From the NCBI GenBank assembly GCA_965219085.1, contig OZ244720.1, forward strand, positions 608,001 to 672,000: a stretch of 64,000 nt of DNA, written 5' to 3'. Position numbers and translations under genes: made by a program. The DNA is from Dehalococcoidia bacterium. GTDB lineage: Bacteria; Chloroflexota; Dehalococcoidia; UBA2979. Under the pieces are notes generated by a model, which did no database searches, was not told where the DNA came from, and saw only the letters and a list, made by a program, of their open reading frames with translations. Below are positions 1 through 64,000 of the stretch, one piece after another. Numbering within the stretch: the stretch's first letter is position 1; each line of letters opens with the position of its first letter.

Positions 1-1
1 T

Positions 2-3000
2 GGCCTCTTTGCCGACGCTCCCGTCCACGTCACGGTGCTGCCGGCCATCGCGTGGAGCGTGACGGCCGATCCGGGAACGATCCCGGAGGATGGGGGCGTC
101 TCCACGGTGACGGTGAGCAGCGGCGGTCACACCTTCTCGGAGCCCCAGACGATCACGCTCGTCCTGGCCGGCACGGCGACGAAGGCCACGGACTACAGCG
201 TGGCCGGGGAGACGCTGACGCTCCCCGCGGCGGCGACCTCGGTCACGACCACGATCACGGCGGTGAGCGACAGCGTGAGCGAGGGCTCCGAGACGGTTCA
301 GGTCACAGCCAGATTCGGCGGGGAGGACGTGGGCGAGACGGCGACGATCACGATCGCCGAGGGCACGACCCTCACGCTCGAGGTCGACCCGGCGGCCATC
401 GCGGAGGCTGGGGGAGCCTCGACCGTCACGGTGAGCACGATCGGCGGCACGTTCGCGGCCGATCAGACCATCACGCTCGTCCTGACCGGGTCGGCGACGA
501 AGGCCACGGACTACATCGTGGCCGCGGAGACGCTGACCCTCGTGGCGGGCACAACTTCCGTCGCCACCACCATCACCGCGGTGGACGACGTGCTTGACGA
601 CAACGCCGAGACCATCGTCGTCACCGCCCGCCACGACGGGAGCGACGTGGGCCCTGCAACGATCACGATCAGCGACGACGACGTGCCCGTCGACATCGTC
701 TGGGAGTCCGCGCCAAACGCCCTGGAAGGCGCGGGCGAGCTGAAGGCCACGCTGACGGCGACGGCGGCGGAGCCTCGGGCGCCAGCGGCGGGGTTTGACC
801 TGCAGGTGTCCACGGCGCCGGGCAGCGCGCAGTCTCCAGACGACTATGCGGCGATCATGATGCAGACGCTGACCTTCGCGGCGAACGATTTCCAGCTCGT
901 TGCGCAGGCCGGTGCGGGTGGCGGGGGCATCACTTCGCAGGCGCCCGCCTTCGTGGCGACGAAGGAGGTTGTCGTCACACTGGCGACCGACCTCATCGTG
1001 GAGGCGGACGAGACCTTCGAGGTGCAGGTTGACTTGGCGCTCGGTACGTCGGCGCTGGTGACGCTGGATGGCGGTCGTTCCGGGATCAGTGAGACCGCCA
1101 CGATTCTCGACGACGACACTGCTGCGTTCAGCCTGTCGGCGTCTCCGATGACGATCGCGGAGACGGGCGGGACCTCGACGGTGACGGTGACGACCAGCAA
1201 GGCGTTCTCGACCGGCCAGACGGTCGAGCTCCAGGTTGGGAATTTCGGAGCGGCGCCGGCAACGGAGGGGACGGACTTCACGATTTCGCCGAAGACGCTG
1301 CCGCTGGCGGCGGGGCAGAAAACGGTGACGGCCACCGTTTCCGCGCTGGACGACAGCGAGACGGAAGGCGACGAGAAAGTCCGGGTGAGGGTGGGGCACA
1401 ACGGGAACGTCCAGCCCGCGGCGGTGGTAATCACGATCAGCGACGACGACTCCGCGGGAATCCGGGTGTCGTCGATGGCGCTTGCGGTGCCGGAGGGCAG
1501 TTCCAGCAGCTATACGGTGCGGCTCAACACCCAGCCGACGGGGACCGTGACGGTGGCGATCACCGGACAGGCGGGCACGGATCTGTCAGTGTCGCCGGCG
1601 AGCCTGACCTTCACGACGGCCACGTGGGAAGAGGAGCGGACGGTCACGGTCACGGCGGCGCAGGATCCGGACGCGGCGCCGGACGCGGCTGTGACGCTCA
1701 CGCACGCGGCGACCGGCGGCGGGTATGAGTCGGTGCCGGATGTTGATGTCACGGTGACGATCGCGGAAGACGAAGCGGCGGCCATCGTGGTGTCGTCGAT
1801 GGCGCTGACGGTCGAGGAGGGGGAAACCGAGACGTACACGGTGCGTTTGCAGACGCCGCCGAGCGTCACGGTGGCTGTGATCGTGACCTCTTCGGACACG
1901 GAGGTAACGGCAACGCCCCAATCCCTGGTGTTCACGAGTGCCAACTGGAGCCTGGACCGGACGGTCACGGTGGAGGCCTTGGATGACGAGGACGCGGAAG
2001 CGGACCCGCCGGTGACGCTGACCCACACGGCGACCGGCGGGGAGTACGCGTCGGTGGCGGCCACGGTGTCGGTCACGGTGACCGACGACGAGATAACAAC
2101 GGGGCCGCTGCTGGACATCTGCGAGCGCACCACACAGGTCCGCGACGGCATACTGGGCGCCGACGAGGTCACCGCCACCGACTGCGCGCTCGTCGACGCG
2201 GACGAACTGGCGACGGTCGCGATCCTGGACCTGGAAGCTCAGATGATCACCGCGTTGGATGCCGGTGACTTCGCCGGTCTGACCGGCCTGACGAACCTGG
2301 TACTGGAGGACAATCAGCTGCAAGCGCTGCCCGCGGGCGTGTTCGACCCGCTGACCAGCCTGACATGGCTGGACCTCTGCATCAACGATCTGCGGTCGCT
2401 GCCCGCGGGCGTGTTCGACCAGCTGACCAACCTGACGGATTTGGATCTGTACTTCACCATCAATCTGACCACCCTGCCGGCGGGGGTGTTCGACAAGCTG
2501 ACCAACCTGGAGACGCTGGACCTGTACGGCAATCTCGATCTGGCCTCCCTGCCGGACGGCGTGTTCGACCAGCTGACCAACCTCGCGACCCTGAACCTGA
2601 GACGCAACCCTCAACTCTCCTCCCTGCCGGACGGCGTGTTCGACAAGCTGACCAGCCTCACGACCCTGGACCTGAGCCACAACCACCGACTGTCCCCCCT
2701 GCCGGGGGGCCTGTTCGACTCGCTGACCAGCCTGATTTCGCTGGACCTGCGGAGCCACTTTGCACCACTCTTGTACTCGCCCTACCTGCTGGCCCCCCTG
2801 ACGAGTCTGGACACGCTGGACGATCAGACGTACAGCCGCCCGTCCGCCCCCGGTGTCCCCACCGGGCTGACGGGCGCCTACACGACCGCACAGATCGAAC
2901 TCAGCTGGACGGCCCCGAGCGGCGGCGCCGCAGCCACCAGCTACCAGATCCTGCGCCAGGTGGGCAGCGGCCCGGAGGAGGTATACGTCGAGGACACCTA

Positions 3001-6000
3001 CAACACGAACGGGGCGGCGGTGACCTACGCCGACACCGAGGTGATCCTCAATGAGACGTACCGCTACCGGGTGCGGGCGCTGAACGCCGGCGGGGCCGGC
3101 GCCGAGTCGCAGCCGGTCGAGCTGACCACCGCGCTGGATCTGTCCGGGCCCGCAACCGTCACGTACCCAGAGAACCGGGCCGTTCGCGTCGCCACGTACA
3201 CCGCCACCGGACCCACCGGCCCGGCGTGGTCGTTGTCGGGTGCGGACAGCGACAAGTTCTCCCTGGAGGACGGCGTCCTGCGGTTCCTCCTGCCGCCAGA
3301 GCCGCTACCCGACTACGAATCCCCCTCCGACGCAGACGGGGACAACGTGTACACGGTGACGGTCGCGATTACGGCGGGCGCCGACACGGCCTCCACGGAC
3401 GTCGCCGTCAGCGTCACGAACGCGGACGAGGGGGGCGCGGTGACGCTCTCCACGCTCCGGCCCAGCACCGGCACGGCCGTCACCGCCGCCGTGAGCGATC
3501 CCGACGTGGTCACCGCCGGGACCGTCAGTTGGCAGTGGGAGCGGTTCCGGGGATTGAGCGACTGGACCGCCATCGACGGGGCCACATCGGCCGGCTACAC
3601 GCCAACGGCCGCCGACTCCGGCTACTACCTGCGCGCGACGGCCTCCTACACCGACGGCGAAGGCGCGGGCAAGAGCGCCCAAGCGATGACCACCTCCCCG
3701 CCTCTCTCCCACGAGTTGAGCAGCCTGGCCGCCAGCAACTCCGCGGGCGGCATGTACCCCGTGTTCGACCCGCCGACGCTCCACTACGCCGTCTCATGCG
3801 CCGCTTCGGACATCGTCACGCTGTCGCTGTCGCCGAAGGACGCGGGCGCGCGGGTGGCGGTCAACGGGATCCAGCGAGATACCGCGAACGACGTCGTGCT
3901 GACGGAGGTGGACCCCGACAGCGACATCCTGATCACGCTCAGCGGCAGCGACGGCGCGTTCACCACCTACGTCGTGCACTGCATCCCCGACGACTATCCG
4001 ACGATCGAGGTGACGGAAAGGAAGGCCGGAGCGTGGGACGGCCTGATCCTGGGCGGCGCGACCATGGGGGACAGGGATGCCCCCAACCGCTGGAGCGCGC
4101 TGCTCCTGTTCGACACGAACGGAGTCCCGCGCTTCCACCGCCGGCTCGGCGACTTCGGCGTGAACCATTTGAAGCCGACCGGTGGTGGGCTGTATCCGTT
4201 CGGATATGCCCACGGCAGCCCCCCGGGCAGCCCCCCGGGCGGCCGCGTGAGCCTCATGGACCACGACCTTGCAGTCGCCAGCTTCATCGGCGTCCCTGCC
4301 TCTGCGGATGCGGACGAATACATCGACGCACATGACTTCGCGCACAAGGCGAACGGCAATACCGTCATCGTCACGGACGACCCTACGACGCGCGACCTGA
4401 GCGCCTTCAAGGATGTTGACGGCAATCCGCTGGGTACGGCGGAGGAGGTGGAGGACAACATCATTCGCGAACTCGCGCCAAGCGGGGCGACGTTGTTTAC
4501 CTGGAACTCCTGGGACCACGTCGAACTTGGCGACTGCGCCCAGCACAACTTCCCCGGCGAATACGCCTGGTTCAACTCGATCGAGGTGGTGGATGGCAAC
4601 TATCTCGTCTCGCTCAAGGGCTGTTCAAAGATCGTGCTGATCGACGGCGCCAGCGGGGAGATGATCTGGAGGCTGGGCAAGACCAACCTGACGGACCAGG
4701 AGTGGATCGACAACGGCCGCACACCGCCGCTGAAGATCGTCGGCGACACCTATGGAGAGTTCTGCGGGCAGCACTCGGCGAAGATCCTCGACAACGGCCA
4801 TCTCGTCCTCTACGACAACGGCAACGTGTGTGTCCGGGATCCCGAGACCGGGCAGCGGACGCGCCAGAACGACCAGTTCAGCAGGGTCGTGGAGTACGCG
4901 CTCGATCCCGAGCAGGGTGAGGCGGTCTTCGTGCGCCACCACTCGTTCAAGAACGGGTTCGATATGTTCACCTCGGCGACCGGCCTGGTGGCGCCGATCG
5001 ACAACGGCAACTGGTTGATCAGTTGGGGCCGTGCGTCCGACGCGCTCGCCACCGAAACGATCTCCGAGGTGAATCCCGCCACCGACGAAGAGTTACTGCA
5101 CATCCGTATTGAGGATGGCTCTGGACGTCGCCACGCGACCCGCTCCTACCCGCTGCGGGCCGATCAGGTCGGCGCCCTGAGCGCCGTCGAGCCGCTGGCT
5201 GCCGACTTCCCCTCGAGCGCATCGAGCTCCGTCGTCCATCTCGGGCCGACGGACAGGCCGACGGTGGTCGTCGCGTTCAATCAACCAGTGGTGGATCCCA
5301 CCTCCGCCGCGGGCTGGATCAGCGTCCAGGGGGCGACGATCGAGAGCGTGAGCCCTCACATCATCTCCGGCGAAGCGGCGAACGCTCATCTCATCACTCT
5401 CATTCCCGCCGGCGACGAGCCCATTACCTTGAGCCTGATCGCAAGTCACGCCTGCGCCATGGGGGGCATTTGCACGGCGGACGGAATGCCGCTGTCGGCG
5501 ACGGTCAGCGTCACGGTGCGCTTCAACCACGCGCCGACCGTCTCCGCCACGGCCACACCAGCCACCGTCAACGGCGGCGGCGCCGTGACCCTCGATGGCA
5601 CGGCGAGCGACCCCGACCCCGGCGACACGCTCACCCACGCCTGGACCAGCGACGGCGGCGGGAGCTTCGACGATGCCTCGACCCTTGACGCCACCTGGAC
5701 CGCGCCGGCGGCCACCGGCGCCGACCAGATCGTCACCCTCACCCTCACGGTGACCGATACCGCCGGCGTCTCGGCGGAAATCTCCAAGAGCGTCACGGTG
5801 CGGGCCAACCAGGCGCCGGCCGTCTCGGTCTCCACCACCCCGTTGACTGTCGGCGGTCTCGAGGCGATCACGCTGACCGGCTCGGCGAGCGACCCCGAGC
5901 ATGATGCGCTCACCTACGCCTGGACCAGCGACGGCGGCGGAACCTTCGCCACCCCCGCGGCCCTCGTGACCACCTGGACGGCCCCGGCGAAGACCAACGC

Positions 6001-9000
6001 CGACCAGAACATCGTCCTCACCCTGGCCGTCACCGACAGCGGCGCCGGGGCGCTCACCGGCGTGGCCACGGTCAGCGTCACCGTGCGGGCCAACCTGGCC
6101 CCCACCGCTTCGGCGACCCCCCTCATGACCACCATCAACGGTGGCGGGCTGGTTTCGCTGACTGGCGTCGCGAACGACCTCGACCAAGACGCGCTCACCT
6201 ACGAGTGGACCAGCGACGGCGGCGGCAGCTTCAACGACCCCTCCGCTCTCATCGCGACCTGGACGGCGCCGCCGGCTACCACTGTCGATCAGCGCATCAC
6301 GCTCACGCTCACGGTGACCGACGCCGTCTCGGCCGCGGCCACGGCTCAGGTCAGCGTCACGGTGCGCGCCAACCAAGCGCCGATCGTCTCGGTTTCTCCC
6401 CCCAGCGTCACCGTGGACGGAGGCGGCACGGTCACGCTCGGCGGGACATCAAGCGATCCTGAGGGTGACACCCTCACCTACGCCTGGACCAGCGACGGCG
6501 GCGGAACCTTCACCACCCCCTCGGCCCTCCTCACTACCTGGACGGCCCCGGCGAAGACCAACGCCGACCAGAGCATCGTCCTCACCCTGACCGTTGCCGA
6601 CAACGGCGCCGGGGCGCTCACCAGCATGGCCACGGTCAGCGTCACGGTGCGCGCCAATCAGGCGCCGACGGTCACGGTTTCGCCTCCAACCGCCACCGTG
6701 GACGGAGGCGGCACGGTCACGCTCGGCGGGACATCAAGCGATCCTGAGGGTGACACCCTCACCTACGCCTGGACCAGCAACGGCGGCGGGAGCTTCGACA
6801 ATGCCTCGGTCCCCGACGCCACCTGGACCGCGCCTGACGCCACCAGTTCCGACCAGTCGATCGTCCTGACCCTCACCGTCACCGAGTCTGGCGCCGAGGC
6901 CGGCGCCCTCGCGGACACGGCAACGGTCAGCGTCACGGTGCGGGCCAACCAGGCGCCGACGGTCACGGTTTCGCCTCCAACCGCCACCGTCAACGGAGGT
7001 GACGTGCTGAGCCTCGATGGCACGGCGACCGATCCTGAGGGCCACACGCTCACCCACGCCTGGACCAGCGACGGCGGCGGGAGCTTCGACAATGCCTCGG
7101 TCCCCGACGCCACCTGGACCGCGCCGGCGGCCACGGGTAGCGACCAGAGGATCACACTCACGCTCACCGTCACTGACGACGGCGCCGGCACGCTGGAGGG
7201 CACGGCCACGGTCAGCGTCACGGTGTCGGCGCTCGGGAGCACCGCACCGACCGCCTCGGCATCCGGCATGCCAACCACTGTGCACGGTCGCGGCGTCGTG
7301 ACGCTGACCGGTACCGCGAACGACCCGCTGGGCGACACGCTCAGCTACGCCTGGAGCAGCGACGGCGGTGGGAGCTTCGACGACGCCGCGGCCCTGAGTA
7401 CGACCTGGACCGCGCCGGCGGCTGCAAGTTCCGGCCGGAGTATCACGCTCTCGCTGATGGTGACCAATACCGCCGGCGAGTCGACCACGGCGACCGTCGG
7501 CGTCAGAGTGCTGGCCAACCAGGCGCCGACCGTCTCGGTCTCCCCCGAGAGCGTCACCGTGGACGGGGGCGACACGGTGAGGTTTGATATTACGGCGTTC
7601 GACCCCGAGGGCGACACGCTCACGTACAAGTGGAGCACCGACGGCGGCGGCACTTTCGTCTGGGGAACCTTCACCTATGCCACGTGGACCGCGCCTCCGA
7701 AGACCGACGCCGTCCAGCACATCGTCCTCACCCTGATCGTCACCGACAGCGACGCCGGGGCGCTCACCGGCATGGCCACGGTCAGCGTCACCGTGCGGGC
7801 CAACCTGCCCCCGACCGCCTCGGTCAGCGCGACGCCAACCACCGTGCACGGAGGGGGCGTGGTCACGCTGGACGGGACGGCAAGCGACCCCGATGGCGGC
7901 GCCCTGACTTACGAGTGGACCGGCCCCGGCGGAGGAAGCTTCGGCGACGCCGCGGCCCTGGACACCACCTGGACCGCTCCCAAGGCCACCAGCGCCGACC
8001 AGAACATCACGCTCTTCCTCACGGTGACCGACACCGCCTCGGCTACGACGACGTTCGGCGTTAGCGTGCGATCGGAACGCGACGCCGCTGGTGTCGGCTG
8101 GGTCGCCTTCGCCACGGCGGAGGACACGGTCAGCATCACGGTGCGGGCCAACCAGCCGCCTGAGGTCTCGGTTTCCCCCGCCACAGCCGCCGTGGACGGG
8201 GATGGTGAGCTGGCGCTGACCGGGACGGCGACCGACCCGGAGGGCGATGACCTGACCTACGCCTGGAGCAGCGACGGCTGGGGGAGCTTCGACGACGATG
8301 CCGCCCTGAGCCCGACCTGGACCGCGCCGCCGGCCGAGGATGACCCCCGCACCATCACCCTGACGCTCAGGGTGACCGACAACGGCATTGGCGCACTCAC
8401 CGGCATGGCGACGGTCGAGGTCACGGTGGGGCAACCGGTCACGCCGCCCACCGGGCCCGGCGGCGGTGGGGGCGGCGGTGGTGGTGGCCCGTCGGGGCCC
8501 TCGCCGAGCGAGCTGGACTTCGAGTGGAACGTGAAGCGCGACCTCGAAGCGCTGGACGGCGGCCACGACACGCCTACCGGCTCCTGGTCCGACGGCACGG
8601 TCCTCTGGATCGCCGAGAACGGCCCGGGCGCCGGCGACGCCGTCTACGCCTACGACCTCCAGACCGGCGAACGGGTGGAGGAGCGCGAGTTCGAACTCGA
8701 CGAGCGCAACCGCGCGCCGCGCGGCGTCTGGTCCGGCGGCACGGTCATCTGGGTCTCCGACAGCGGCCAGGACCGCCTCTTCGCCCATGACCTCGAGACG
8801 GGCGAGCGCCTGCCGGAGCGCGACCTCGAGCTCGGCGAGCGCAACGGCGACGCCCGCGGGATCTGGTCCGATGGTGAGACGATGTGGGTGCTCGATGGCG
8901 GCAAGGACCGCCTCTTCGCCTACGACCTCGGGAGCGGCGAACTGGTGGCCGAATACGCCCTCGACGACGCCAACGGCGACCCCCACGGGATCTGGTCCGA

Positions 9001-10096
9001 CGGCGTCACGATCTGGGTCTCGGACCACGGCGCGAAGCGGCTCCTCGCCTACCGCCTCGAGGGTGAGGCGCTCGTACGCAACAGCGAGGAGGAGTTCACG
9101 GAGCTGAGCAAGGCCTCCAACAACAGCCCGCGCGGCATCTGGTCGGACGGCGAGGTGATCTACGTCGCCGACGAGAGCGACGACAAGGTCTACAGCTACA
9201 ACATGCCCGACGCGATCGACGCCCGGCTGGCCGCGCTGACCCTGAGCGGCATCGAGATCGGGGAGTTCACGGGGGACCGCACGGAGTACGAGGGCGTCGC
9301 CGCCGAGGGCGTGACGGAGACGACCGTCGAGGCCGCTACGGTGCAGCGCCGCACGACCGTCCTCATCGAGCCGGCCGACGCCGACGGCGACGACACGAAC
9401 GGCCACCAGCTGGCGCTGGAGGGCATCGACGCGATCACCGTCACCGTGACCTCGGCGGACGGCAGCCGCACGCGCGTCTACCGCGTGCGGCTGGAAGGCG
9501 GCGCGGCGCAGGAAGCGCCCTGGACGCACTGCTTGCGCGGCGACGTCGCTGAGGGCTTCAGCCTCGTCGTCTATGAGGGCGGCGGTGTCGAGGACCTGGT
9601 CACCTGTGCGGAGAGCCGTGATGTCGTGGCCCTCTACGCGCTGCACGGCGGCGTCTACGTCTCGTACATCCTCGGAGCGCCGGGATTCGTGAACCAACCG
9701 TTCGTCGAGCTGTTCGCCGATGGCGTCCCCCCGGTCACGCCGCTGGTCGCTGGGAGCAGCGGACCGCCATCAGCGGACCCGAACCAAGGCGACGGCGCCC
9801 TGTTGCCGTGGCCGGAGTGCCTGCGCGGCGAGATCGCCGCGGGCTTCAGCCTCGTCATCTACGAGGGCGGTAGCGTCGATGATCTCGTGGCCTGCGCGGC
9901 GAGCTTGCGCGTCACGGCCCTCTACGCGCTCCACGACGGCGAGTTCGTTCCCTACATCCTTGGTGCGCCCGACTTCGTGAACCGCGAGTTCCGTGAGCTG
10001 TTCCCGCGCGGTCTTCCGCCCCTCACGCCGCTGGTTGCCAGGAGCGAGGAGCCACCAACAGCCGGCTCCGACCGTGACGGCGCGGCAACCAACTAA
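2..10096 (+). CDS. Giant surface protein G1 (5'-truncated by window): Calx-beta/Ig repeats, LRR block, FN3, cadherin, arylsulfotransferase-like propeller, 10 PKD/REJ-like repeats, shared C-terminal cassette
   Basis: ORF 35..10096 is open back to position 2 (GLFADAPVHVTV), so the true start lies upstream. Motifs: TITISDDD (Calx-beta), LPAGVFDKLTNL (LRR, ~2200-2820), HDF..NS..QHSA..LYDNG (ASST, ~3990-5160), DPEGDTLTYAWTSDGGG x10 (~5525-8430), Gly linker and cassette from ~8450. Confidence 0.9.
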   Translation, partial: GLFADAPVHVTVLPAIAWSVTADPGTIPEDGGVSTVTVSSGGHTFSEPQTITLVLAGTATKATDYSVAGETLTLPAAATSVTTTITAVSDSVSEGSETVQVTARFGGEDVGETATITIAEGTTLTLEVDPAAIAEAGGASTVTVSTIGGTFAADQTITLVLTGSATKATDYIVAAETLTLVAGTTSVATTITAVDDVLDDNAETIVVTARHDGSDVGPATITISDDDVPVDIVWESAPNALEGAGELKATLTATAAEPRAPAAGFDLQVSTAPGSAQSPDDYAAIMMQTLTFAANDFQLVAQAGAGGGGITSQAPAFVATKEVVVTLATDLIVEADETFEVQVDLALGTSALVTLDGGRSGISETATILDDDTAAFSLSASPMTIAETGGTSTVTVTTSKAFSTGQTVELQVGNFGAAPATEGTDFTISPKTLPLAAGQKTVTATVSALDDSETEGDEKVRVRVGHNGNVQPAAVVITISDDDSAGIRVSSMALAVPEGSSSSYTVRLNTQPTGTVTVAITGQAGTDLSVSPASLTFTTATWEEERTVTVTAAQDPDAAPDAAVTLTHAATGGGYESVPDVDVTVTIAEDEAAAIVVSSMALTVEEGETETYTVRLQTPPSVTVAVIVTSSDTEVTATPQSLVFTSANWSLDRTVTVEALDDEDAEADPPVTLTHTATGGEYASVAATVSVTVTDDEITTGPLLDICERTTQVRDGILGADEVTATDCALVDADELATVAILDLEAQMITALDAGDFAGLTGLTNLVLEDNQLQALPAGVFDPLTSLTWLDLCINDLRSLPAGVFDQLTNLTDLDLYFTINLTTLPAGVFDKLTNLETLDLYGNLDLASLPDGVFDQLTNLATLNLRRNPQLSSLPDGVFDKLTSLTTLDLSHNHRLSPLPGGLFDSLTSLISLDLRSHFAPLLYSPYLLAPLTSLDTLDDQTYSRPSAPGVPTGLTGAYTTAQIELSWTAPSGGAAATSYQILRQVGSGPEEVYVEDTYNTNGAAVTYADTEVILNETYRYRVRALNAGGAGAESQPVELTTALDLSGPATVTYPENRAVRVATYTATGPTGPAWSLSGADSDKFSLEDGVLRFLLPPEPLPDYESPSDADGDNVYTVTVAITAGADTASTDVAVSVTNADEGGAVTLSTLRPSTGTAVTAAVSDPDVVTAGTVSWQWERFRGLSDWTAIDGATSAGYTPTAADSGYYLRATASYTDGEGAGKSAQAMTTSPPLSHELSSLAASNSAGGMYPVFDPPTLHYAVSCAASDIVTLSLSPKDAGARVAVNGIQRDTANDVVLTEVDPDSDILITLSGSDGAFTTYVVHCIPDDYPTIEVTERKAGAWDGLILGGATMGDRDAPNRWSALLLFDTNGVPRFHRRLGDFGVNHLKPTGGGLYPFGYAHGSPPGSPPGGRVSLMDHDLAVASFIGVPASADADEYIDAHDFAHKANGNTVIVTDDPTTRDLSAFKDVDGNPLGTAEEVEDNIIRELAPSGATLFTWNSWDHVELGDCAQHNFPGEYAWFNSIEVVDGNYLVSLKGCSKIVLIDGASGEMIWRLGKTNLTDQEWIDNGRTPPLKIVGDTYGEFCGQHSAKILDNGHLVLYDNGNVCVRDPETGQRTRQNDQFSRVVEYALDPEQGEAVFVRHHSFKNGFDMFTSATGLVAPIDNGNWLISWGRASDALATETISEVNPATDEELLHIRIEDGSGRRHATRSYPLRADQVGALSAVEPLAADFPSSASSSVVHLGPTDRPTVVVAFNQPVVDPTSAAGWISVQGATIESVSPHIISGEAANAHLITLIPAGDEPITLSLIASHACAMGGICTADGMPLSATVSVTVRFNHAPTVSATATPATVNGGGAVTLDGTASDPDPGDTLTHAWTSDGGGSFDDASTLDATWTAPAATGADQIVTLTLTVTDTAGVSAEISKSVTVRANQAPAVSVSTTPLTVGGLEAITLTGSASDPEHDALTYAWTSDGGGTFATPAALVTTWTAPAKTNADQNIVLTLAVTDSGAGALTGVATVSVTVRANLAPTASATPLMTTINGGGLVSLTGVANDLDQDALTYEWTSDGGGSFNDPSALIATWTAPPATTVDQRITLTLTVTDAVSAAATAQVSVTVRANQAPIVSVSPPSVTVDGGGTVTLGGTSSDPEGDTLTYAWTSDGGGTFTTPSALLTTWTAPAKTNADQSIVLTLTVADNGAGALTSMATVSVTVRANQAPTVTVSPPTATVDGGGTVTLGGTSSDPEGDTLTYAWTSNGGGSFDNASVPDATWTAPDATSSDQSIVLTLTVTESGAEAGALADTATVSVTVRANQAPTVTVSPPTATVNGGDVLSLDGTATDPEGHTLTHAWTSDGGGSFDNASVPDATWTAPAATGSDQRITLTLTVTDDGAGTLEGTATVSVTVSALGSTAPTASASGMPTTVHGRGVVTLTGTANDPLGDTLSYAWSSDGGGSFDDAAALSTTWTAPAAASSGRSITLSLMVTNTAGESTTATVGVRVLANQAPTVSVSPESVTVDGGDTVRFDITAFDPEGDTLTYKWSTDGGGTFVWGTFTYATWTAPPKTDAVQHIVLTLIVTDSDAGALTGMATVSVTVRANLPPTASVSATPTTVHGGGVVTLDGTASDPDGGALTYEWTGPGGGSFGDAAALDTTWTAPKATSADQNITLFLTVTDTASATTTFGVSVRSERDAAGVGWVAFATAEDTVSITVRANQPPEVSVSPATAAVDGDGELALTGTATDPEGDDLTYAWSSDGWGSFDDDAALSPTWTAPPAEDDPRTITLTLRVTDNGIGALTGMATVEVTVGQPVTPPTGPGGGGGGGGGGPSGPSPSELDFEWNVKRDLEALDGGHDTPTGSWSDGTVLWIAENGPGAGDAVYAYDLQTGERVEEREFELDERNRAPRGVWSGGTVIWVSDSGQDRLFAHDLETGERLPERDLELGERNGDARGIWSDGETMWVLDGGKDRLFAYDLGSGELVAEYALDDANGDPHGIWSDGVTIWVSDHGAKRLLAYRLEGEALVRNSEEEFTELSKASNNSPRGIWSDGEVIYVADESDDKVYSYNMPDAIDARLAALTLSGIEIGEFTGDRTEYEGVAAEGVTETTVEAATVQRRTTVLIEPADADGDDTNGHQLALEGIDAITVTVTSADGSRTRVYRVRLEGGAAQEAPWTHCLRGDVAEGFSLVVYEGGGVEDLVTCAESRDVVALYALHGGVYVSYILGAPGFVNQPFVELFADGVPPVTPLVAGSSGPPSADPNQGDGALLPWPECLRGEIAAGFSLVIYEGGSVDDLVACAASLRVTALYALHDGEFVPYILGAPDFVNREFRELFPRGLPPLTPLVARSEEPPTAGSDRDGAATN
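8452..10096 (+). repeat. Shared C-terminal cassette, copy in G1
   Basis: Begins PTGPGGGGGGGGGGPSGPSPSELDFEWNVKRDL; near-identical DNA at ~36260-38161, ~43835-45452 and ~53148-54778. Confidence 0.95.
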
Positions 10097-10121
10097 GGTG
10101 GCTTGACTGTCCCATCCTTGG

Positions 10122-10223
10122 CCGCAGGACATCGGCAACGCGATGCTGTTCCTGGCGAGCGAGGAGACCTGACTTAGACTGGGCGTCGTGCTGCCAGTCG
10201 ACGGTAAGTACACGGCGCAGTAG
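10122..10223 (+). pseudogene. 3' remnant of a short-chain dehydrogenase/reductase gene
   Basis: Reads PQDIGNAMLFLASEET*LRLGVVLPVDGKYTAQ*, resembling the SDR C-terminal consensus PEDIANAVLFLASDEA..ITG..LPVDGG; internal TGA. Confidence 0.7.
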
Positions 10224-10249
10224 CGCCGTCGGACGCGAGAGGGACGCTC

Positions 10250-10930
10250 TTGGATTCCGGCGGGATCTTCGCGGTGCTGAAGGATGCGCCTCTCGGGGCG
10301 TACGCGGTCTCGCTGGACCAGACCATCGTGTTCTGGAACAGGGCCGCGGAGCGGATGCTCGGCCACACGGCCGACGAGGTGATCGGCCGCCGCTGCTTTG
10401 AGGCGGTGGCGTCGATGACGCCGGCGGGCCTGACTCAGTCCTGCAGGGACGGCTGTCCCGTACACGCCTTCCGGTTCGGCGAGGTCCCCCGGACGTTCAG
10501 AACCGGGATGCTCACCTCCGCCGGCCACCGAAAGGATGTGCTTCTCACCCCGATGTTGGTCGCTGGTACCGAGCAGAACGCTCCCCTGGTCGTGCATCTG
10601 CTGGAGGACCCTGGCGCTGCAGCCGGGGCACCGCGCGAGTCGGCCGACTCCGTGCGGACCGATCTGATCGCGCAAGGGAGCGATGCCGTCTCGGACCATC
10701 CAGTCCTGGCACCGCCATCGGACCGCCCCGCGAGGCTGGCTCCACGCGAGCTGGAGGTGCTGCGCCTCGTCGCGCAGGGTCGAAGCACGGTACAGATCGC
10801 GCAGGACCTGAACATCAGCCCGCACACCGTGCGCAACCACGTGCGCCACTTCCGCCAGAAACTGGGCGCGAAGACCAAGCTGGAAGCCGTCCTGACGGCT
10901 GTGCGTCTGGGTATTCTGGATTACCAGTAG
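10250..10930 (+). CDS. PAS domain + LuxR-type HTH transcriptional regulator
   Basis: PAS motif IVFWNRAAERMLGHTADEVIGRRC; LuxR HTH LAPRELEVLRLVAQGRSTVQIAQDLNISPHTVRNHVRHFRQKLG; GAGAGGGA upstream of TTG. Confidence 0.9.
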   Translation: MDSGGIFAVLKDAPLGAYAVSLDQTIVFWNRAAERMLGHTADEVIGRRCFEAVASMTPAGLTQSCRDGCPVHAFRFGEVPRTFRTGMLTSAGHRKDVLLTPMLVAGTEQNAPLVVHLLEDPGAAAGAPRESADSVRTDLIAQGSDAVSDHPVLAPPSDRPARLAPRELEVLRLVAQGRSTVQIAQDLNISPHTVRNHVRHFRQKLGAKTKLEAVLTAVRLGILDYQ

Positions 10931-11202
10931 CGAGGTCTGGTCGTGGCCAAGCCTCGACCCGCGTCGCGAGCAGCGCACGGTGCGGCTGGCGACCAGACTC
11001 GTTGGGCTCCCCGGCACCCCCTGCGGAACGACAACGGCTGGAACACGCAGATCGCCGACCGCTTCACATCCGACGGGAAGTATCCTGTTCCCCGCTACGA
11101 GATCGCCGTCGTCTTCATCGAGGTTCCGGGCTCCGCCGCCCCGCCGCCGCCCACCGGGGCCGATGTGAGACGGATGCCATACCGCATCAACCCGCACACC
11201 TA

Positions 11203-11278
11203 TTCACAATACATTCACATGTAAGCGCACTGAGTTCACGATTCGTGCACTGACACGCGTCCAACGGGCCGGGAGAAT
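11203..11278 (+). promoter_or_regulatory. Conserved promoter/direct-repeat element, copy 1
   Basis: TTCAC 11203, 11214, 11235 and TGCAC 11246; CTGACA 11250-55, 17 nt spacer, GAGAAT 11273-78. Confidence 0.7.
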
Positions 11279-11291
11279 GGAGCTACATCGC

Positions 11292-11743
11292 CTAGTGTCC
11301 CGAGTCAGGAATGCGCTCTAGATAACCGGCGAGGTTGTCCAGGATCTGGTCCGCGGTCTTGTGCCAGATGAAGGGCCGCGGATTCTCGTTCCAGCTGGCG
11401 ACCCACATCTCCACTGAGCGGATCAAATCAGGGACGCTGTGGTGCGTGCCGCGCCGGAGCCACTTGCTGGTGAGCTCTGCGAACCAGCGCTCCACGAGGT
11501 TCATCCAGGAGCTGTAGGTCGGCGTGAAATGGAAGGTGAAGCGTGGATGGCGCTGGAGCCAGCGCTGGATGGCGGGCGTGCGGTGCGTGGAGACGTTGTC
11601 GAGCACGACATGCACCGCCAGCTCACGGGGAACGCTGCGGTCGATGAGGGTGAGGAACCGCTGGAACTCCCGCGCGCGGTGCCTGGGGGTCATCTCCGTT
11701 AACACGTGCCCCGAGGCGACATCGAGCGCCGCGTAGAGATTCG
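11292..11743 (-). pseudogene. IS630 transposase, C-terminal (DDE) half
   Basis: NLYAALDVASG..VVLDNVSTH..FTPTYSSWMNLVERWF..RPFIWHKT; joins in frame to 13111-13760 when the IS256 is removed (GTTNL|YAALDV). Confidence 0.9.
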
Positions 11744-13110
11744 GGGTAGCGTCCCAGGAAGTGGTGTCACAGAGGTGGACGTAGGAGACCACCGCGCCAT
11801 CCTTCACACAGGAAACAGTCACGTGAAGGAGGACTACGGTGGTCAAGGAGAGCGTGGACTTGTTGGAGTTGCTTCGCAAGCAGGCGGACGGAGCTGACAT
11901 TGACTTCCTGCGCGAGGCGGTCGCGGTGCTCGCCCAGGCGGTGATGGACGCCGAGGTCTCGGCGCAGATCGGCGCCGCCCACGGCGAGCGCAGCGAGACG
12001 CGCCTCACCCGGCGTAACGGCTACCGGCCCAGGCGCTGGGACACGCGCGTGGGCACGATCGAACTGGGCATCCCGAAGCTGCGCGAGGGCAGCTACTTCC
12101 CCTCGCTGCTCGAGCCGCGGCGGCGCTCGGAGCGCGCCCTCCTCTCCGTGGTCACGCAGGCCTACGTCGAGGGCGTCTCGACGCGCCGCGTCGACGACCT
12201 CGTGCGCTCGCTCGGCTGTGATGGCATCTCGAAGAGCCAGGTCTCGCGCATCTGCGCCGAGCTCGACGAGGTCGTGGAGAGCTTCCTCGAGCGGCCGCTC
12301 GACTCGGGCCCCTACCGCTACCTCTGGCTCGACGCGCTCACCCAGCTCGTGCGCGAGGAGGGCCGCGTCGTCCAGGTGAGCGTGGTCGTCGCCACCGCCG
12401 TCAACGCGACAGGCAAGCGCGAGCTGCTGGGCATCGACGTCGGTACCTCCGAGGACGGGGCGTTCTGGCTGAGCTTCCTGCGCGGGCTCGTGGCGCGCGG
12501 TCTGTCCGGGGTCGAGCTGGTGACCTCGGACGCCCACCAGGGGCTCAGAGACGCGATCGCGACCGTCTTCGCCGGCGCCTCCTGGCAGCGCTGCAGGACG
12601 CACTTCATGCGCAACCTGCTCACCCGGGTGCCGAAGAGCGCCGAGAAGCTGGTGGCGACGACGGTGCGGACGATCTACGAGCAGTCCTCTGCGGCCGAGG
12701 TGCAGGCCCAGCACGCCCGTGTGGTGGAGCAGCTCGCCGAGCGCTTCCCCGAGGCCGCGGCGCTGCTCGCCGACGCCGGACCCGAGATCCTGGCGTTCAC
12801 GGCCTTCCCGTCCCAGCACTGGCGGCAGGTCTGGTCGAACAACCCGCTGGAACGCCTCAACAAGGAGATCCGGCGGCGCACCAACGTCGTCGGCATCTTC
12901 CCCAACCGCGCCGCGGTCGTGCGGCTGGTCGGCGCCGTGCTCGCCGAGCAGCACGACGAGTGGGCGGAGGGGAGGCGCTACATGACGATGCTGCAGTCGC
13001 TGCCGGCGGCCGTGGCCGAGGTCGCCTCAGGCGAGGAGGTGCTGCTGCAAGCTGCCAGCTAGCAAATGATCAGGATGGTGCACTGCTACACCACTTGCAG
13101 GGACGTGACC
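11744..13110 (+). mobile_element. IS256-family insertion sequence (~1.37 kb)
   Basis: Imperfect TIRs GGTAGCGTCCCAGGAAGTGGTGT and rev-comp GGTCACGTCCCTGCAAGTGGTGT; flanking direct repeat AGATTCG at 11737-11743 and 13111-13117. Confidence 0.9.
11839..13062 (+). CDS. IS256-family (Mutator-like) transposase
   Basis: RNGYRPRRWDTRVGTIELGIPKLREGSYFPSLLE, YLWLDA, VTSDAHQGL, WQRCRTHF, SNNPLERLNKEIRRRT; AAGGAGG RBS. Confidence 0.95.
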   Translation: MVKESVDLLELLRKQADGADIDFLREAVAVLAQAVMDAEVSAQIGAAHGERSETRLTRRNGYRPRRWDTRVGTIELGIPKLREGSYFPSLLEPRRRSERALLSVVTQAYVEGVSTRRVDDLVRSLGCDGISKSQVSRICAELDEVVESFLERPLDSGPYRYLWLDALTQLVREEGRVVQVSVVVATAVNATGKRELLGIDVGTSEDGAFWLSFLRGLVARGLSGVELVTSDAHQGLRDAIATVFAGASWQRCRTHFMRNLLTRVPKSAEKLVATTVRTIYEQSSAAEVQAQHARVVEQLAERFPEAAALLADAGPEILAFTAFPSQHWRQVWSNNPLERLNKEIRRRTNVVGIFPNRAAVVRLVGAVLAEQHDEWAEGRRYMTMLQSLPAAVAEVASGEEVLLQAAS

Positions 13111-13760
13111 AGATTCGTCGTGCCGTGACGGACGTAGTCGTGTGTCTGGCGGGCGGGGACGTGGGGCATCATCGGCAACATCGGAGCGGTGCGGTCGAGT
13201 GCCTGGACCTGGGTCTTCTCGTCCACACACAGCACAACGGCCGCGTCGGGCGGGTTGAGATAGAGCCCGGCCACGTCGCGGACCTTGTCGATGAACTGCG
13301 GGTCGGGCGACAGCTTGAAGGTCTCCACGAGGTGTGGCTTCAGGCCGAAGGCGCGCCAGATCCTGACGATTGCCGACTGCGACATCCCGAGCGCGGCTGC
13401 CATCGATCGGGTCGACCAGTGCGTCGCGTCGGAAGGCTGCTCCTCCAGCGTCTTGACGATCACCGCTTCCACCTGTGCATCGGTGATCGTGCGGGGCGCC
13501 CCGGGGCGCGGCTCATCCGGTAGCCCATCGAGCCGACGCTCCGCGAAGCGCCGGCGCCACTTGCCGACGGTGACCGGATGGCAATCGAGCGCCGCGGCGA
13601 TCGCCTTATTCGATGTTCCCTCGGCCGCGGCCAGGACGATGCGACAGCGCAGCGCCAGCGCCTGGGCCGATGTCGGCCGGCGCGCCCACCGCTCCAGCGT
13701 CTCACGCTCCTCGTCGCTCAGGACGATGGTGACCGTCGGCCGTCCGATGCGGGTGCTCAT
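13111..13760 (-). pseudogene. IS630 transposase, N-terminal (HTH) half
   Basis: LALRCRIVLAAAEG..TVGKWRRRF..DEPRPGAPR..THWSTRSMA..VLCVDEKTQVQALDR..THDYVRHGTTNL. Confidence 0.9.
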
Positions 13761-13841
13761 GACACTCCAGAGTCTGCCCCATGGGGCACAACCCCGCTGT
13801 GCCAGACTACCTTTTATATAGAGCTATTGAGACTCAGGACA

Positions 13842-13998
13842 CTAGCAGGGTGATGAAAAAGTCGTCTGGGACGGTCTCGGCCCGGAATCGACTGCGTGCG
13901 GCTACCGAGAAACCCTTTGTTGTCAAGGGTTTTTCCGAGCGCCGCAGTGCCGCGAAACGCTCCGTTTCCCGACTTCAGGGGTTTTTCATCACCCTGCT
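13842..13998. mobile_element. ~159-bp MITE (IS5-like ends) whose right end is split by the IS1182 element; last AG at 15593-15594
   Basis: Perfect 19-bp TIR: CTAGCAGGGTGATGAAAAA (13842-60) and TTTTTCATCACCCTGCT(13982-98)+AG; internal hairpin AAACCCTT/AAGGGTTT 13910-13932; no transposase inside. Confidence 0.8.
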
Positions 13999-14084
13999 GA
14001 GGCTGTCGCACAAACCCCCGAGCGAGGTGGCATCGCGGTAGGATGAGCATGGCGGCGGGGGCGGAGTGATTCCGGGGTGCCGCC

Positions 14085-15467
14085 GTGACCCAGCGCTTCC
14101 TGCCGTGCGACCGTGACCAGCAATACCTGATGCCCGCCAGCCTGCGCGACTGGCTGCCCGAGGACCACCTCGCGTGGTTCGTGCTCGATGCGGTGAGCCA
14201 GCTCGACCTCAGCGCGTTCTACGCGCGCTACCGCGAGGACGGCTGGGGGCGGAAAGCGTACGAGCCGTCGATGATGGTCGCGCTGCTGCTCTATGCCTAC
14301 TGCGAGGGCGAGCGCTCGAGCCGCCGGATCGAACGGCGTTGCCGCGAGGACATCGCCTTCCGCGTGCTGAGCGCGAACCAGCAGCCCGACCACGCCACGA
14401 TCTGCCGCTTCCGCCGGCAGCACGAGGAGGCGCTCTCGGGCCTGTTCGCCGGGGTGCTCAGGCTCTGCGCCGAGGCGGGTCTGTTGCGGGTCGGCGTGGT
14501 CGCGCTCGACGGGACCAAGCTGCGCGCCAACGCCAGCCGTGAGCGCAACCGCACGGATGCGGAGCTCGAGGCCGAGGTGCGGCGCATCCTCGCCGAGGCG
14601 GAGCGGGTCGACGCCGGGGAGAATGCGCGCTGCGGCGACGCGCGGGGCGACGAACTGCCCCCGCAGCTCAGGAACCGCGAGGAGCGCCTGCAGCGGCTGC
14701 GCGAGGCGCGGGAGCGGCTGGCGGCTCGTGAGCGGGAGCGGCAGGAGGACTACGAGGAACGCCTCAGGAGCCGCGCGCAGAAGGACCGGCGCGGGCGCCG
14801 CCCGCAGCCGCCGCAGCGCGACCCGGGCGCGAAGGTGAACGTCACTGACCCGGACAGCCGCGTGGTGCGTGACTATCACGGCTACTTCCAGGGCTACAAC
14901 GTGCAGGCGGTGACGACTCGCGACCAGATCATCGTCGCGGCCGAGCTGACACGTGCGGCGACGGACATGCACGAGCTGCAACCGATGATCGAGGCGGCGA
15001 ACCGCAACCTGCAGACCCTGGGCCGAGCGCCGGCGCGCGTGCTGCTGGCCGATGCCGGCTACTACTCCGAGGCGAACGTGCGGCAGGCCGAAGGCAGGGG
15101 TCCGGAGTTGCTGCTCGCGACCCGCAGCGACCGCAACCGGCGTGGCGGCGCAGCGCCGCCGCGCGGGCGCATCCCTGCCGGGCTCTCCGTACGTGAACGG
15201 ATGGACCGGAAACTGGCGACGCAGCGTGGCCGGCGTCTCTACGAGCAGCGGCGCTGGATGATCGAACCCGTCTTCGGCGACATCAAGGAGAACCGGGGCA
15301 TCCGCCGGTTCATGCGGCGCGGGATCGCCGCGTGCGCCAGCGAATGGAAGCTGATCGCCGCCACCCACAACCTCAAGAAGCTCTATCGCCGGGCGCGCCC
15401 GTCACCCCGGCCGGCGAACAGCAACCCCCGACGAGGAGACCGGGCTACCGCCGCCGCTGCCGCGTAG
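14085..15467 (+). CDS. IS1182-family transposase
   Basis: DWLPEDHLAWFV..GRKAYEPSMMVALLLYAY..SSRRIER..PDHATICRFR, VALDGTKLRANAS, TDPDSR, GYNVQ, LADAGYYS, IEPVFGDIK. Confidence 0.93.
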   Translation: MTQRFLPCDRDQQYLMPASLRDWLPEDHLAWFVLDAVSQLDLSAFYARYREDGWGRKAYEPSMMVALLLYAYCEGERSSRRIERRCREDIAFRVLSANQQPDHATICRFRRQHEEALSGLFAGVLRLCAEAGLLRVGVVALDGTKLRANASRERNRTDAELEAEVRRILAEAERVDAGENARCGDARGDELPPQLRNREERLQRLREARERLAARERERQEDYEERLRSRAQKDRRGRRPQPPQRDPGAKVNVTDPDSRVVRDYHGYFQGYNVQAVTTRDQIIVAAELTRAATDMHELQPMIEAANRNLQTLGRAPARVLLADAGYYSEANVRQAEGRGPELLLATRSDRNRRGGAAPPRGRIPAGLSVRERMDRKLATQRGRRLYEQRRWMIEPVFGDIKENRGIRRFMRRGIAACASEWKLIAATHNLKKLYRRARPSPRPANSNPRRGDRATAAAAA

Positions 15468-15499
15468 CGCGCCTGCCCCGCCAGACACGACCGCTCCGC

Positions 15500-15541
15500 G
15501 CCAACTGCCAACTGCCAACTGCCAACTGCCGACTGCCGACC
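15500..15541 (+). repeat. 7-bp tandem repeat (GCCAACT)x4 plus two GCCGAC variants inside the IS1182 3' end
   Basis: Read directly from sequence. Confidence 0.9.
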
Positions 15542-15738
15542 GGCTACCCTTTTGGCACTCCACCCACGCGACTCCGTGCAACAGCCTCTGCTAGGTCAAC
15601 AAGGTTGGGCAAATGGATAGTGGCGGCGTGCGGCATCCGCCGCTGCGGTGAACGCGCTCGAGGCCCCCTTCGGCCGCTGCGTTGCCGCTGCCGGGTACGT
15701 GCGCCTTCCTGGCTAATTCTCGCGAGGAGGGAGTGGAA

Positions 15739-18700
15739 ATGACAAAGTCCGCCATGAGCTGGCTGACCTCCGGCGCAATACTTCTTGCCCTACTCCTGAC
15801 TGGATGCTCTCTCTTCCAGTCTCCGGATGAGCCAAGCCCCGCGCCCACGAACACTCCGACTGCCACGCCGCCAACCAACATGCCAACACCGGAACCGACG
15901 GTTACTCCATCGCCCGCGCCGACTGCCACGCCAACCGACACGCCGACACCGGAACAAGCGACTACTCCCACGCTGGAACCAACGGCTACTCCAACCACGG
16001 CTCCCACGCATACGCCCACACCGGAACCAGCGGTTACTCCTGCCGCGACTCCCCCGCCCGGCTTCTTCAGGATTCCCCTGGACATCAACTCCCCCTGGCG
16101 GGAGGCATTCGACGCTTTCAACGCTTCCGAGCGGACGTGCCTCCGCGACGAGCTGGGCGAGGAGTTGCTGGCATCCGTGCTGGACCGACCCATCTGGACC
16201 GGAGGTTCGGCGGAGGAGTGGGAGGTGGTGGTGGGCGAGTGTCTGGACCCGGAAACCGCCGTGTCCCTCGCCATCTCATTCAACATAGCAGTCGCGGAAG
16301 CGAGCGCTCCGGAATTGGCTGAGGTGTGGGAAGCCTGCATCTGGCAGTCACTGTCCGGCGCCGATGTGGCCGCACTGGCGGCAAGTCTCATTGCGCAGAT
16401 CGCGCCTGATGCCAGCCCGGCAAGCACGACGCTCGCCGACGAGTTCTTTGACAGGGTGCTGGGATGCGTAGGTGACGTGGCCTCGCCGCCGGAGGTCAGG
16501 CCCAAGCCCGCGCCTGTCCCCACGCAAGATGAGTTCATCTCCGTCAGTGCCGGGGGATGGGGGCACCACACCTGCGGGGTGACGACCGACGGCTCGGTCG
16601 AATGCTGGGGCAATGACGAATGGGGCCAGTCCACGCCGCCGTCCGGGGGGTTCGCCTCCGTCAGCGCCGGTGGAACCCACACCTGCGGGGTGAGGACCGA
16701 CGGCTCGCTCGAATGCTGGGGCTATGACGGATATGGCGAGTCCACGCCGCCGTCCGGGGAGTTCGCTTCCGTCAGCGCCGGGGGATACCACACGTGCGGG
16801 GTGAGGACCGACGGCTCGCTCGAATGCTGGGGTGATGACGGAAGTGGCCGGGCCACGCCGCCGACCGGCGAGTTCGCCTCCGTCAGCGCCGGGGAATCCC
16901 ACACCTGCGGGGTGAGGAGCGACGGCTCGGTCGACTGCTGGGGCTATGACGAGTGGGGCCAGTCCACGCCGCCGTCCGGGGGGTTCGCCTCCGTCAGCGC
17001 CGGGGAATCCCACACCTGCGGGGTGAGGAGCGACGGCTCGGTCGACTGCTGGGGCTATGACGAGTGGGGCCAGTCCACGCCGCCGCCCGGGGGGTTCGCC
17101 TCCGTCAGCGCCGGGGGGTTCCACACGTGCGGGGTGAGGACCGACGGCTCGGTCGAATGCTGGGGTGATGACGTCTATGGCCGGGCCACGCCGCCGCCCG
17201 GCGAGTTCGCCTCCGTCAGCGCCGGGACATTCCACACCTGCGGGGTGAGGAGCGACGGCTCGGTCGAATGCTGGGGCAATGACGACTGGGGTCAGTCCAC
17301 GCCGCCGCCCGGGGGGTTCGCCTCCGTCAGCGCCGGGACATTCCACACGTGCGGGGTGAGGACCGGCGGCTCGGTCGAATGTTGGGGCAATGACGAAGAG
17401 GGCCAGTCCACGCCGCCGCCCGGGGAGTTCGCTTCCGTCAGCGTCGGGGCAATCCACACCTGCGGGGTGAGGAGCGACGGCTCGGTCGAATGCTGGGGCA
17501 ATGACGAAGAGGGCCAGTCCACGCCGCCGCCCGGCGAGTTCGCCTCCGTCAGCGCCGGGTTCTACCACACGTGCGGGGTGAGGAGCGACGGCTCGGTCGA
17601 ATGCTGGGGCAATGACGAGTACGGTCAGTCCACGCCGCCGCCCGGCGAGTTCGCCTCCGTCAGCGCCGGGTTCGCCCACACGTGCGGGGTGAGGACCGGC
17701 GGCTCGATCGAATGCTGGGGCAATGACGAAGCGGGCCAGTCCACGCCGCCGCCCGGGGGGTTCGCCTCCGTCAGCGCCGGGGGGTTCCACACGTGCGGGG
17801 TGGGGACCGACGGCTCGGCCGAATGCTGGGGCAATGACGAAGAGGGCCAGTCCACGCCGCCGCCCGGCCGGGGGGTTCGCCTCCGTCAGCACCGGGTTCG
17901 CCCACACGTGCGGGGTGAGGACCGGCGGCTCGATCGAATGCTGGGGCCATGACGAACGGGGTCAGTCCACGCCGCCGCCCGGCGAGTTCGCCTCCGTCAG
18001 CGCCGCGTTCGGCCACACGTGCGGGATGAGGACCGACGGCTCGGTGAAATGCTGGGGCTCTAGCCCTGAAGGCCAGTCCACGCCCCCGCCCGGCCAGTCC
18101 ACGCCGCCCGGGGGGTTCGCCTCCGTCAGCGCCGGGGAACTCCACACCTGCGGGGTGAGGCCCGACGGCTCGGTCGAATGCTGGGGCTTTGACGGGTACG
18201 GTCAGTCCACGCCGCCGTCGGGGGGGTTCGCCTCCGTCAGCGCGGGGGGAGTCCACATGTGCGGGGTGAGGAGCGACGGCTCGGTCGAATGCTGGGGTAG
18301 GGACCGGGACGGTGAGTCCACGCCGCCGACCGGCGAGTTCATCTCCGTCAGCGCCGGGGGGGGAGCCCACACGTGCGGGGTGAGGACCGGCGGCTCGGTC
18401 GAATGTTGGGGCTATGACGAAGGTGGCCAGTCCACACCGCCGTCCGGGGAGTTCGCCTCCGTCAGCGCCGGGGCATACCACACGTGCGGGGTGAGGACCG
18501 ACGGCTCGGTCGAATGCTGGGGCAATGACGGATATGGCCAGTCCACGCCGCCGCCCGGGGGGTTCGCCTCCGTCAGCGCCGGGGGGTACCACACGTGCGG
18601 GGTGAGGAGCCACGGAACGGTGACCTGCTGGGGCGATGACGAATGGGGCCAGTCCACGCCCCCGCCCGGCGAGTTCGCCTCCGTCAGCGCCGGGGGAGAC

Positions 18701-18979
18701 CACACGTGCGGGGTGAGGACCGACGGCTCGCTCGAATGCTGGGGCATGGACTCGTACGGTCAGGCCACGCCGCCGCCCGGCGAGTTCGCCTCCGTCAGCG
18801 CCGGGGGAGCCCACACGTGCGGGGTGAGGAGCGACGGCTCGGTGACCTGCTGGGGCGATGACCAGTTGGGCCAGTCCACGCCCCCGACCGGCCAGTCCAC
18901 GCCCCCGACCGGCCAGTCCACGCCGATGCCCGGGGAGTTCGTCTCCGTCAGCGCCGGGCGAGCCAATTCTGCCGGATGA
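15739..18979 (+). pseudogene. Lipoprotein with Pro/Thr stalk and 21 RCC1/BLIP-II-like 37-aa repeats, frameshifted after repeat 12
   Basis: ATG 15739 after GAGGAGGGAG; lipobox LLLTGC; PT-rich linker; repeat FASVSAGxxHTCGVRxDGSVECWGxxxxGQSTPP; CCGG duplication at 17864-17871 shifts the frame (track ORFs 15682..17952 and 17723..18979). Confidence 0.85.
16531..18960 (+). repeat. Coding tandem repeat, unit 111 bp, 21 full copies plus a partial
   Basis: Counted from translation: 12 repeats before and 9 after the frameshift. Confidence 0.92.
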
Positions 18980-19081
18980 GCATGGTCAGGCGTCGCGCGA
19001 CTTCGTCGGCGCTCGCCCCGCAACGGCGTCGCGATCCCGTACGAAGCACCGTGCTCCAACGGTGTCAGACCGGGTCCGGTC

Positions 19082-19538
19082 CTACCTCGGGGGCTCGGCC
19101 CCCAGGAGGTCGTCGAGCACCACGACGGCGAGACCCTCGACGCGGCGGAAGTCGCCGTCGTTGGTCACGAAGAGGGTGCACTCGCTCTGCATGGCTGTCG
19201 CCGCGTGGAGCGCGTCCGGCGTTCGCAGGCCCGCCGCGGCGCGCAGCCGCGCGGCCTCCTCCCAGAGCGGACGCAGGGCCGGGATCAGCCTCACCGCATG
19301 GGCGTCGAACCGATCCCGAAAGAGTGCCTCGATCTCCGCGTCGCCGTCGCGTAGGGGCTTGACGAGCGTCTCCAGGACCACGAGGTCGCTGCTCACGACC
19401 GTGAACCGCCCGCTCTGAGCCGCTCGCCACATGGGGCCAAGCAACTCGTGATAGGGCTCAATGCGCTCCATGCTGTAGATGAAGCCGCTCGCGTCGAGAT
19501 AGACCGGTCCCGTCGGGCGGAAGGGTCAGTTCTTCTAT
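19082..19538 (-). pseudogene. vapC: PIN-domain toxin (VapC-like) with lost start and +1 frameshift
   Basis: PVYLDASGFIYSMERIEPY..LRTPDALHAATA..LFVTNDGDF; upstream IEELTLPP is in another frame, and the expected ATG reads ATA (19538-36). Confidence 0.75.
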
Positions 19539-19765
19539 GCCGCGCGTTCGGCCCCGAAGTAGGACGCCACATCCGCCGCGGTACTGAACAGGCGGTGGCC
19601 CTGCGCCTCGGCGAGGATGTCGACGGCGGAGCGCCGCGGCGGCGGCGCTGCGGGCATTACGACTACGCACACCGACTGCCCAACGGGAAGGTCTTGGTCC
19701 GCCACTTCGTTCTTCCCTCCGGGCAGCACCGTTGTCATCAACTGAACTACCCTGTTCATGATCAT
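19535..19765 (-). CDS. Putative antitoxin of the PIN toxin
   Basis: GGAGGAGAG RBS before ATG 19765; 76 aa MIMNRVVQLMTTVLPGGK..RRSAVDILAEAQGHRLF..AERAA; overlaps the toxin start. Confidence 0.7.
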   Translation of the reverse strand: MIMNRVVQLMTTVLPGGKNEVADQDLPVGQSVCVVVMPAAPPPRRSAVDILAEAQGHRLFSTAADVASYFGAERAA

Positions 19766-19849
19766 CTCTCCTCCGTGTGACGGGTGGCGTCGCTCGCGTT
19801 TCCGCCAGCGCCGTGGGGCTGCGTCACACGATGATAGCGCCCATCTCGG

Positions 19850-20278
19850 CCGTGCAGCACACACGGCGCGCGTCCTCATCGAGCCCGCCGACGGCGACGG
19901 CGACGCGGCGAACGGCCACCAGGTGGGTCTGGAGGAGGGCGCGGAGATCGTCGTCACCGTGACCTCCCAGGACGGCAGCCGCACCAGGGTCTACCGGGTG
20001 TGGGTGGGGGGCGCGGAGGAAGAGCGGGAGCCCGCGCCGGAGTGCCTGCGCGGCGGCATCGCCGCGGGCTTCACGTCGTCTACGAGGGTGGCGGTGTCGG
20101 GCAGTTGGAGGCCTGCGCGCGGAGCCTGCACGTCAGCGCCCTCTACGTGCTCGACGAGGGCGCGTTCGTCTCCTACATCCTGGGCGCGCCTGAGTTCGTG
20201 AACCGGCCCTTCCACGAGCTGTTCCCGCACGGCCTTCCGCCCCTCACGCCGCTGGTCGCCGCAAGCGACGGGCGGTAG
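19850..20278 (+). pseudogene. Orphan copy of the G2 C-terminus (beta-sandwich end + CLRG domain), frameshifted
   Basis: Near-identical to ~37731-38161; TTCAGCCTCGTCGTC is shortened to TTCACGTCGTC near 20071. Confidence 0.9.
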
Positions 20279-20314
20279 CCCGCCATGCTCCAGGAGCGCC
20301 GCGAGGCCTGCCGT

Positions 20315-20810
20315 GGCGACGAGGTCGACGAGTGCCTGCTCCTTGGGGTAGAGCTTCTCGCCCGGAGAGCGACGGCATCCGCACGAGCACGTCCTCCGGC
20401 TCGGGGTCGAAGCCGTCTTGCCACGGATGCAGCCGTCGGGGTAGGCGAGGAGGGTCTGCAGGTAGGCGGCGAGCCGCCGCCGCCGACTCTTCGAGAGCGC
20501 GTCCGCGAGCGGCGCCCGCAGGGTCTCGAAGACCGCACCCTAGGCCGCGCTGGGGGAAGCCCGTGGCGTCGCGCTCCGTGTCCATCGAGGACAACAGCAC
20601 CCGCTCCTCTGAGCTCAGGGAGACAGCCCCGACGCCTCGTCCGAGAGCCTGAGCTACACCGAGTTGCCGATGAGGCGGAAGAGGGCGGCGGGGGCAAGCG
20701 CGGCCGCTCCCGCACCACCGCACGGTAGTTCCGGCGGCGGCTCGTGCGCCGGTCCTCCTCCGCGTCGTCGTCGTCCCGGCCGACAGTGCGCTCGACGAAA
20801 TCGTAGCGCT
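20315..20810 (-). pseudogene. Decayed internal fragment of an SF2 helicase-like gene of the kind carried by ICEs/plasmids
   Basis: Across frameshifts and stops reads ERYDFVERTVGRDDDDAEEDRRTSRRRNYRAVVRERP/LAPAALFRLIGNSV*LRLSD/EERVLLSSMD/FETLRA..LAAYLQTLLAYPDGC/EKLYPKEQALVDLVA; family assignment from memory of such motifs. Confidence 0.5.
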
Positions 20811-20853
20811 CGCCTCTCCGACCGTCCCACCGTCACAGGCAGCGTCCCGGGCG

Positions 20854-23244
20854 TCACTCACCCTCCGCCAAGCGGTAACCGACGCGCGGCTCGGTGAAGA
20901 TGTAGGTGGGGTTGTTCGCGTCGTCCCCCAGCTTGCTGCGAAGGCGCTTCACATAGGCGCGTATCACCTGTGAGTCGGCGGGGTGCCTCGTGGCCCAGAC
21001 CCGTCGCAGCAGCTGATCGTGGGTCACGATCCGACTGCTGCTGACGGAAAGCTCGAAGAGCAGCCGGTACTCGGTCTCGGTCAGCTGCACCGGATTGCCC
21101 GCCATCGTCACGCGTCGTTCGGCGTAGCTAATCGTGAGATCCCCCACCACATAGGACTCGAGCGCCCCGGCCCTCCCGGACGCCGCATTCCTGCGCAGCG
21201 AAGCGCGGATCCTCGCCACGAGTTCGGTGGGCGAGAAGGGCTTGACGATGTAGTCGTCGGCCCCCATCTCGAACGCCCGCGCGATGTCCTGGTCCCTCCC
21301 ACGGGCGGAGAGGAAGACCACGGGCGCATCGGTGACCTGCGGGATGCGCTTCATCAACTCGAACCCGTCGATGCCTGGCAGCACCAGGTCCAGCAGGATG
21401 AGGTGCGGCCGCTCGACTCCAATGAGGCGGTCCACCTCCTCCGGATCGCCCGTGACGATGGGGGTGTAGCCCGCCTCCGAGAGCGTGTTGTGGACGTACC
21501 ACAGGATCTGCGGATCGTCGTCGATCACCAGCACGCGCGCTGCGTCTCCCGCTGCGCGTCCCGAGAGGGCAGAAAGCCAGCCCGGGCCGGGCGCCCAATC
21601 GCTGGCGGCCTCGTCGACCACGGGGGTGGTAAAGGTGAAGCGCATACCGAGTCCCGGTCCGCCGCTCTCGGCCCAGATCCGCCCGCCGTGGGCCTCCACG
21701 ATCCCCTTGCAGACCGCGAGGCCCAGGCCCTCTCCCTGAACCTCCCGCTCCCCGTCCCCCGGGGCGATCCGGGCGAACTTCGAGAACAGCTGGGGCAGGC
21801 GCTCGGGGGCTACGCCTCTGCCCTCGTCCGCGACGGAGATGGCGACGTACATCTCGTCCGCCACCGCGGTCACCCTGATGGCGGGCGAATCGGGCGAGTA
21901 CTTGGAGGCGTTGGAGAAGAGGTTACCCATGACCTGAATGATGCGCTGCCGGTCCGCGAGGATGCGGGGCAGCTCGGGCGGCAGGTCAACCTCGATGCTG
22001 TTGGCGGCCCCGCCGCCCAGGAACGCGGCCTTTGCCGCGTCGACGAGGGCCGCCACGTCGTCAGGCTCGGGAGTGACCGACAACGTTCCCGCATCGATCT
22101 GCGTCACGTCGAGCAGATCCCTGATCAGGCGCCGCATGTGGTCGGCCTGCTCATCGACGATGCTAAAGAACTGGCGCACCTCGGCGGGACCGACCGGAAA
22201 CGAGGAGCCCAGCACGGCGGCGGCGGAGCCCTTGATGGTGGTCAGGGGCGTCAGCAACTCGTGGCTCACCATGCCCAGGAACTCGGCGCGCAGCCGTTCC
22301 ATCTCCTCGAGCGGCGTCATGTCCTGCGCGGTGACGACGAGGGACGCGATCGTCCCGTCTTCGGAGCGGATAGGCGTCGCGTTCACGAGGGTGGTCACCT
22401 CCCGCCCATCCGGGAAGCGGACGACGATCTCCTCGGCGCGCACCGTCTCGCCGCTGATCAACACCCGCTCGATTGAGAGCTCATCGGCCGAGATCTCGCG
22501 CCCGTCCGCGCGCAGAAAGGTCAGTGTGTCAAGGAGCTGCTCCACGGAGGTGCCCGTGAGGCGCAGGTCGCCGGCGATCCGCTTGCTCTCCTGGTTGAGC
22601 GACAGCAGGGCACCCGTCTTCGCGTCGAAGACCAGAACGGCCACGGGCACGGTGTTGACCAGCGCCTCCAGGTTGGTGCGGGCGAGCTGCTCTTCCCGGT
22701 AGGCGCGGGCGTTGGCGATGGCCATCGCCGCCTGTGAGCCGAACAGGACCAGGACCTCCTCGTCCTGCCGTGTGAATTCCCTGCCGCCTTCCTTGTCCGA
22801 TAGATAGAGGTTGCCGATGCGCTCGCCGCGATGACGGAGGGGCGAACCCAGGAAGGTCCCCACCGGCCCCAGCGGCGGGTGGATGTCGGGCAGGCCGGCC
22901 AACTTGGCGTGGCCGGAGAAGTCCACCAGTCTCAGCGGTTCGGGAATCTTGCTCAGGTAGTCGAAGAACTCCAGTCCCCCCGGCAGGTCGACGAACCGCT
23001 GATGCTCCTCCGGCGTCAGACCGGAGGTGATGAAGTCCTCAAGTTGTCCCGCCCCGTCGAGGACGGTGATCCCGCCTATCCTCGCGCTCGTCAGCGAGCG
23101 CGCTCCCTCCACGACCCGCTGCAACACCGTATCAAGGTCGAGGTTTTCGGTGATCTGGACGCTGGCCTCGCTGAACCTGGTGAGGCGATCCGGCAGCGCC
23201 TCGCTCTCGCGTCCCCGGTTGTCAGCTTCGTTCAACGCCCTCAC
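20854..23244 (-). CDS. Fused sensor kinase-response regulator 1 (GAF-PAS-HisKA-HATPase-REC-OmpR wHTH)
   Basis: H-box MVSHELLTPLTTIKG, N-box NLFSNASKYS, DEGRG, GLGLAVCKGIVEAHGG; REC VIDDDP..LLDLVLP..KPFSP; wHTH LTETEYRLL..YVKRLRSKLGDD..IFTEPRVGYRL. Confidence 0.95.
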   Translation of the reverse strand: MRALNEADNRGRESEALPDRLTRFSEASVQITENLDLDTVLQRVVEGARSLTSARIGGITVLDGAGQLEDFITSGLTPEEHQRFVDLPGGLEFFDYLSKIPEPLRLVDFSGHAKLAGLPDIHPPLGPVGTFLGSPLRHRGERIGNLYLSDKEGGREFTRQDEEVLVLFGSQAAMAIANARAYREEQLARTNLEALVNTVPVAVLVFDAKTGALLSLNQESKRIAGDLRLTGTSVEQLLDTLTFLRADGREISADELSIERVLISGETVRAEEIVVRFPDGREVTTLVNATPIRSEDGTIASLVVTAQDMTPLEEMERLRAEFLGMVSHELLTPLTTIKGSAAAVLGSSFPVGPAEVRQFFSIVDEQADHMRRLIRDLLDVTQIDAGTLSVTPEPDDVAALVDAAKAAFLGGGAANSIEVDLPPELPRILADRQRIIQVMGNLFSNASKYSPDSPAIRVTAVADEMYVAISVADEGRGVAPERLPQLFSKFARIAPGDGEREVQGEGLGLAVCKGIVEAHGGRIWAESGGPGLGMRFTFTTPVVDEAASDWAPGPGWLSALSGRAAGDAARVLVIDDDPQILWYVHNTLSEAGYTPIVTGDPEEVDRLIGVERPHLILLDLVLPGIDGFELMKRIPQVTDAPVVFLSARGRDQDIARAFEMGADDYIVKPFSPTELVARIRASLRRNAASGRAGALESYVVGDLTISYAERRVTMAGNPVQLTETEYRLLFELSVSSSRIVTHDQLLRRVWATRHPADSQVIRAYVKRLRSKLGDDANNPTYIFTEPRVGYRLAEGE

Positions 23245-23322
23245 CTCCGTCCGGCGGCAGCCTGCGGTCCCAGCGACGCCCGGACGCGTGTGGCTGCCTC
23301 TACCACGTCGATCAACCGATAT

Positions 23323-23396
23323 GTTACGACCCGGTCACGGAGAAGGCACCTGATTTCACGACGCACGCACCGACGCTCGTCCGGCTGAGGGAGAAT
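23323..23396 (+). promoter_or_regulatory. Degenerate direct-repeat element upstream of regulator 1
   Basis: GTTAC 23323, GTCAC 23334, TTCAC 23355, CGCAC 23366 (11/21/11); GAGAAT 23391 with a 15-nt spacer. Confidence 0.5.
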
Positions 23397-23475
23397 CGAG
23401 CCGGCTCGATTTGGGGACGTCTACTCGTCCGACCGCGCGCTCCTCCCGGTCGCCGGCAGCAGCCAGTACCGCCCG

Positions 23476-23706
23476 CCACGACCTCGTGAGCGGAGAGTGC
23501 CTCGCGGAGCGCGACTTCGAACTCGACGAGCGCAACGGCGATGGCGCGGCATCTGGTCCGATGGCGGCGCGAGATCGCCGTCATCGTCCCCTCGCACGAC
23601 GCCACCCGCCCGCGCGCCGACCGGGCGCGACCGCGATCGCAGAGCCCTCGCCCCACTGCCTGTTCGGTCATCGCCACAGGCTTCTGCCTCGTCGTCTACG
23701 AAGGCA
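23476..23706 (+). pseudogene. Heavily decayed C-terminal-cassette remnant
   Basis: Successive matches to propeller (GAGCGCGACTTCGAACTCGACGAGCGCAAC, GGCATCTGGTCCGATGG), beta-sandwich and CLRG (GGCTTCTGCCTCGTCGTCTACGA) DNA. Confidence 0.75.
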
Positions 23707-23716
23707 ATCCGCACTG

Positions 23717-23792
23717 TTCACGGTACTTTCACCCCAAATATTGCCTAGTTCACGCTGCATGCACTGACACCCGGCCCGATGGCAGGAAGAAT
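23717..23792 (+). promoter_or_regulatory. Conserved promoter/direct-repeat element upstream of the G2 operon
   Basis: TTCAC 23717, 23728, 23749, TGCAC 23760; CTGACA 23764-69, N17, AAGAAT 23787-92. Confidence 0.75.
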
Positions 23793-23846
23793 CGAACCGT
23801 GTCCGGCTGCGGAGGCGTAGCGCCGCCCGCGACAGGAGGTTCCTGC

Positions 23847-24134
23847 GTGGCCGATTCCGGCGATTCCGCACGAGCGAGGGTCGACGCCCGCCCGGCCGCC
23901 AGTCCCGCACGCGCGTGCTGGACTGGCGGCCGGGGCGGGGTGCAGGTCGCTGAATTCCTCGTCCGCAACAAGATCGCGCAGAGCCGCGTATCGGCGCTGG
24001 GACTCGCTCCCAACGCCTTCCTCGTGGCGACCGACCCCGGGTTCCCGTCGCTGGACCTGGCGAACGCGCTGGCCGGCCAGGACGGAATGCTGATCTCCAG
24101 CTCCAACTGGCGCAGGGAAGTCGTTCCGAGTTGA
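23847..24134 (+). CDS. Small ORF coupled to G2; putative free-standing subtilase propeptide/chaperone with divergent N-terminus
   Basis: AGGAGG then GTG 23847; QVAEFLVRNKIAQSRVSALGLAPNAFLVATDPGFPSLDLANALAGQDGMLISSSNWRREV; stop overlaps the G2 start (TTGA); paralog at 46059. Confidence 0.55.
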   Translation: MADSGDSARARVDARPAASPARACWTGGRGGVQVAEFLVRNKIAQSRVSALGLAPNAFLVATDPGFPSLDLANALAGQDGMLISSSNWRREVVPS

Positions 24135-27100
24135 GACCGCTCGCGCTGGTCACCGCCTGCGTCCTCCTTGGCGTCGCCGCCGCGACCGGCCTCGCGCGCG
24201 CGCAGGCGCCGCCGCCCGTCGCCGCCCCGACGATCGACTCGGTCACCCCCGGCGAACGCTCGCTGATCGTGGACTGGACGGCGCCCGCCGGGGTCGACGC
24301 GGCGGACATCCTCGCCTACGACGTGCGCTCGATCGAGAGCGACGCCGCGAACAAGGCCGCCAGCTTCTGGACCGTCCTGGAGGATGCCTGGATCCCGGGC
24401 GCGGGCGACCTGAGCTGGATCATCTTCCCCCTGACCAACGACACACAGTACGACGTGCAGGTGCGCGCGTTCACGGAGGATGGCGAGGGCGACTGGTCGG
24501 ACACCGTCACCGGCACGCCCGTCGCCAACAGCGGCGACCGCACCGGCGCGACGCCTCTGCCGCTGAACTCCACGGCGATCGCAGTCCTCACCGAGGACGA
24601 CCAGGATTTCTTCAAGATCGAGGTCACGGGCGACGACACGGTCGACCTCTGGATCTACACGATCAGCGATCTCGACACCGTGGGCGAGCTGCAGGACTCC
24701 GCCGGCAACATGATCGCACGCAACGACGACGGCCAGCGGCCGGACTCGCCGCAGGACTTCGTGATCAGGGAGCAGGTCGGTGCGGGAACCTACTATGTCA
24801 CGGTCCATGGCTATAGGCCGACGGTCGTGGGGGCGTACGCGGTGGTCCTACGAACGGCCCCCAGCGTCGGCGGCACCATCGACCGGGCGACGACCATCAC
24901 GCTGGGGGATGACGTCCCGGGGCGGATCGACTGGAGCACCAACAACGACTTCTTCCGGATCGATCTGACCAGCGCCGCCGACCTCTGGATCGCCTCCAGC
25001 GGCTACACCGACGTGGTCGGGGAGTTGTGGGATGCCGACAGGGTGCTCATCGCCAGAAACGACGACAGCTATCTTTATCGGAGCGGGCTCAACTTCGCGA
25101 TCTGGCACGAGGTGAAGGCGGGAACCTACTACATCAAGGTGAACGGTTATGCATCGTATGTAGCGAATACTGGGGCGTACACGCTCCACACCGGAACGAT
25201 CCTCCCTCCCGGCGACTCCATCGGCAGCGCACAGCCCATTAGTGGGGTGCTGATCCCAGGGCGGGTGCGCACGGCCACCGACGCGCACTATTACAGCCTC
25301 TTTGTCGGTTCCGACACCCAAGTGTATATCGAGGCCGACGTGGGCCCAAATCCGATGTTCTCTCCCGAGCAGCCCGTGTCGCTCGCGGCGCAGATCCTCG
25401 ACGTGCATGGCAATGAGCTGGACATCTATCAAATCCCCCACAGCGCCTACATCGAGGACGGGCGGTCGTTCATCAGCTTTTCGATCAACGGCAAACTCCC
25501 CGTCGGCACGCACTACCTCAAAATCTGGTCCCCCTCCGGCGGCACCGGACCCTACATGCTGCTGGTCTTTGGCAGTACCGGCTACAACAGGTTCATAAAC
25601 GGCTGCACCGATGCGTCGGCCAGCCTGGACGTCCCGGGCGTGAACGATGCCCTCTACGGATGCCAGTGGCACCTGCACAACGGCGGGCAGTACGAGGGAG
25701 GGGCAGGAGAGGACATCAACGTCGAAGCTGTCTGGACGACCAACATGGGAGCCGGCGTGAACGTCGCCGTGGTCGACGACGGGATTCACTTCGAGCACGA
25801 AGACCTGACGGAGAACGCCGCCCCATCCCGCAACCGGAACTACTCCACTCGCGCCGACATATTCGACCCCTTCGAGCACCATGGGACGAGCACGGCCGGC
25901 CTGATCGCGGCGCGGGACAACAGCATCGGCATGCGCGGCGTCGCGCCCCGGGCCACGATCTACGGATACAACCTGTTCGCGGACTTCACGGACGCCAATA
26001 CGGTGGACGCCGCGTTCCGGATGGCGCAGGGAGGCGAGGCCGGGGACGAGACCACCGACGTCTCCAGCAACAGCTGGGGACCGACGCCCACCGCCGGCCC
26101 GCGGTCCACGTCCGCCAGTTGGGAGATGGCCGTCCAGAACGGCGTCACGAGCGGCGCCAACGGCAAGGGAATCTTCTACGCCTTTGCCGCCGGCAACGGA
26201 CATTACGTGACACACCACGCCAATCTCAACGGGCGCGCGAACTACTACGCCGTCACCGCCGTCTGTGCGGTCAACTACGACGATGTGCGAAGCGGCTACT
26301 CGGAAATGGGCGCCAACCTGTGGGTGTGCGCCCCATCCAATGATGACAATCTGCCCGAGATCGCGACGACCTACGGCGGCCACCTGTACACGGACGAGTT
26401 CGGCGGCACGTCCGCCGCCACTCCCATCGTCTCCGGCGTGGCCGCGCTGCTGCGCACCGCCAATTCCAGTCTGACCTGGCGGGACCTCAAGCTCATCCTC
26501 GCCGCGTCCGCGCGCAAGAACGATGCCGACAACACGGGCTGGGCGCAGGGCGCGCTGGAATACGGCTCCGACAGCGAGCACTACTTCTTCAACCACGAGT
26601 ACGGCTTTGGCGTGGTGGACGCCGGGGCCGCCGTCGCGCTGGCCGCCGACTGGACCAACGTTCCGGCCCTGCGCGAGATCAGCGCGGAATCGGCCGGCAC
26701 GGATCTGCACATTCCCGACGCTCCGAGCGATACAATCCCCGGCACGACGGTCAGCAGCAGCCTGACCATCGGCAACCATGTGGGATTCGTCGAGTTCGTC
26801 GAGATCCACACCACGTTCGACCATGAGTCGTTTCGAGAGCTCGAGGTGGAGTTGGAGTCCCCCTCGGGCGCCAGGTCCACGCTCACCTGGGTATTCGACC
26901 GCATTTATCACCGGCCCGTGGAGGAGACTATCCGCTTCGGTTCGGCCCGGCACCTCGGTGAGAACGCCGCCGGCACGTGGACGCTTCACATCACCGACCA
27001 CCTCGACACGCGGACGGGAACGCTCGAGGGGTGGAGTCTGACCGTCTACGGACATGGACTCTCGCCCGGGCGCCCCGGCATCAGCGCGCTGACGCCGGCC

Positions 27101-30100
27101 GTCGGCGAGCTCGCGGTCGAGTGGAGCGCCCCCGCCGACATCGGCGGTTCGGCCGTCACCGGCTACGACCTGCGCTACATCGAGAGCGACGCCGCCGACA
27201 GGGCCGCCACCAACTGGACGCTCGTCGAGGGTGCGTGGACCTCCGGCGCACTGGAATACACCCTCGGCAGCCTGGACCCCACCGTCAGGTACGACGTGCA
27301 GGTCCGGGCGGCGAACGATGCCGGCCCCGGCCCCTGGTCCGACGCCGTCGCGGGGACGACCCTCGCCCTCGCGCTCCCGTCCGTTGCCTCGGTCACCCCG
27401 GACGACCGATCGCTCACGGTCGCCTGGACCGCTCCCGCCCAGAGCGGCGGCGAGCCCATCGCCGCCTACGACCTGCGCTACATCGAGACCAGCGAGGACG
27501 AAGCGGTCGACGCCGACTGGACCGTTGTGGACAGCGCGTGGACCGGCGGCGCGCTGGCATACACCATCAGCGCACTGGACAACGGCACCCGGTACGACGT
27601 GCAGGTGCGCGCGGTCACCACCAGCAACGGCGACTGGTCCGCCAGCCTGACCGGCACGCCGCGCACGGTCCCCGCAGCCCCCGCCATCGACGACGTGACA
27701 TGGGGCGACCAGGAACTCACCGTCGTCTGGACGGCGCCCTCGAGCGACGGCGGCGCGGCCATCACCACGTACGACGTGCGCTACATCGAGACCAGCGAGG
27801 ACGAAGCGGTCGGCGCTAACTGGACGGTCCTGGACGGCGTGTGGGCGGCCGGCGCCCTGCACCACGTCCTCACGGGACTGGAGAACGGCACGCAGTACGA
27901 CCTGCAGGTGCGGGCGGTCAACGCCGCCGGCGAGGGTCCCTGGTCCGCTACCACCGCTCGCAGGCCCAGGACCGTGCCGGGCGCCCCGACGATCGACTCG
28001 GTGACCGGCGGCCAGCGGTCGCTCAGCGTCGAGTGGAGCGCGCCGGCGAGCGACGGCGGTGCGGACGTCTCGTCCTATCACCTGCGCTATCGGCCCACCA
28101 ACACTGAGGGCAAGCCCAGCATCGTCCAGTGGACCCTTCTGGCCGATATCTGGACCTCCGGGGCGCTCGAATACACCATCAGCGGTCTAGAGCACGCGAC
28201 GCAGTACGACGTGCGGATGCGCGCGGTGAACCTCGTCGACGAGGGCGAGATCTCGGAACTTGCCCAGGGATCCACCCTCAGCCTGGCCCCGACGGTCGCC
28301 TCGGTGACCCCGGACGACGGATCCCTCACCGTCGCCTGGACCGCGCCGACGAGCGTCGCCAGCACGGAGATCACCGCCTACGACGTGCGCTGGATCCGCA
28401 GCGACGCGCCCGGCAAGCCCGCCGACCACTGGGACCTTCAGTTGCTCGCGTGGGAGACCAGCGGTGCGCTGCAATACACGATCAGCGGGCTGGCCAACGG
28501 CGTTGCCTACGACGTGGGGGTGCGACCAGTCACCTCGGCCGGCGAGGGCGACTGGTCGCTGAGCTGGTCCGGGACGCCCCGGACGCTCCCCGCGGCCCCC
28601 GCCATCGACTCCGTGACGCCGGACGCCGGGTCGCTCACGATCGTCTGGGCCGCGCCTGCAAGCGACGGCGGGGCGGCCATCACGTCGTACGCCGTGCGCT
28701 CCATCCGCAGCGACGCCGCGAGCAAGGCCGACGGCAACTGGACGGTGCAGGACGACGCCTGGACCAGCGGCGCGCTGCAGTACACCCTCTCCGGCCTGGA
28801 TAGCGGCGTCGCCTACGACGTGCAGGTGCGCGCGGTCAACGCCGCCGGCGACGGTCCCTGGTCGGCCACGCAAGCCGGGGAGACCGCGACCGACGACGAC
28901 GCCAGCCTCAGCGCCCTGACCCTGAGCGAGGGCAGGCTCAGCCCGGCGTTCGCCGGCGGCACGACGTCGTACACGGCATCGGTCGGGTACACGGTCACGC
29001 CGCTCACCGTCACCGCCACCGCGAACGACGCCAGCGCCGCGGTCGCGTTCCTCGACGGCAGCGACGATCCGCTCCCCGACGCCGACGGCAACGCGGCCGG
29101 CCATCAGGTCGACCTGTCGGTGGGCGACAACGCGATCAACCTGCAGGTCACGGCGCGGGACGGCACGACGACGCTGACCTACAGCCTCACCGTTACGCGC
29201 GCGGAGGAAGACACGTCGCTGACGCCGCCGGCGAGCGACCCCGTCGTCGCGGTGGCGTCGTCGGCCGTCTACACCATCACCTTCACGGGCACTTGGACCA
29301 CCGCCGTCACGCCCGACGGCCGACCCGGCAGCGCCCACTTCTCGCCCCTCATCGGCGCGGTGCACAGCGCTGAGGTGTCCTTCCTCAAGAGCGGGGAGCT
29401 GGCAAGCGCCGGAGTCGAGTCGATGGCGGAGACCGGTGGCACGTCAGACCTCCGGAGCGAGGTCGACACCGCGATCAACGCCAGTCCGCCGACGGCTCTC
29501 AGCGTCCTCCGCCGGTCCGGCAACATCGGCGCGACGGGCACGGGGACGTTGAACAACGTCAAACTGACGAGCGAGCACCCGCGGGTCACGCTGACGACGA
29601 TGATCGCGCCGAGCCCGGACTGGTTCGTGGGCATCTCGGGGCGGCTCCTGCTCGACGCCGCCGGAGAGTGGCTGCCGTCGCACACGCTGAACCTCTATCC
29701 GTGGGACGCCGGCACCGAGGACGGAACCGGGTTCTCGCTGTCGAACTCCGCGACCTCGCCGCAGGGCGTGATCACGAGCATCCGCGGGACGGGCAAGTTC
29801 ACGATCGCACCGATCGCGACGCTGACGTTCACGCGCCAGTCGGTCTCCCCGTCCTTCCCCGCCGCCGAGAGCGGCGCCCGCGGCATCCCCGAGAACACGG
29901 CCGCCGGAGAGAACATCGGCGCGCCGGTCGCGGCCACGGACCCCGACGGCCACACGCTCACCTACGCGCTGGGCGGGACCGACGCGGACTCCTTCGGCAT
30001 CGTCGCCACGTCGGGCCAGCTGCGGACGAAGGCCGCTCTCGACCACGAGGCCAAGTCCAGCTACTCGGTGACGGTCACGGCCACGGATACCACCGGCCTC

Positions 30101-33100
30101 AAGGCCGCGGTCGACGTGACCATCACCGTCAGCAACGTGAACGAGCCGGGGAGCGTGTCGCTGTGGCCCCTGCAGCCCGAGGCCGGCACAGCGCTCACGG
30201 CCACGCTGGACGACTCGGACGGCGGCGTGCAGTCGCTGACCTGGGCGTGGCACAAGTCCTCGGACCGCAGCACGTGGACCAGCCTCTCCGGCAGCGGAGA
30301 CAGCTACACGCCGGTGGACGGCGACGTCGGGGCGTACATCCGGGCCAGGGCCTCCTACACCGACGCCGGCGGCTCGGGCCGGACCGCCGAGGCCGTGTCG
30401 GATCAGACGGTCGTGCGCGCGCCGGAGATCACCGTCGTCGAACTCGTGACCGGCCTCAGCATCCCCTGGGACCTCGCCTTCACGCCCGACGGGACGATGC
30501 TCTTCACCCAGCGGTCAGGCGTGCTGAGCAGCCGTCTCGGCGACGGCACGGTGCAGACCGTCAGCGCCGACTTCGGCGACCTCTACGCCTTCGGCGAGAC
30601 CGGGCTGATGGGCATCGTCGTTGATCCCGCGTTCGCCTCGAACCGGCGCTTCTACACCTGCCAGGGCCACACCGGTCCCGAGATCCAGGTGATCGCCTGG
30701 ACCATCGACGCGGACTACACGACGGCCACGCGGGTCGCCGATCCGCTGGTCGGAGACCTGCCCGCCGCCTTCGGCGGCCGCCACGGCGGCTGCCGGCTGC
30801 GCTTCGGCCCGCAGGGCTACCTCTGGATCGCGACCGGCGACGCCGCGACGGGCACCGTCCCGCAGGACCTGGGCTCGCTCGGCGGCAAGGTGCTGCGCGT
30901 CAACGCCGCGACGGGCGCCGCGGCGCCGGGCAACCCGTTCAACTCGCGGGTCTACAGCTACGGACACCGCAACGTGCAGGGCCTGGCGCTCCGTCCGGGC
31001 ACGAGCCAGATGTGGTCGGTCGAGCACGGCCCGTTCGTCGACGACGAGATCAATCTGCTGGTCTCCGGCGGCAACTACGGCTGGAACCCCGTGCCCGGCT
31101 ACAACGAGAGCGTGCCCATGACCGACCTCGAGGAGTTCCCCGGCGCGGTCGAGGCCGTGTGGTCGTCGGGCGCCCCGACGCTGGCCACCAGCGGCGGCAT
31201 CTTCCTCGAGGGCGACGACTGGGGCGCGTGGGAGGGGCGGCTGGCGGTCGCCACGCTGGCGGCCGCCGAGCTGCATGTCTTCAAGTTCAGCGCCGACGGC
31301 GCGCTCATGAGCCAGGTCGTCGTCGCCGAGCTCGATGGTACCTACGCCCGGCTGCGGACGCCCATGCTCGGTCCCAACGGCGCCCTCTACGTCACCACCT
31401 CGAACACAAGCTCGGACCGCATCCTGCTGGTCGCCCCCAGCCTGCCGCCGGCGTTCCCGGCCGCGACGGACACGCAGGAGGTGGCCGAGAACAGCCCCAC
31501 CTCGACGGTCGTCGCCACGGTCACGGCCACGGACCCGGAAGGCCAGGCCCTCACGTACACGCTGGGCGGGACCGACGCGGCGCTCTTCAACATCGCGGAC
31601 CCCGCCGGCGGCCAGGTGCGGGCCAATACGCCGCTCGACTACGAGGCCCAGAGTTCGTACCAGGTCGTCGTCACGGCCTCGGACCCCTACGGCCTGAGCG
31701 ACAGCATCACGCTGACCATCAACGTCAGCAACGTCGTCGAACTGACGACGCTCACGGGTCCGGCGAGCGTCAGCTACGCGGAGAACGGGGCGCTCCGCGT
31801 GGCCACCTATACCGCCTCGTCCCCGGAGCACAGTGAGAGCATTGCTTGGTCGCTGTCGGGCGTCGACGCCGCGCACTTCAGCGTCGACAACCCCGCCGGC
31901 GTGCTCAGATTCCACATCGACCCGACCGCCCCCAACCTCTTCCCGCAACCGCCCGACTTCGAGGACCCGGCCGACGCCGGGAGCGACAATGCCTACCAGG
32001 TGACGCTGACAGCCTCGGAGGGGGCGGACAGCGTCACCAGGCAAGTCAGCGTCAGCGTCAGCGACGAGAACGAGGCGGGCGTGGTCACCATCTCGCCGGT
32101 GCGACCCCGCGTCGGAACGGCGCTGACCGCGACCCTGACCGACCCCGACGGCAGCACGTCGGGCGTTGCCTGGACCTGGCAGCGCTCGACCGGGCCCACG
32201 ACCTGGGCCGCCATCGACGGGGCCAACTCGAACAGCTACACGCCGACCGCCGCCGACGCGGGACACTACCTGCGCGTCACGGCGACCTACAGCGATGACC
32301 ACGGCGCCGGTCAGACCGCCGGGGCGGTGGCGCCGTACACGCCGCTGGCCCACCAGTTGAGTGCGCTCTCGGTCGCCGGTCCGGCGCGCGGCCCGTACCC
32401 GGCCTTCGACCCGGACGTGCTCCACTACGCCATGGAGTGCGCCGCCGGCCAGACCATCACGCTGACGTTGTCCGCGGCGCAGTCGAGCACGCGGCTGGCG
32501 GTCAACGGGGTGCAGCGGCCCAGCCGGAACGCGGTGGTGGAGTTGACGGGGCTCGACGGCCACAGCGACATCCCCATCACCCTCAGCGGCGGCCAGGGCG
32601 GCGCCACGACGTACGTCCTGCACTGTTTCGAGGAGGACTTCCCGGACATCTCGACGGAGCAGGGGCCCGGCGCCACGGAAGAGCTGATTGGTTTCTCCCT
32701 CAATACCAACCCACCCTCCGGCAGATATGCCTACATGATGATCGTCGACAACAACGGGGTTCCCCGGGTCCACCGCCGATTCGGCCACCGCGTGACCCAC
32801 TTTCGGCCCCAGAACAGCGAGACGTATCCATTCTCCTATTCGGTGCCGGACGCAGACACGAAGCACGTGTGGGTCCTGGTCGACCGGGCTCTGAACGAGT
32901 TGGGCCGCGTGATCACCGTCGCGCCCCTGCTGGAGACCGATAAGCACGACTTCATCATCCTCGACAACGGGGACTACCTGCTGCTGTCCTACGAGCCGGT
33001 GCTGCGCGACTTCAGCTACCTGGTTGACAGCGACGGCAATCCGGCGCCTCCGAATCCGGACAGATCCGATGGGCTGTACCCCGTTACGGACACGGCAATC

Positions 33101-36100
33101 CAGATCAGGACCGCGGCGGGGGCGGCGAAGCTCACCTGGTACTCATGGGACCACATGGCGGCGCAGGACTGCGGGGGGAACCCGTTCGTCGCAGGCGACT
33201 GGGCACACGGCAATTCACTCTGGTTGGCCGACGGCGTCATCGTCGCCTCGTTCCGGCAGTGCGGGAAAGTGCTGGCCATCGACGCGGCGACCGGAGACGT
33301 CGTGTGGCGGCTGGGCCGCAGCTACCGCTCGCCCGAGGAGTGGGGGAGCGACGAACTGAGCGGGCACGGCCGCGGCGCGGGCCCGGCGCCGATGACCATC
33401 CTCAACGACCGCTATGGGGGGTTCTGCGGACAACATTCCGCGCAAGTCCTGGACAACGGGCATCTCCTGCTCTACGACAACGGCTTTCCCTGCATCCGGG
33501 ATCCGGCAACGGGACTCAACTGGCGGACGAGCGGGGAGTTCAGCCGGGCGGTGGAGTACGCCATCGACTCCGGCAACGGCGAGGCCATCTTCCAGCGCCA
33601 TCATTCGCTCCACGGGGACTTCAACAGGGGGGCGTGGGCTGCCGGCCTCGTCGAACCGATGGACAACGGTGACTGGCTGGTCAGCTGGGGCTTCAACGAC
33701 GGTGAAAGGATCACGGCGCTGCCTCCCGACGAGTCAATGACGCAGGTGGATCCGGACACGGGCACTGAAAAGTTCTCGATCAATATCCAGATCGACCACA
33801 GCGGGGAAGAGAACATCAATGTCCGTGCCTACCCGCTCAGTCCAACCGTGCTGGCGGACGAGCCCCTCGCGCTCGAAGCTGCGCTTCCGGCCAGCAGCCA
33901 CTCGTTGCTGTTCAACCCCGGCGCTCCCCAGGTCGTGGTGGCGTTCAGCCGCCCCGTCGTGGACTTCGACGCCGACACGACGTCGGTCAGCATCACGGGC
34001 GCGACGGTCGCGAGCGCCGGCGCGCACGTCATGGCGGGCCAGCCGGCCAACGCCTACCGCTTCACCCTCACGCCCGATGCGATGGGCACGATCACCTTCC
34101 GCCTCGTCGCCGATCAGCCCTGCGCCGGCGGCGGCATCTGCACCGCGGATGGAACCGTGTTGTCGGCCGGTGTGACCGTCACCATCGACAGGCCGGAACA
34201 CCCCGAGAACAGCACGAGGACGTCCGTCGCCGTCTCCACGGCCGGCGTCACGCTCGCCGGACCCGACAGCGCCGCCTTCGAGATCCGCGGCGGCGCGCTC
34301 CAGTTCCGCACCGCGCCCGACTTCGAGTCCCCGGCGGACGATGGCGGGGACAACAGCTACCAGGTCATGATCGTGGATAGTGGGAACCCCACGAGCCTGC
34401 GGGCCGTGACCATCGCCGTCAGCGACGTGAACGAGGCGCCGGCCTTCCCGGCCGGCGAGAGCGGCGCCCGCAGCATCCCCGAGAACACGGCTGCCGGCCT
34501 GAACATCGGCGCGCCGGTGGCGGCCACGGACGACGACAACGACGCGCTGACCTACACGCTGGGCGGAACGGACGCCGCGTCCTTCAGCATCGGTGCCTCG
34601 ACGGGCCAACTGCGCACCGATGCTGCGCCGGATCACGAGACGAAGAGCACCTACACGGTCAGCGTCGGGGTCCGCGACAGCCGGGACGCCAGCGGCAACC
34701 CGGACACGGCCACGGACGCCACGATCACGGTCACGATCGCCATCACCGACGTGAACGAGCCGCCGGCCATCAGTGGCGAAGCGGCCATCGACTTCGCCGA
34801 GCACGGCACGGGGATCGTCGCCACCTACACCGCCACCGACCCGGAGGACCGCACGCTCATCTGGGAGCCGCTGGCGGGGCCGGACCGCGGCCACTTCACT
34901 TTCAGCGGCGGCGTGCTGGGCTTCGTCGCGCCGCCCGACTTCGAGTCGCCGGCGGACTCGGGCGAGAACAACGAGTACCTGGTGCGAGTGCGGATCTCCG
35001 ACGGCGTGAACGACGACACACTCGACGTGACGGTGACCGTCACGAACGAAGAGGAGGCGGGGACGCTCACGCTGTCCTCGCAGCAGCCGCTGGTGGGCAC
35101 CTTGCTGACCGCCACGCTCGACGACCCCGACGGCGACATCACGAGCCTGTCGTGGACATGGGAGCGCTCGCAGAACCGGAGCAACTGGAGCGAGATCGAC
35201 GGCGCCACGACCGAGAGCTACACGCCGGCGGGCGACGACCTCGACCACTACCTGCGGGTGACGGCCTCGTATGACGACGGCGAGGGCGCCGACAAGAGCG
35301 CGCAGGAGACCTCGGACGAGCGGACGCAGGCCGCGCCGGTGATGAACGAGCCCCCCGCGTTCGCCGCCCAGATCACGCCCCGCTCGATCGAGGAGAACTC
35401 GGCCGAAGGCACGCCCGTCGGCGACCCGGTCACGGCCACGGACCCCGACGCCGACACGCTGTGGTACACGCTCTCGGGCATCGGCATCGCTGCGGACCTC
35501 TTCAGCATCGAGGGCGGCAGCGGTCAGATTCGGGTCGGGCAGGGCGCCGTGCTGGACTACGAGGCGCTGGGCGACGGGACGGGAACGTCCTTCTTCTACA
35601 CCGTCGCCGTCACCGCCGCGGACCCCTCGAACGCCAGCGCCAGCATCCTCGTCACGATCACCGTCACCGACGTCAACGAGCCGCCCGAGGCGACTGGCGA
35701 CGACGCCACGACCGATGAGGACACGGCGACCACGATCGATGTGCTGTTCAACGACAGCGACCCCGAGGGCGACACCCTGACCGTCTCGGTGAGCACGCCG
35801 CCCGCAAGCGGTGCGGTGACGGTGGAAGCCGACAACAGCATCACGTACGCGCCCGACGCCGACTTCCACGGCGTGGACACGTTCACCTACCAGGCGTCCG
35901 ACGGCGTCCACTCGTCCGCCGAGGCCATGGTCGTCGTGACGGTGAACCCGGTGAACGACCCACCCGACTTCCCCGCCGCTACGGCCGAGCGCTCCGTGGC
36001 CGCCAACGCAGCGGGAGGCAGGGAAGTCGGTCTACCGGTCGAGGCCACGGACCGCGACGGCGACACGCTCACCTATGTGCTCGCCGGCGCCGCGGGCCTC

Positions 36101-38161
36101 TTCGACATCGACCCGGACACGGGCCAGATCACCGTGGGTGTGGGAACCGTGCTCGACGCCTCGGTCCAGGACTCCTACCTGGTGACCGTGACGGCCACTG
36201 ACCCCTCCAGCGAGGAGGCGAGCATCGAGGTCACGATCACCGTGTCCAGCGCCGGCCCCACCGGCCCCGGCCCCGGCGGTGGCGGTGGCGGCGGCGGCGG
36301 TGGGCCGTCGGGGCCCTCGCCGAGCGAGCTGGACTTCGAGTGGAACGTGAAGCGCGACCTCGAGGCGCTGGACGGCGGCCACGACACGCCTACCGGCGCC
36401 TGGTCGGACGGCACGGTCCTCTGGGTACTCGAGAACGGAGACGGCGCCGGCGACGCCGTCTACGCCTACGACCTGAACACGGGCGAACGCCTGGAGGAGC
36501 GCGAGTTCGAACTCGACGAGCGCAACCGCGCGCCGCGCGGCGTCTGGTCCGGCGGCACGGTCATCTGGGTCTCCGACAGCGGCCAGGACCGCCTCTTCGG
36601 CCATGACCTCGAGACGGGCGAGCGGCTGCCGGAGCGCGACCTCGAGCTCGACGAGGACAACGGCGCCGCCCGCGGCATCTGGTCGGATGGCGAGAGGATG
36701 TGGGTGCTCGACGGCGGCAAGGACAGCCTCTTCGCCTACGACCTCGGGAGCGGCGCGCTGGTGGCCGAGTACGCCCTCGACGACGCCAACGGCGACCCTC
36801 ACGGGATCTGGTCGGACGGGGTGACGATCTGGGTCTCGGACCACGGCGCGAAGCGGCTCTTCGCCTACCGCCTCGAGGATGGGGAGCTCGTACGCAACAG
36901 CGAGGAGGAGTTCACGGAGCTGAGCAAGGCCTCCAACAACAGCCCGCGCGGCATCTGGTCGGACGGCGAGGTGATCTACGTGGCCGACGAGAGCGACGAC
37001 AAGGTCTACAGCTACAACATGCCCGACGCGATCGACGCGCGCCTCGCCTCGCTGACGCTGAGCGGCATCGAGATCGGGGAGTTCTCGGGGGACCGCACGG
37101 AGTACGACGGCGTCGCCGCCGAGGGCGTGACGGAGACGACGGTCGAGGCGGAGGCGCTGCAGCGCCGCACGACCGTCCTCATCGAGCCGGCCGACGCCGG
37201 CGGCGACGACACGAACGGCCACCAGCTGGCGCTGGAGGGCATCGACGCGATCACGGTCATCGTGACCTCGGCCGACGGCAGCCGCACGCGCGTCTACCGC
37301 GTGCGGCTGGAAGGCGGCGCGGCACAGGAAGCGCCCTGGCCGGAGTGCCTGCGCGGCGACATCGCCGCGGGCTTCAGCACCGTCGTCTACGCAGGCGGCA
37401 GCGTCGAGGAGCTGGAGGCCTGCGTGCGGAGCCTGCACGTCACCGCCCTCTACGTGCTCGACGAGGGCGAGTTCGTCTCCTACATCCTCGGCGCGCCTGC
37501 GTTCGTGAACCAACCGTTCGTCGAGCTGTTCGCCGACGGCCTTCCGCCCGTCACGCCGCTGGTCGCCGCAAGCAAGGGGCCGCCGCCCGGGGCGGACACG
37601 GACGGCGCCGGCGCGCGCCTCGCCGCGCTCACGCTGAGCGGCGTCGCCATCGGCGAGTTCTCGGGCGAGCGCACGCAGTACGCCGGCGCCGCGGGCGAGG
37701 GCGTGACGCAGACGACGGTCGGGGCCGCAGCCGTGCAGCACACGGCGCGCGTCCTCATCGAGCCCGCCGACGGCGACGGCGACGCGGCGAACGGCCACCA
37801 GGTGGGTCTGGAGGAGGGCGCGGAGATCGTCGTCACCGTGACCTCTCAGGACGGCAGCCGCACCAGGGTCTACCGGGTGTGGGTCGGGAGCGCAGAGGAA
37901 GAGCGGGAGCCCGCGCCGGAGTGCCTGCGCGGCGGCATCGCCGCGGGCTTCAGCCTCGTCGTCTACGAGGGTGGCGGCGTCGGGCAGTTGGAGGCCTGCG
38001 CGCGGAGCCTGCACGTCAGCGCCCTCTACGTGCTCGACGAGGGCGTGTTCGTCTCCTACATCCTGGGCGCGCCTGAGTTCGTGAACCGGCCCTTCCACGA
38101 GCTGTTCCCGCACGGCGTTCCGCCCCTCACGCCGCTGGTCGCCGCAAGCGACGGGCCATAG
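24131..38161 (+). CDS. Giant surface protein G2: signal peptide, FN3, PPC-like, kexin-like S8 protease + P domain, 6 FN3, Spondin_N, PQQ sugar dehydrogenase, arylsulfotransferase, cadherins, C-terminal cassette
   Basis: Signal peptide ..GLARA|QA; triad VAVVDDG/HHGTSTAG/FGGTSAATP, oxyanion FAAGNG; P domain LESPSGA..HLGENAAGTWTL; Spondin HFSPLIGAVH..MIAPSPDWFVG..PWDAGTEDG; GSDH HGGCRLRFGP..YGHRNVQG..EHGP..DEIN; ASST HDF..HGNS..QHSA. Confidence 0.93.
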   Translation: MRPLALVTACVLLGVAAATGLARAQAPPPVAAPTIDSVTPGERSLIVDWTAPAGVDAADILAYDVRSIESDAANKAASFWTVLEDAWIPGAGDLSWIIFPLTNDTQYDVQVRAFTEDGEGDWSDTVTGTPVANSGDRTGATPLPLNSTAIAVLTEDDQDFFKIEVTGDDTVDLWIYTISDLDTVGELQDSAGNMIARNDDGQRPDSPQDFVIREQVGAGTYYVTVHGYRPTVVGAYAVVLRTAPSVGGTIDRATTITLGDDVPGRIDWSTNNDFFRIDLTSAADLWIASSGYTDVVGELWDADRVLIARNDDSYLYRSGLNFAIWHEVKAGTYYIKVNGYASYVANTGAYTLHTGTILPPGDSIGSAQPISGVLIPGRVRTATDAHYYSLFVGSDTQVYIEADVGPNPMFSPEQPVSLAAQILDVHGNELDIYQIPHSAYIEDGRSFISFSINGKLPVGTHYLKIWSPSGGTGPYMLLVFGSTGYNRFINGCTDASASLDVPGVNDALYGCQWHLHNGGQYEGGAGEDINVEAVWTTNMGAGVNVAVVDDGIHFEHEDLTENAAPSRNRNYSTRADIFDPFEHHGTSTAGLIAARDNSIGMRGVAPRATIYGYNLFADFTDANTVDAAFRMAQGGEAGDETTDVSSNSWGPTPTAGPRSTSASWEMAVQNGVTSGANGKGIFYAFAAGNGHYVTHHANLNGRANYYAVTAVCAVNYDDVRSGYSEMGANLWVCAPSNDDNLPEIATTYGGHLYTDEFGGTSAATPIVSGVAALLRTANSSLTWRDLKLILAASARKNDADNTGWAQGALEYGSDSEHYFFNHEYGFGVVDAGAAVALAADWTNVPALREISAESAGTDLHIPDAPSDTIPGTTVSSSLTIGNHVGFVEFVEIHTTFDHESFRELEVELESPSGARSTLTWVFDRIYHRPVEETIRFGSARHLGENAAGTWTLHITDHLDTRTGTLEGWSLTVYGHGLSPGRPGISALTPAVGELAVEWSAPADIGGSAVTGYDLRYIESDAADRAATNWTLVEGAWTSGALEYTLGSLDPTVRYDVQVRAANDAGPGPWSDAVAGTTLALALPSVASVTPDDRSLTVAWTAPAQSGGEPIAAYDLRYIETSEDEAVDADWTVVDSAWTGGALAYTISALDNGTRYDVQVRAVTTSNGDWSASLTGTPRTVPAAPAIDDVTWGDQELTVVWTAPSSDGGAAITTYDVRYIETSEDEAVGANWTVLDGVWAAGALHHVLTGLENGTQYDLQVRAVNAAGEGPWSATTARRPRTVPGAPTIDSVTGGQRSLSVEWSAPASDGGADVSSYHLRYRPTNTEGKPSIVQWTLLADIWTSGALEYTISGLEHATQYDVRMRAVNLVDEGEISELAQGSTLSLAPTVASVTPDDGSLTVAWTAPTSVASTEITAYDVRWIRSDAPGKPADHWDLQLLAWETSGALQYTISGLANGVAYDVGVRPVTSAGEGDWSLSWSGTPRTLPAAPAIDSVTPDAGSLTIVWAAPASDGGAAITSYAVRSIRSDAASKADGNWTVQDDAWTSGALQYTLSGLDSGVAYDVQVRAVNAAGDGPWSATQAGETATDDDASLSALTLSEGRLSPAFAGGTTSYTASVGYTVTPLTVTATANDASAAVAFLDGSDDPLPDADGNAAGHQVDLSVGDNAINLQVTARDGTTTLTYSLTVTRAEEDTSLTPPASDPVVAVASSAVYTITFTGTWTTAVTPDGRPGSAHFSPLIGAVHSAEVSFLKSGELASAGVESMAETGGTSDLRSEVDTAINASPPTALSVLRRSGNIGATGTGTLNNVKLTSEHPRVTLTTMIAPSPDWFVGISGRLLLDAAGEWLPSHTLNLYPWDAGTEDGTGFSLSNSATSPQGVITSIRGTGKFTIAPIATLTFTRQSVSPSFPAAESGARGIPENTAAGENIGAPVAATDPDGHTLTYALGGTDADSFGIVATSGQLRTKAALDHEAKSSYSVTVTATDTTGLKAAVDVTITVSNVNEPGSVSLWPLQPEAGTALTATLDDSDGGVQSLTWAWHKSSDRSTWTSLSGSGDSYTPVDGDVGAYIRARASYTDAGGSGRTAEAVSDQTVVRAPEITVVELVTGLSIPWDLAFTPDGTMLFTQRSGVLSSRLGDGTVQTVSADFGDLYAFGETGLMGIVVDPAFASNRRFYTCQGHTGPEIQVIAWTIDADYTTATRVADPLVGDLPAAFGGRHGGCRLRFGPQGYLWIATGDAATGTVPQDLGSLGGKVLRVNAATGAAAPGNPFNSRVYSYGHRNVQGLALRPGTSQMWSVEHGPFVDDEINLLVSGGNYGWNPVPGYNESVPMTDLEEFPGAVEAVWSSGAPTLATSGGIFLEGDDWGAWEGRLAVATLAAAELHVFKFSADGALMSQVVVAELDGTYARLRTPMLGPNGALYVTTSNTSSDRILLVAPSLPPAFPAATDTQEVAENSPTSTVVATVTATDPEGQALTYTLGGTDAALFNIADPAGGQVRANTPLDYEAQSSYQVVVTASDPYGLSDSITLTINVSNVVELTTLTGPASVSYAENGALRVATYTASSPEHSESIAWSLSGVDAAHFSVDNPAGVLRFHIDPTAPNLFPQPPDFEDPADAGSDNAYQVTLTASEGADSVTRQVSVSVSDENEAGVVTISPVRPRVGTALTATLTDPDGSTSGVAWTWQRSTGPTTWAAIDGANSNSYTPTAADAGHYLRVTATYSDDHGAGQTAGAVAPYTPLAHQLSALSVAGPARGPYPAFDPDVLHYAMECAAGQTITLTLSAAQSSTRLAVNGVQRPSRNAVVELTGLDGHSDIPITLSGGQGGATTYVLHCFEEDFPDISTEQGPGATEELIGFSLNTNPPSGRYAYMMIVDNNGVPRVHRRFGHRVTHFRPQNSETYPFSYSVPDADTKHVWVLVDRALNELGRVITVAPLLETDKHDFIILDNGDYLLLSYEPVLRDFSYLVDSDGNPAPPNPDRSDGLYPVTDTAIQIRTAAGAAKLTWYSWDHMAAQDCGGNPFVAGDWAHGNSLWLADGVIVASFRQCGKVLAIDAATGDVVWRLGRSYRSPEEWGSDELSGHGRGAGPAPMTILNDRYGGFCGQHSAQVLDNGHLLLYDNGFPCIRDPATGLNWRTSGEFSRAVEYAIDSGNGEAIFQRHHSLHGDFNRGAWAAGLVEPMDNGDWLVSWGFNDGERITALPPDESMTQVDPDTGTEKFSINIQIDHSGEENINVRAYPLSPTVLADEPLALEAALPASSHSLLFNPGAPQVVVAFSRPVVDFDADTTSVSITGATVASAGAHVMAGQPANAYRFTLTPDAMGTITFRLVADQPCAGGGICTADGTVLSAGVTVTIDRPEHPENSTRTSVAVSTAGVTLAGPDSAAFEIRGGALQFRTAPDFESPADDGGDNSYQVMIVDSGNPTSLRAVTIAVSDVNEAPAFPAGESGARSIPENTAAGLNIGAPVAATDDDNDALTYTLGGTDAASFSIGASTGQLRTDAAPDHETKSTYTVSVGVRDSRDASGNPDTATDATITVTIAITDVNEPPAISGEAAIDFAEHGTGIVATYTATDPEDRTLIWEPLAGPDRGHFTFSGGVLGFVAPPDFESPADSGENNEYLVRVRISDGVNDDTLDVTVTVTNEEEAGTLTLSSQQPLVGTLLTATLDDPDGDITSLSWTWERSQNRSNWSEIDGATTESYTPAGDDLDHYLRVTASYDDGEGADKSAQETSDERTQAAPVMNEPPAFAAQITPRSIEENSAEGTPVGDPVTATDPDADTLWYTLSGIGIAADLFSIEGGSGQIRVGQGAVLDYEALGDGTGTSFFYTVAVTAADPSNASASILVTITVTDVNEPPEATGDDATTDEDTATTIDVLFNDSDPEGDTLTVSVSTPPASGAVTVEADNSITYAPDADFHGVDTFTYQASDGVHSSAEAMVVVTVNPVNDPPDFPAATAERSVAANAAGGREVGLPVEATDRDGDTLTYVLAGAAGLFDIDPDTGQITVGVGTVLDASVQDSYLVTVTATDPSSEEASIEVTITVSSAGPTGPGPGGGGGGGGGGPSGPSPSELDFEWNVKRDLEALDGGHDTPTGAWSDGTVLWVLENGDGAGDAVYAYDLNTGERLEEREFELDERNRAPRGVWSGGTVIWVSDSGQDRLFGHDLETGERLPERDLELDEDNGAARGIWSDGERMWVLDGGKDSLFAYDLGSGALVAEYALDDANGDPHGIWSDGVTIWVSDHGAKRLFAYRLEDGELVRNSEEEFTELSKASNNSPRGIWSDGEVIYVADESDDKVYSYNMPDAIDARLASLTLSGIEIGEFSGDRTEYDGVAAEGVTETTVEAEALQRRTTVLIEPADAGGDDTNGHQLALEGIDAITVIVTSADGSRTRVYRVRLEGGAAQEAPWPECLRGDIAAGFSTVVYAGGSVEELEACVRSLHVTALYVLDEGEFVSYILGAPAFVNQPFVELFADGLPPVTPLVAASKGPPPGADTDGAGARLAALTLSGVAIGEFSGERTQYAGAAGEGVTQTTVGAAAVQHTARVLIEPADGDGDAANGHQVGLEEGAEIVVTVTSQDGSRTRVYRVWVGSAEEEREPAPECLRGGIAAGFSLVVYEGGGVGQLEACARSLHVSALYVLDEGVFVSYILGAPEFVNRPFHELFPHGVPPLTPLVAASDGP
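36260..38161 (+). repeat. Shared C-terminal cassette, copy in G2 (extra beta-sandwich between the CLRG domains)
   Basis: Same Gly linker and GPSPSELDFEWNVKRDL start. Confidence 0.95.
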
Positions 38162-38345
38162 GCCCCCCTCGGAGCACGACACCGCTGCCACTGAGCGCGG
38201 CCGAGTTCGCTCCGCCTTCCGCGCAGAACGCTCTTGCCTGGCAAGCGGCGTGCGAGCTGCACTCCGCAGTGCGCCACCGCGTCGCTGGTTCTCAGGCAGT
38301 CGCTCATTGCCTGAGAGAGGCCACAAGGCCCTCAATCCATGGACA

Positions 38346-38421
38346 GTCACGATATGTTCACACAATAAAGTCGTAAGTTCACGCCTCGTGCACTGACACC
38401 GAACCAACGAGCAGGAACAAT
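38346..38421 (+). promoter_or_regulatory. Conserved promoter/direct-repeat element upstream of G3
   Basis: GTCAC 38346, TTCAC 38357, 38378, TGCAC 38389; CTGACA 38393-98, N17, AACAAT 38416-21. Confidence 0.75.
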
Positions 38422-38822
38422 TGCCCCGTTGAACCTGGGAGAGCGCAACACGCTCGCGCGAGGGGGCAACTGGTGCGTCGGACGGTCGCGAAGTCGAACG
38501 GGAACGCTCGGCAGGCAGGCGCAACTGCGCTGAACGAGCGCGCGTGTGGGTGTCGCGCCCGCGCTGCCAGAACGAACGTCCCCCCAAACTTGTTCCACCC
38601 GGATCGCGCCAGGCCGGTCCGGTTCCTTCGCCCGGCCCTAACGCTCTCGCCTCGCCGCACGCGCGGAGCGCACCCGTGCAGCAAGACGAACCACCGTCGC
38701 ACGTGATGCCCCAGAGATTGAGGGCCGTGGCGCCACCCCTCGCGAGCCGACGCTGCCGACGCGAGGAGGCCCAGCGGCGGCCACCCGCGCCGGGCGGGAG
38801 CACACACACCCGAGGCACAACG

Positions 38823-41800
38823 ATGACGCGCATCCGTAGGCCCGGCTTCCCCGTCCTGCTCGCCGCCCTCGCCCTGGGCGGCCTCATGCTGGCCCTGTCC
38901 CCGGCTGGCGCGCCGCCGGTGGACGCGCAGCAAGGCTCCGTCCCGGACCAGCCCACGGGACTCGTCACCACGGCGGTGCACGACTCCGTTGCGCTCAGCT
39001 GGAACGATCCGGGTGATACCAGCATCACCCACTACCAGGTATTGCGGCGCGACCGCGACGTCCACGCCGCCGGCGAGTTCGTCACCATCAAGGAGAACAC
39101 GGGCTCGCCGGCGACGAGCTACACCGACACGACGGTGGCGCCGGAGCGGCGCTACACCTACCGCGTCCAGGCGGTCAACCGGCACGGCGTCTCGCAGTGG
39201 TCGAGCTTCGCCCGGGCCGACACGCCGGCCGCGCCCGCGCCGCCGCCCGAGGACGAATCCTCGCCCGCCGATTTGGCGCCCAGCGGCCTCACCGCCGAAG
39301 CAGGCGCGGATGGCGGTGTTGCCCTGACCTGGACCGCCCCCGCCGCGGATGCCGCCGCGGTCACGGGCTACGAGCTGCTGCGTGCCGCGGGCAAGGCCGA
39401 GCCGGCCAGCCTCGCGCTGACAGCGGTTACCAGCACCGCCCACACCGACACGACTGCTACCCAAGCCGGCGAGACCTACAGCTATCAGGTCAAGGCCCTG
39501 CGAGACCAGGAGCAGAGCGAGGGCTCCAACCGGGCCAGCGTCACCTTGCCTCAACACACGCCAGGGCCCGGCGACGCCCAGGCCCGGCAGACGAAGCCCG
39601 GCACGCCCACGCTTGTCGAGGTCGGCGCGGGGGATACCAAGCTCCGGGTGATCTGGAAGGCCCCGCCACCAGAGTCCGGGGCCCCGATCAACACCTACGA
39701 CCTGCGCTACATCGAGACCAGCGCGGACGAGGCGATCGAAACCAACTGGACCGTGATCGAAACCATCTGGGACCGCCTGGGGATGGCCGGCCCCTACGAA
39801 TACACCCTCACCGCGTTGACCAACGGCACCGGCTACGACGTGCAGGTCCGGGCGCGCGCCGCGTCCGGTCCGGCCGGGACCGGCGACTGGTCGAACACCC
39901 TGTCGGACACGCCCGCCGCGGTGCCCGACGCCCCCGGCGCCCCCCAGGTGACCCGCAGCGATGGCATGCTCGACTTCACCTGGAGCGCCCCGGCGGACAA
40001 CGGCACGGGCGCCATCACCTCCTACGACCTGCGCTACCGCGCGGGCTCGGGCGACTGGACCGAGATCACCGGCGTCTGGACCGAGACCGACGGCGGGGCG
40101 CTGGCGGGCAACCTGCCCAACCTGACGAACGGCGTCACCTACCGCTTGCAGGTGCGGGCGGTGAACGCGAACGGCGGCGGCCTCTGGTCGGCCGGCGCGG
40201 AGGGCGTCCCCGCGACGCTGCCCGGCGTGCCCCGGTTCGTCACAAAATGGACCTCGGGGGACGGGTACCTCGGGGTGCTCTGGAGTAGCCCGGAATCCGA
40301 CGGCGGGGCGAATGTCACGCACTACGACCTGCGCTACATCGAGACCAGCGCGAACGCGATGATCGACGGCAACTGGACCGAGAAGCTGGACGTGTCCACC
40401 CGTGCCTCCAGCTACCGCCTCACGGGCCTGACCAACCTCGTCGAGTACCGCCTGCAGTTGCGCGCGGTCAACGACGTCGGCCCCGGCCCCTGGGACACCG
40501 GATTCAAGGACACGCCGCGGAAGCCTCCCGGGCCGCCCAGTATCGATCTCGTCACGTCCGCGGACGGGAGTCTGACGATCGCCTATTCGCCGCCGCCGGT
40601 AGTGGAGGGCGCCGGCGACATCGCGTCGTACAGGTTGAGTTGGATCCGCGGCCACACGGGCGGCCTCTGGAGCGTGGCGAACGACCTCCCGACGTCGGCG
40701 CCCTTGGAATACACCATCTCCGGGCTCAACAACGGCGCCAGATACACCCTCGAACTGCGGGTGTACGACGAGTTCGGAGATTACAACGACTCGGTTCGCG
40801 CCGTTGGTATCCCGGGCGCGCCGACGTCGCCCGCGGCGCCCACCATCGACGCGTTGACCGCGAGCAGCGGCGCCTTCAGCATCACCTGGGAAGCGCCCTA
40901 TAACGGCGGCGCCGCCATCACCTCCTACGACCTGCGCTACATCCGCAACGACGCCGCCAGCAAGGCCGACGCCAACTGGACGCTGGAGGAAGAGGTCTGG
41001 AGCGCCGGCGCCCTGTGGTACGCGCTGAGCGGTCTGACCGATTGGGTCGCCTACGACGTCCAGGTCCGGGCCGAGAACTCCGTGGGCGTGGGCGCTTGGT
41101 CCGCCACCAAGACCGGCACGCCCGGAACCGCGCCCTCCGCCCCCACCATCGACGAGGTCTACTACGTCGACGACGAGTTCAGGCGGATGCTGATGGAATG
41201 GACGGCTCCCACGAGCGACGGGGGGAGCACGATCACCAACTACCACGTGCGCTTCACGTACACGGCCAGCCAGCAGTCGGAGGTCTTCGACGACTTCTGG
41301 GATCCCAGTAAAGCGCTCGGCGTTGTGCTGCCGCTGAACCCCCACGACGTCGGGGTAGAGGTGGGCTTTGAGGTGCGAGCGGTCAACGTCGCGGCAGCCG
41401 GCCCCTGGTCCGCGATGACGACGTGGACGACGCCCGGCACGCCTGACGCTCCCACCGGTGTGACGGCCGTGGCCGCGGACCGGAAGATCATCGTCACCTG
41501 GGAGGCGGCTGTCACCGGCGACGCCGCGGTCATCGCCTACGACCTGCGCTACAGATGGATCATCCCGGGATCACCGAACAAGTTCTGGACCCTCATACGC
41601 GACGTTTGGACCCCTGGCTCGGGCGAGCTCCGATACACCCGGACGGGCGTGCCCAACCACCGCGAGCACGGCGTGCAGGTTCGGGCGAGGAATCACCTCA
41701 GCTTGATCGTCAGCGGGGAGGGGTGGTCCGCCACCGTGAGAGCGACACCCGTGCCCCTGCCGACGGTGCAGGGCGACGCCGCGGTGCTGTATGAGGAGAA

Positions 41801-44800
41801 CGGCTCGGCGGCGGTGCACGATTATCACGGAGACGTGTCGGAGGGGTCGGTCAGCTGGTCGCTCTCGGGCGACGACGCCGGGGCCTTCAGCGTCAACACC
41901 GATGGCCTGCTCAGGTTCAAGGCCTCGCCCGACTACGAGGACGAGGATGACCAGAACGCCGACAACGACTACCTAGTGACGGTCGAGGCCACCGTCGAGA
42001 CCGAGACGGACAGCTACACTGGGTCGCTGGAGGTGGTGGTGACCGTCACCGACGATGACGAAGCGCCGGTCGTCAGCGGCCGGACGAGCGTGAACTACCC
42101 GGAGAACAGCACGGCAGCGGTCGCCGACTACGACGCGGAGGACCCGGAGGGCGCCGCGATCACCTGGTCGCTGGCGGGCGACGACGACGGCGCCTTCCAT
42201 ATTGACAACGGCGGTGTGCTGACCTTCAGGATGTCGCCCGACTACGAGGCGCCCCCCGCCGCGAACCGCGACAACGTCTACAACGTCACCGTGCAGGCCT
42301 CCGACGGGAACGAGACCGGCACGCGCGCCGTGACCGTCACGGTCACCAACGACGACGAGCCGCCCGTCATCAGCGGCCCGGCGACCGTCGGCTACGACGA
42401 GGGCGACACGGGGCAGGTGGCGGACTACGACGCCCCGGACCCCGAGGGCGCCACCATCGTCTGGTCGCTCTCCGGAAGCGACGCCAATGACTTCAGCATC
42501 GACGCCAACGGTGTGCTGCGCTTCAACTCGCCACCCGATTTCGAGACCGGCGGCGGCTCGTACACGGTGACGGTGCGGGCCTCGGACGGGGCCAACCCGG
42601 TGACGCAGCCGGTGACCGTGACCGTCAACAACCTGGATGAGCAGGGGACGGTCACCCTGTCGTCGGCGCAGCCGCAGGTGGGGACGTTGCTGTTCGCGAC
42701 CTTCGACGATCCCGACGGCACGACCAGCAATGAGTCGTGGACGTGGGCGCGCTCGACGGACGGGAGCAGTTGGACCGACATCAGCGCCGTACTGTCTCGC
42801 TTCTACACGCCCGTGGCCGATGACGTGGGCAACTACCTGCGGGTGACGGTGTCGTACGACGACGGGCACGGGAGCGGCAAGAACGCGCAGGAGAGCACGG
42901 ACCGACAGGTGCGGGCGGCGCCGGTCAGCAACCAAGACCCGGTGTTCTCCGAGCAGACACCCGCACGCTCCGTGATGGAGAACTCCGGGCCGGGAACGCC
43001 CGTCGGCGCGCCGGTGACCGCCGACGACCCGGACGGCGACACGCTGACCTACGCGATCTCCGGCGGCCGTACGGACCTGTTCAGCGTCGAGGGCAACGGC
43101 CAGATCCGGGTCAAGCCGGGCGCGACGCTCGACTACGAGACGGGGACGACGTCCTACTCGATCACCCTGGAGGCTGCCGACCCCTCCGACGCCGTCGCCA
43201 GCGTCGACGTCAGCATCACCATCACCGATGTCGACGAGCCGCCCGTGGCGATCAACGACGAGGCCAGGACCTCCGAGGACACGGCGTGGGAGTTCGACGT
43301 GCTCGCGAACGACGAGGACCCGGAAGACCCGAGCGGGCAGAGCCTCACCATCTCGCTGCGCCAGTCGCCCGCCAACGGCGTCGTGAAGCTCGCTGACGAC
43401 AGCAAGAAGGTCAGCTATACGCCTCGGGACAACTTCAACGGCTTCGACACGTTCACCTACCGCGCGTTCGACGGCGCCAACTACTCCGCCGACGCCACGG
43501 TCGTCGTGACCGTCCTGGCCCTGAACGACGATCCCGTGTTCCCGGCCGGCCCGTTCGACTTCTCCGTCCAGGAGGGCGCGCCGGGCGCCACCCTCGTCGG
43601 CACGCCGGTGACGGCGACCGACATCGACGGCGAGACGCTGGAGTACACGCTCACCGGTTCGCCGCACTTCGAGATCGACCTCTACAGCGGGCAGATCAGC
43701 GTCGCCCCGGGCGCCGTCCTCGATGCCGAGGACACCCACACGGTGACCGTCAGGGCCGAAGACACCGGGATCTTGTTCGACGAGGTCGACGTGACGATCA
43801 CCGTGACGGAGAGCCGCCCCGTCCGCCGCACCACCGGCGGCGGAGGCGGTGGTGGTGGTGGTGGCCCGTCGGGGCCCTCGCCGAGCGAGCTGGACTTCGA
43901 GTGGAACGTGAAGCGCGACCTCGAAGCGCTGGACGGCGGCCACGACACGCCTACCGGCGCCTGGTCGGACGGCACAACCCTCTGGGTACTCGAGAACGGA
44001 GACGGCGCCGGCGACGCCATCTACGCCTACGACCTGAACACGGGCGAACGCCTGGAGGAGCGCGAGTTCGAACTCGACGAGCGCAACCGCGCGCCGCGCG
44101 GCGTCTGGTCCGGCGGCACGGTCATCTGGGTCTCCGACAGCGGCCAGGACCGCCTCTTCGGCCATGACCTCGAGACGGGCGAGCGGCTGCCGGAGCGCGA
44201 CCTCGAGCTCGACGAGGACAACGGCGCCGCCCGCGGCATCTGGTCGGATGGCGAGAGGATGTGGGTGCTCGACGGCGGCAAGGACAGCCTCTTCGCCTAC
44301 GACCTCGGGAGCGGCGCGCTGGTGGCCGAGTACGCCCTCGACGACGCCAACGGCGACCCTCACGGGATCTGGTCGGACGGGGTGACGATCTGGGTCTCGG
44401 ACCACGGCGCGAAGCGGCTCTTCGCCTACCGCCTCGAGGATGGGGAGCTCGTACGCAACAGCGAGGAGGAGTTCACGGAGCTGAGCAAGGCCTCCAACAA
44501 CAGCCCGCGCGGCATCTGGTCGGACGGCGAGGTGATCTACGTGGCCGACGAGAGCGACGACAAGGTCTACAGCTACAACATGCCCGACGCGATCGACGCG
44601 CGCCTCGCCTCGCTGACGCTGAGCGGCATCGAGATCGGGGAGTTCTCGGGGGACCGCACGGAGTACGACGGCGTCGCCGCCGAGGGCGTGACGGAGACGA
44701 CGGTCGAGGCGGAGGCGCTGCAGCGCCGCACGACCGTCCTCATCGAGCCGGCCGACGCCGGCGGCGACGACACGAACGGCCACCAGCTGGCGCTGGAGGG

Positions 44801-45452
44801 CATCGACGCGATCACGGTCACCGTGACCTCGGCCGACGGCAGCCGCACGCGCGTCTACCGCGTGCGCCTGGGAGACCCGGACCGGCAGGCGACGCCCGAT
44901 CCCTGGACGCACTGCTTGCGCGGCGACATCGCCGAGGGCTTCAGCCTCGTCGTCTATGAGGGTGGCAGCGTCGAGGAGCTGGTCACCTGCGCGGAGAGTC
45001 GCGATGTCGTGGCCCTCTACGCGCTGCACGGCGGCGTCTACGTCTCGTACATCCTTGGAGCGCCGGGGTTCGTGAACCAACCATTCGCCGAGCTGTTCGC
45101 CGATGGTGTCCCCCCGGTCATGCCGCTGGTCGCTGGGAGCAGCGGACCGCCATCAACGGACCCGAACCTCGGCGACGGCGCCCTGTTGCCGTGGCCGGAG
45201 TGCCTGCGCGGCGAGATCGCCGCGGGCTTCAGCCTCGTCATCTACGAGGGCGGTAGCGTCGATGATCTCGTGGCCTGCGCGGAGAGCCTGGACGTCACGG
45301 CCCTCTACGCCCTGCACGACGACCAGTGGGTCTCCTACATCCTCGGAGCGCCCGAGTTCGTGAACCGCCCCTTCCGTGAGCTGTTCACCGACGGCCTTCC
45401 CCCGCTCACGCCGCTGACCGCCAGGAGCGCGGGGCCTCCCGCAGCCAACTGA
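38823..45452 (+). CDS. Giant surface protein G3: signal peptide, ~9 FN3 repeats, cadherin/Ig repeats, C-terminal cassette
   Basis: Start reassigned to ATG 38823 (MTRIRRPGFPVLLAALALGGLMLALSPAGAPPVDA|QQ), the same N-terminus as G5; YDLRYI/YDVQVRA FN3 motifs; PDYE/PDFE cadherin motifs. Confidence 0.92.
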   Translation: MTRIRRPGFPVLLAALALGGLMLALSPAGAPPVDAQQGSVPDQPTGLVTTAVHDSVALSWNDPGDTSITHYQVLRRDRDVHAAGEFVTIKENTGSPATSYTDTTVAPERRYTYRVQAVNRHGVSQWSSFARADTPAAPAPPPEDESSPADLAPSGLTAEAGADGGVALTWTAPAADAAAVTGYELLRAAGKAEPASLALTAVTSTAHTDTTATQAGETYSYQVKALRDQEQSEGSNRASVTLPQHTPGPGDAQARQTKPGTPTLVEVGAGDTKLRVIWKAPPPESGAPINTYDLRYIETSADEAIETNWTVIETIWDRLGMAGPYEYTLTALTNGTGYDVQVRARAASGPAGTGDWSNTLSDTPAAVPDAPGAPQVTRSDGMLDFTWSAPADNGTGAITSYDLRYRAGSGDWTEITGVWTETDGGALAGNLPNLTNGVTYRLQVRAVNANGGGLWSAGAEGVPATLPGVPRFVTKWTSGDGYLGVLWSSPESDGGANVTHYDLRYIETSANAMIDGNWTEKLDVSTRASSYRLTGLTNLVEYRLQLRAVNDVGPGPWDTGFKDTPRKPPGPPSIDLVTSADGSLTIAYSPPPVVEGAGDIASYRLSWIRGHTGGLWSVANDLPTSAPLEYTISGLNNGARYTLELRVYDEFGDYNDSVRAVGIPGAPTSPAAPTIDALTASSGAFSITWEAPYNGGAAITSYDLRYIRNDAASKADANWTLEEEVWSAGALWYALSGLTDWVAYDVQVRAENSVGVGAWSATKTGTPGTAPSAPTIDEVYYVDDEFRRMLMEWTAPTSDGGSTITNYHVRFTYTASQQSEVFDDFWDPSKALGVVLPLNPHDVGVEVGFEVRAVNVAAAGPWSAMTTWTTPGTPDAPTGVTAVAADRKIIVTWEAAVTGDAAVIAYDLRYRWIIPGSPNKFWTLIRDVWTPGSGELRYTRTGVPNHREHGVQVRARNHLSLIVSGEGWSATVRATPVPLPTVQGDAAVLYEENGSAAVHDYHGDVSEGSVSWSLSGDDAGAFSVNTDGLLRFKASPDYEDEDDQNADNDYLVTVEATVETETDSYTGSLEVVVTVTDDDEAPVVSGRTSVNYPENSTAAVADYDAEDPEGAAITWSLAGDDDGAFHIDNGGVLTFRMSPDYEAPPAANRDNVYNVTVQASDGNETGTRAVTVTVTNDDEPPVISGPATVGYDEGDTGQVADYDAPDPEGATIVWSLSGSDANDFSIDANGVLRFNSPPDFETGGGSYTVTVRASDGANPVTQPVTVTVNNLDEQGTVTLSSAQPQVGTLLFATFDDPDGTTSNESWTWARSTDGSSWTDISAVLSRFYTPVADDVGNYLRVTVSYDDGHGSGKNAQESTDRQVRAAPVSNQDPVFSEQTPARSVMENSGPGTPVGAPVTADDPDGDTLTYAISGGRTDLFSVEGNGQIRVKPGATLDYETGTTSYSITLEAADPSDAVASVDVSITITDVDEPPVAINDEARTSEDTAWEFDVLANDEDPEDPSGQSLTISLRQSPANGVVKLADDSKKVSYTPRDNFNGFDTFTYRAFDGANYSADATVVVTVLALNDDPVFPAGPFDFSVQEGAPGATLVGTPVTATDIDGETLEYTLTGSPHFEIDLYSGQISVAPGAVLDAEDTHTVTVRAEDTGILFDEVDVTITVTESRPVRRTTGGGGGGGGGGPSGPSPSELDFEWNVKRDLEALDGGHDTPTGAWSDGTTLWVLENGDGAGDAIYAYDLNTGERLEEREFELDERNRAPRGVWSGGTVIWVSDSGQDRLFGHDLETGERLPERDLELDEDNGAARGIWSDGERMWVLDGGKDSLFAYDLGSGALVAEYALDDANGDPHGIWSDGVTIWVSDHGAKRLFAYRLEDGELVRNSEEEFTELSKASNNSPRGIWSDGEVIYVADESDDKVYSYNMPDAIDARLASLTLSGIEIGEFSGDRTEYDGVAAEGVTETTVEAEALQRRTTVLIEPADAGGDDTNGHQLALEGIDAITVTVTSADGSRTRVYRVRLGDPDRQATPDPWTHCLRGDIAEGFSLVVYEGGSVEELVTCAESRDVVALYALHGGVYVSYILGAPGFVNQPFAELFADGVPPVMPLVAGSSGPPSTDPNLGDGALLPWPECLRGEIAAGFSLVIYEGGSVDDLVACAESLDVTALYALHDDQWVSYILGAPEFVNRPFRELFTDGLPPLTPLTARSAGPPAAN
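43835..45452 (+). repeat. Shared C-terminal cassette, copy in G3
   Basis: Propeller and beta-sandwich DNA nearly identical to G2; CLRG pair similar to G1. Confidence 0.95.
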
Positions 45453-45694
45453 TCTCCCCGCGCAACCTGCGTCTGCTGGGCGAGACGTGCGTCCGGGCCG
45501 TCGGGTTCGCCGGGCTCCGGGCCACGGGCTCGCGCTCCAGCTCGAGGGGCTCCTCGACCGTCGCGGGCGAGACGCGGACTCGGTCGAGTCGGTCTTCGCG
45601 CGGGCGCGGCAGGTCGCGGGGCAGGCGGAGACGGTGCTGGTGGGTGCGGAGTGGCGCGCACCGCAACCACAAGTCGTCGTAGTTCACGCCAACG

Positions 45695-45882
45695 GCAACG
45701 GCGCGCGACGGCAATGGCGCGGCATCTGGTCTGATGGCGGAGCGAGATCGCCGTCACCGTCCCCTCGCAGGACGCCCACCCGCACGCGCGCCGACCGGGT
45801 GCGGCTCGCGATCGCGGAGCCCCTCGCCCGACTGCCTGCCCGGTCATCGCCACAGGCTTCTGTCTCGTCGTCTACGGAGGCA
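45695..45882 (+). pseudogene. Decayed C-terminal-cassette remnant, paralogous to 23530-23706
   Basis: GGCATCTGGTCTGATGGCG..GAGATCGCCGTCACCGTCCCCTCGCAGGACG..GGCTTCTGTCTCGTCGTCTAC. Confidence 0.7.
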
Positions 45883-45892
45883 ATCTGCACTG

Positions 45893-45969
45893 TTCACGAC
45901 ACTTTCATATCTAATGATGCCCTAATTCACGCTGCATGCACTGACACCCGGCCAGTTAGCAGGAAGAAT
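45893..45969 (+). promoter_or_regulatory. Conserved promoter/direct-repeat element upstream of the G4 operon
   Basis: TTCAC 45893, TTCAT 45904, TTCAC 45926, TGCAC 45937; CTGACA 45941-46, N17, AAGAAT 45964-69. Confidence 0.75.
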
Positions 45970-46058
45970 CGAACCGTGTCCGGCTGCGGAGGCGTAGCGC
46001 CGCCCGCGACAGGAGGTCCCTGCGTGGCCGATTCCTGCGATTCCGCACGAGCCAGGCG

Positions 46059-46304
46059 ATGACGCTGCCCGGCGGGGTGCTGCTGGTGCTGGACGCCGCG
46101 TGGGAGCGGGCGCAGGTCGCTGACTTCCTCGTCCGGAACACGATCGCGCAGAGCCGCGTATCGGAGCTGGGATTCGCTCCGAACGCCTTCCTCGTGGAGA
46201 CCGATCCCGGGTTCCCGTCGCTGGACCTGGCGAACGCCCTGGCCGGTCAGGACGGGGTGCTGAGCTCGAGCCCGAGCTGGCGCAGGGAAGTGGTCGCCAC
46301 GTGA
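46059..46304 (+). CDS. Small ORF coupled to G4; putative free-standing subtilase propeptide/chaperone
   Basis: MTLPGGVLLVLDAAWERAQVADFLVRN..NAFLVETDPGFPSLDLANALAGQDGVLSSSPSWRREVVAT; GTGA overlap with G4; preceded by a 12-codon ORF from the AGGAGG RBS (GTG 46024) overlapping by ATGA. Confidence 0.6.
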   Translation: MTLPGGVLLVLDAAWERAQVADFLVRNTIAQSRVSELGFAPNAFLVETDPGFPSLDLANALAGQDGVLSSSPSWRREVVAT

Positions 46305-49300
46305 GGTGGCCGGCGCTGCTGGCTGCCTGCGTGCTCCTTGGCGTCATGGCCGCGCCCGGCCTCGCGCGCGCGCAGATGCCGCCGCCCGTCGCCGCCCCGA
46401 CCGTCGACTCGGTCACCCGCGGCGACGAGTCGCTGATCGTGCACTGGACGGCGCCCGCCGGCGTCGACGCGGCCGATATCAGCGCCTACGACCTGCGCTC
46501 GATCGAGAGCGACGCCCCGGACAAGGCCGCCGGCCTCTGGACCCCCGTGTTGGACGCCTGGAGCGCGGGCGACCTGCGCTACCTCCTCAGCGGCCTGACC
46601 AACGACACGCAGTACGACGTGCAGGTGCGCGCGGTCACGATGGATGGCGAGGGCTCTTGGTCGGCCACCGTCACCGGCACGCCTGCCGACCACAGCGGCG
46701 CGACCGCCGGCGCGACCGCGCTGGCGCTCGACTCCACGGCGACCGGCGTCATCGAGTCGGGCGACGACGAGGATTTCTTCAAGATCGTGCTGAGCAGCGC
46801 CGCCGACCTGTGGCTCTACACGACCAGCAATCTCGACAGCGTGGGCGTACTGTACGACTCCATCGGCGACGTCCTCGAATCCGACGATAACGGCTTGTGG
46901 CCGGACGGGCCGCAGGACTTCGAGATCCGCGCCGAGCTGGAAGCGGGAACCTACTATGTCAGCGTCGGCGGTAACCACTCGAAGGTCACCGGGCCGTACA
47001 CGCTGCATGCGCGAACGGCGACCGCCGCCGGCGGCTCCCTCGCCGACGCGACGGCCATCACCCTCGGGGCCCCGGCGCCGGGGCGGATCGACGCGGCGGA
47101 CGACCGGGACTTCTTCAAGATCGTGCTGACCAGCGCCGCCGATCTGTGGATCGTCTCCAGCAGCGACACTGATCTGGTCGGGAAGCTGCTCGATGCCCAC
47201 GGGGTTGTCATCGCCCAAAATGACGACAGCTACCTTTGGTTCAGCCGTGCCAACTTCGCGATCTGGCACGAGGTGGAGGCGGGCGCCTATTACATCGAGG
47301 TGCGCGCTTTTCAATCGAGGACCGGACCGTATACGCTCCACGCCCGAACGCTCACCCCACCCGGTGGCTCGATCGCCGCCGCCGCGGACATCGACCTGCT
47401 GCAAACGCCGGCGCGGCTGGACTCGGCGGCCGACGAGCACTACTTCGCCCTCACGATCGATGCCGACGAATACCTGTATATGGACGCGGTTGTCAGCCAT
47501 GCCTTATTCCGTCCCGACGACCCCGCGTCGCTGGCTGCGGAGGTCTTCGACCAGGATGGCAATCCGGTGGACATCTATCAGATCCCCCACAGCGCCTACA
47601 TCGAGGACGGGCGGTCGTCCATCAGTTTTTCGATCTTCGGCAAACTCAGCGCCGGCACGAACTACTTCAAGATCTCGTCTCCCTCTGGCAAGCCCGGACC
47701 TTACCTATTCACGATCTATGGCGATATCGCGTACACCAGATTCATCAATGAATGCATCGCCCTGGAGACCCCAGTCAGCGACCCCCTGTACGGATGTCAG
47801 TGGCACCTGCGCAACAGCGGGCAATACCCCGGAGGGGCGGAACAGGACATCAACGTCGAAGCCGCGTGGACCACGACCAAGGGCGCCGGCGTGAACGTCG
47901 CCGTGGTCGACGACGGGATGCACCTCGAGCACGAAGACCTGACGGGCAACGCCGACCCATCCCGCAACCGGAACTACTCCGCTCGCGCCGGCATATTCAA
48001 CCCCTTCGAGACCCACGGGACGCGCGTGGCCGGCCTGATCGCGGCGCGGGACAACAACATCGGCATGCGCGGCGTCGCGCCCCAGGCCACGATCTACGGC
48101 TACAACCTGTTGGCGGACTCCACGGACGCGAATACGGCGGACGCCATGTTCCGGATGGGCGAGGGGTCCACGACGGGGGACGAGGACACCGCCGTGTCCA
48201 GCAATAGCTGGGGACCACCAGGCAACTTCATCCCGCAGGCCGCACCCGCCGTCTGGGAGCTGGCCGTCCAGAAGGGGGTGACGATCGGCAACCACGGCAA
48301 GGGGGTCTTCTACGTCTTTGCCGCCGGCAACGGAGCGATCATCGACGGCGCCAATCTGAGCGAACACGCGAACTACTACGCCGTCACCGCCGTCTGTGCC
48401 GTCAACCACGACGATGTGAGAAGCGTCTACTCGGAAGTGGGCGCGAACCTGTGGGTATGCGCTCCATCCAGTGATAGTCATGATACTGGTCTGCCGTGGA
48501 TCGCGACGACCGATACCGGCCACCGCTACACGCCCAGCTTCGGGCGCACGTCCGCCGCCGCTCCCATGGTCTCCGGCGTGGCCGCGCTGCTGCGCAGCGC
48601 CAATCCCAGCCTGACCTGGCGGGACCTCAAGCTCATCCTCGCCGCGTCCGCACGCAAGAACGATGCCGACAACACGGGCTGGCAGGAGGGCGCCCTGAAG
48701 TACGGCTCTACCACAGACGACGACCGTTATTCGTTCAACCACGAGTACGGCTTTGGCGTGGTGGACGCCGGGGCCGCCGTCGCTCTGGCCGATGGCTGGA
48801 GCAACGTTCCGGCTCTGCGGGAGATCAGCGCGGAATCGGCCGACGAGGATCTGCAGATTCCCGACGCTCCGAGCCTCATGACCCCGGGCAACTCGGTCAC
48901 CAGCAGCGTGACCGTCGACCCCTATGTGGGATTTGTCGAGTTCGTCGGGATCAACGTCACGTTCGACCACACGTTCTTCCGCGATCTGGAGGTTCTGCTG
49001 ATATCCCCCTCCGGCGCCACGTCGCAGCTGACCCGCGCCTGGTCATTCGTGGGAAGAACAGTGAATTACGCCATCCGCTTCGGCTCGGCGCGGCATCTCG
49101 GCGAGAACGCCGCCGGCGAGTGGACGCTTCGCATCACGGACAAGTGGCCGGGTGGACAGGGAAAGCTCGTTGGGTGGAGCCTGACCGCCTACGGACATGG
49201 GTTCTCGCCCGGGCGCCCCGAAATCGGCATGGTGGCGCCCGGCCTCGGCGAGCTGACGGTTGACTGGAGCGCCCCCGGCGACATCGGCGGCTCGGCCGTC

Positions 49301-52300
49301 AGCGCCTACGACCTGCGCTCTATCGAGAGTGACGCCGCCGACAAGTCGGACGACAACTGGACCGTGGAGGCAGGCATCGGGACCGTGGGCGACCTGCAGT
49401 ACACGGTCTCCGGCCTGGACGCCGGCTCCGCCTACGACGTGCAGGTGCGGGCGGTCAACGCCGCCGGCGCGGGTCCCTGGTCGGCCACGCGAGTCGGGGC
49501 AACCGTTGCCACCGACGACGCCAGCCTCAGCGCCCTGGCGCTGAGCGAGGGCAGGCTGGCGCCGGCGTTCGCCGGCGGGGTGACGTCGTACACGGCATCG
49601 GTCGGGTACACGGTCACGCAGATCACCGTCGCCGCCACCGTGAACGACGCCGGCGCCGCGGTCGCGTTCCTCGACGGCAATGGCAACGCGCTCGCCGACG
49701 CCGACGGCAACGCGACCGGCCAGCAGGTCAACCTGTCGGTGGGCGACAACGCGATCAACGCGCAGGTGACGGCGCGTGACGGCGTCACTACGCAGACCTA
49801 CACCCTCACGGTCACGCGGACGCAGGAGGACACGTCGCTGACGCCACCTGCGAGCGACCCCGTCGTCGCGGTCGCGTCGTCGGCCGTCTACACGATCACG
49901 TTCCAGGGGAAGTGGACCAGCGCCGTCACGCCGGAGGGCCTGCCCGGCAACGCCCACTTCTCGCGCCTCATCGGCGCCGTCCACAACGCCGCCGTGACCT
50001 TTCTCGAGAGCGGCAGGACGGCCAGCGCCGGCGTCGAGTCGATGGCGGAGAACGGGTTGACGTCGGCCCTCTGGAGCGAAATCACCAACGCCGGGCCGAA
50101 CGCGACCGCCGTCCTCGAGGGGACCACGAACTCCATCGACCCAACCCTCTCAAGGACGCTCAGCGGCGTCACGCTCAGCACCGAGCACCCGCGGGTCACG
50201 CTGACGACGATGGTCGCCCCGAGCCCGGACTGGTTCGTCGGCGTCTCGGGGCTGCCCCTGCTCGACGGCATGGGTCGCTGGCTGCGCTCGCACGAGGTGA
50301 ACCTCTACCCGTGGGACGCCGGGACCGAGGACGGGACCGGGTTCTCGCTGTCGAACCCGGCGACCTCGCCGCAGGGCGTGATCACGAGCATCCGCGGGAC
50401 GGGCAAGTTCTCGACCGCGCGGATCGCGACCTTGACATTCACGCTCCAGTCGGTCTCCCCGTCCTTCCCCGCCGGCGAGAGCGGCGCCCGCAGCATCCCC
50501 GAGAACACGGCCGCCGGACAGAACGTCGGCGCGCCGGTCGCGGCCACGGACTCCGACGGCGAGACGCTCAGCTACACGCTGGGCGGGACCGACGCCGCGT
50601 CGTTCGACATCGTCGCCACGTCGGGCCAGCTGCGGACGCAGGCGGCTCTCGACTACGAGACCAAGTCCGGCTACGCGGTGACGGTCACGGTCACGGATCC
50701 CTCCGGCCTCAGCGCCGCGGTCGACGTGACCATCAGCGTCACGAACGTGAACGACCCTCCCCTGGTCACGGGCGATACCGAGGTGAGCTACGCCGAGAAC
50801 GACACGTCGGACGTGACCACCTACGGCGCCACGGACCCCGACGACGACACGATCACCTGGTCGCTCTTGGGGACGGACGGCGGCGACTTCGGCATCAGCG
50901 ACATCGGCGTGCTGCGCTTCGCCACCACGCCCGACTTCGAGACGCCGGTCGACGCCAATCGGGACAACGTCTACGAGGTGACCGTGCGTGCCGACGACGG
51001 CGCCGACCCCGTCACGCTCGGCCTGACCGTGACCGTGACCAACGACGGCCAGCCGCCGGAGTTTCCCTCCGCGACGGACACGCAGGGGGTCGCCGAGAAC
51101 AGCCCCACGTCGACGGTCGTCGCCACGGTCACGGCGACCGACCCCGACGGCGAGGCGCTCACCTACACGCTGGGCGGCGCCGACGCGGCGTCGTTCGACA
51201 TCGCCAATAGCGCCGTCGGGCAGTTGCGCGCCCAGGCGGCGCTCGACTACGAGGCCCAGAGTTCGTACCAGGTCGTCGTCACGGCCACGGACCCCTACGG
51301 CCTGAGCGACAGCATCACGCTGACCATCAGCGTCAGCGACGTGAACGAGGCGCCGGCCTTCCCGGCCGGCGAGAGCGGCGCCCGCAGCATCCCCGAGAAC
51401 ACGGGCGCCGGACAGAACATCGGCGCGCCGGTCGCGGCCGCGGACGACGACAACGACGCGCTGACCTACACCCTGGGCGGCACGGACGCCGCGTCCTTCC
51501 GCATCGGCGCCTCGTCGGGCCAACTGCGCACCGATGCGGCGCTGGATCGCGAGACGAAGAGCGCCTACACGGTCAGCGTCGGGGTCCGCGACAGCCGGGA
51601 CGCCGGCGGCAACCCGGACACGGCCACGGACGACACGATCACGGTCACGATCGCCATCACCGACGTGAACGAGCCGCCGGTCATCGACGGCCCGGCCAGC
51701 GTCAACTTCGCCGAGGGCGGCACGGGAACGGTCGCCACCTACACCGCCACGGACCCGGAGGGCGCCATCATCTGGGAGCCGCTTGCGGGGCCGGACCGCG
51801 ACCACTTCACTTTCAGCGGCGGCGTGCTGGGCTTCGTCGCGCCGCCCGACTTCGAGTCGCCCGTGGACAACGGCGGCAACAACGAGTACTCGGTCAGGGT
51901 GCGCGCCTCCGACGGCGCGAACCCGGCCACGCTCGACGTGACGGTGACCGTCGTCAACGAGGAGGAGCCGGGGACGCTCGGCCTCTCCTCGCAGCAGCCG
52001 CTGGTGGGGACCACGCTCGGGGCGACGCTGACGGATCCCGATCGCGTGCTCAGCGAGTCGTGGTCCTGGCGCCGCTCCCTGAACCGCAGCACCTGGAGCG
52101 AGATCACGGGGGCGACGTCAGCCAGCTACACCCCGCTCGCGGCCGACGACCTCAACCACTACCTGCAGGTCACGGTCGAGTACACCGACGGCCACGGCTC
52201 CGGCAAGCGCCTGACGCAGGCGACGGACGATGTGGTGGAGGAGCCACCGCCGGTGAACAACCCGCCGGCGTTCGCCGACCCGAGCACGTCGCGCTCCGTC

Positions 52301-54778
52301 GCCGAGAACTCGGCCGAAGGGACGCCCGTCGGTGCCCCGGTCACGGCCACCGACGCCGACGGCCATAGGCTGGGGTACACGCTCACCGGCGGCGACACGG
52401 ACATCTTCACCGTCGACAGCGGGAGCGGCCAGATTCGGGTCGCGCGGGGTGCGGCCCTCGACCACGAGGCGGGCATCTCCTACTCCGTCACGGTCACCGC
52501 CAGCGACCCCCTGACCGCCTCCGATAGCATCTCTGTCAGCATCAGTATCGACGACGTGAACGAGCGGCCACAGGCGGTCGACGACGCGCTCACGATCGAC
52601 GAGGACGCGCCGGGAACCCTCATCGAGGTGCTGTCCAACGACAGCGACCCCGAGGGCGACGCCCTGACCGCCACGGTGAGCACGCAGCCTGCCAACGGCG
52701 TCGCCGAGGTCGATGCCGCCAGCAACGAGATCACGTACACGCCCAAGGCCGACTACCACGGCGCGGACAGCTTCAGCTACGCCGTCTCCGACGGGAGCCT
52801 CTCCGCCGAGGCCACCGTCGCGGTGACCATCGACCCGCTCAACGACGACCCCGAGTTCGCGGGGGCCACGGCCGGGCGCTCGGTCTCCGAGAGCGCGCAG
52901 GAAGGGGACGACGTCGGCGCGCCGGTCACCGCCAGCGACGTGGACGGCGACGAGCTCACCTACCGGCTGACCGGCGCCGCTGCCTCGGACTTCGAGATCG
53001 AGGAGCACAGCGCCCAGGTCACCGTGCGCGACGGGGTCGTGCTGGACGCCGCGAACCGGCCCGCCTACGCGGGCACGGTGATCGCAGAGGACGGGAACGG
53101 CGGGACGGCGAGCATCGAGGTCACCATCACCGTGTCCAGCGCCGGCCCCACCGGCCCCGGCCCCGGCGGCGGGGGCGGCGGAGGCGGTGGTGGTGGTGGC
53201 CCGTCGGGGCCCTCGCCGAGCGAGCTGGACTTCGAGTGGAACGTGAAGCGCGACCTCGAAGCGCTGGACGGCGGCCACGACACGCCTACCGGCTCCTGGT
53301 CCGACGGCACGGTCCTCTGGATCGCCGAGAACGGCCCGGGCGCCGGCGACGCCGTCTACGCCTACGACCTCCAGACCGGCGAACGGGTGGAGGAGCGCGA
53401 GTTCGAACTCGACGAGCGCAACCGCGCACCGCGCGGCGTCTGGTCCGGCGGCACGGTCATCTGGGTCTCCGACAGCGGCCAGGACCGCCTCTTCGCCTAC
53501 GACCTCGAGACGGGCGAGCGGCTGCCGGAGCGCGACCTCGAGCTCGACGGGGACAACGGCGCCGCCCGCGGCATCTGGTCGGATGGCGAGAGGATGTGGG
53601 TGCTCGACGGCGGCAAGGACAGCCTCTTCGCCTACGACCTCGGGAGCGGCGCGCTGGTGGCCGAGTACGCCCTCGACGACGCCAACGGCGACCCTCACGG
53701 GATCTGGTCGGACGGGGTGACGATCTGGGTCTCCGACCACGGCGCGAAGCGGCTCTTCGCCTACCGCCTCGAGGATGGGGAGCTCGTACGCATCCGCGAG
53801 GAGGAGTTCACGGAGCTGAGCAAGGCCTCCAACAACAGCCCGCGCGGCATCTGGTCGGACGGCGAGGTGATCTACGTCGCCGACGAGAGCGACGACAAGG
53901 TCTACAGCTACAACATGCCCGACGCGATCGACGCCCGGCTGGCCGCGCTGACCCTGAGCGGCATCGAGATCGGGGAGTTCACGGGGGACCGCACGGAGTA
54001 CGAGGGCGTCGCCGCCGAGGGCGTGACGGAGACGACCGTCGAGGCCGCTACGGTGCAGCGCCGCACGACCGTCCTCATCGAGCCGGCCGACGCCGACGGC
54101 GACGACACGAACGGCCACCAGCTGGCGCTGGAGGGCATCGACGCGATCACCGTCACCGTGACCTCGGCGGACGGCAGCCGCACGCGCGTCTACCGCGTGC
54201 GGCTGGAAGGCGGCGCGGCGCAGGAAGCGCCGTGGACGCACTGCTTGCGCGGCGACGTCGCTGAGGGCTTCAGCCTCGTCGTCTATGAGGGCGGTGGCGT
54301 CGAGGACCTGGTCACCTGTGCGGAGAGCCGTGATGTCGTGGCCCTCTACGCGCTGCACGGCGGCGTCTACGTCTCGTACATCCTCGGAGCGCCGGGATTC
54401 GTGAACCAACCGTTCGTCGAGCTGTTCGCCGATGGCGTCCCCCCGGTCACGCCGCTGGTCGCTGGGAGCAGCGGACCGCCATCAGCGGACCCGAACCAAG
54501 GCGACGGCGCCCTGTTGCCGTGGCCGGAGTGCCTGCGCGGCGAGATCGCCGCGGGCTTCAGCCTCGTCATCTACGAGGGCGGCGTGGAGGAATTGGGGGC
54601 CTGCGCACAGAGCCGGCACGTTACGGCCCTCTACGCCCTACAGGACGGAGAGTGGATCCCCTACATCCTCGGCGCCCCGGAGTTCGTGAACCGCGAGTTC
54701 ACGGAGTTGTTCCCCGACGGCCTGCCTCCCATCACCCCGCTGGTCGCCAAGAGCGAGGGGGCCCCCGCAGCCAACTGA
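46301..54778 (+). CDS. Giant surface protein G4: signal peptide, FN3, PPC-like, kexin-like S8 + P domain, 1 FN3, Spondin_N, cadherins, C-terminal cassette
   Basis: Paralog of G2; VAVVDDG/THGTRVAG/FGRTSAAAP; Spondin MVAPSPDWFVG..PWDAGTEDG; lacks GSDH and ASST. Confidence 0.93.
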   Translation: MRWPALLAACVLLGVMAAPGLARAQMPPPVAAPTVDSVTRGDESLIVHWTAPAGVDAADISAYDLRSIESDAPDKAAGLWTPVLDAWSAGDLRYLLSGLTNDTQYDVQVRAVTMDGEGSWSATVTGTPADHSGATAGATALALDSTATGVIESGDDEDFFKIVLSSAADLWLYTTSNLDSVGVLYDSIGDVLESDDNGLWPDGPQDFEIRAELEAGTYYVSVGGNHSKVTGPYTLHARTATAAGGSLADATAITLGAPAPGRIDAADDRDFFKIVLTSAADLWIVSSSDTDLVGKLLDAHGVVIAQNDDSYLWFSRANFAIWHEVEAGAYYIEVRAFQSRTGPYTLHARTLTPPGGSIAAAADIDLLQTPARLDSAADEHYFALTIDADEYLYMDAVVSHALFRPDDPASLAAEVFDQDGNPVDIYQIPHSAYIEDGRSSISFSIFGKLSAGTNYFKISSPSGKPGPYLFTIYGDIAYTRFINECIALETPVSDPLYGCQWHLRNSGQYPGGAEQDINVEAAWTTTKGAGVNVAVVDDGMHLEHEDLTGNADPSRNRNYSARAGIFNPFETHGTRVAGLIAARDNNIGMRGVAPQATIYGYNLLADSTDANTADAMFRMGEGSTTGDEDTAVSSNSWGPPGNFIPQAAPAVWELAVQKGVTIGNHGKGVFYVFAAGNGAIIDGANLSEHANYYAVTAVCAVNHDDVRSVYSEVGANLWVCAPSSDSHDTGLPWIATTDTGHRYTPSFGRTSAAAPMVSGVAALLRSANPSLTWRDLKLILAASARKNDADNTGWQEGALKYGSTTDDDRYSFNHEYGFGVVDAGAAVALADGWSNVPALREISAESADEDLQIPDAPSLMTPGNSVTSSVTVDPYVGFVEFVGINVTFDHTFFRDLEVLLISPSGATSQLTRAWSFVGRTVNYAIRFGSARHLGENAAGEWTLRITDKWPGGQGKLVGWSLTAYGHGFSPGRPEIGMVAPGLGELTVDWSAPGDIGGSAVSAYDLRSIESDAADKSDDNWTVEAGIGTVGDLQYTVSGLDAGSAYDVQVRAVNAAGAGPWSATRVGATVATDDASLSALALSEGRLAPAFAGGVTSYTASVGYTVTQITVAATVNDAGAAVAFLDGNGNALADADGNATGQQVNLSVGDNAINAQVTARDGVTTQTYTLTVTRTQEDTSLTPPASDPVVAVASSAVYTITFQGKWTSAVTPEGLPGNAHFSRLIGAVHNAAVTFLESGRTASAGVESMAENGLTSALWSEITNAGPNATAVLEGTTNSIDPTLSRTLSGVTLSTEHPRVTLTTMVAPSPDWFVGVSGLPLLDGMGRWLRSHEVNLYPWDAGTEDGTGFSLSNPATSPQGVITSIRGTGKFSTARIATLTFTLQSVSPSFPAGESGARSIPENTAAGQNVGAPVAATDSDGETLSYTLGGTDAASFDIVATSGQLRTQAALDYETKSGYAVTVTVTDPSGLSAAVDVTISVTNVNDPPLVTGDTEVSYAENDTSDVTTYGATDPDDDTITWSLLGTDGGDFGISDIGVLRFATTPDFETPVDANRDNVYEVTVRADDGADPVTLGLTVTVTNDGQPPEFPSATDTQGVAENSPTSTVVATVTATDPDGEALTYTLGGADAASFDIANSAVGQLRAQAALDYEAQSSYQVVVTATDPYGLSDSITLTISVSDVNEAPAFPAGESGARSIPENTGAGQNIGAPVAAADDDNDALTYTLGGTDAASFRIGASSGQLRTDAALDRETKSAYTVSVGVRDSRDAGGNPDTATDDTITVTIAITDVNEPPVIDGPASVNFAEGGTGTVATYTATDPEGAIIWEPLAGPDRDHFTFSGGVLGFVAPPDFESPVDNGGNNEYSVRVRASDGANPATLDVTVTVVNEEEPGTLGLSSQQPLVGTTLGATLTDPDRVLSESWSWRRSLNRSTWSEITGATSASYTPLAADDLNHYLQVTVEYTDGHGSGKRLTQATDDVVEEPPPVNNPPAFADPSTSRSVAENSAEGTPVGAPVTATDADGHRLGYTLTGGDTDIFTVDSGSGQIRVARGAALDHEAGISYSVTVTASDPLTASDSISVSISIDDVNERPQAVDDALTIDEDAPGTLIEVLSNDSDPEGDALTATVSTQPANGVAEVDAASNEITYTPKADYHGADSFSYAVSDGSLSAEATVAVTIDPLNDDPEFAGATAGRSVSESAQEGDDVGAPVTASDVDGDELTYRLTGAAASDFEIEEHSAQVTVRDGVVLDAANRPAYAGTVIAEDGNGGTASIEVTITVSSAGPTGPGPGGGGGGGGGGGGPSGPSPSELDFEWNVKRDLEALDGGHDTPTGSWSDGTVLWIAENGPGAGDAVYAYDLQTGERVEEREFELDERNRAPRGVWSGGTVIWVSDSGQDRLFAYDLETGERLPERDLELDGDNGAARGIWSDGERMWVLDGGKDSLFAYDLGSGALVAEYALDDANGDPHGIWSDGVTIWVSDHGAKRLFAYRLEDGELVRIREEEFTELSKASNNSPRGIWSDGEVIYVADESDDKVYSYNMPDAIDARLAALTLSGIEIGEFTGDRTEYEGVAAEGVTETTVEAATVQRRTTVLIEPADADGDDTNGHQLALEGIDAITVTVTSADGSRTRVYRVRLEGGAAQEAPWTHCLRGDVAEGFSLVVYEGGGVEDLVTCAESRDVVALYALHGGVYVSYILGAPGFVNQPFVELFADGVPPVTPLVAGSSGPPSADPNQGDGALLPWPECLRGEIAAGFSLVIYEGGVEELGACAQSRHVTALYALQDGEWIPYILGAPEFVNREFTELFPDGLPPITPLVAKSEGAPAAN
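53148..54778 (+). repeat. Shared C-terminal cassette, copy in G4
   Basis: Mosaic of G1-type and G2/G3-type segments. Confidence 0.95.
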
Positions 54779-54975
54779 TCTCTCGCCTCCCGCCTGTATG
54801 TGCTTGTCGAGGACGGACTACTCCAGCCGCACGGCGCGGCGGGTGTCCTGGTCGGACCAACGTGCGATCCTCTGCACTCTCCCGCGAATGCCTTGACGCC
54901 CGAGTGCGTCGTCGAGCAAGACGGGTTGGTCAGTCATCTGGGACTCTCTTCCCCCGTCACGCAGCAGGACGATCA

Positions 54976-57456
54976 TCATTCCGCACGGGTGTGGGCGGGT
55001 CCATGGTCGGATGGCGTCCGAGAACCCTCGTGCCGGTTGACGACGCTGGCATGCGGCATGGTGTCGACTCCGGGACTTGCAGGCGGCTCCGTGTGCGGTT
55101 GCTCAGCCTTCGCCATGCGGTAGCCGACGCGAGGCTCGGTCACGACATACGTGGGGCTGTTCGCATCGTCGCCCAGCTTGCGGCGGAGTCTCTTCACGAC
55201 GGCGCGGACGAGCCGCGCGTCGCCGGAATTTGCCGGGCCCCAGACCCGGCGCAGCAGCTGATCGTGTGTCAGTACCCGGCCGGCGTTCACCGAAAGCTCG
55301 AAGAGCACCTGGTACTCGGTGGCGGTCAGCCGCACCGGACGGCCGGCCACGGACACGCTGCGTTCGAGGGGGTTGATAGTGAGATCCCCCAGCACATGGG
55401 GTTCGGACGGCTCGGCCCGGTCGAGCGCGGCTCGCTTGCGCAACGCCGCCTTGATTCTGGCCACCAGCTCCGTCGGCGAGAACGGCTTGACGACGAAATC
55501 GGCGGCTCCCATTTCGAAGGCCCGGGCAATGACCTGGTCGCTGCCGTACCCGGACAGGAAGATGACCGGCACATCGGCGACTGCGAGGATGTCTTGCATC
55601 AACTCCATGCCGTCGGCCCCAGGCAGCATCAGGTCGAGCAGGACCAAGTGGGGATGGCTCCTTTCCATGAGGAGAGCTACGTCCCGATCAGCGGTCACCG
55701 TCGGGCTGTAGCCCGCTTCCGAGAGCGTATCCCGAACGTGCCGCAGCGTCCGCGGGTCGCCGGCCACCGCCAGAATGCGCGGCTGCTCCCTCTCCGCCTG
55801 CCGTGGGGGAGCGGAGAGCGGGGTGGTGGCGGTTGCGGCCTCTTCCACCACTGGAATCGTGAACGTGAAGCGGGTGCCCAGGCCCTCTCCGTCGCTTTCG
55901 GCCCAGATGCGGCCCCCGTGGGCCTCCACGATTCCTTTGCAGATGGCCAGGCCCAATCCCGACCCCGCAATGTCGCGCCCACCGTCCTCGCCGTCGATCC
56001 GGGAGAACTTCCGGAACAGGTGAGGCAGGCGCTCGGCCGGCACGCCTCTGCCCTCGTCGGTGACGGAGACTGCGGCGTGGAAACCTTCCCGCGCGGCGGT
56101 CATCCGGATGGTGGACGACGGGGTCGAGTACCGGGACGCGTTGGCGAGGAGGTTGATCAGGACCTGGACGATACGGCGTCTGTCCGCCATGACCAGGGGC
56201 AGGTCCGGCGGGAGGTCGATGTGGAGGTCGTTGCGGCTCCCGCCGCTCAGGAACGTGTTCCTGGCCTCGTCCACGAGGCCGGCCACCTCCGCGGCTGCGG
56301 GGGTGACCGGCAGCGTACCGGTCTCGATACGCGCCACGTCGAGCAGATCGCTGATCAGGTCGCGCATGTGATCGGCCTGCTCGTCGATGATCCGGAAGAA
56401 CTGGAGCATCTCGGCGTGGTCCAGCTCGGACGAGGCGCCCAGCAAGGTAGCGACGGAGCCTTTGATGGAGGTCAGCGGCGCGCGGAGTTCGTGGCTCACC
56501 ATGCCCAGAAACTCGGCGCGCAGCCGCTCCAGCTCTTCCAGCGGTGTCATGTCCTGGAGGGTGACGACAACGGACTGGACCTCACCGCCTTCCGAGTAGA
56601 TGGGCGTGGCGTTGACCAGAGTGGTCACCGACCGGCCATCGGGGACCTGGATGACGATCTCCTCGGCGCGCACGGTCTCGCCGGTACTCAGGACCTGGCC
56701 CAGGGGGAATTCGTCCAGGGAGATCTCACGGCCGTCCGCGCGCCGGAAGGTCAGCACGTCAAGCAGCTGCGCTACGGAGCCGCCCGGCATCAGCAGATCC
56801 CCGACGATCCTGCCCGCCTCCCGGTTGAGCGACACCACCTCGCCCGTGCGTGCAGCGAAGACCACGACGCCCACTGGCGAGGTGTCGATCAGGGCCTCCA
56901 GGTCGGTCCTGGCCCGCCGTTCGTCGCGGTAGGCGCGGGCATTGGCGATGGCCATGGCCGCCTGGGAGGCGAACATCACCACGACCTCCTCGTCTTCCCC
57001 CGTGAACTCCCGCCCGCTCTCCTTGTCGGCGAGATAGAAGTTGCCGACATGCACGCCCTGATGGCGCATGGGCGTTCCCAGAAAGGTCTCCCCCAGCAGC
57101 GGGAGGTTGCCGGAAAAACCGAGCGACCTGAGGTAGCCGACGAGGTCCCTCAGCCTCAGCGGTTGCGGAATCTTGCTCAGGTGCTCGAAGAGCCTCGGCC
57201 CCTCGGGCATGTCCACGAACTGCTGGCGTTCTTCGGGAGTGAAGCCGGAGGTGATGAAGTCCTGGAGCTGCCCCGAGTCGTCGAGGGTCGTCATCCCGCT
57301 CCAGCGAGCGCCCGTGAGCGAGCGGGCGCCGTCCACGACCTCGCGTAGCACGGTATCGAGGTCGAGGCTCTGGCTGATGTGCAGGCTGGCCTCGCTCAGC
57401 CTGGAGAGGCGGTCTCGCAGCGCCTCGATTGCGTGCTCGCGCTCGTCGGCTTCCAT
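54976..57456 (-). CDS. Fused sensor kinase-response regulator 2 (GAF-PAS-HisKA-HATPase-REC-OmpR wHTH), paralog of 20854-23244
   Basis: MVSHELRAPLTSIKG, NLLANASRYS, GSGLGLAICKGIVEAHGG, LLDLMLP, VKPFSP, LTATEYQVL..VTEPRVGYRM. Confidence 0.95.
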   Translation of the reverse strand: MEADEREHAIEALRDRLSRLSEASLHISQSLDLDTVLREVVDGARSLTGARWSGMTTLDDSGQLQDFITSGFTPEERQQFVDMPEGPRLFEHLSKIPQPLRLRDLVGYLRSLGFSGNLPLLGETFLGTPMRHQGVHVGNFYLADKESGREFTGEDEEVVVMFASQAAMAIANARAYRDERRARTDLEALIDTSPVGVVVFAARTGEVVSLNREAGRIVGDLLMPGGSVAQLLDVLTFRRADGREISLDEFPLGQVLSTGETVRAEEIVIQVPDGRSVTTLVNATPIYSEGGEVQSVVVTLQDMTPLEELERLRAEFLGMVSHELRAPLTSIKGSVATLLGASSELDHAEMLQFFRIIDEQADHMRDLISDLLDVARIETGTLPVTPAAAEVAGLVDEARNTFLSGGSRNDLHIDLPPDLPLVMADRRRIVQVLINLLANASRYSTPSSTIRMTAAREGFHAAVSVTDEGRGVPAERLPHLFRKFSRIDGEDGGRDIAGSGLGLAICKGIVEAHGGRIWAESDGEGLGTRFTFTIPVVEEAATATTPLSAPPRQAEREQPRILAVAGDPRTLRHVRDTLSEAGYSPTVTADRDVALLMERSHPHLVLLDLMLPGADGMELMQDILAVADVPVIFLSGYGSDQVIARAFEMGAADFVVKPFSPTELVARIKAALRKRAALDRAEPSEPHVLGDLTINPLERSVSVAGRPVRLTATEYQVLFELSVNAGRVLTHDQLLRRVWGPANSGDARLVRAVVKRLRRKLGDDANSPTYVVTEPRVGYRMAKAEQPHTEPPASPGVDTMPHASVVNRHEGSRTPSDHGPAHTRAE

Positions 57457-57525
57457 CAGCGCCCCACCCCGGTTGCACGGGCTCGTCCCGGCCCGAATCG
57501 TACCAGTTCCGTTCGAAGCAACAAT

Positions 57526-57574
57526 GTCACACGATGATCACGAATTCGTCGGCTGATTGTCACGCTGGTGTCAC
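57526..57574 (+). promoter_or_regulatory. Direct-repeat element upstream of regulator 2
   Basis: GTCAC 57526, ATCAC 57537, GTCAC 57559, GTCAC 57570 (11/22/11). Confidence 0.55.
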
Positions 57575-57640
57575 ATCGCTCGTCCAACGTACGCGCCATG
57601 AGTTGCAGCGGACGCCAACGACGCGGACCGCACGCACCGG

Positions 57641-57865
57641 CTGGAGAAGGGCGCGGAGATCGTCGTCTACGAGGGTGGCGGCGTCGGGCAGCTGGAGGCC
57701 CGTGCGCGGAGCCCGCACGTCACCGTCCTCTACGTGCTCGACGGCGGCGCGTTCGTCTCCTACATCCTGGGCGCGCCCGACTTCGTGAACCGGTCCTTCC
57801 ACGAGCTGTTCCCCCACGGCCTTCCGCCCGTCACGCCGCTGATCGCCGCAAGCAACGGGCCATAG
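57641..57865 (+). pseudogene. Orphan copy of the G2-type terminal CLRG domain with internal deletion
   Basis: Matches ~37808-38161 with the segment between two TCGTCGTC repeats removed; ends GGGCCATAG as G2 does. Confidence 0.85.
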
Positions 57866-58106
57866 CCCGCCTCGGAACGCGACGCCGCGGACCCCGCTGC
57901 CACTGAGCGATGGCGCTCGCTCCGCCTTTCGCGCACAACGCTCGGGCCCCGCTCCCGCCGACGGGGCGATCCGACGGAGTGCACGGGCTCGCCGCGATCT
58001 CCCTGACGAAGGAGCCGATGCAGGCCCTGGACCCGGTCGACCCGCTGGTTCCCAAGGCAGTCGCTCATTGCCTGAGACAGAGGCGACACCACCTCAATCC
58101 ATGATA

Positions 58107-58182
58107 TTCACGATAAGTTCACATATAAACGTGGAAGATTCACGTTTCGTACACTGACACCAAGCCAACGAGCAGGAAGAAT
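58107..58182 (+). promoter_or_regulatory. Conserved promoter/direct-repeat element upstream of G5
   Basis: TTCAC 58107, 58118, 58139, TACAC 58150; CTGACA 58154-59, N17, AAGAAT 58177-82. Confidence 0.75.
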
Positions 58183-58341
58183 TACCCCACTCACCCGAGG
58201 AGCGCACAACACGCGCGCGAGGGGGCATTGGTGCGTCCAACCGTCGCGAAGTCGAACGGGAACGCGCGGCAGGCAAGCGCAGCGGCGCTGCTGACCGCGT
58301 CCGGCGCTGTCTGCGCGCACGGCGCTCCTAGAACAAATGTA

Positions 58342-58358
58342 CCCCCCCCCCCCCCCCC
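58342..58358 (+). repeat. C17 homopolymer in the 5' leader of G5
   Basis: 17 consecutive C; the paralogous site upstream of G3 (38580-85) has C6. Confidence 0.9.
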
Positions 58359-58596
58359 GATTTTTGTTCACCCGGATCGCGCCAAGCCGGTCCGGTTCCT
58401 TCGCTCGGACCCAACCCTCTCGTCTTGCCCCATGCACGGAGCGCACCCGTGCAGCAAGACGAACCACCGCCGCACGTGATGCCCCAGAGATTGACGGCCG
58501 TGGGCGCCACCCCTCCCGAGCCGACGCTGCTGACACGAGGAGGCCCAGCGGCGGCCACCCGCGCCGGGCGGGAACACACGCACCGGGGGCACAACG

Positions 58597-61500
58597 ATGA
58601 CGCGCATCCGTAGGCCCGGCTTCCCCATCCTGCTCGCCGCCCTCGCCCTGGGCGGCCTGATGCTGGCCCTGTCCCCGGCCGGCGCGCCGCCGGTGGGCGC
58701 GCAGCAAGGCGCGGTCCCCGCGCGGCCGGCCGGCCTGACGGTCAGCGCGGTCACGCACGACTCGGTCAGCCTCGGCTGGCACGACCCCGGCGACACCAGC
58801 ATCACGCACTACCAGGTGCTGCGGCGCGACCGCGACCACGACGCCCTGGGCGCGTTCACGATGATCGAGGAGAACACGGGCTCGCCCGCGACGAGCTATA
58901 CCGACACGACGGTGGCGCCCGAGCGGCGCTACGCCTACCGCGTCCAGGCGGTCAACCGGCACGGCGCCGGCCAGCGGTCGAGCTTCGCAAAGGCCGACAC
59001 GCCGGCCGCGCCCGCGGCGCCGCCCGCGGAGCAGCAGGTGCGGGCTACCGGCGACGCCACGGGCACGATCTCGATCAGCGGGACCGTGCAGGTCGGCGAG
59101 CGGCTGACCCTGTCCGGTAGCTCGACCATCAGCGACCCCGACGGCGTCCCGAGCGACGTCACGCAGCAGCTCGACTACCAGTGGATTCTTAACGACGGAA
59201 CCACCGACGCCGACATTACCGGCGCGACGGAGGAGAGCTACGCGCCGGTGCTGGCCGACCTCGGCAAGTTCATCAAGCTGCGAGTCAGCTTCCAGGACAA
59301 CGCGAGCAACGCCGAGTCGCTGACCAGCGCCGCCACCGTCGCGGTGATCGCCTCAACCTACGGGAATGTCATCTATTCGGCCGTAATGACCGTGGGCACG
59401 GACGAGGCCATCCCCTTCACCGATCTTTACTACCGCGGGTATAACGAAAATCACATCGGCAGCCTCGAACCCCTGGTGTTCAGCTTCGACGGCACTGACT
59501 ACACGGTGACCCAAATCTCCACGAACGATCTGGCACAGTCGCTGGGGGTGCATTTCGATCGGGATCCCGAGCCGTATCCCGGTCTGGAAGGCGGCCCCGT
59601 TGGGCCGGGATTCAAGCTTTATCTTGACGGTACGAAATTCAATCTCACTCCCGAGAGGATCAACAACTTCTTCAGCCATAGCCTGAGCTGGAGCGACGGC
59701 CAGACCGTGCAGGTGCGGCTGGTACCCAACCAGGCGCCGGTGGGGGCGCCCACGATCAGCGGCAACCCCGCGGTGGGCCAGACGCTCACGGCGGACACCT
59801 CCGCCATCTCGGACCCCGACGGCCCGGCCAGCCTGACGTTCAGCTACCAGTGGGTCGCCGACGCGGGCGGCGCCGACGAGAGCGAGATCGCCGGCGCGAC
59901 CGGCGCCACCTACACGGCGACGGTGGCCGACCTGGGCACAACGATCTCGGTGCGCGTCGACTACACCGACGCTGAAGATTTCGCGGAGTCGCTGACCAGC
60001 GCCGCCGTGGCGGTCGTTCCGGCGGGGCTGTGGCTGTACGCAACCCTGACCGCGGGACAGATCATGGACGCCGGCAACCCGAACGGAGAGATCGGGTATG
60101 TCGGCGCCCCCACGGGGACGGTGAGCGGGGGATCGTTGTCCCCGACCATGTTCACCGCCGCGGGCACCTCGCACACCGTGGAGACGCTCGTTTTCGATCC
60201 CGATCTCGGCAGCGGCGGCGGCTTGGCGCTCCAGGTCACTGGGGAGCCACCGGCTGGCTTCTCCCTGGGCGTCGGGTCGGAGCGCTTCGCGGAGGCCGAC
60301 AGCACCTCACTGAACTTGGGTATTGTCTCCCTATACTCCTGGCCGCCCACACCGGCTGTTTCGGGCTGGTCCGTCGGCGACGAAATCGCTGTGTGGCTGG
60401 CGCCCCCGAACACCCCGGCCACCGGCCTGCCCACGATCGGCGGCACGGTCCAGGTGGGTGAGCCGCTCACCGCCGGAACCTCGGCGATCGTGGACAGCAA
60501 CGGCCTCGGCGGGCCGTTCAGCTACCAGTGGATCCGCAGCGACGGAACGACCGACACCGAGATCGAGGGGGCGACCGCCGCGACCTACACTCCCGTGTTC
60601 GCCGGCGAGGGCCAGTTCCTCAAGGTGCGGGTCAGCTTCACCGACAACGGCGGCAATGCCGAGGCGCTGACCAGCGCCGCCACCGTTGCAGTGGCCGCCT
60701 CTCCCTACGGCGCGGTGATCTGGGCGGGCACGATGACCGTTGAGCTCTGGCAGGGCGGCGACAGCGACATCCTCGGCTGGGGGCGCGTTCCGTTCAGCAC
60801 CCCGCGCGGCGATCTCGACCAGCACACGTTCGTCTACGACGGCGTCACCCACCGTTGGCATCTGATCTATCACAAGGTCGCCGGAGCCAACGCAGGGCTG
60901 CGGCTCATCTGGGAGGGCTCCTTCGCGGCGGTCACGACCGGCCGCTTCAACTTCTGGGCCCACGACGACACTGCGTTTACGTTCGATCGGGCGACGGTGA
61001 CCGGGAGCGACATCCTTCTCCCGGTCATGACCGGGGAGATCGACTGGTACAACTTCGTCACCCGACCGCTGCAGTTGCGGCTGACGGTGGACCGGGTGGG
61101 GGCGGGCGACGTCCAAGTCAGCGGTACGGTCGCAGTCGATGCGACGGTGGCCGCTGATGTCTCTGGCCTGACCGACCCCGACGGCCTGCCGCCGGCCAGC
61201 GAGATGAGCTACCAGTGGCTGTACGGCACCGGCGCCGATCCCACGACCTACGCCGTCAGCACCGGCGAAACCGGCTCCACCTACACCGTGGAGGCAGTAC
61301 ATGCACAATTCTCGCGCCGCCTTGCGGTGCGGGTGAGCTTCACCGACGGTGCGGGATTTGAACACACCGTCTACAGCGCCCGCACGGGCATAGTCGCCGA
61401 TGCCGCCGTGACCAACGCGGCGCCCACGTTCACGGACGGCGCATCGACGACGCGGGCGATGGCGGAGAACACGGGCGCGTCGATGAGCGTGGGCGCCGTC

Positions 61501-64000
61501 GTGGCGGCCACCGACACCGACAACGACACCCTGTCCTACTCGCTGGCGGGGACCGACGCCGGCTCGTTCGGCATCGTCTCGGGGACCGGTCAGATCCAGA
61601 CCGCGTCGGGCGTGACCTACGACCACGAGGCCAAGCCGAGCTATGTGGTGACGGTCTCGGTGAGCGACGGCAACGGCGGCACGGACACCATCACCGTCAC
61701 CATCAGCATCACGGACCTGAACGAGCCGCCGTCGGTGCCGGCGGCGCCGGCGATCAGCGACGTCTCGGGCTTCAACGACCGGCTGCAGGTGAGCTGGACG
61801 GCGCCGTCCAACACGGGCAAGCCGGCCATCGACGACTACGACGTCCAGTACCGCACGGGCACGGGGTCGTGGAGTTCCTGGCCCCACACGGGCGCGGCCA
61901 CGACGGCGACGATCACTGGGCTCGAGGCGGGCGCGACGTACGAGGTGCAGGTGCGGGCGCACAACGATGAGGGCATGAGCGCCTGGTCGGCCACGGGCAC
62001 GAAGGGGACCAACACGCCGCCCACGTTCACGGACGGCGCATCGACGACGCGGACCGTGGCGGAGAACACGGGCGCGTCGATGAGCGTGGGCGCGGTCGTG
62101 GCGGCCACCGACACGGACACTCTGACCTACTCGCTGGAGGGGATCGACGCGAGCAGCTTCGCGATCGTCTCGACGAGCGGTCAGATCCGGACCGCGTCGG
62201 GCGTGACCTACGACTTCGAGGCCAAGCCGAGCTACTCGGTGACGGTTAAGGCCGACGACGGCAACGGCGGCATGGACACCATCGCGGTGACCATCAACAT
62301 CAGCGACATGGACGAACCGCCGTCGGCGCCGGCGGCGCCGACGATCAGCGGCGTGTCGGGCTTCAACGACCGGCTGCTGGTGAGTTGGACGGCGCCCTCC
62401 AACACGGGCAAGCCGTCGATCACGGACTACGACGTGCAGTACCGCGAGAGCGGCGTCGGCGCCTGGAGCGACTGGAGTCACACGGGCACGGCCACGACGA
62501 CGACGATCACGGGGCTCGATGCGGGTGCGACGTACCAGGTGCAGGTGCGGGCCGAGAACGATGAGGGCGAGGGCGCGTGGTCGGCCTCGGGCACGCAGGC
62601 GACCAACGCGCCGCCCGCGTTCGCCGGGTCGACGACAACGCGGGCCGTGGAGGAGAACACGGCGGCGGGGATGGGCGTGGGCGCGGTCGTGACGGCCACC
62701 GACGCGGACAACGACACCCTGACCTACTCGCTGGAGGGGACCGACGCGAGCAGCTTCGTGATCGTCGCGAACAGCGGGGGGATCCTGACCAAGTCGAACG
62801 TGACCTACGACCACGAGGCCAAGTCGACCTACTCGGTGACGGTCCGGGCCAAGGACGGGCAGGGCGGCGACGCCACGATCAGCGTGACGATCACGATCAC
62901 GGACGTCGACGAGCCGCCGTCGGCGCCGGCGGCGCCGGGGGTCGCGTTCACCTCGGGCACGACCGACGGCCTGGACGTGAGCTGGGACGCGCCGGTCGAC
63001 ACGGGCAAGCCGCCTCTCACGAGCTTCGAGGTGCAGTACCGCAAGACCAGCGCCAGCACCTGGGCCACTTGGCTTTTCGTCGGCCCGGGCGCGACGGCGA
63101 AGATCAAGGGCCTGGATGCCGGTACGGAGTACGAGGTCCAGGTGCGGGCCAACAACGACGAAGGCATGAGCGCCTGGTCGGCCTCGGGCATGGCGGAGAC
63201 GGACGCCGCCCCGGCCTTCGCGTCGGGCGACTGCCAGTACAACAGCTGCACGGTCACGTTCGGCGAGAGCCTCGACAGCACGTCGGGCAACACGCCGCCG
63301 GTGGGCGCCTTCACGCTCACGGCCGGTGGCGCCAGCCTGACGATCGGCGGCGTCAGCGTCAGCGGCACGACCGTGACGCTGTCGTCCGTGTCCCCCTTCA
63401 TCAGGCAGGGCCAAGCGATCACGCTGGCCTACGCCGACCCCAGCACCAACAACGACACCGCGGCTCTGCAGGACGCCCTGGGCAACGATGTCGCCTCGTT
63501 CAGCGAGACGCTGACCAACAGCTCCCCCTACGACTTCCCCTCGGAGCCGACGCAGCTGAGTGCGCTCCAGAACGGCCGCAACCAGATCGACGTCGAGTGG
63601 ACGGCGCCGACCGACAACGGCGGCGATGCGAACTTCAGCTACCGGTTGGAGGTGTCGACCGACGCTGGCGCGAATTGGACCACGCAGGTCGCCAGTCAGA
63701 CCGCCACCACGTACAACCACACGGGCCTGATGGCGGGCGACACGCGGCACTACCGGGTCTTCACGGTCAACATCATCGGCGACAGCCGGGCCTCCAGCAC
63801 GGCCAGCGCCACCACCAACCGTCCGCCGACGGGCGCGCTGGTGATCGACGGCACGGCCCAGGTGGCCGAGAAGCTGACGGCGAACACGTCCAACATCTCC
63901 GACGCCGACGGCCTGCCCGCGGACGATCAATTCAACTTCCAGTGGCTCCGGGTCGCCGGCGGCAACGAGTTCAGCATCCCCGGGGCCACGCAGTCCAGCT
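58597..64000 (+). CDS. Giant surface protein G5 (3'-truncated by window, >1800 aa): signal peptide, FN3, Ig-like repeats with unique inserts, cadherin-FN3 triplet, SwmB-like repeat
   Basis: ATG 58597 MTRIRRPGFPILLAALALGG; frame stayed open wherever checked through to the window end (GNEFSIPGATQSS); absent from the ORF track, presumably because it has no stop in the window. Confidence 0.88.
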   Translation, partial: MTRIRRPGFPILLAALALGGLMLALSPAGAPPVGAQQGAVPARPAGLTVSAVTHDSVSLGWHDPGDTSITHYQVLRRDRDHDALGAFTMIEENTGSPATSYTDTTVAPERRYAYRVQAVNRHGAGQRSSFAKADTPAAPAAPPAEQQVRATGDATGTISISGTVQVGERLTLSGSSTISDPDGVPSDVTQQLDYQWILNDGTTDADITGATEESYAPVLADLGKFIKLRVSFQDNASNAESLTSAATVAVIASTYGNVIYSAVMTVGTDEAIPFTDLYYRGYNENHIGSLEPLVFSFDGTDYTVTQISTNDLAQSLGVHFDRDPEPYPGLEGGPVGPGFKLYLDGTKFNLTPERINNFFSHSLSWSDGQTVQVRLVPNQAPVGAPTISGNPAVGQTLTADTSAISDPDGPASLTFSYQWVADAGGADESEIAGATGATYTATVADLGTTISVRVDYTDAEDFAESLTSAAVAVVPAGLWLYATLTAGQIMDAGNPNGEIGYVGAPTGTVSGGSLSPTMFTAAGTSHTVETLVFDPDLGSGGGLALQVTGEPPAGFSLGVGSERFAEADSTSLNLGIVSLYSWPPTPAVSGWSVGDEIAVWLAPPNTPATGLPTIGGTVQVGEPLTAGTSAIVDSNGLGGPFSYQWIRSDGTTDTEIEGATAATYTPVFAGEGQFLKVRVSFTDNGGNAEALTSAATVAVAASPYGAVIWAGTMTVELWQGGDSDILGWGRVPFSTPRGDLDQHTFVYDGVTHRWHLIYHKVAGANAGLRLIWEGSFAAVTTGRFNFWAHDDTAFTFDRATVTGSDILLPVMTGEIDWYNFVTRPLQLRLTVDRVGAGDVQVSGTVAVDATVAADVSGLTDPDGLPPASEMSYQWLYGTGADPTTYAVSTGETGSTYTVEAVHAQFSRRLAVRVSFTDGAGFEHTVYSARTGIVADAAVTNAAPTFTDGASTTRAMAENTGASMSVGAVVAATDTDNDTLSYSLAGTDAGSFGIVSGTGQIQTASGVTYDHEAKPSYVVTVSVSDGNGGTDTITVTISITDLNEPPSVPAAPAISDVSGFNDRLQVSWTAPSNTGKPAIDDYDVQYRTGTGSWSSWPHTGAATTATITGLEAGATYEVQVRAHNDEGMSAWSATGTKGTNTPPTFTDGASTTRTVAENTGASMSVGAVVAATDTDTLTYSLEGIDASSFAIVSTSGQIRTASGVTYDFEAKPSYSVTVKADDGNGGMDTIAVTINISDMDEPPSAPAAPTISGVSGFNDRLLVSWTAPSNTGKPSITDYDVQYRESGVGAWSDWSHTGTATTTTITGLDAGATYQVQVRAENDEGEGAWSASGTQATNAPPAFAGSTTTRAVEENTAAGMGVGAVVTATDADNDTLTYSLEGTDASSFVIVANSGGILTKSNVTYDHEAKSTYSVTVRAKDGQGGDATISVTITITDVDEPPSAPAAPGVAFTSGTTDGLDVSWDAPVDTGKPPLTSFEVQYRKTSASTWATWLFVGPGATAKIKGLDAGTEYEVQVRANNDEGMSAWSASGMAETDAAPAFASGDCQYNSCTVTFGESLDSTSGNTPPVGAFTLTAGGASLTIGGVSVSGTTVTLSSVSPFIRQGQAITLAYADPSTNNDTAALQDALGNDVASFSETLTNSSPYDFPSEPTQLSALQNGRNQIDVEWTAPTDNGGDANFSYRLEVSTDAGANWTTQVASQTATTYNHTGLMAGDTRHYRVFTVNIIGDSRASSTASATTNRPPTGALVIDGTAQVAEKLTANTSNISDADGLPADDQFNFQWLRVAGGNEFSIPGATQSS

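Follow-up and report, generated by a model that had tools for sequence, protein, structure and literature searches.

Wall modules such as SLH, CWB2, SH3b, GW and LysM are folded domains, often in tandem, that sit at one end of varied secreted proteins; SH3b is an SH3 barrel and SLH a helix bundle. The LPXTG/sortase and PEP-CTERM/exosortase systems and the T9SS C-terminal domain also act from the C-terminus, where they are shared by dozens of paralogues with diverse payloads in restricted lineages. In the cellulosome (dockerin-cohesin), a common, internally duplicated C-terminal docking module brings many enzymes to one receptor. How proteins are retained at the surface of Chloroflexota is poorly understood, and the genome studied here contains neither sortase nor SLH domains. 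It encodes giant secreted proteins with a common C-terminal cassette that resembles these systems in the respects just listed, except for the SH3-barrel and helix-bundle folds.

The window (the whole stretch of DNA that was analysed, 64,000 nucleotides) is OZ244720.1 608,001-672,000, from Dehalococcoidia bacterium assembly GCA_965219085.1. Its features are listed below in window positions.

2..10096, + strand: ORF of the giant secreted protein G1, 5' end open and outside the window; payload of Calx-beta, LRR, fn3, arylsulfotransferase-like and K319L-like PKD repeats
8459..10096, + strand: G1 cassette with poly-Gly, propeller, Cadherin-like domain, CLRG1 (9515-9784) and CLRG2 (9803-10072)
19758..20278, + strand: decayed, frameshifted cassette remnant (Cadherin-like end plus CLRG), adjoining IS elements
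24131..38161, + strand: G2, 4676 aa; signal peptide, fn3, PPC, subtilase S8 with P-domain, Spondin_N, GSDH propeller, cadherins, arylsulfotransferase-like
36275..38161, + strand: G2 cassette, 628 aa, with CLRG1 (37331-37600), an extra Cadherin-like domain and CLRG2 (37907-38158)
38544..45452, + strand: G3 ORF, likely start 38823 (MTRIRRPGF..., signal peptide); payload of fn3, cadherin, Big_9
43836..45452, + strand: G3 cassette with CLRG1 (44898-45167) and CLRG2 (45186-45449)
46301..54778, + strand: G4, 2825 aa; signal peptide, fn3, PPC, subtilase S8 with P-domain, Spondin_N, cadherins, Big_9
53165..53200, + strand: G4 poly-Gly hinge, 12 Gly
53201..53950, + strand: G4 five-bladed NHL-like beta-propeller with RGIWSDG blades (AF2 model, fold searches, PDB-sequence profile)
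53939..54202, + strand: G4 Cadherin-like beta sandwich (PF12733, Pfam)
54227..54775, + strand: G4 tandem CLRG (54227-54496 and 54515-54775), ending ...APAAN, then the stop codon
57602..57865, + strand: decayed CLRG remnant in an 87-aa open frame
58597..64000, + strand: G5, 3' end outside the window

The complete G1 ORF spans genome positions 605296-618096 and has a signal peptide, upstream of the window; G5 likewise has a cassette, beyond the window end (genome ORF 666534-677792).

An initial annotation had claimed that G1-G4 differ widely in their payloads and all end in one unit of ~530-630 aa. This was confirmed: the payloads are a mixture of enzymes and adhesion-type domains, and the unit, with its parts as described, measures 537-628 aa from the poly-Gly run (G1 545, G2 628, G3 538, G4 537). 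In each of the four proteins a poly-Gly hinge, consisting of a single run of 10-12 Gly, is followed by a five-bladed NHL-like propeller, a Cadherin-like sandwich (PF12733) and two ~90-aa CLRG domains, each bearing a CLRG motif. The sequence GPSPSELDFEW is present in all four, as are five W[SV][DG]G blades spaced ~45 aa apart; the previously proposed WSDG-blade propeller can thus be specified as five blades of NHL-like repeats. The Cadherin-like domain was found in G1, G2, G3 and G4 (Pfam, cassette residues 255-342, E 9.3e-8, 32.9 bits, gathering cut-off 24.2), and the G2 cassette is longer because a second such domain separates its CLRG1 from its CLRG2. Sec-type signal peptides, also part of the initial annotation, are present in G2, G3 and G4. 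The stop codon lies 0-11 residues past the last CLRG domain (0-8 in the HMM scan; for example ...SEGAPAAN), leaving no room for a transmembrane helix or an LPXTG tail; both these and SLH (0 matches) had been reported as missing from the C-terminus. All parts of the cassette have a strongly acidic pI of 4.1-4.25.

The C-terminal residue is Asn in 20 of 29 proteins of this genome, as compared with 1.2% of background ORFs. At the other end, a small-x-small motif followed by Gln closes the signal peptide in 21 of 26 CLRG-bearing ORFs, as counted by hand in the output of a crude cleavage-site predictor, with +1 Gln also occurring in other secreted proteins. Under the bolder version of our proposal given further below, the terminal Asn and the post-cleavage Gln would hint at a dedicated processing of both ends, possibly covalent.

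As the initial annotation had suspected, CLRG is an unrecognised domain; it has no clear structural relative. Seven copies from the window show a mean column identity of 78% with both Cys, a candidate Cys6-Cys31 disulfide pair, invariant, and these are nearly invariant in the wider set as well. At E<=10, neither Pfam (SH3_3, SH3_5 and GW included) nor NCBIfam gave a family for the CLRG tandem; there was no match among PDB sequences, and no description of the tail domain in the non-subscription literature covered. In NCBIfam, which presumably includes the T9SS C-terminal and other sorting-signal models, the whole cassette gave only sub-threshold propeller hits at E<=10. The AF2 model of the G4 tandem (pLDDT 87.2, pTM 0.81) has the secondary structure beta-alpha-beta-beta-alpha-beta. 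Foldseek against the PDB gave nothing at E<=0.001 (best E 0.28), and a VIA wide search of 48,161 chains reached a best Z of 4.2, with none at Z>=5, which does not by itself imply a novel fold. RCK gating-ring domains scored Z 3.0-3.8 only, though the order of elements is that of RCK_C and of ferredoxin-like folds. A language-model search returned exclusively SH3b/GW matches at a score of 0.78, which is below the tool's meaningful level and serves only as a lead.

The cassette is not a peculiarity of this locus. The 3.3-Mb genome contains 78 tblastn-type CLRG matches, or 80 HMM domains in 44 ORFs, a recurrence far beyond chance in a genome of this size. Propeller and CLRG occur together in 33 of its ORFs, with CLRG ~100 aa past the propeller, and we did not find in this genome any intact ORF with a full-length propeller of the cassette type that lacks CLRG. 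The earlier idea placed a platform at this locus; the cassettes are not confined to it but are spread genome-wide. CLRG-bearing ORFs of at least 600 aa make up 8.4% of the genome. Beyond it, 83 of the order's 98 other genomes have CLRG, and the cassette, with 1-3 CLRG copies, extends to two more families of the class; a sample of 400 other genomes from across the phylum gave 0 with the domain.

The last CLRG lies within 15 aa of the C-terminus in 29 of the 33 own-genome ORFs with propeller and CLRG. It is similarly near-terminal in 50 of 56 ORFs from 49 public loci and in 119 of the best 150 of 1317 representative proteins; 142 of these 150 have exactly two copies. The Gly run is kept at equal distance in 27/35 own-genome and 36/39 external ORFs, and most CLRG-bearing proteins carry N-terminal Sec-type signals. 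A strictly C-terminal position on Sec-type secreted proteins of one lineage, which the initial annotation had set as a check, was thus seen in the genome, the public loci and the representatives. CLRG need not be terminal, since family f13 adds further domains C-terminal to it and an own-genome ORF of 8473 aa has a 636-aa tail after its six copies. The tails that follow CLRG in a few representatives and f13 (...SWVREEYL) were considered as SH3b and dropped, with no Pfam SH3 hit.

New here is a CLRG-like homologue that we recognise, by profile comparison, in small secreted proteins of the same lineage with predicted wall functions. It is diverged from CLRG, with different Cys positions, but alignments of the two match in hhalign with 99.3% probability (E 1e-20, 81 columns), and an HMM built from the window copies alone scores the CLRG-like domains at 22-43 bits. 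In the clearest case, found in 4 genomes including this one, the homologue is combined with SH3_3 and a Peptidase_S11 DD-carboxypeptidase, here at genome positions 2057340-2059280; other architectures are SH3_3 with two CLRG-like domains, CLRG-like with an AMIN-like domain, and CLRG-like with CAP. The presence of the homologue in D-Ala-D-Ala carboxypeptidase and SH3b proteins would link CLRG to the wall, as indirect support. In the genome itself, which is 92.7% complete, sortase (PF04203) and SLH (PF00395) gave 0 matches while the controls responded, SLH was also absent from the Pfam listing of the cassette at E<=10, and the PBP transpeptidase gave 3 matches. Cultured Tepidiformales, to which the uncultured organism studied here is probably related, are described in the available text of PMC10284905 as monoderm bacteria whose envelope has both a peptidoglycan layer and an S-layer.

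We propose that the cassette is a shared, non-covalent C-terminal handle with putative binding activity that retains interchangeable payloads at the cell wall, and give this reading a probability of about one half. A homologous domain in predicted peptidoglycan-associated proteins, together with the absence of sortase and SLH and the presence of PBPs, supports it indirectly. The architecture, C-terminal position, Sec signals, lineage restriction, wall-protein homology and absence of sortase and SLH are observations; binding by the cassette, its target and the sub-domain responsible are what we infer. Sec would export each giant protein and the signal peptide would be removed; the payload would leave first, and the cassette, the last part to emerge, would fold beside the membrane. 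There the CLRG pair, probably together with a multivalent propeller, would grip the wall non-covalently, at peptidoglycan itself or at a polymer or an S-layer fixed to it, while the poly-Gly hinge would let the enzyme or adhesin payload reach outward. A single handle may have been kept across so many paralogues because all of them dock to one receptor.

Several observations bear on this proposal from the other side. Many modules that grip anionic wall polymers are basic, and the pI of the cassette counts against a wall anchor. The link to the wall depends on a diverged homologue with shifted Cys, whose own role in those proteins is likewise putative. The envelope with S-layer and peptidoglycan is documented for cultured Tepidiforma and is presumed for this organism, and the f13 domains and the 636-aa tail speak against a handle that is obligately terminal.

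It is also possible, though we consider it somewhat unlikely, that the proteins are released and that the cassette, through the propeller and/or the CLRG pair, binds a glycan of the sponge matrix or cell surface, or another bacterium, so that all payloads are deposited on one host structure. The acidic pI is compatible with this, and the propeller, with its five RGxWSDG repeats, may resemble multivalent lectin propellers. The patchy occurrence of the cassette, which is known from three families of the class and very closely matched in f13 (E 1e-38), would fit a spread among co-resident symbionts. NHL-like, cadherin and fn3 domains are moreover among the 'eukaryote-like' types enriched in sponge symbionts (PMC8163846, available text). 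However, the proteins in which the homologue occurs (DD-carboxypeptidase, SH3b, AMIN-like) argue for the cell's own wall, and the N-termini are cleavable with no other retention device present. The release of proteins of 2000-8000 aa would be costly, with 8.4% of the genome devoted to them.

We regard as unlikely a third reading, in which the cassette is a self-assembly module (a coat or lattice oligomeriser) or a folding and export-completion module that serves as a chaperone or intramolecular stopper when Sec export ends. In its favour, the AF2 model packs the two CLRG domains compactly together (pTM 0.81), the number of copies ranges between 1 and 6, and near-identical cassettes in paralogues are what co-assembling subunits would have. 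Complex prediction with two copies of the CLRG tandem scored 0.00 against a mark of 0.42, a 'no answer' that weighs neither way. By contrast, small enzymes have just one copy of the CLRG-like homologue, placed internally, which fits a targeting role better than assembly.

The propeller suggests a catalytic reading, which we judge very improbable: a glutaminyl-cyclase-like enzyme that cyclises N-terminal Gln after signal-peptide cleavage, making the cassette an enzyme and not an anchor. The G4 propeller model (AF2, pLDDT 84.9, pTM 0.85) has five blades, in agreement with the motif count; NHL and PknD propellers typically have six. Its best fold matches are indeed five-bladed glutaminyl cyclases, 3mbr by VIA (Z 23.6, rmsd 2.6, 216 residues, 14% identity) and 3nol by Foldseek (E 2.3e-10, TM 0.70); VIA scores were lower for the C-domain of YjiK (3qqz, Z 20.8) and the NHL domain of TRIM2 (Z 18.1). 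The Gln after the small-x-small motif in 21 of 26 ORFs (hand count) would supply a substrate. But by sequence the blades match the PknD/NHL-derived Pizza designer proteins (E 1e-13, profile against PDB sequences), NHLRC2 (E 0.002) and the Vgb lyase, and not cyclases. Glu_cyclase_2 (PF05096) matches nothing in the genome, not even the cassettes, with controls responding in 4 of 14 genomes. It is also missing from the propeller's Pfam listing at E<=10, which contains NCH3 (PF22729, E 3e-12), PQQ_2 and Lactonase and no NHL model. Given the absence of PF05096 and the Pizza/Vgb-like blades, we reject membership in the glutaminyl cyclase family. The conserved residues recur in every blade, as structural or lectin-type motifs do, and +1 Gln is not confined to these proteins.

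The cassettes of G1-G4 are 88.6-94.7% identical at the DNA level. They form a mosaic in which G2 and G3 share an unbroken exact match of 801 bp and G1 and G4 one of 436 bp. Such mosaic cassettes joined to modular payloads suggest that the two have been mixed and matched, and under the retention proposal recombination among near-identical handles would reshuffle and homogenise the genes. Seven sequencing runs contain the window or part of it, and four of these, from one study, contain 0.86-0.88 of its words; none of the listed runs that contain it is an RNA run. Contigs built from reads are short and broken at repeats, the longest (40926-43865) reaching 30 bases into the G3 cassette. That the cassettes are collapsed or chimeric repeats of the assembly is a negligible concern, despite a word depth several times that of the payloads in the four runs (as expected of any multi-copy sequence), since they differ from each other, each continues the reading frame of its own distinct payload, the assembly consists of a single 3.3-Mb contig, and the architecture recurs in 83/98 other genomes of the order and 49 public loci; we thus take them to be real.

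Compared with known systems, the cassette has no sequence match to SLH, CWB2, SH3b, GW or LysM. Unlike these wall modules, its CLRG domain is predicted to be alpha/beta, and the handle also includes a propeller and an Ig-like domain, which makes it a composite of 530 aa. It differs from LPXTG, PEP-CTERM and T9SS signals in having no transmembrane helix, motif-plus-tail or sortase, and we identified no processing enzyme as a partner; organisms described as monoderm (PMC10284905, available text) are not expected to have a signal for secretion across an outer membrane. It also differs from dockerin, having no Pfam dockerin match, no identified cohesin-like scaffold and a far larger module. The blades resemble PknD-derived Pizza proteins in sequence, and the fold matches the five-bladed glutaminyl cyclase and YjiK propellers, although PF05096 does not recognise it. 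In the types of payload domains, the proteins are like the 'eukaryote-like' proteins of sponge-associated MAGs, Chloroflexota included; that survey counts domains, and its available text does not describe a shared C-terminal cassette or CLRG (PMC8163846).

The genome devotes about 8% of its length to giant secreted proteins with a common tail. If the tail is an anchor, the device by which a presumed core lineage of sponge symbionts displays proteins would be identified, the proteins exposed at the host interface would become predictable, and the cassette could serve as a portable tag for protein display. A bolder and rather doubtful version is that monoderm Chloroflexota possess an undescribed anchoring system, in which a wall-targeting domain shared with DD-carboxypeptidase was duplicated and fused to an NHL-like propeller, and holds ~30 giant payloads per cell on peptidoglycan or S-layer. 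The CLRG homologue co-occurs with SH3_3 and DD-carboxypeptidase, and this domain link makes the anchor idea directly testable on purified sacculi.

The window has a G+C content of 66-73% and carries five very long ORFs on its + strand (G1-G5). From the translations and motif positions, G1-G4 end in a common unit that opens with a run of 10-12 Gly, followed by PSGPSPSELDFEWNVKRDL. Five blades with the motif W[SV][DG]G, spaced by ~45 aa, are followed by a Cadherin-like domain and two ~90-aa domains with CLRG at their start (CLRG domains). These cassettes measure 545, 628, 538 and 537 aa in G1, G2, G3 and G4, respectively, with an additional Cadherin-like domain separating the two CLRG copies of G2. 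The payloads, N-terminal to the cassette, differ in their domains, confirming the initial annotation's view of one ~530-630-aa C-terminal unit under unlike payloads.

Payloads of the window proteins
G1: Calx-beta, LRR, arylsulfotransferase-like and PKD domains
G2: subtilase with P-domain, Spondin_N, cadherins, GSDH propeller
G3: fn3, cadherin and Big_9 domains
G4: subtilase with P-domain, Spondin_N, cadherins

Among 18 further cassette members of this genome, payloads include subtilase (5), Spondin_N (3), GSDH (2), GH16 (1) and arylsulfotransferase-like (1) domains; other repeats are cadherin, fn3, Calx-beta, LRR and SWM.

One CLRG copy used as query matched 78 places in the genome (G000, a single 3.3-Mb contig in which the window is G000:C1:608001-672000), and an HMM built from the seven window copies found 80 domains in 44 six-frame ORFs. 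Of these ORFs 35 are at least 600 aa long, with a summed length of 277,134 bases (8.4% of the genome); most have an N-terminal Sec-type signal peptide, and 27 have a Gly run 348-370 aa upstream of the first CLRG. In 33 ORFs a full-length propeller is followed ~100 aa on by CLRG. Full-length cassette-type propellers without CLRG occur in G000 only as frameshifted fragments, and CLRG without propeller only as fragments or weak matches. The protein ends at most 15 aa past the last CLRG in 29 of the 33, consistent with the expected C-terminal position in secreted proteins. Exceptions include a 2256-aa ORF with three CLRG copies and a 411-aa tail, and the largest and least typical member, an 8473-aa ORF outside the window (G000:C1:1867596-1893017), which has six CLRG, matches the propeller in part at several additional places and runs on for 636 aa beyond the last CLRG. 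The region from 588 kb to 719 kb of the genome has a head-to-tail array of ten cassette genes, all on the + strand, among them G5, whose cassette is past the window edge.

Scanning a single genome from each species for the pattern yielded 49 loci, all labelled Dehalococcoidia, Tepidiformaceae, Dehalococcoidaceae or Chloroflexi/Chloroflexota MAGs. Here 50 of 56 domain-bearing ORFs end within 15 aa of CLRG, and a Gly run lies 308-376 aa upstream of CLRG in 36 of the 39 external ORFs of judgeable length. When 1.84 billion representatives were searched with a profile, 1317 proteins matched at E<=0.001, of which 456 reached E<=1e-10 and 174 reached E<=1e-30. Two copies are present in 142 of the best 150 of the 1317; 119 of the 150 stop no more than 15 aa past the domain, and many of those that run on have Arg-rich tails of frameshift-like appearance. 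Within the order, which comprises a single family, CLRG was found in 83 of 98 other genomes and 19 of 21 genera; it was absent from the small genomes of genera g222 (0/4) and g232 (0/8) and present in one of four genomes of g230. The class sample showed it in families f1 (24/25), f22 (7/25) and f13 (3/25) and in none of the remaining 325 genomes, and the phylum sample in 0 of 400 other genomes. The predicted C-terminal position extends to most of the domain-bearing ORFs in the 49 public loci. The full-length cassette propeller is patchy across taxa in the same way. Loci of f22 and f13 have the poly-Gly, propeller and CLRG cassette as in G000, with 1-3 CLRG copies; those of f13 continue into an acidic spacer and additional unnamed repeats. 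In two f13 loci of genome G808 (L109 and L110) we observed a CLRG pair, then an acidic spacer of QPE(E/T)-type repeats, and after it repeated ~65-aa Cys-containing units that end ...SWVREEYV and match nothing in Pfam.

When searched against Pfam at E<=10, the whole cassette gave PF12733 (Cadherin-like) alone above cut-off, the propeller gave weak repeat-type matches (NCH3 PF22729, PQQ_2, Lactonase), and the CLRG tandem alone gave a single sub-threshold line of 13.3 bits; the tandem had zero matches in NCBIfam. None of the 120 public homologues listed is a named protein, and their precomputed Pfam lists contain only PF12733, PF22729 and payload families. CLRG is therefore, as first supposed, an unrecognised domain.

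In genera of the order without the cassette propeller, weaker CLRG matches occur in open frames of 130-700 aa. This CLRG-like set (twelve loci from four genomes, and two weak G000 cases) has the diverged domain within small Sec-type proteins. In four genomes, G000 (2057340-2059280), G411, G423 and G401, Pfam identifies the other domains of the protein as SH3_3 (detected in three of the four) and a Peptidase_S11 D-Ala-D-Ala carboxypeptidase (E 1e-46 to 1e-59). Further Pfam architectures combine SH3_3 with two CLRG-like domains, or a CLRG-like domain with AMIN-like (PF24837), CAP or CarboxypepD_reg. The window-copy-only HMM scored CLRG-like domains at 22-43 bits, and hhalign of the window profile with a profile of 13 CLRG-like domains gave a probability of 99.3% (E 1e-20, 81 columns). 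Since both detect the homology, it is independent of the contents of A2, a CLRG profile that took in two diverged domains. The Cys residues are placed differently in the two forms. Homology of CLRG to a DD-carboxypeptidase-linked domain is new from this analysis.

We propose, with a probability of about one half, that the cassette is a handle for non-covalent wall retention. A main weakness of this proposal is the acidic pI of every cassette part. G000 appears to belong to Tepidiformales; PMC10284905 describes cultured Tepidiforma as a monoderm whose envelope has peptidoglycan and a tetragonal S-layer, and Tepidiformales sequences as first recovered from marine sponges. That the cassette mediates adhesion to the host or between cells is a possible but doubtful alternative, and a role in self-assembly or export completion is unlikely. 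We favour retention because the cassette is the sole common element that could retain these proteins, because the other members of its domain family are in wall-associated proteins, and because G000 lacks the usual anchors: sortase and SLH gave zero matches in G000, and PBP transpeptidase gave three. The anchoring module first suggested thus survives as a candidate retention handle.

A model of the CLRG tandem built on 44 sequences (pLDDT 87.2, pTM 0.81) shows each domain in strand-helix-strand-strand-helix-strand order. The propeller model has five blades (pLDDT 84.9, pTM 0.85), and its nearest folds are five-bladed glutaminyl cyclases (3mbr, Z 23.6), the YjiK C-domain (Z 20.8) and NHL domains (Z 17-18). 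The structural comparison suggested earlier placed the propeller and left CLRG without a good match (best Foldseek E 0.28; best VIA Z 4.2, with RCK-type domains at Z 3.0-3.8). At the sequence level the matches of the blades are to PknD/NHL-derived Pizza proteins (E 1e-13) and to Vgb lyase instead of cyclases, and PF05096 is absent across G000; we therefore reject cyclase membership and conclude that the propeller is NHL-like and five-bladed. A catalytic role for the propeller is very improbable.

The four window cassettes show mosaic DNA identity of 88.6-94.7%, with exact shared runs of 801 bp (G2/G3) and 436 bp (G1/G4), and their most diverged part is the last CLRG (72-80%). That cassettes differing to this extent are an assembly artefact is hardly credible. 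Judged from the sequences, gene conversion between neighbouring paralogues would leave such mosaic identity, which would supply homology for payload shuffling. Two divergently transcribed hybrid regulators may control the adjoining giant genes G2 and G5.

Neighbours of the giant genes (window coordinates)
11292-12008 and 13086-13760, - strand: IS630-like transposase gene in two pieces, interrupted by a Mutator-family transposase gene
11839-13062: the Mutator-family transposase gene
14085-15467: IS with DDE_Tnp_1, adjoining the interrupted IS630-like gene
19082-19471: PIN-domain gene
19758-20278: decayed cassette piece amid transposase genes
20854-23244, - strand: hybrid regulator GAF-PAS-HisKA-HATPase-REC-Trans_reg_C, just upstream of G2
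54976-57456, - strand: paralogue of that regulator with the same domains, just upstream of G5
57602-57865: decayed cassette piece

At 15682-18979 (+) a lipoprotein-type signal (LLLTGCS) precedes more than 16 RCC1 repeats, spread across two overlapping frames (15682-17952 and 17723-18979) that are probably one frameshifted gene.

Where CLRG is the last domain, Asn is frequent as final residue (...PAAN, ...PEAN, ...SASN), as in G1 (window 10091-10093), G3 (45447-45449) and G4 (54773-54775). It ends 20 of 29 proteins in G000, 23 of 50 proteins from public loci and 37 of 119 among the representatives, against a background of 1.2% of 3917 ORFs, and is present in f22 copies too; either common descent or a function of the last residue could account for it. 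At the other terminus, most signal peptides close with small-x-small and Gln comes next (ARA-Q, VGA-Q), in 21 of 26 by hand count; examples are at window 24131-24210, 46301-46380 and 58597-58710. Gln at +1, seen in some other secreted proteins as well, recalls the 'Q rule' of Bacteroidetes.
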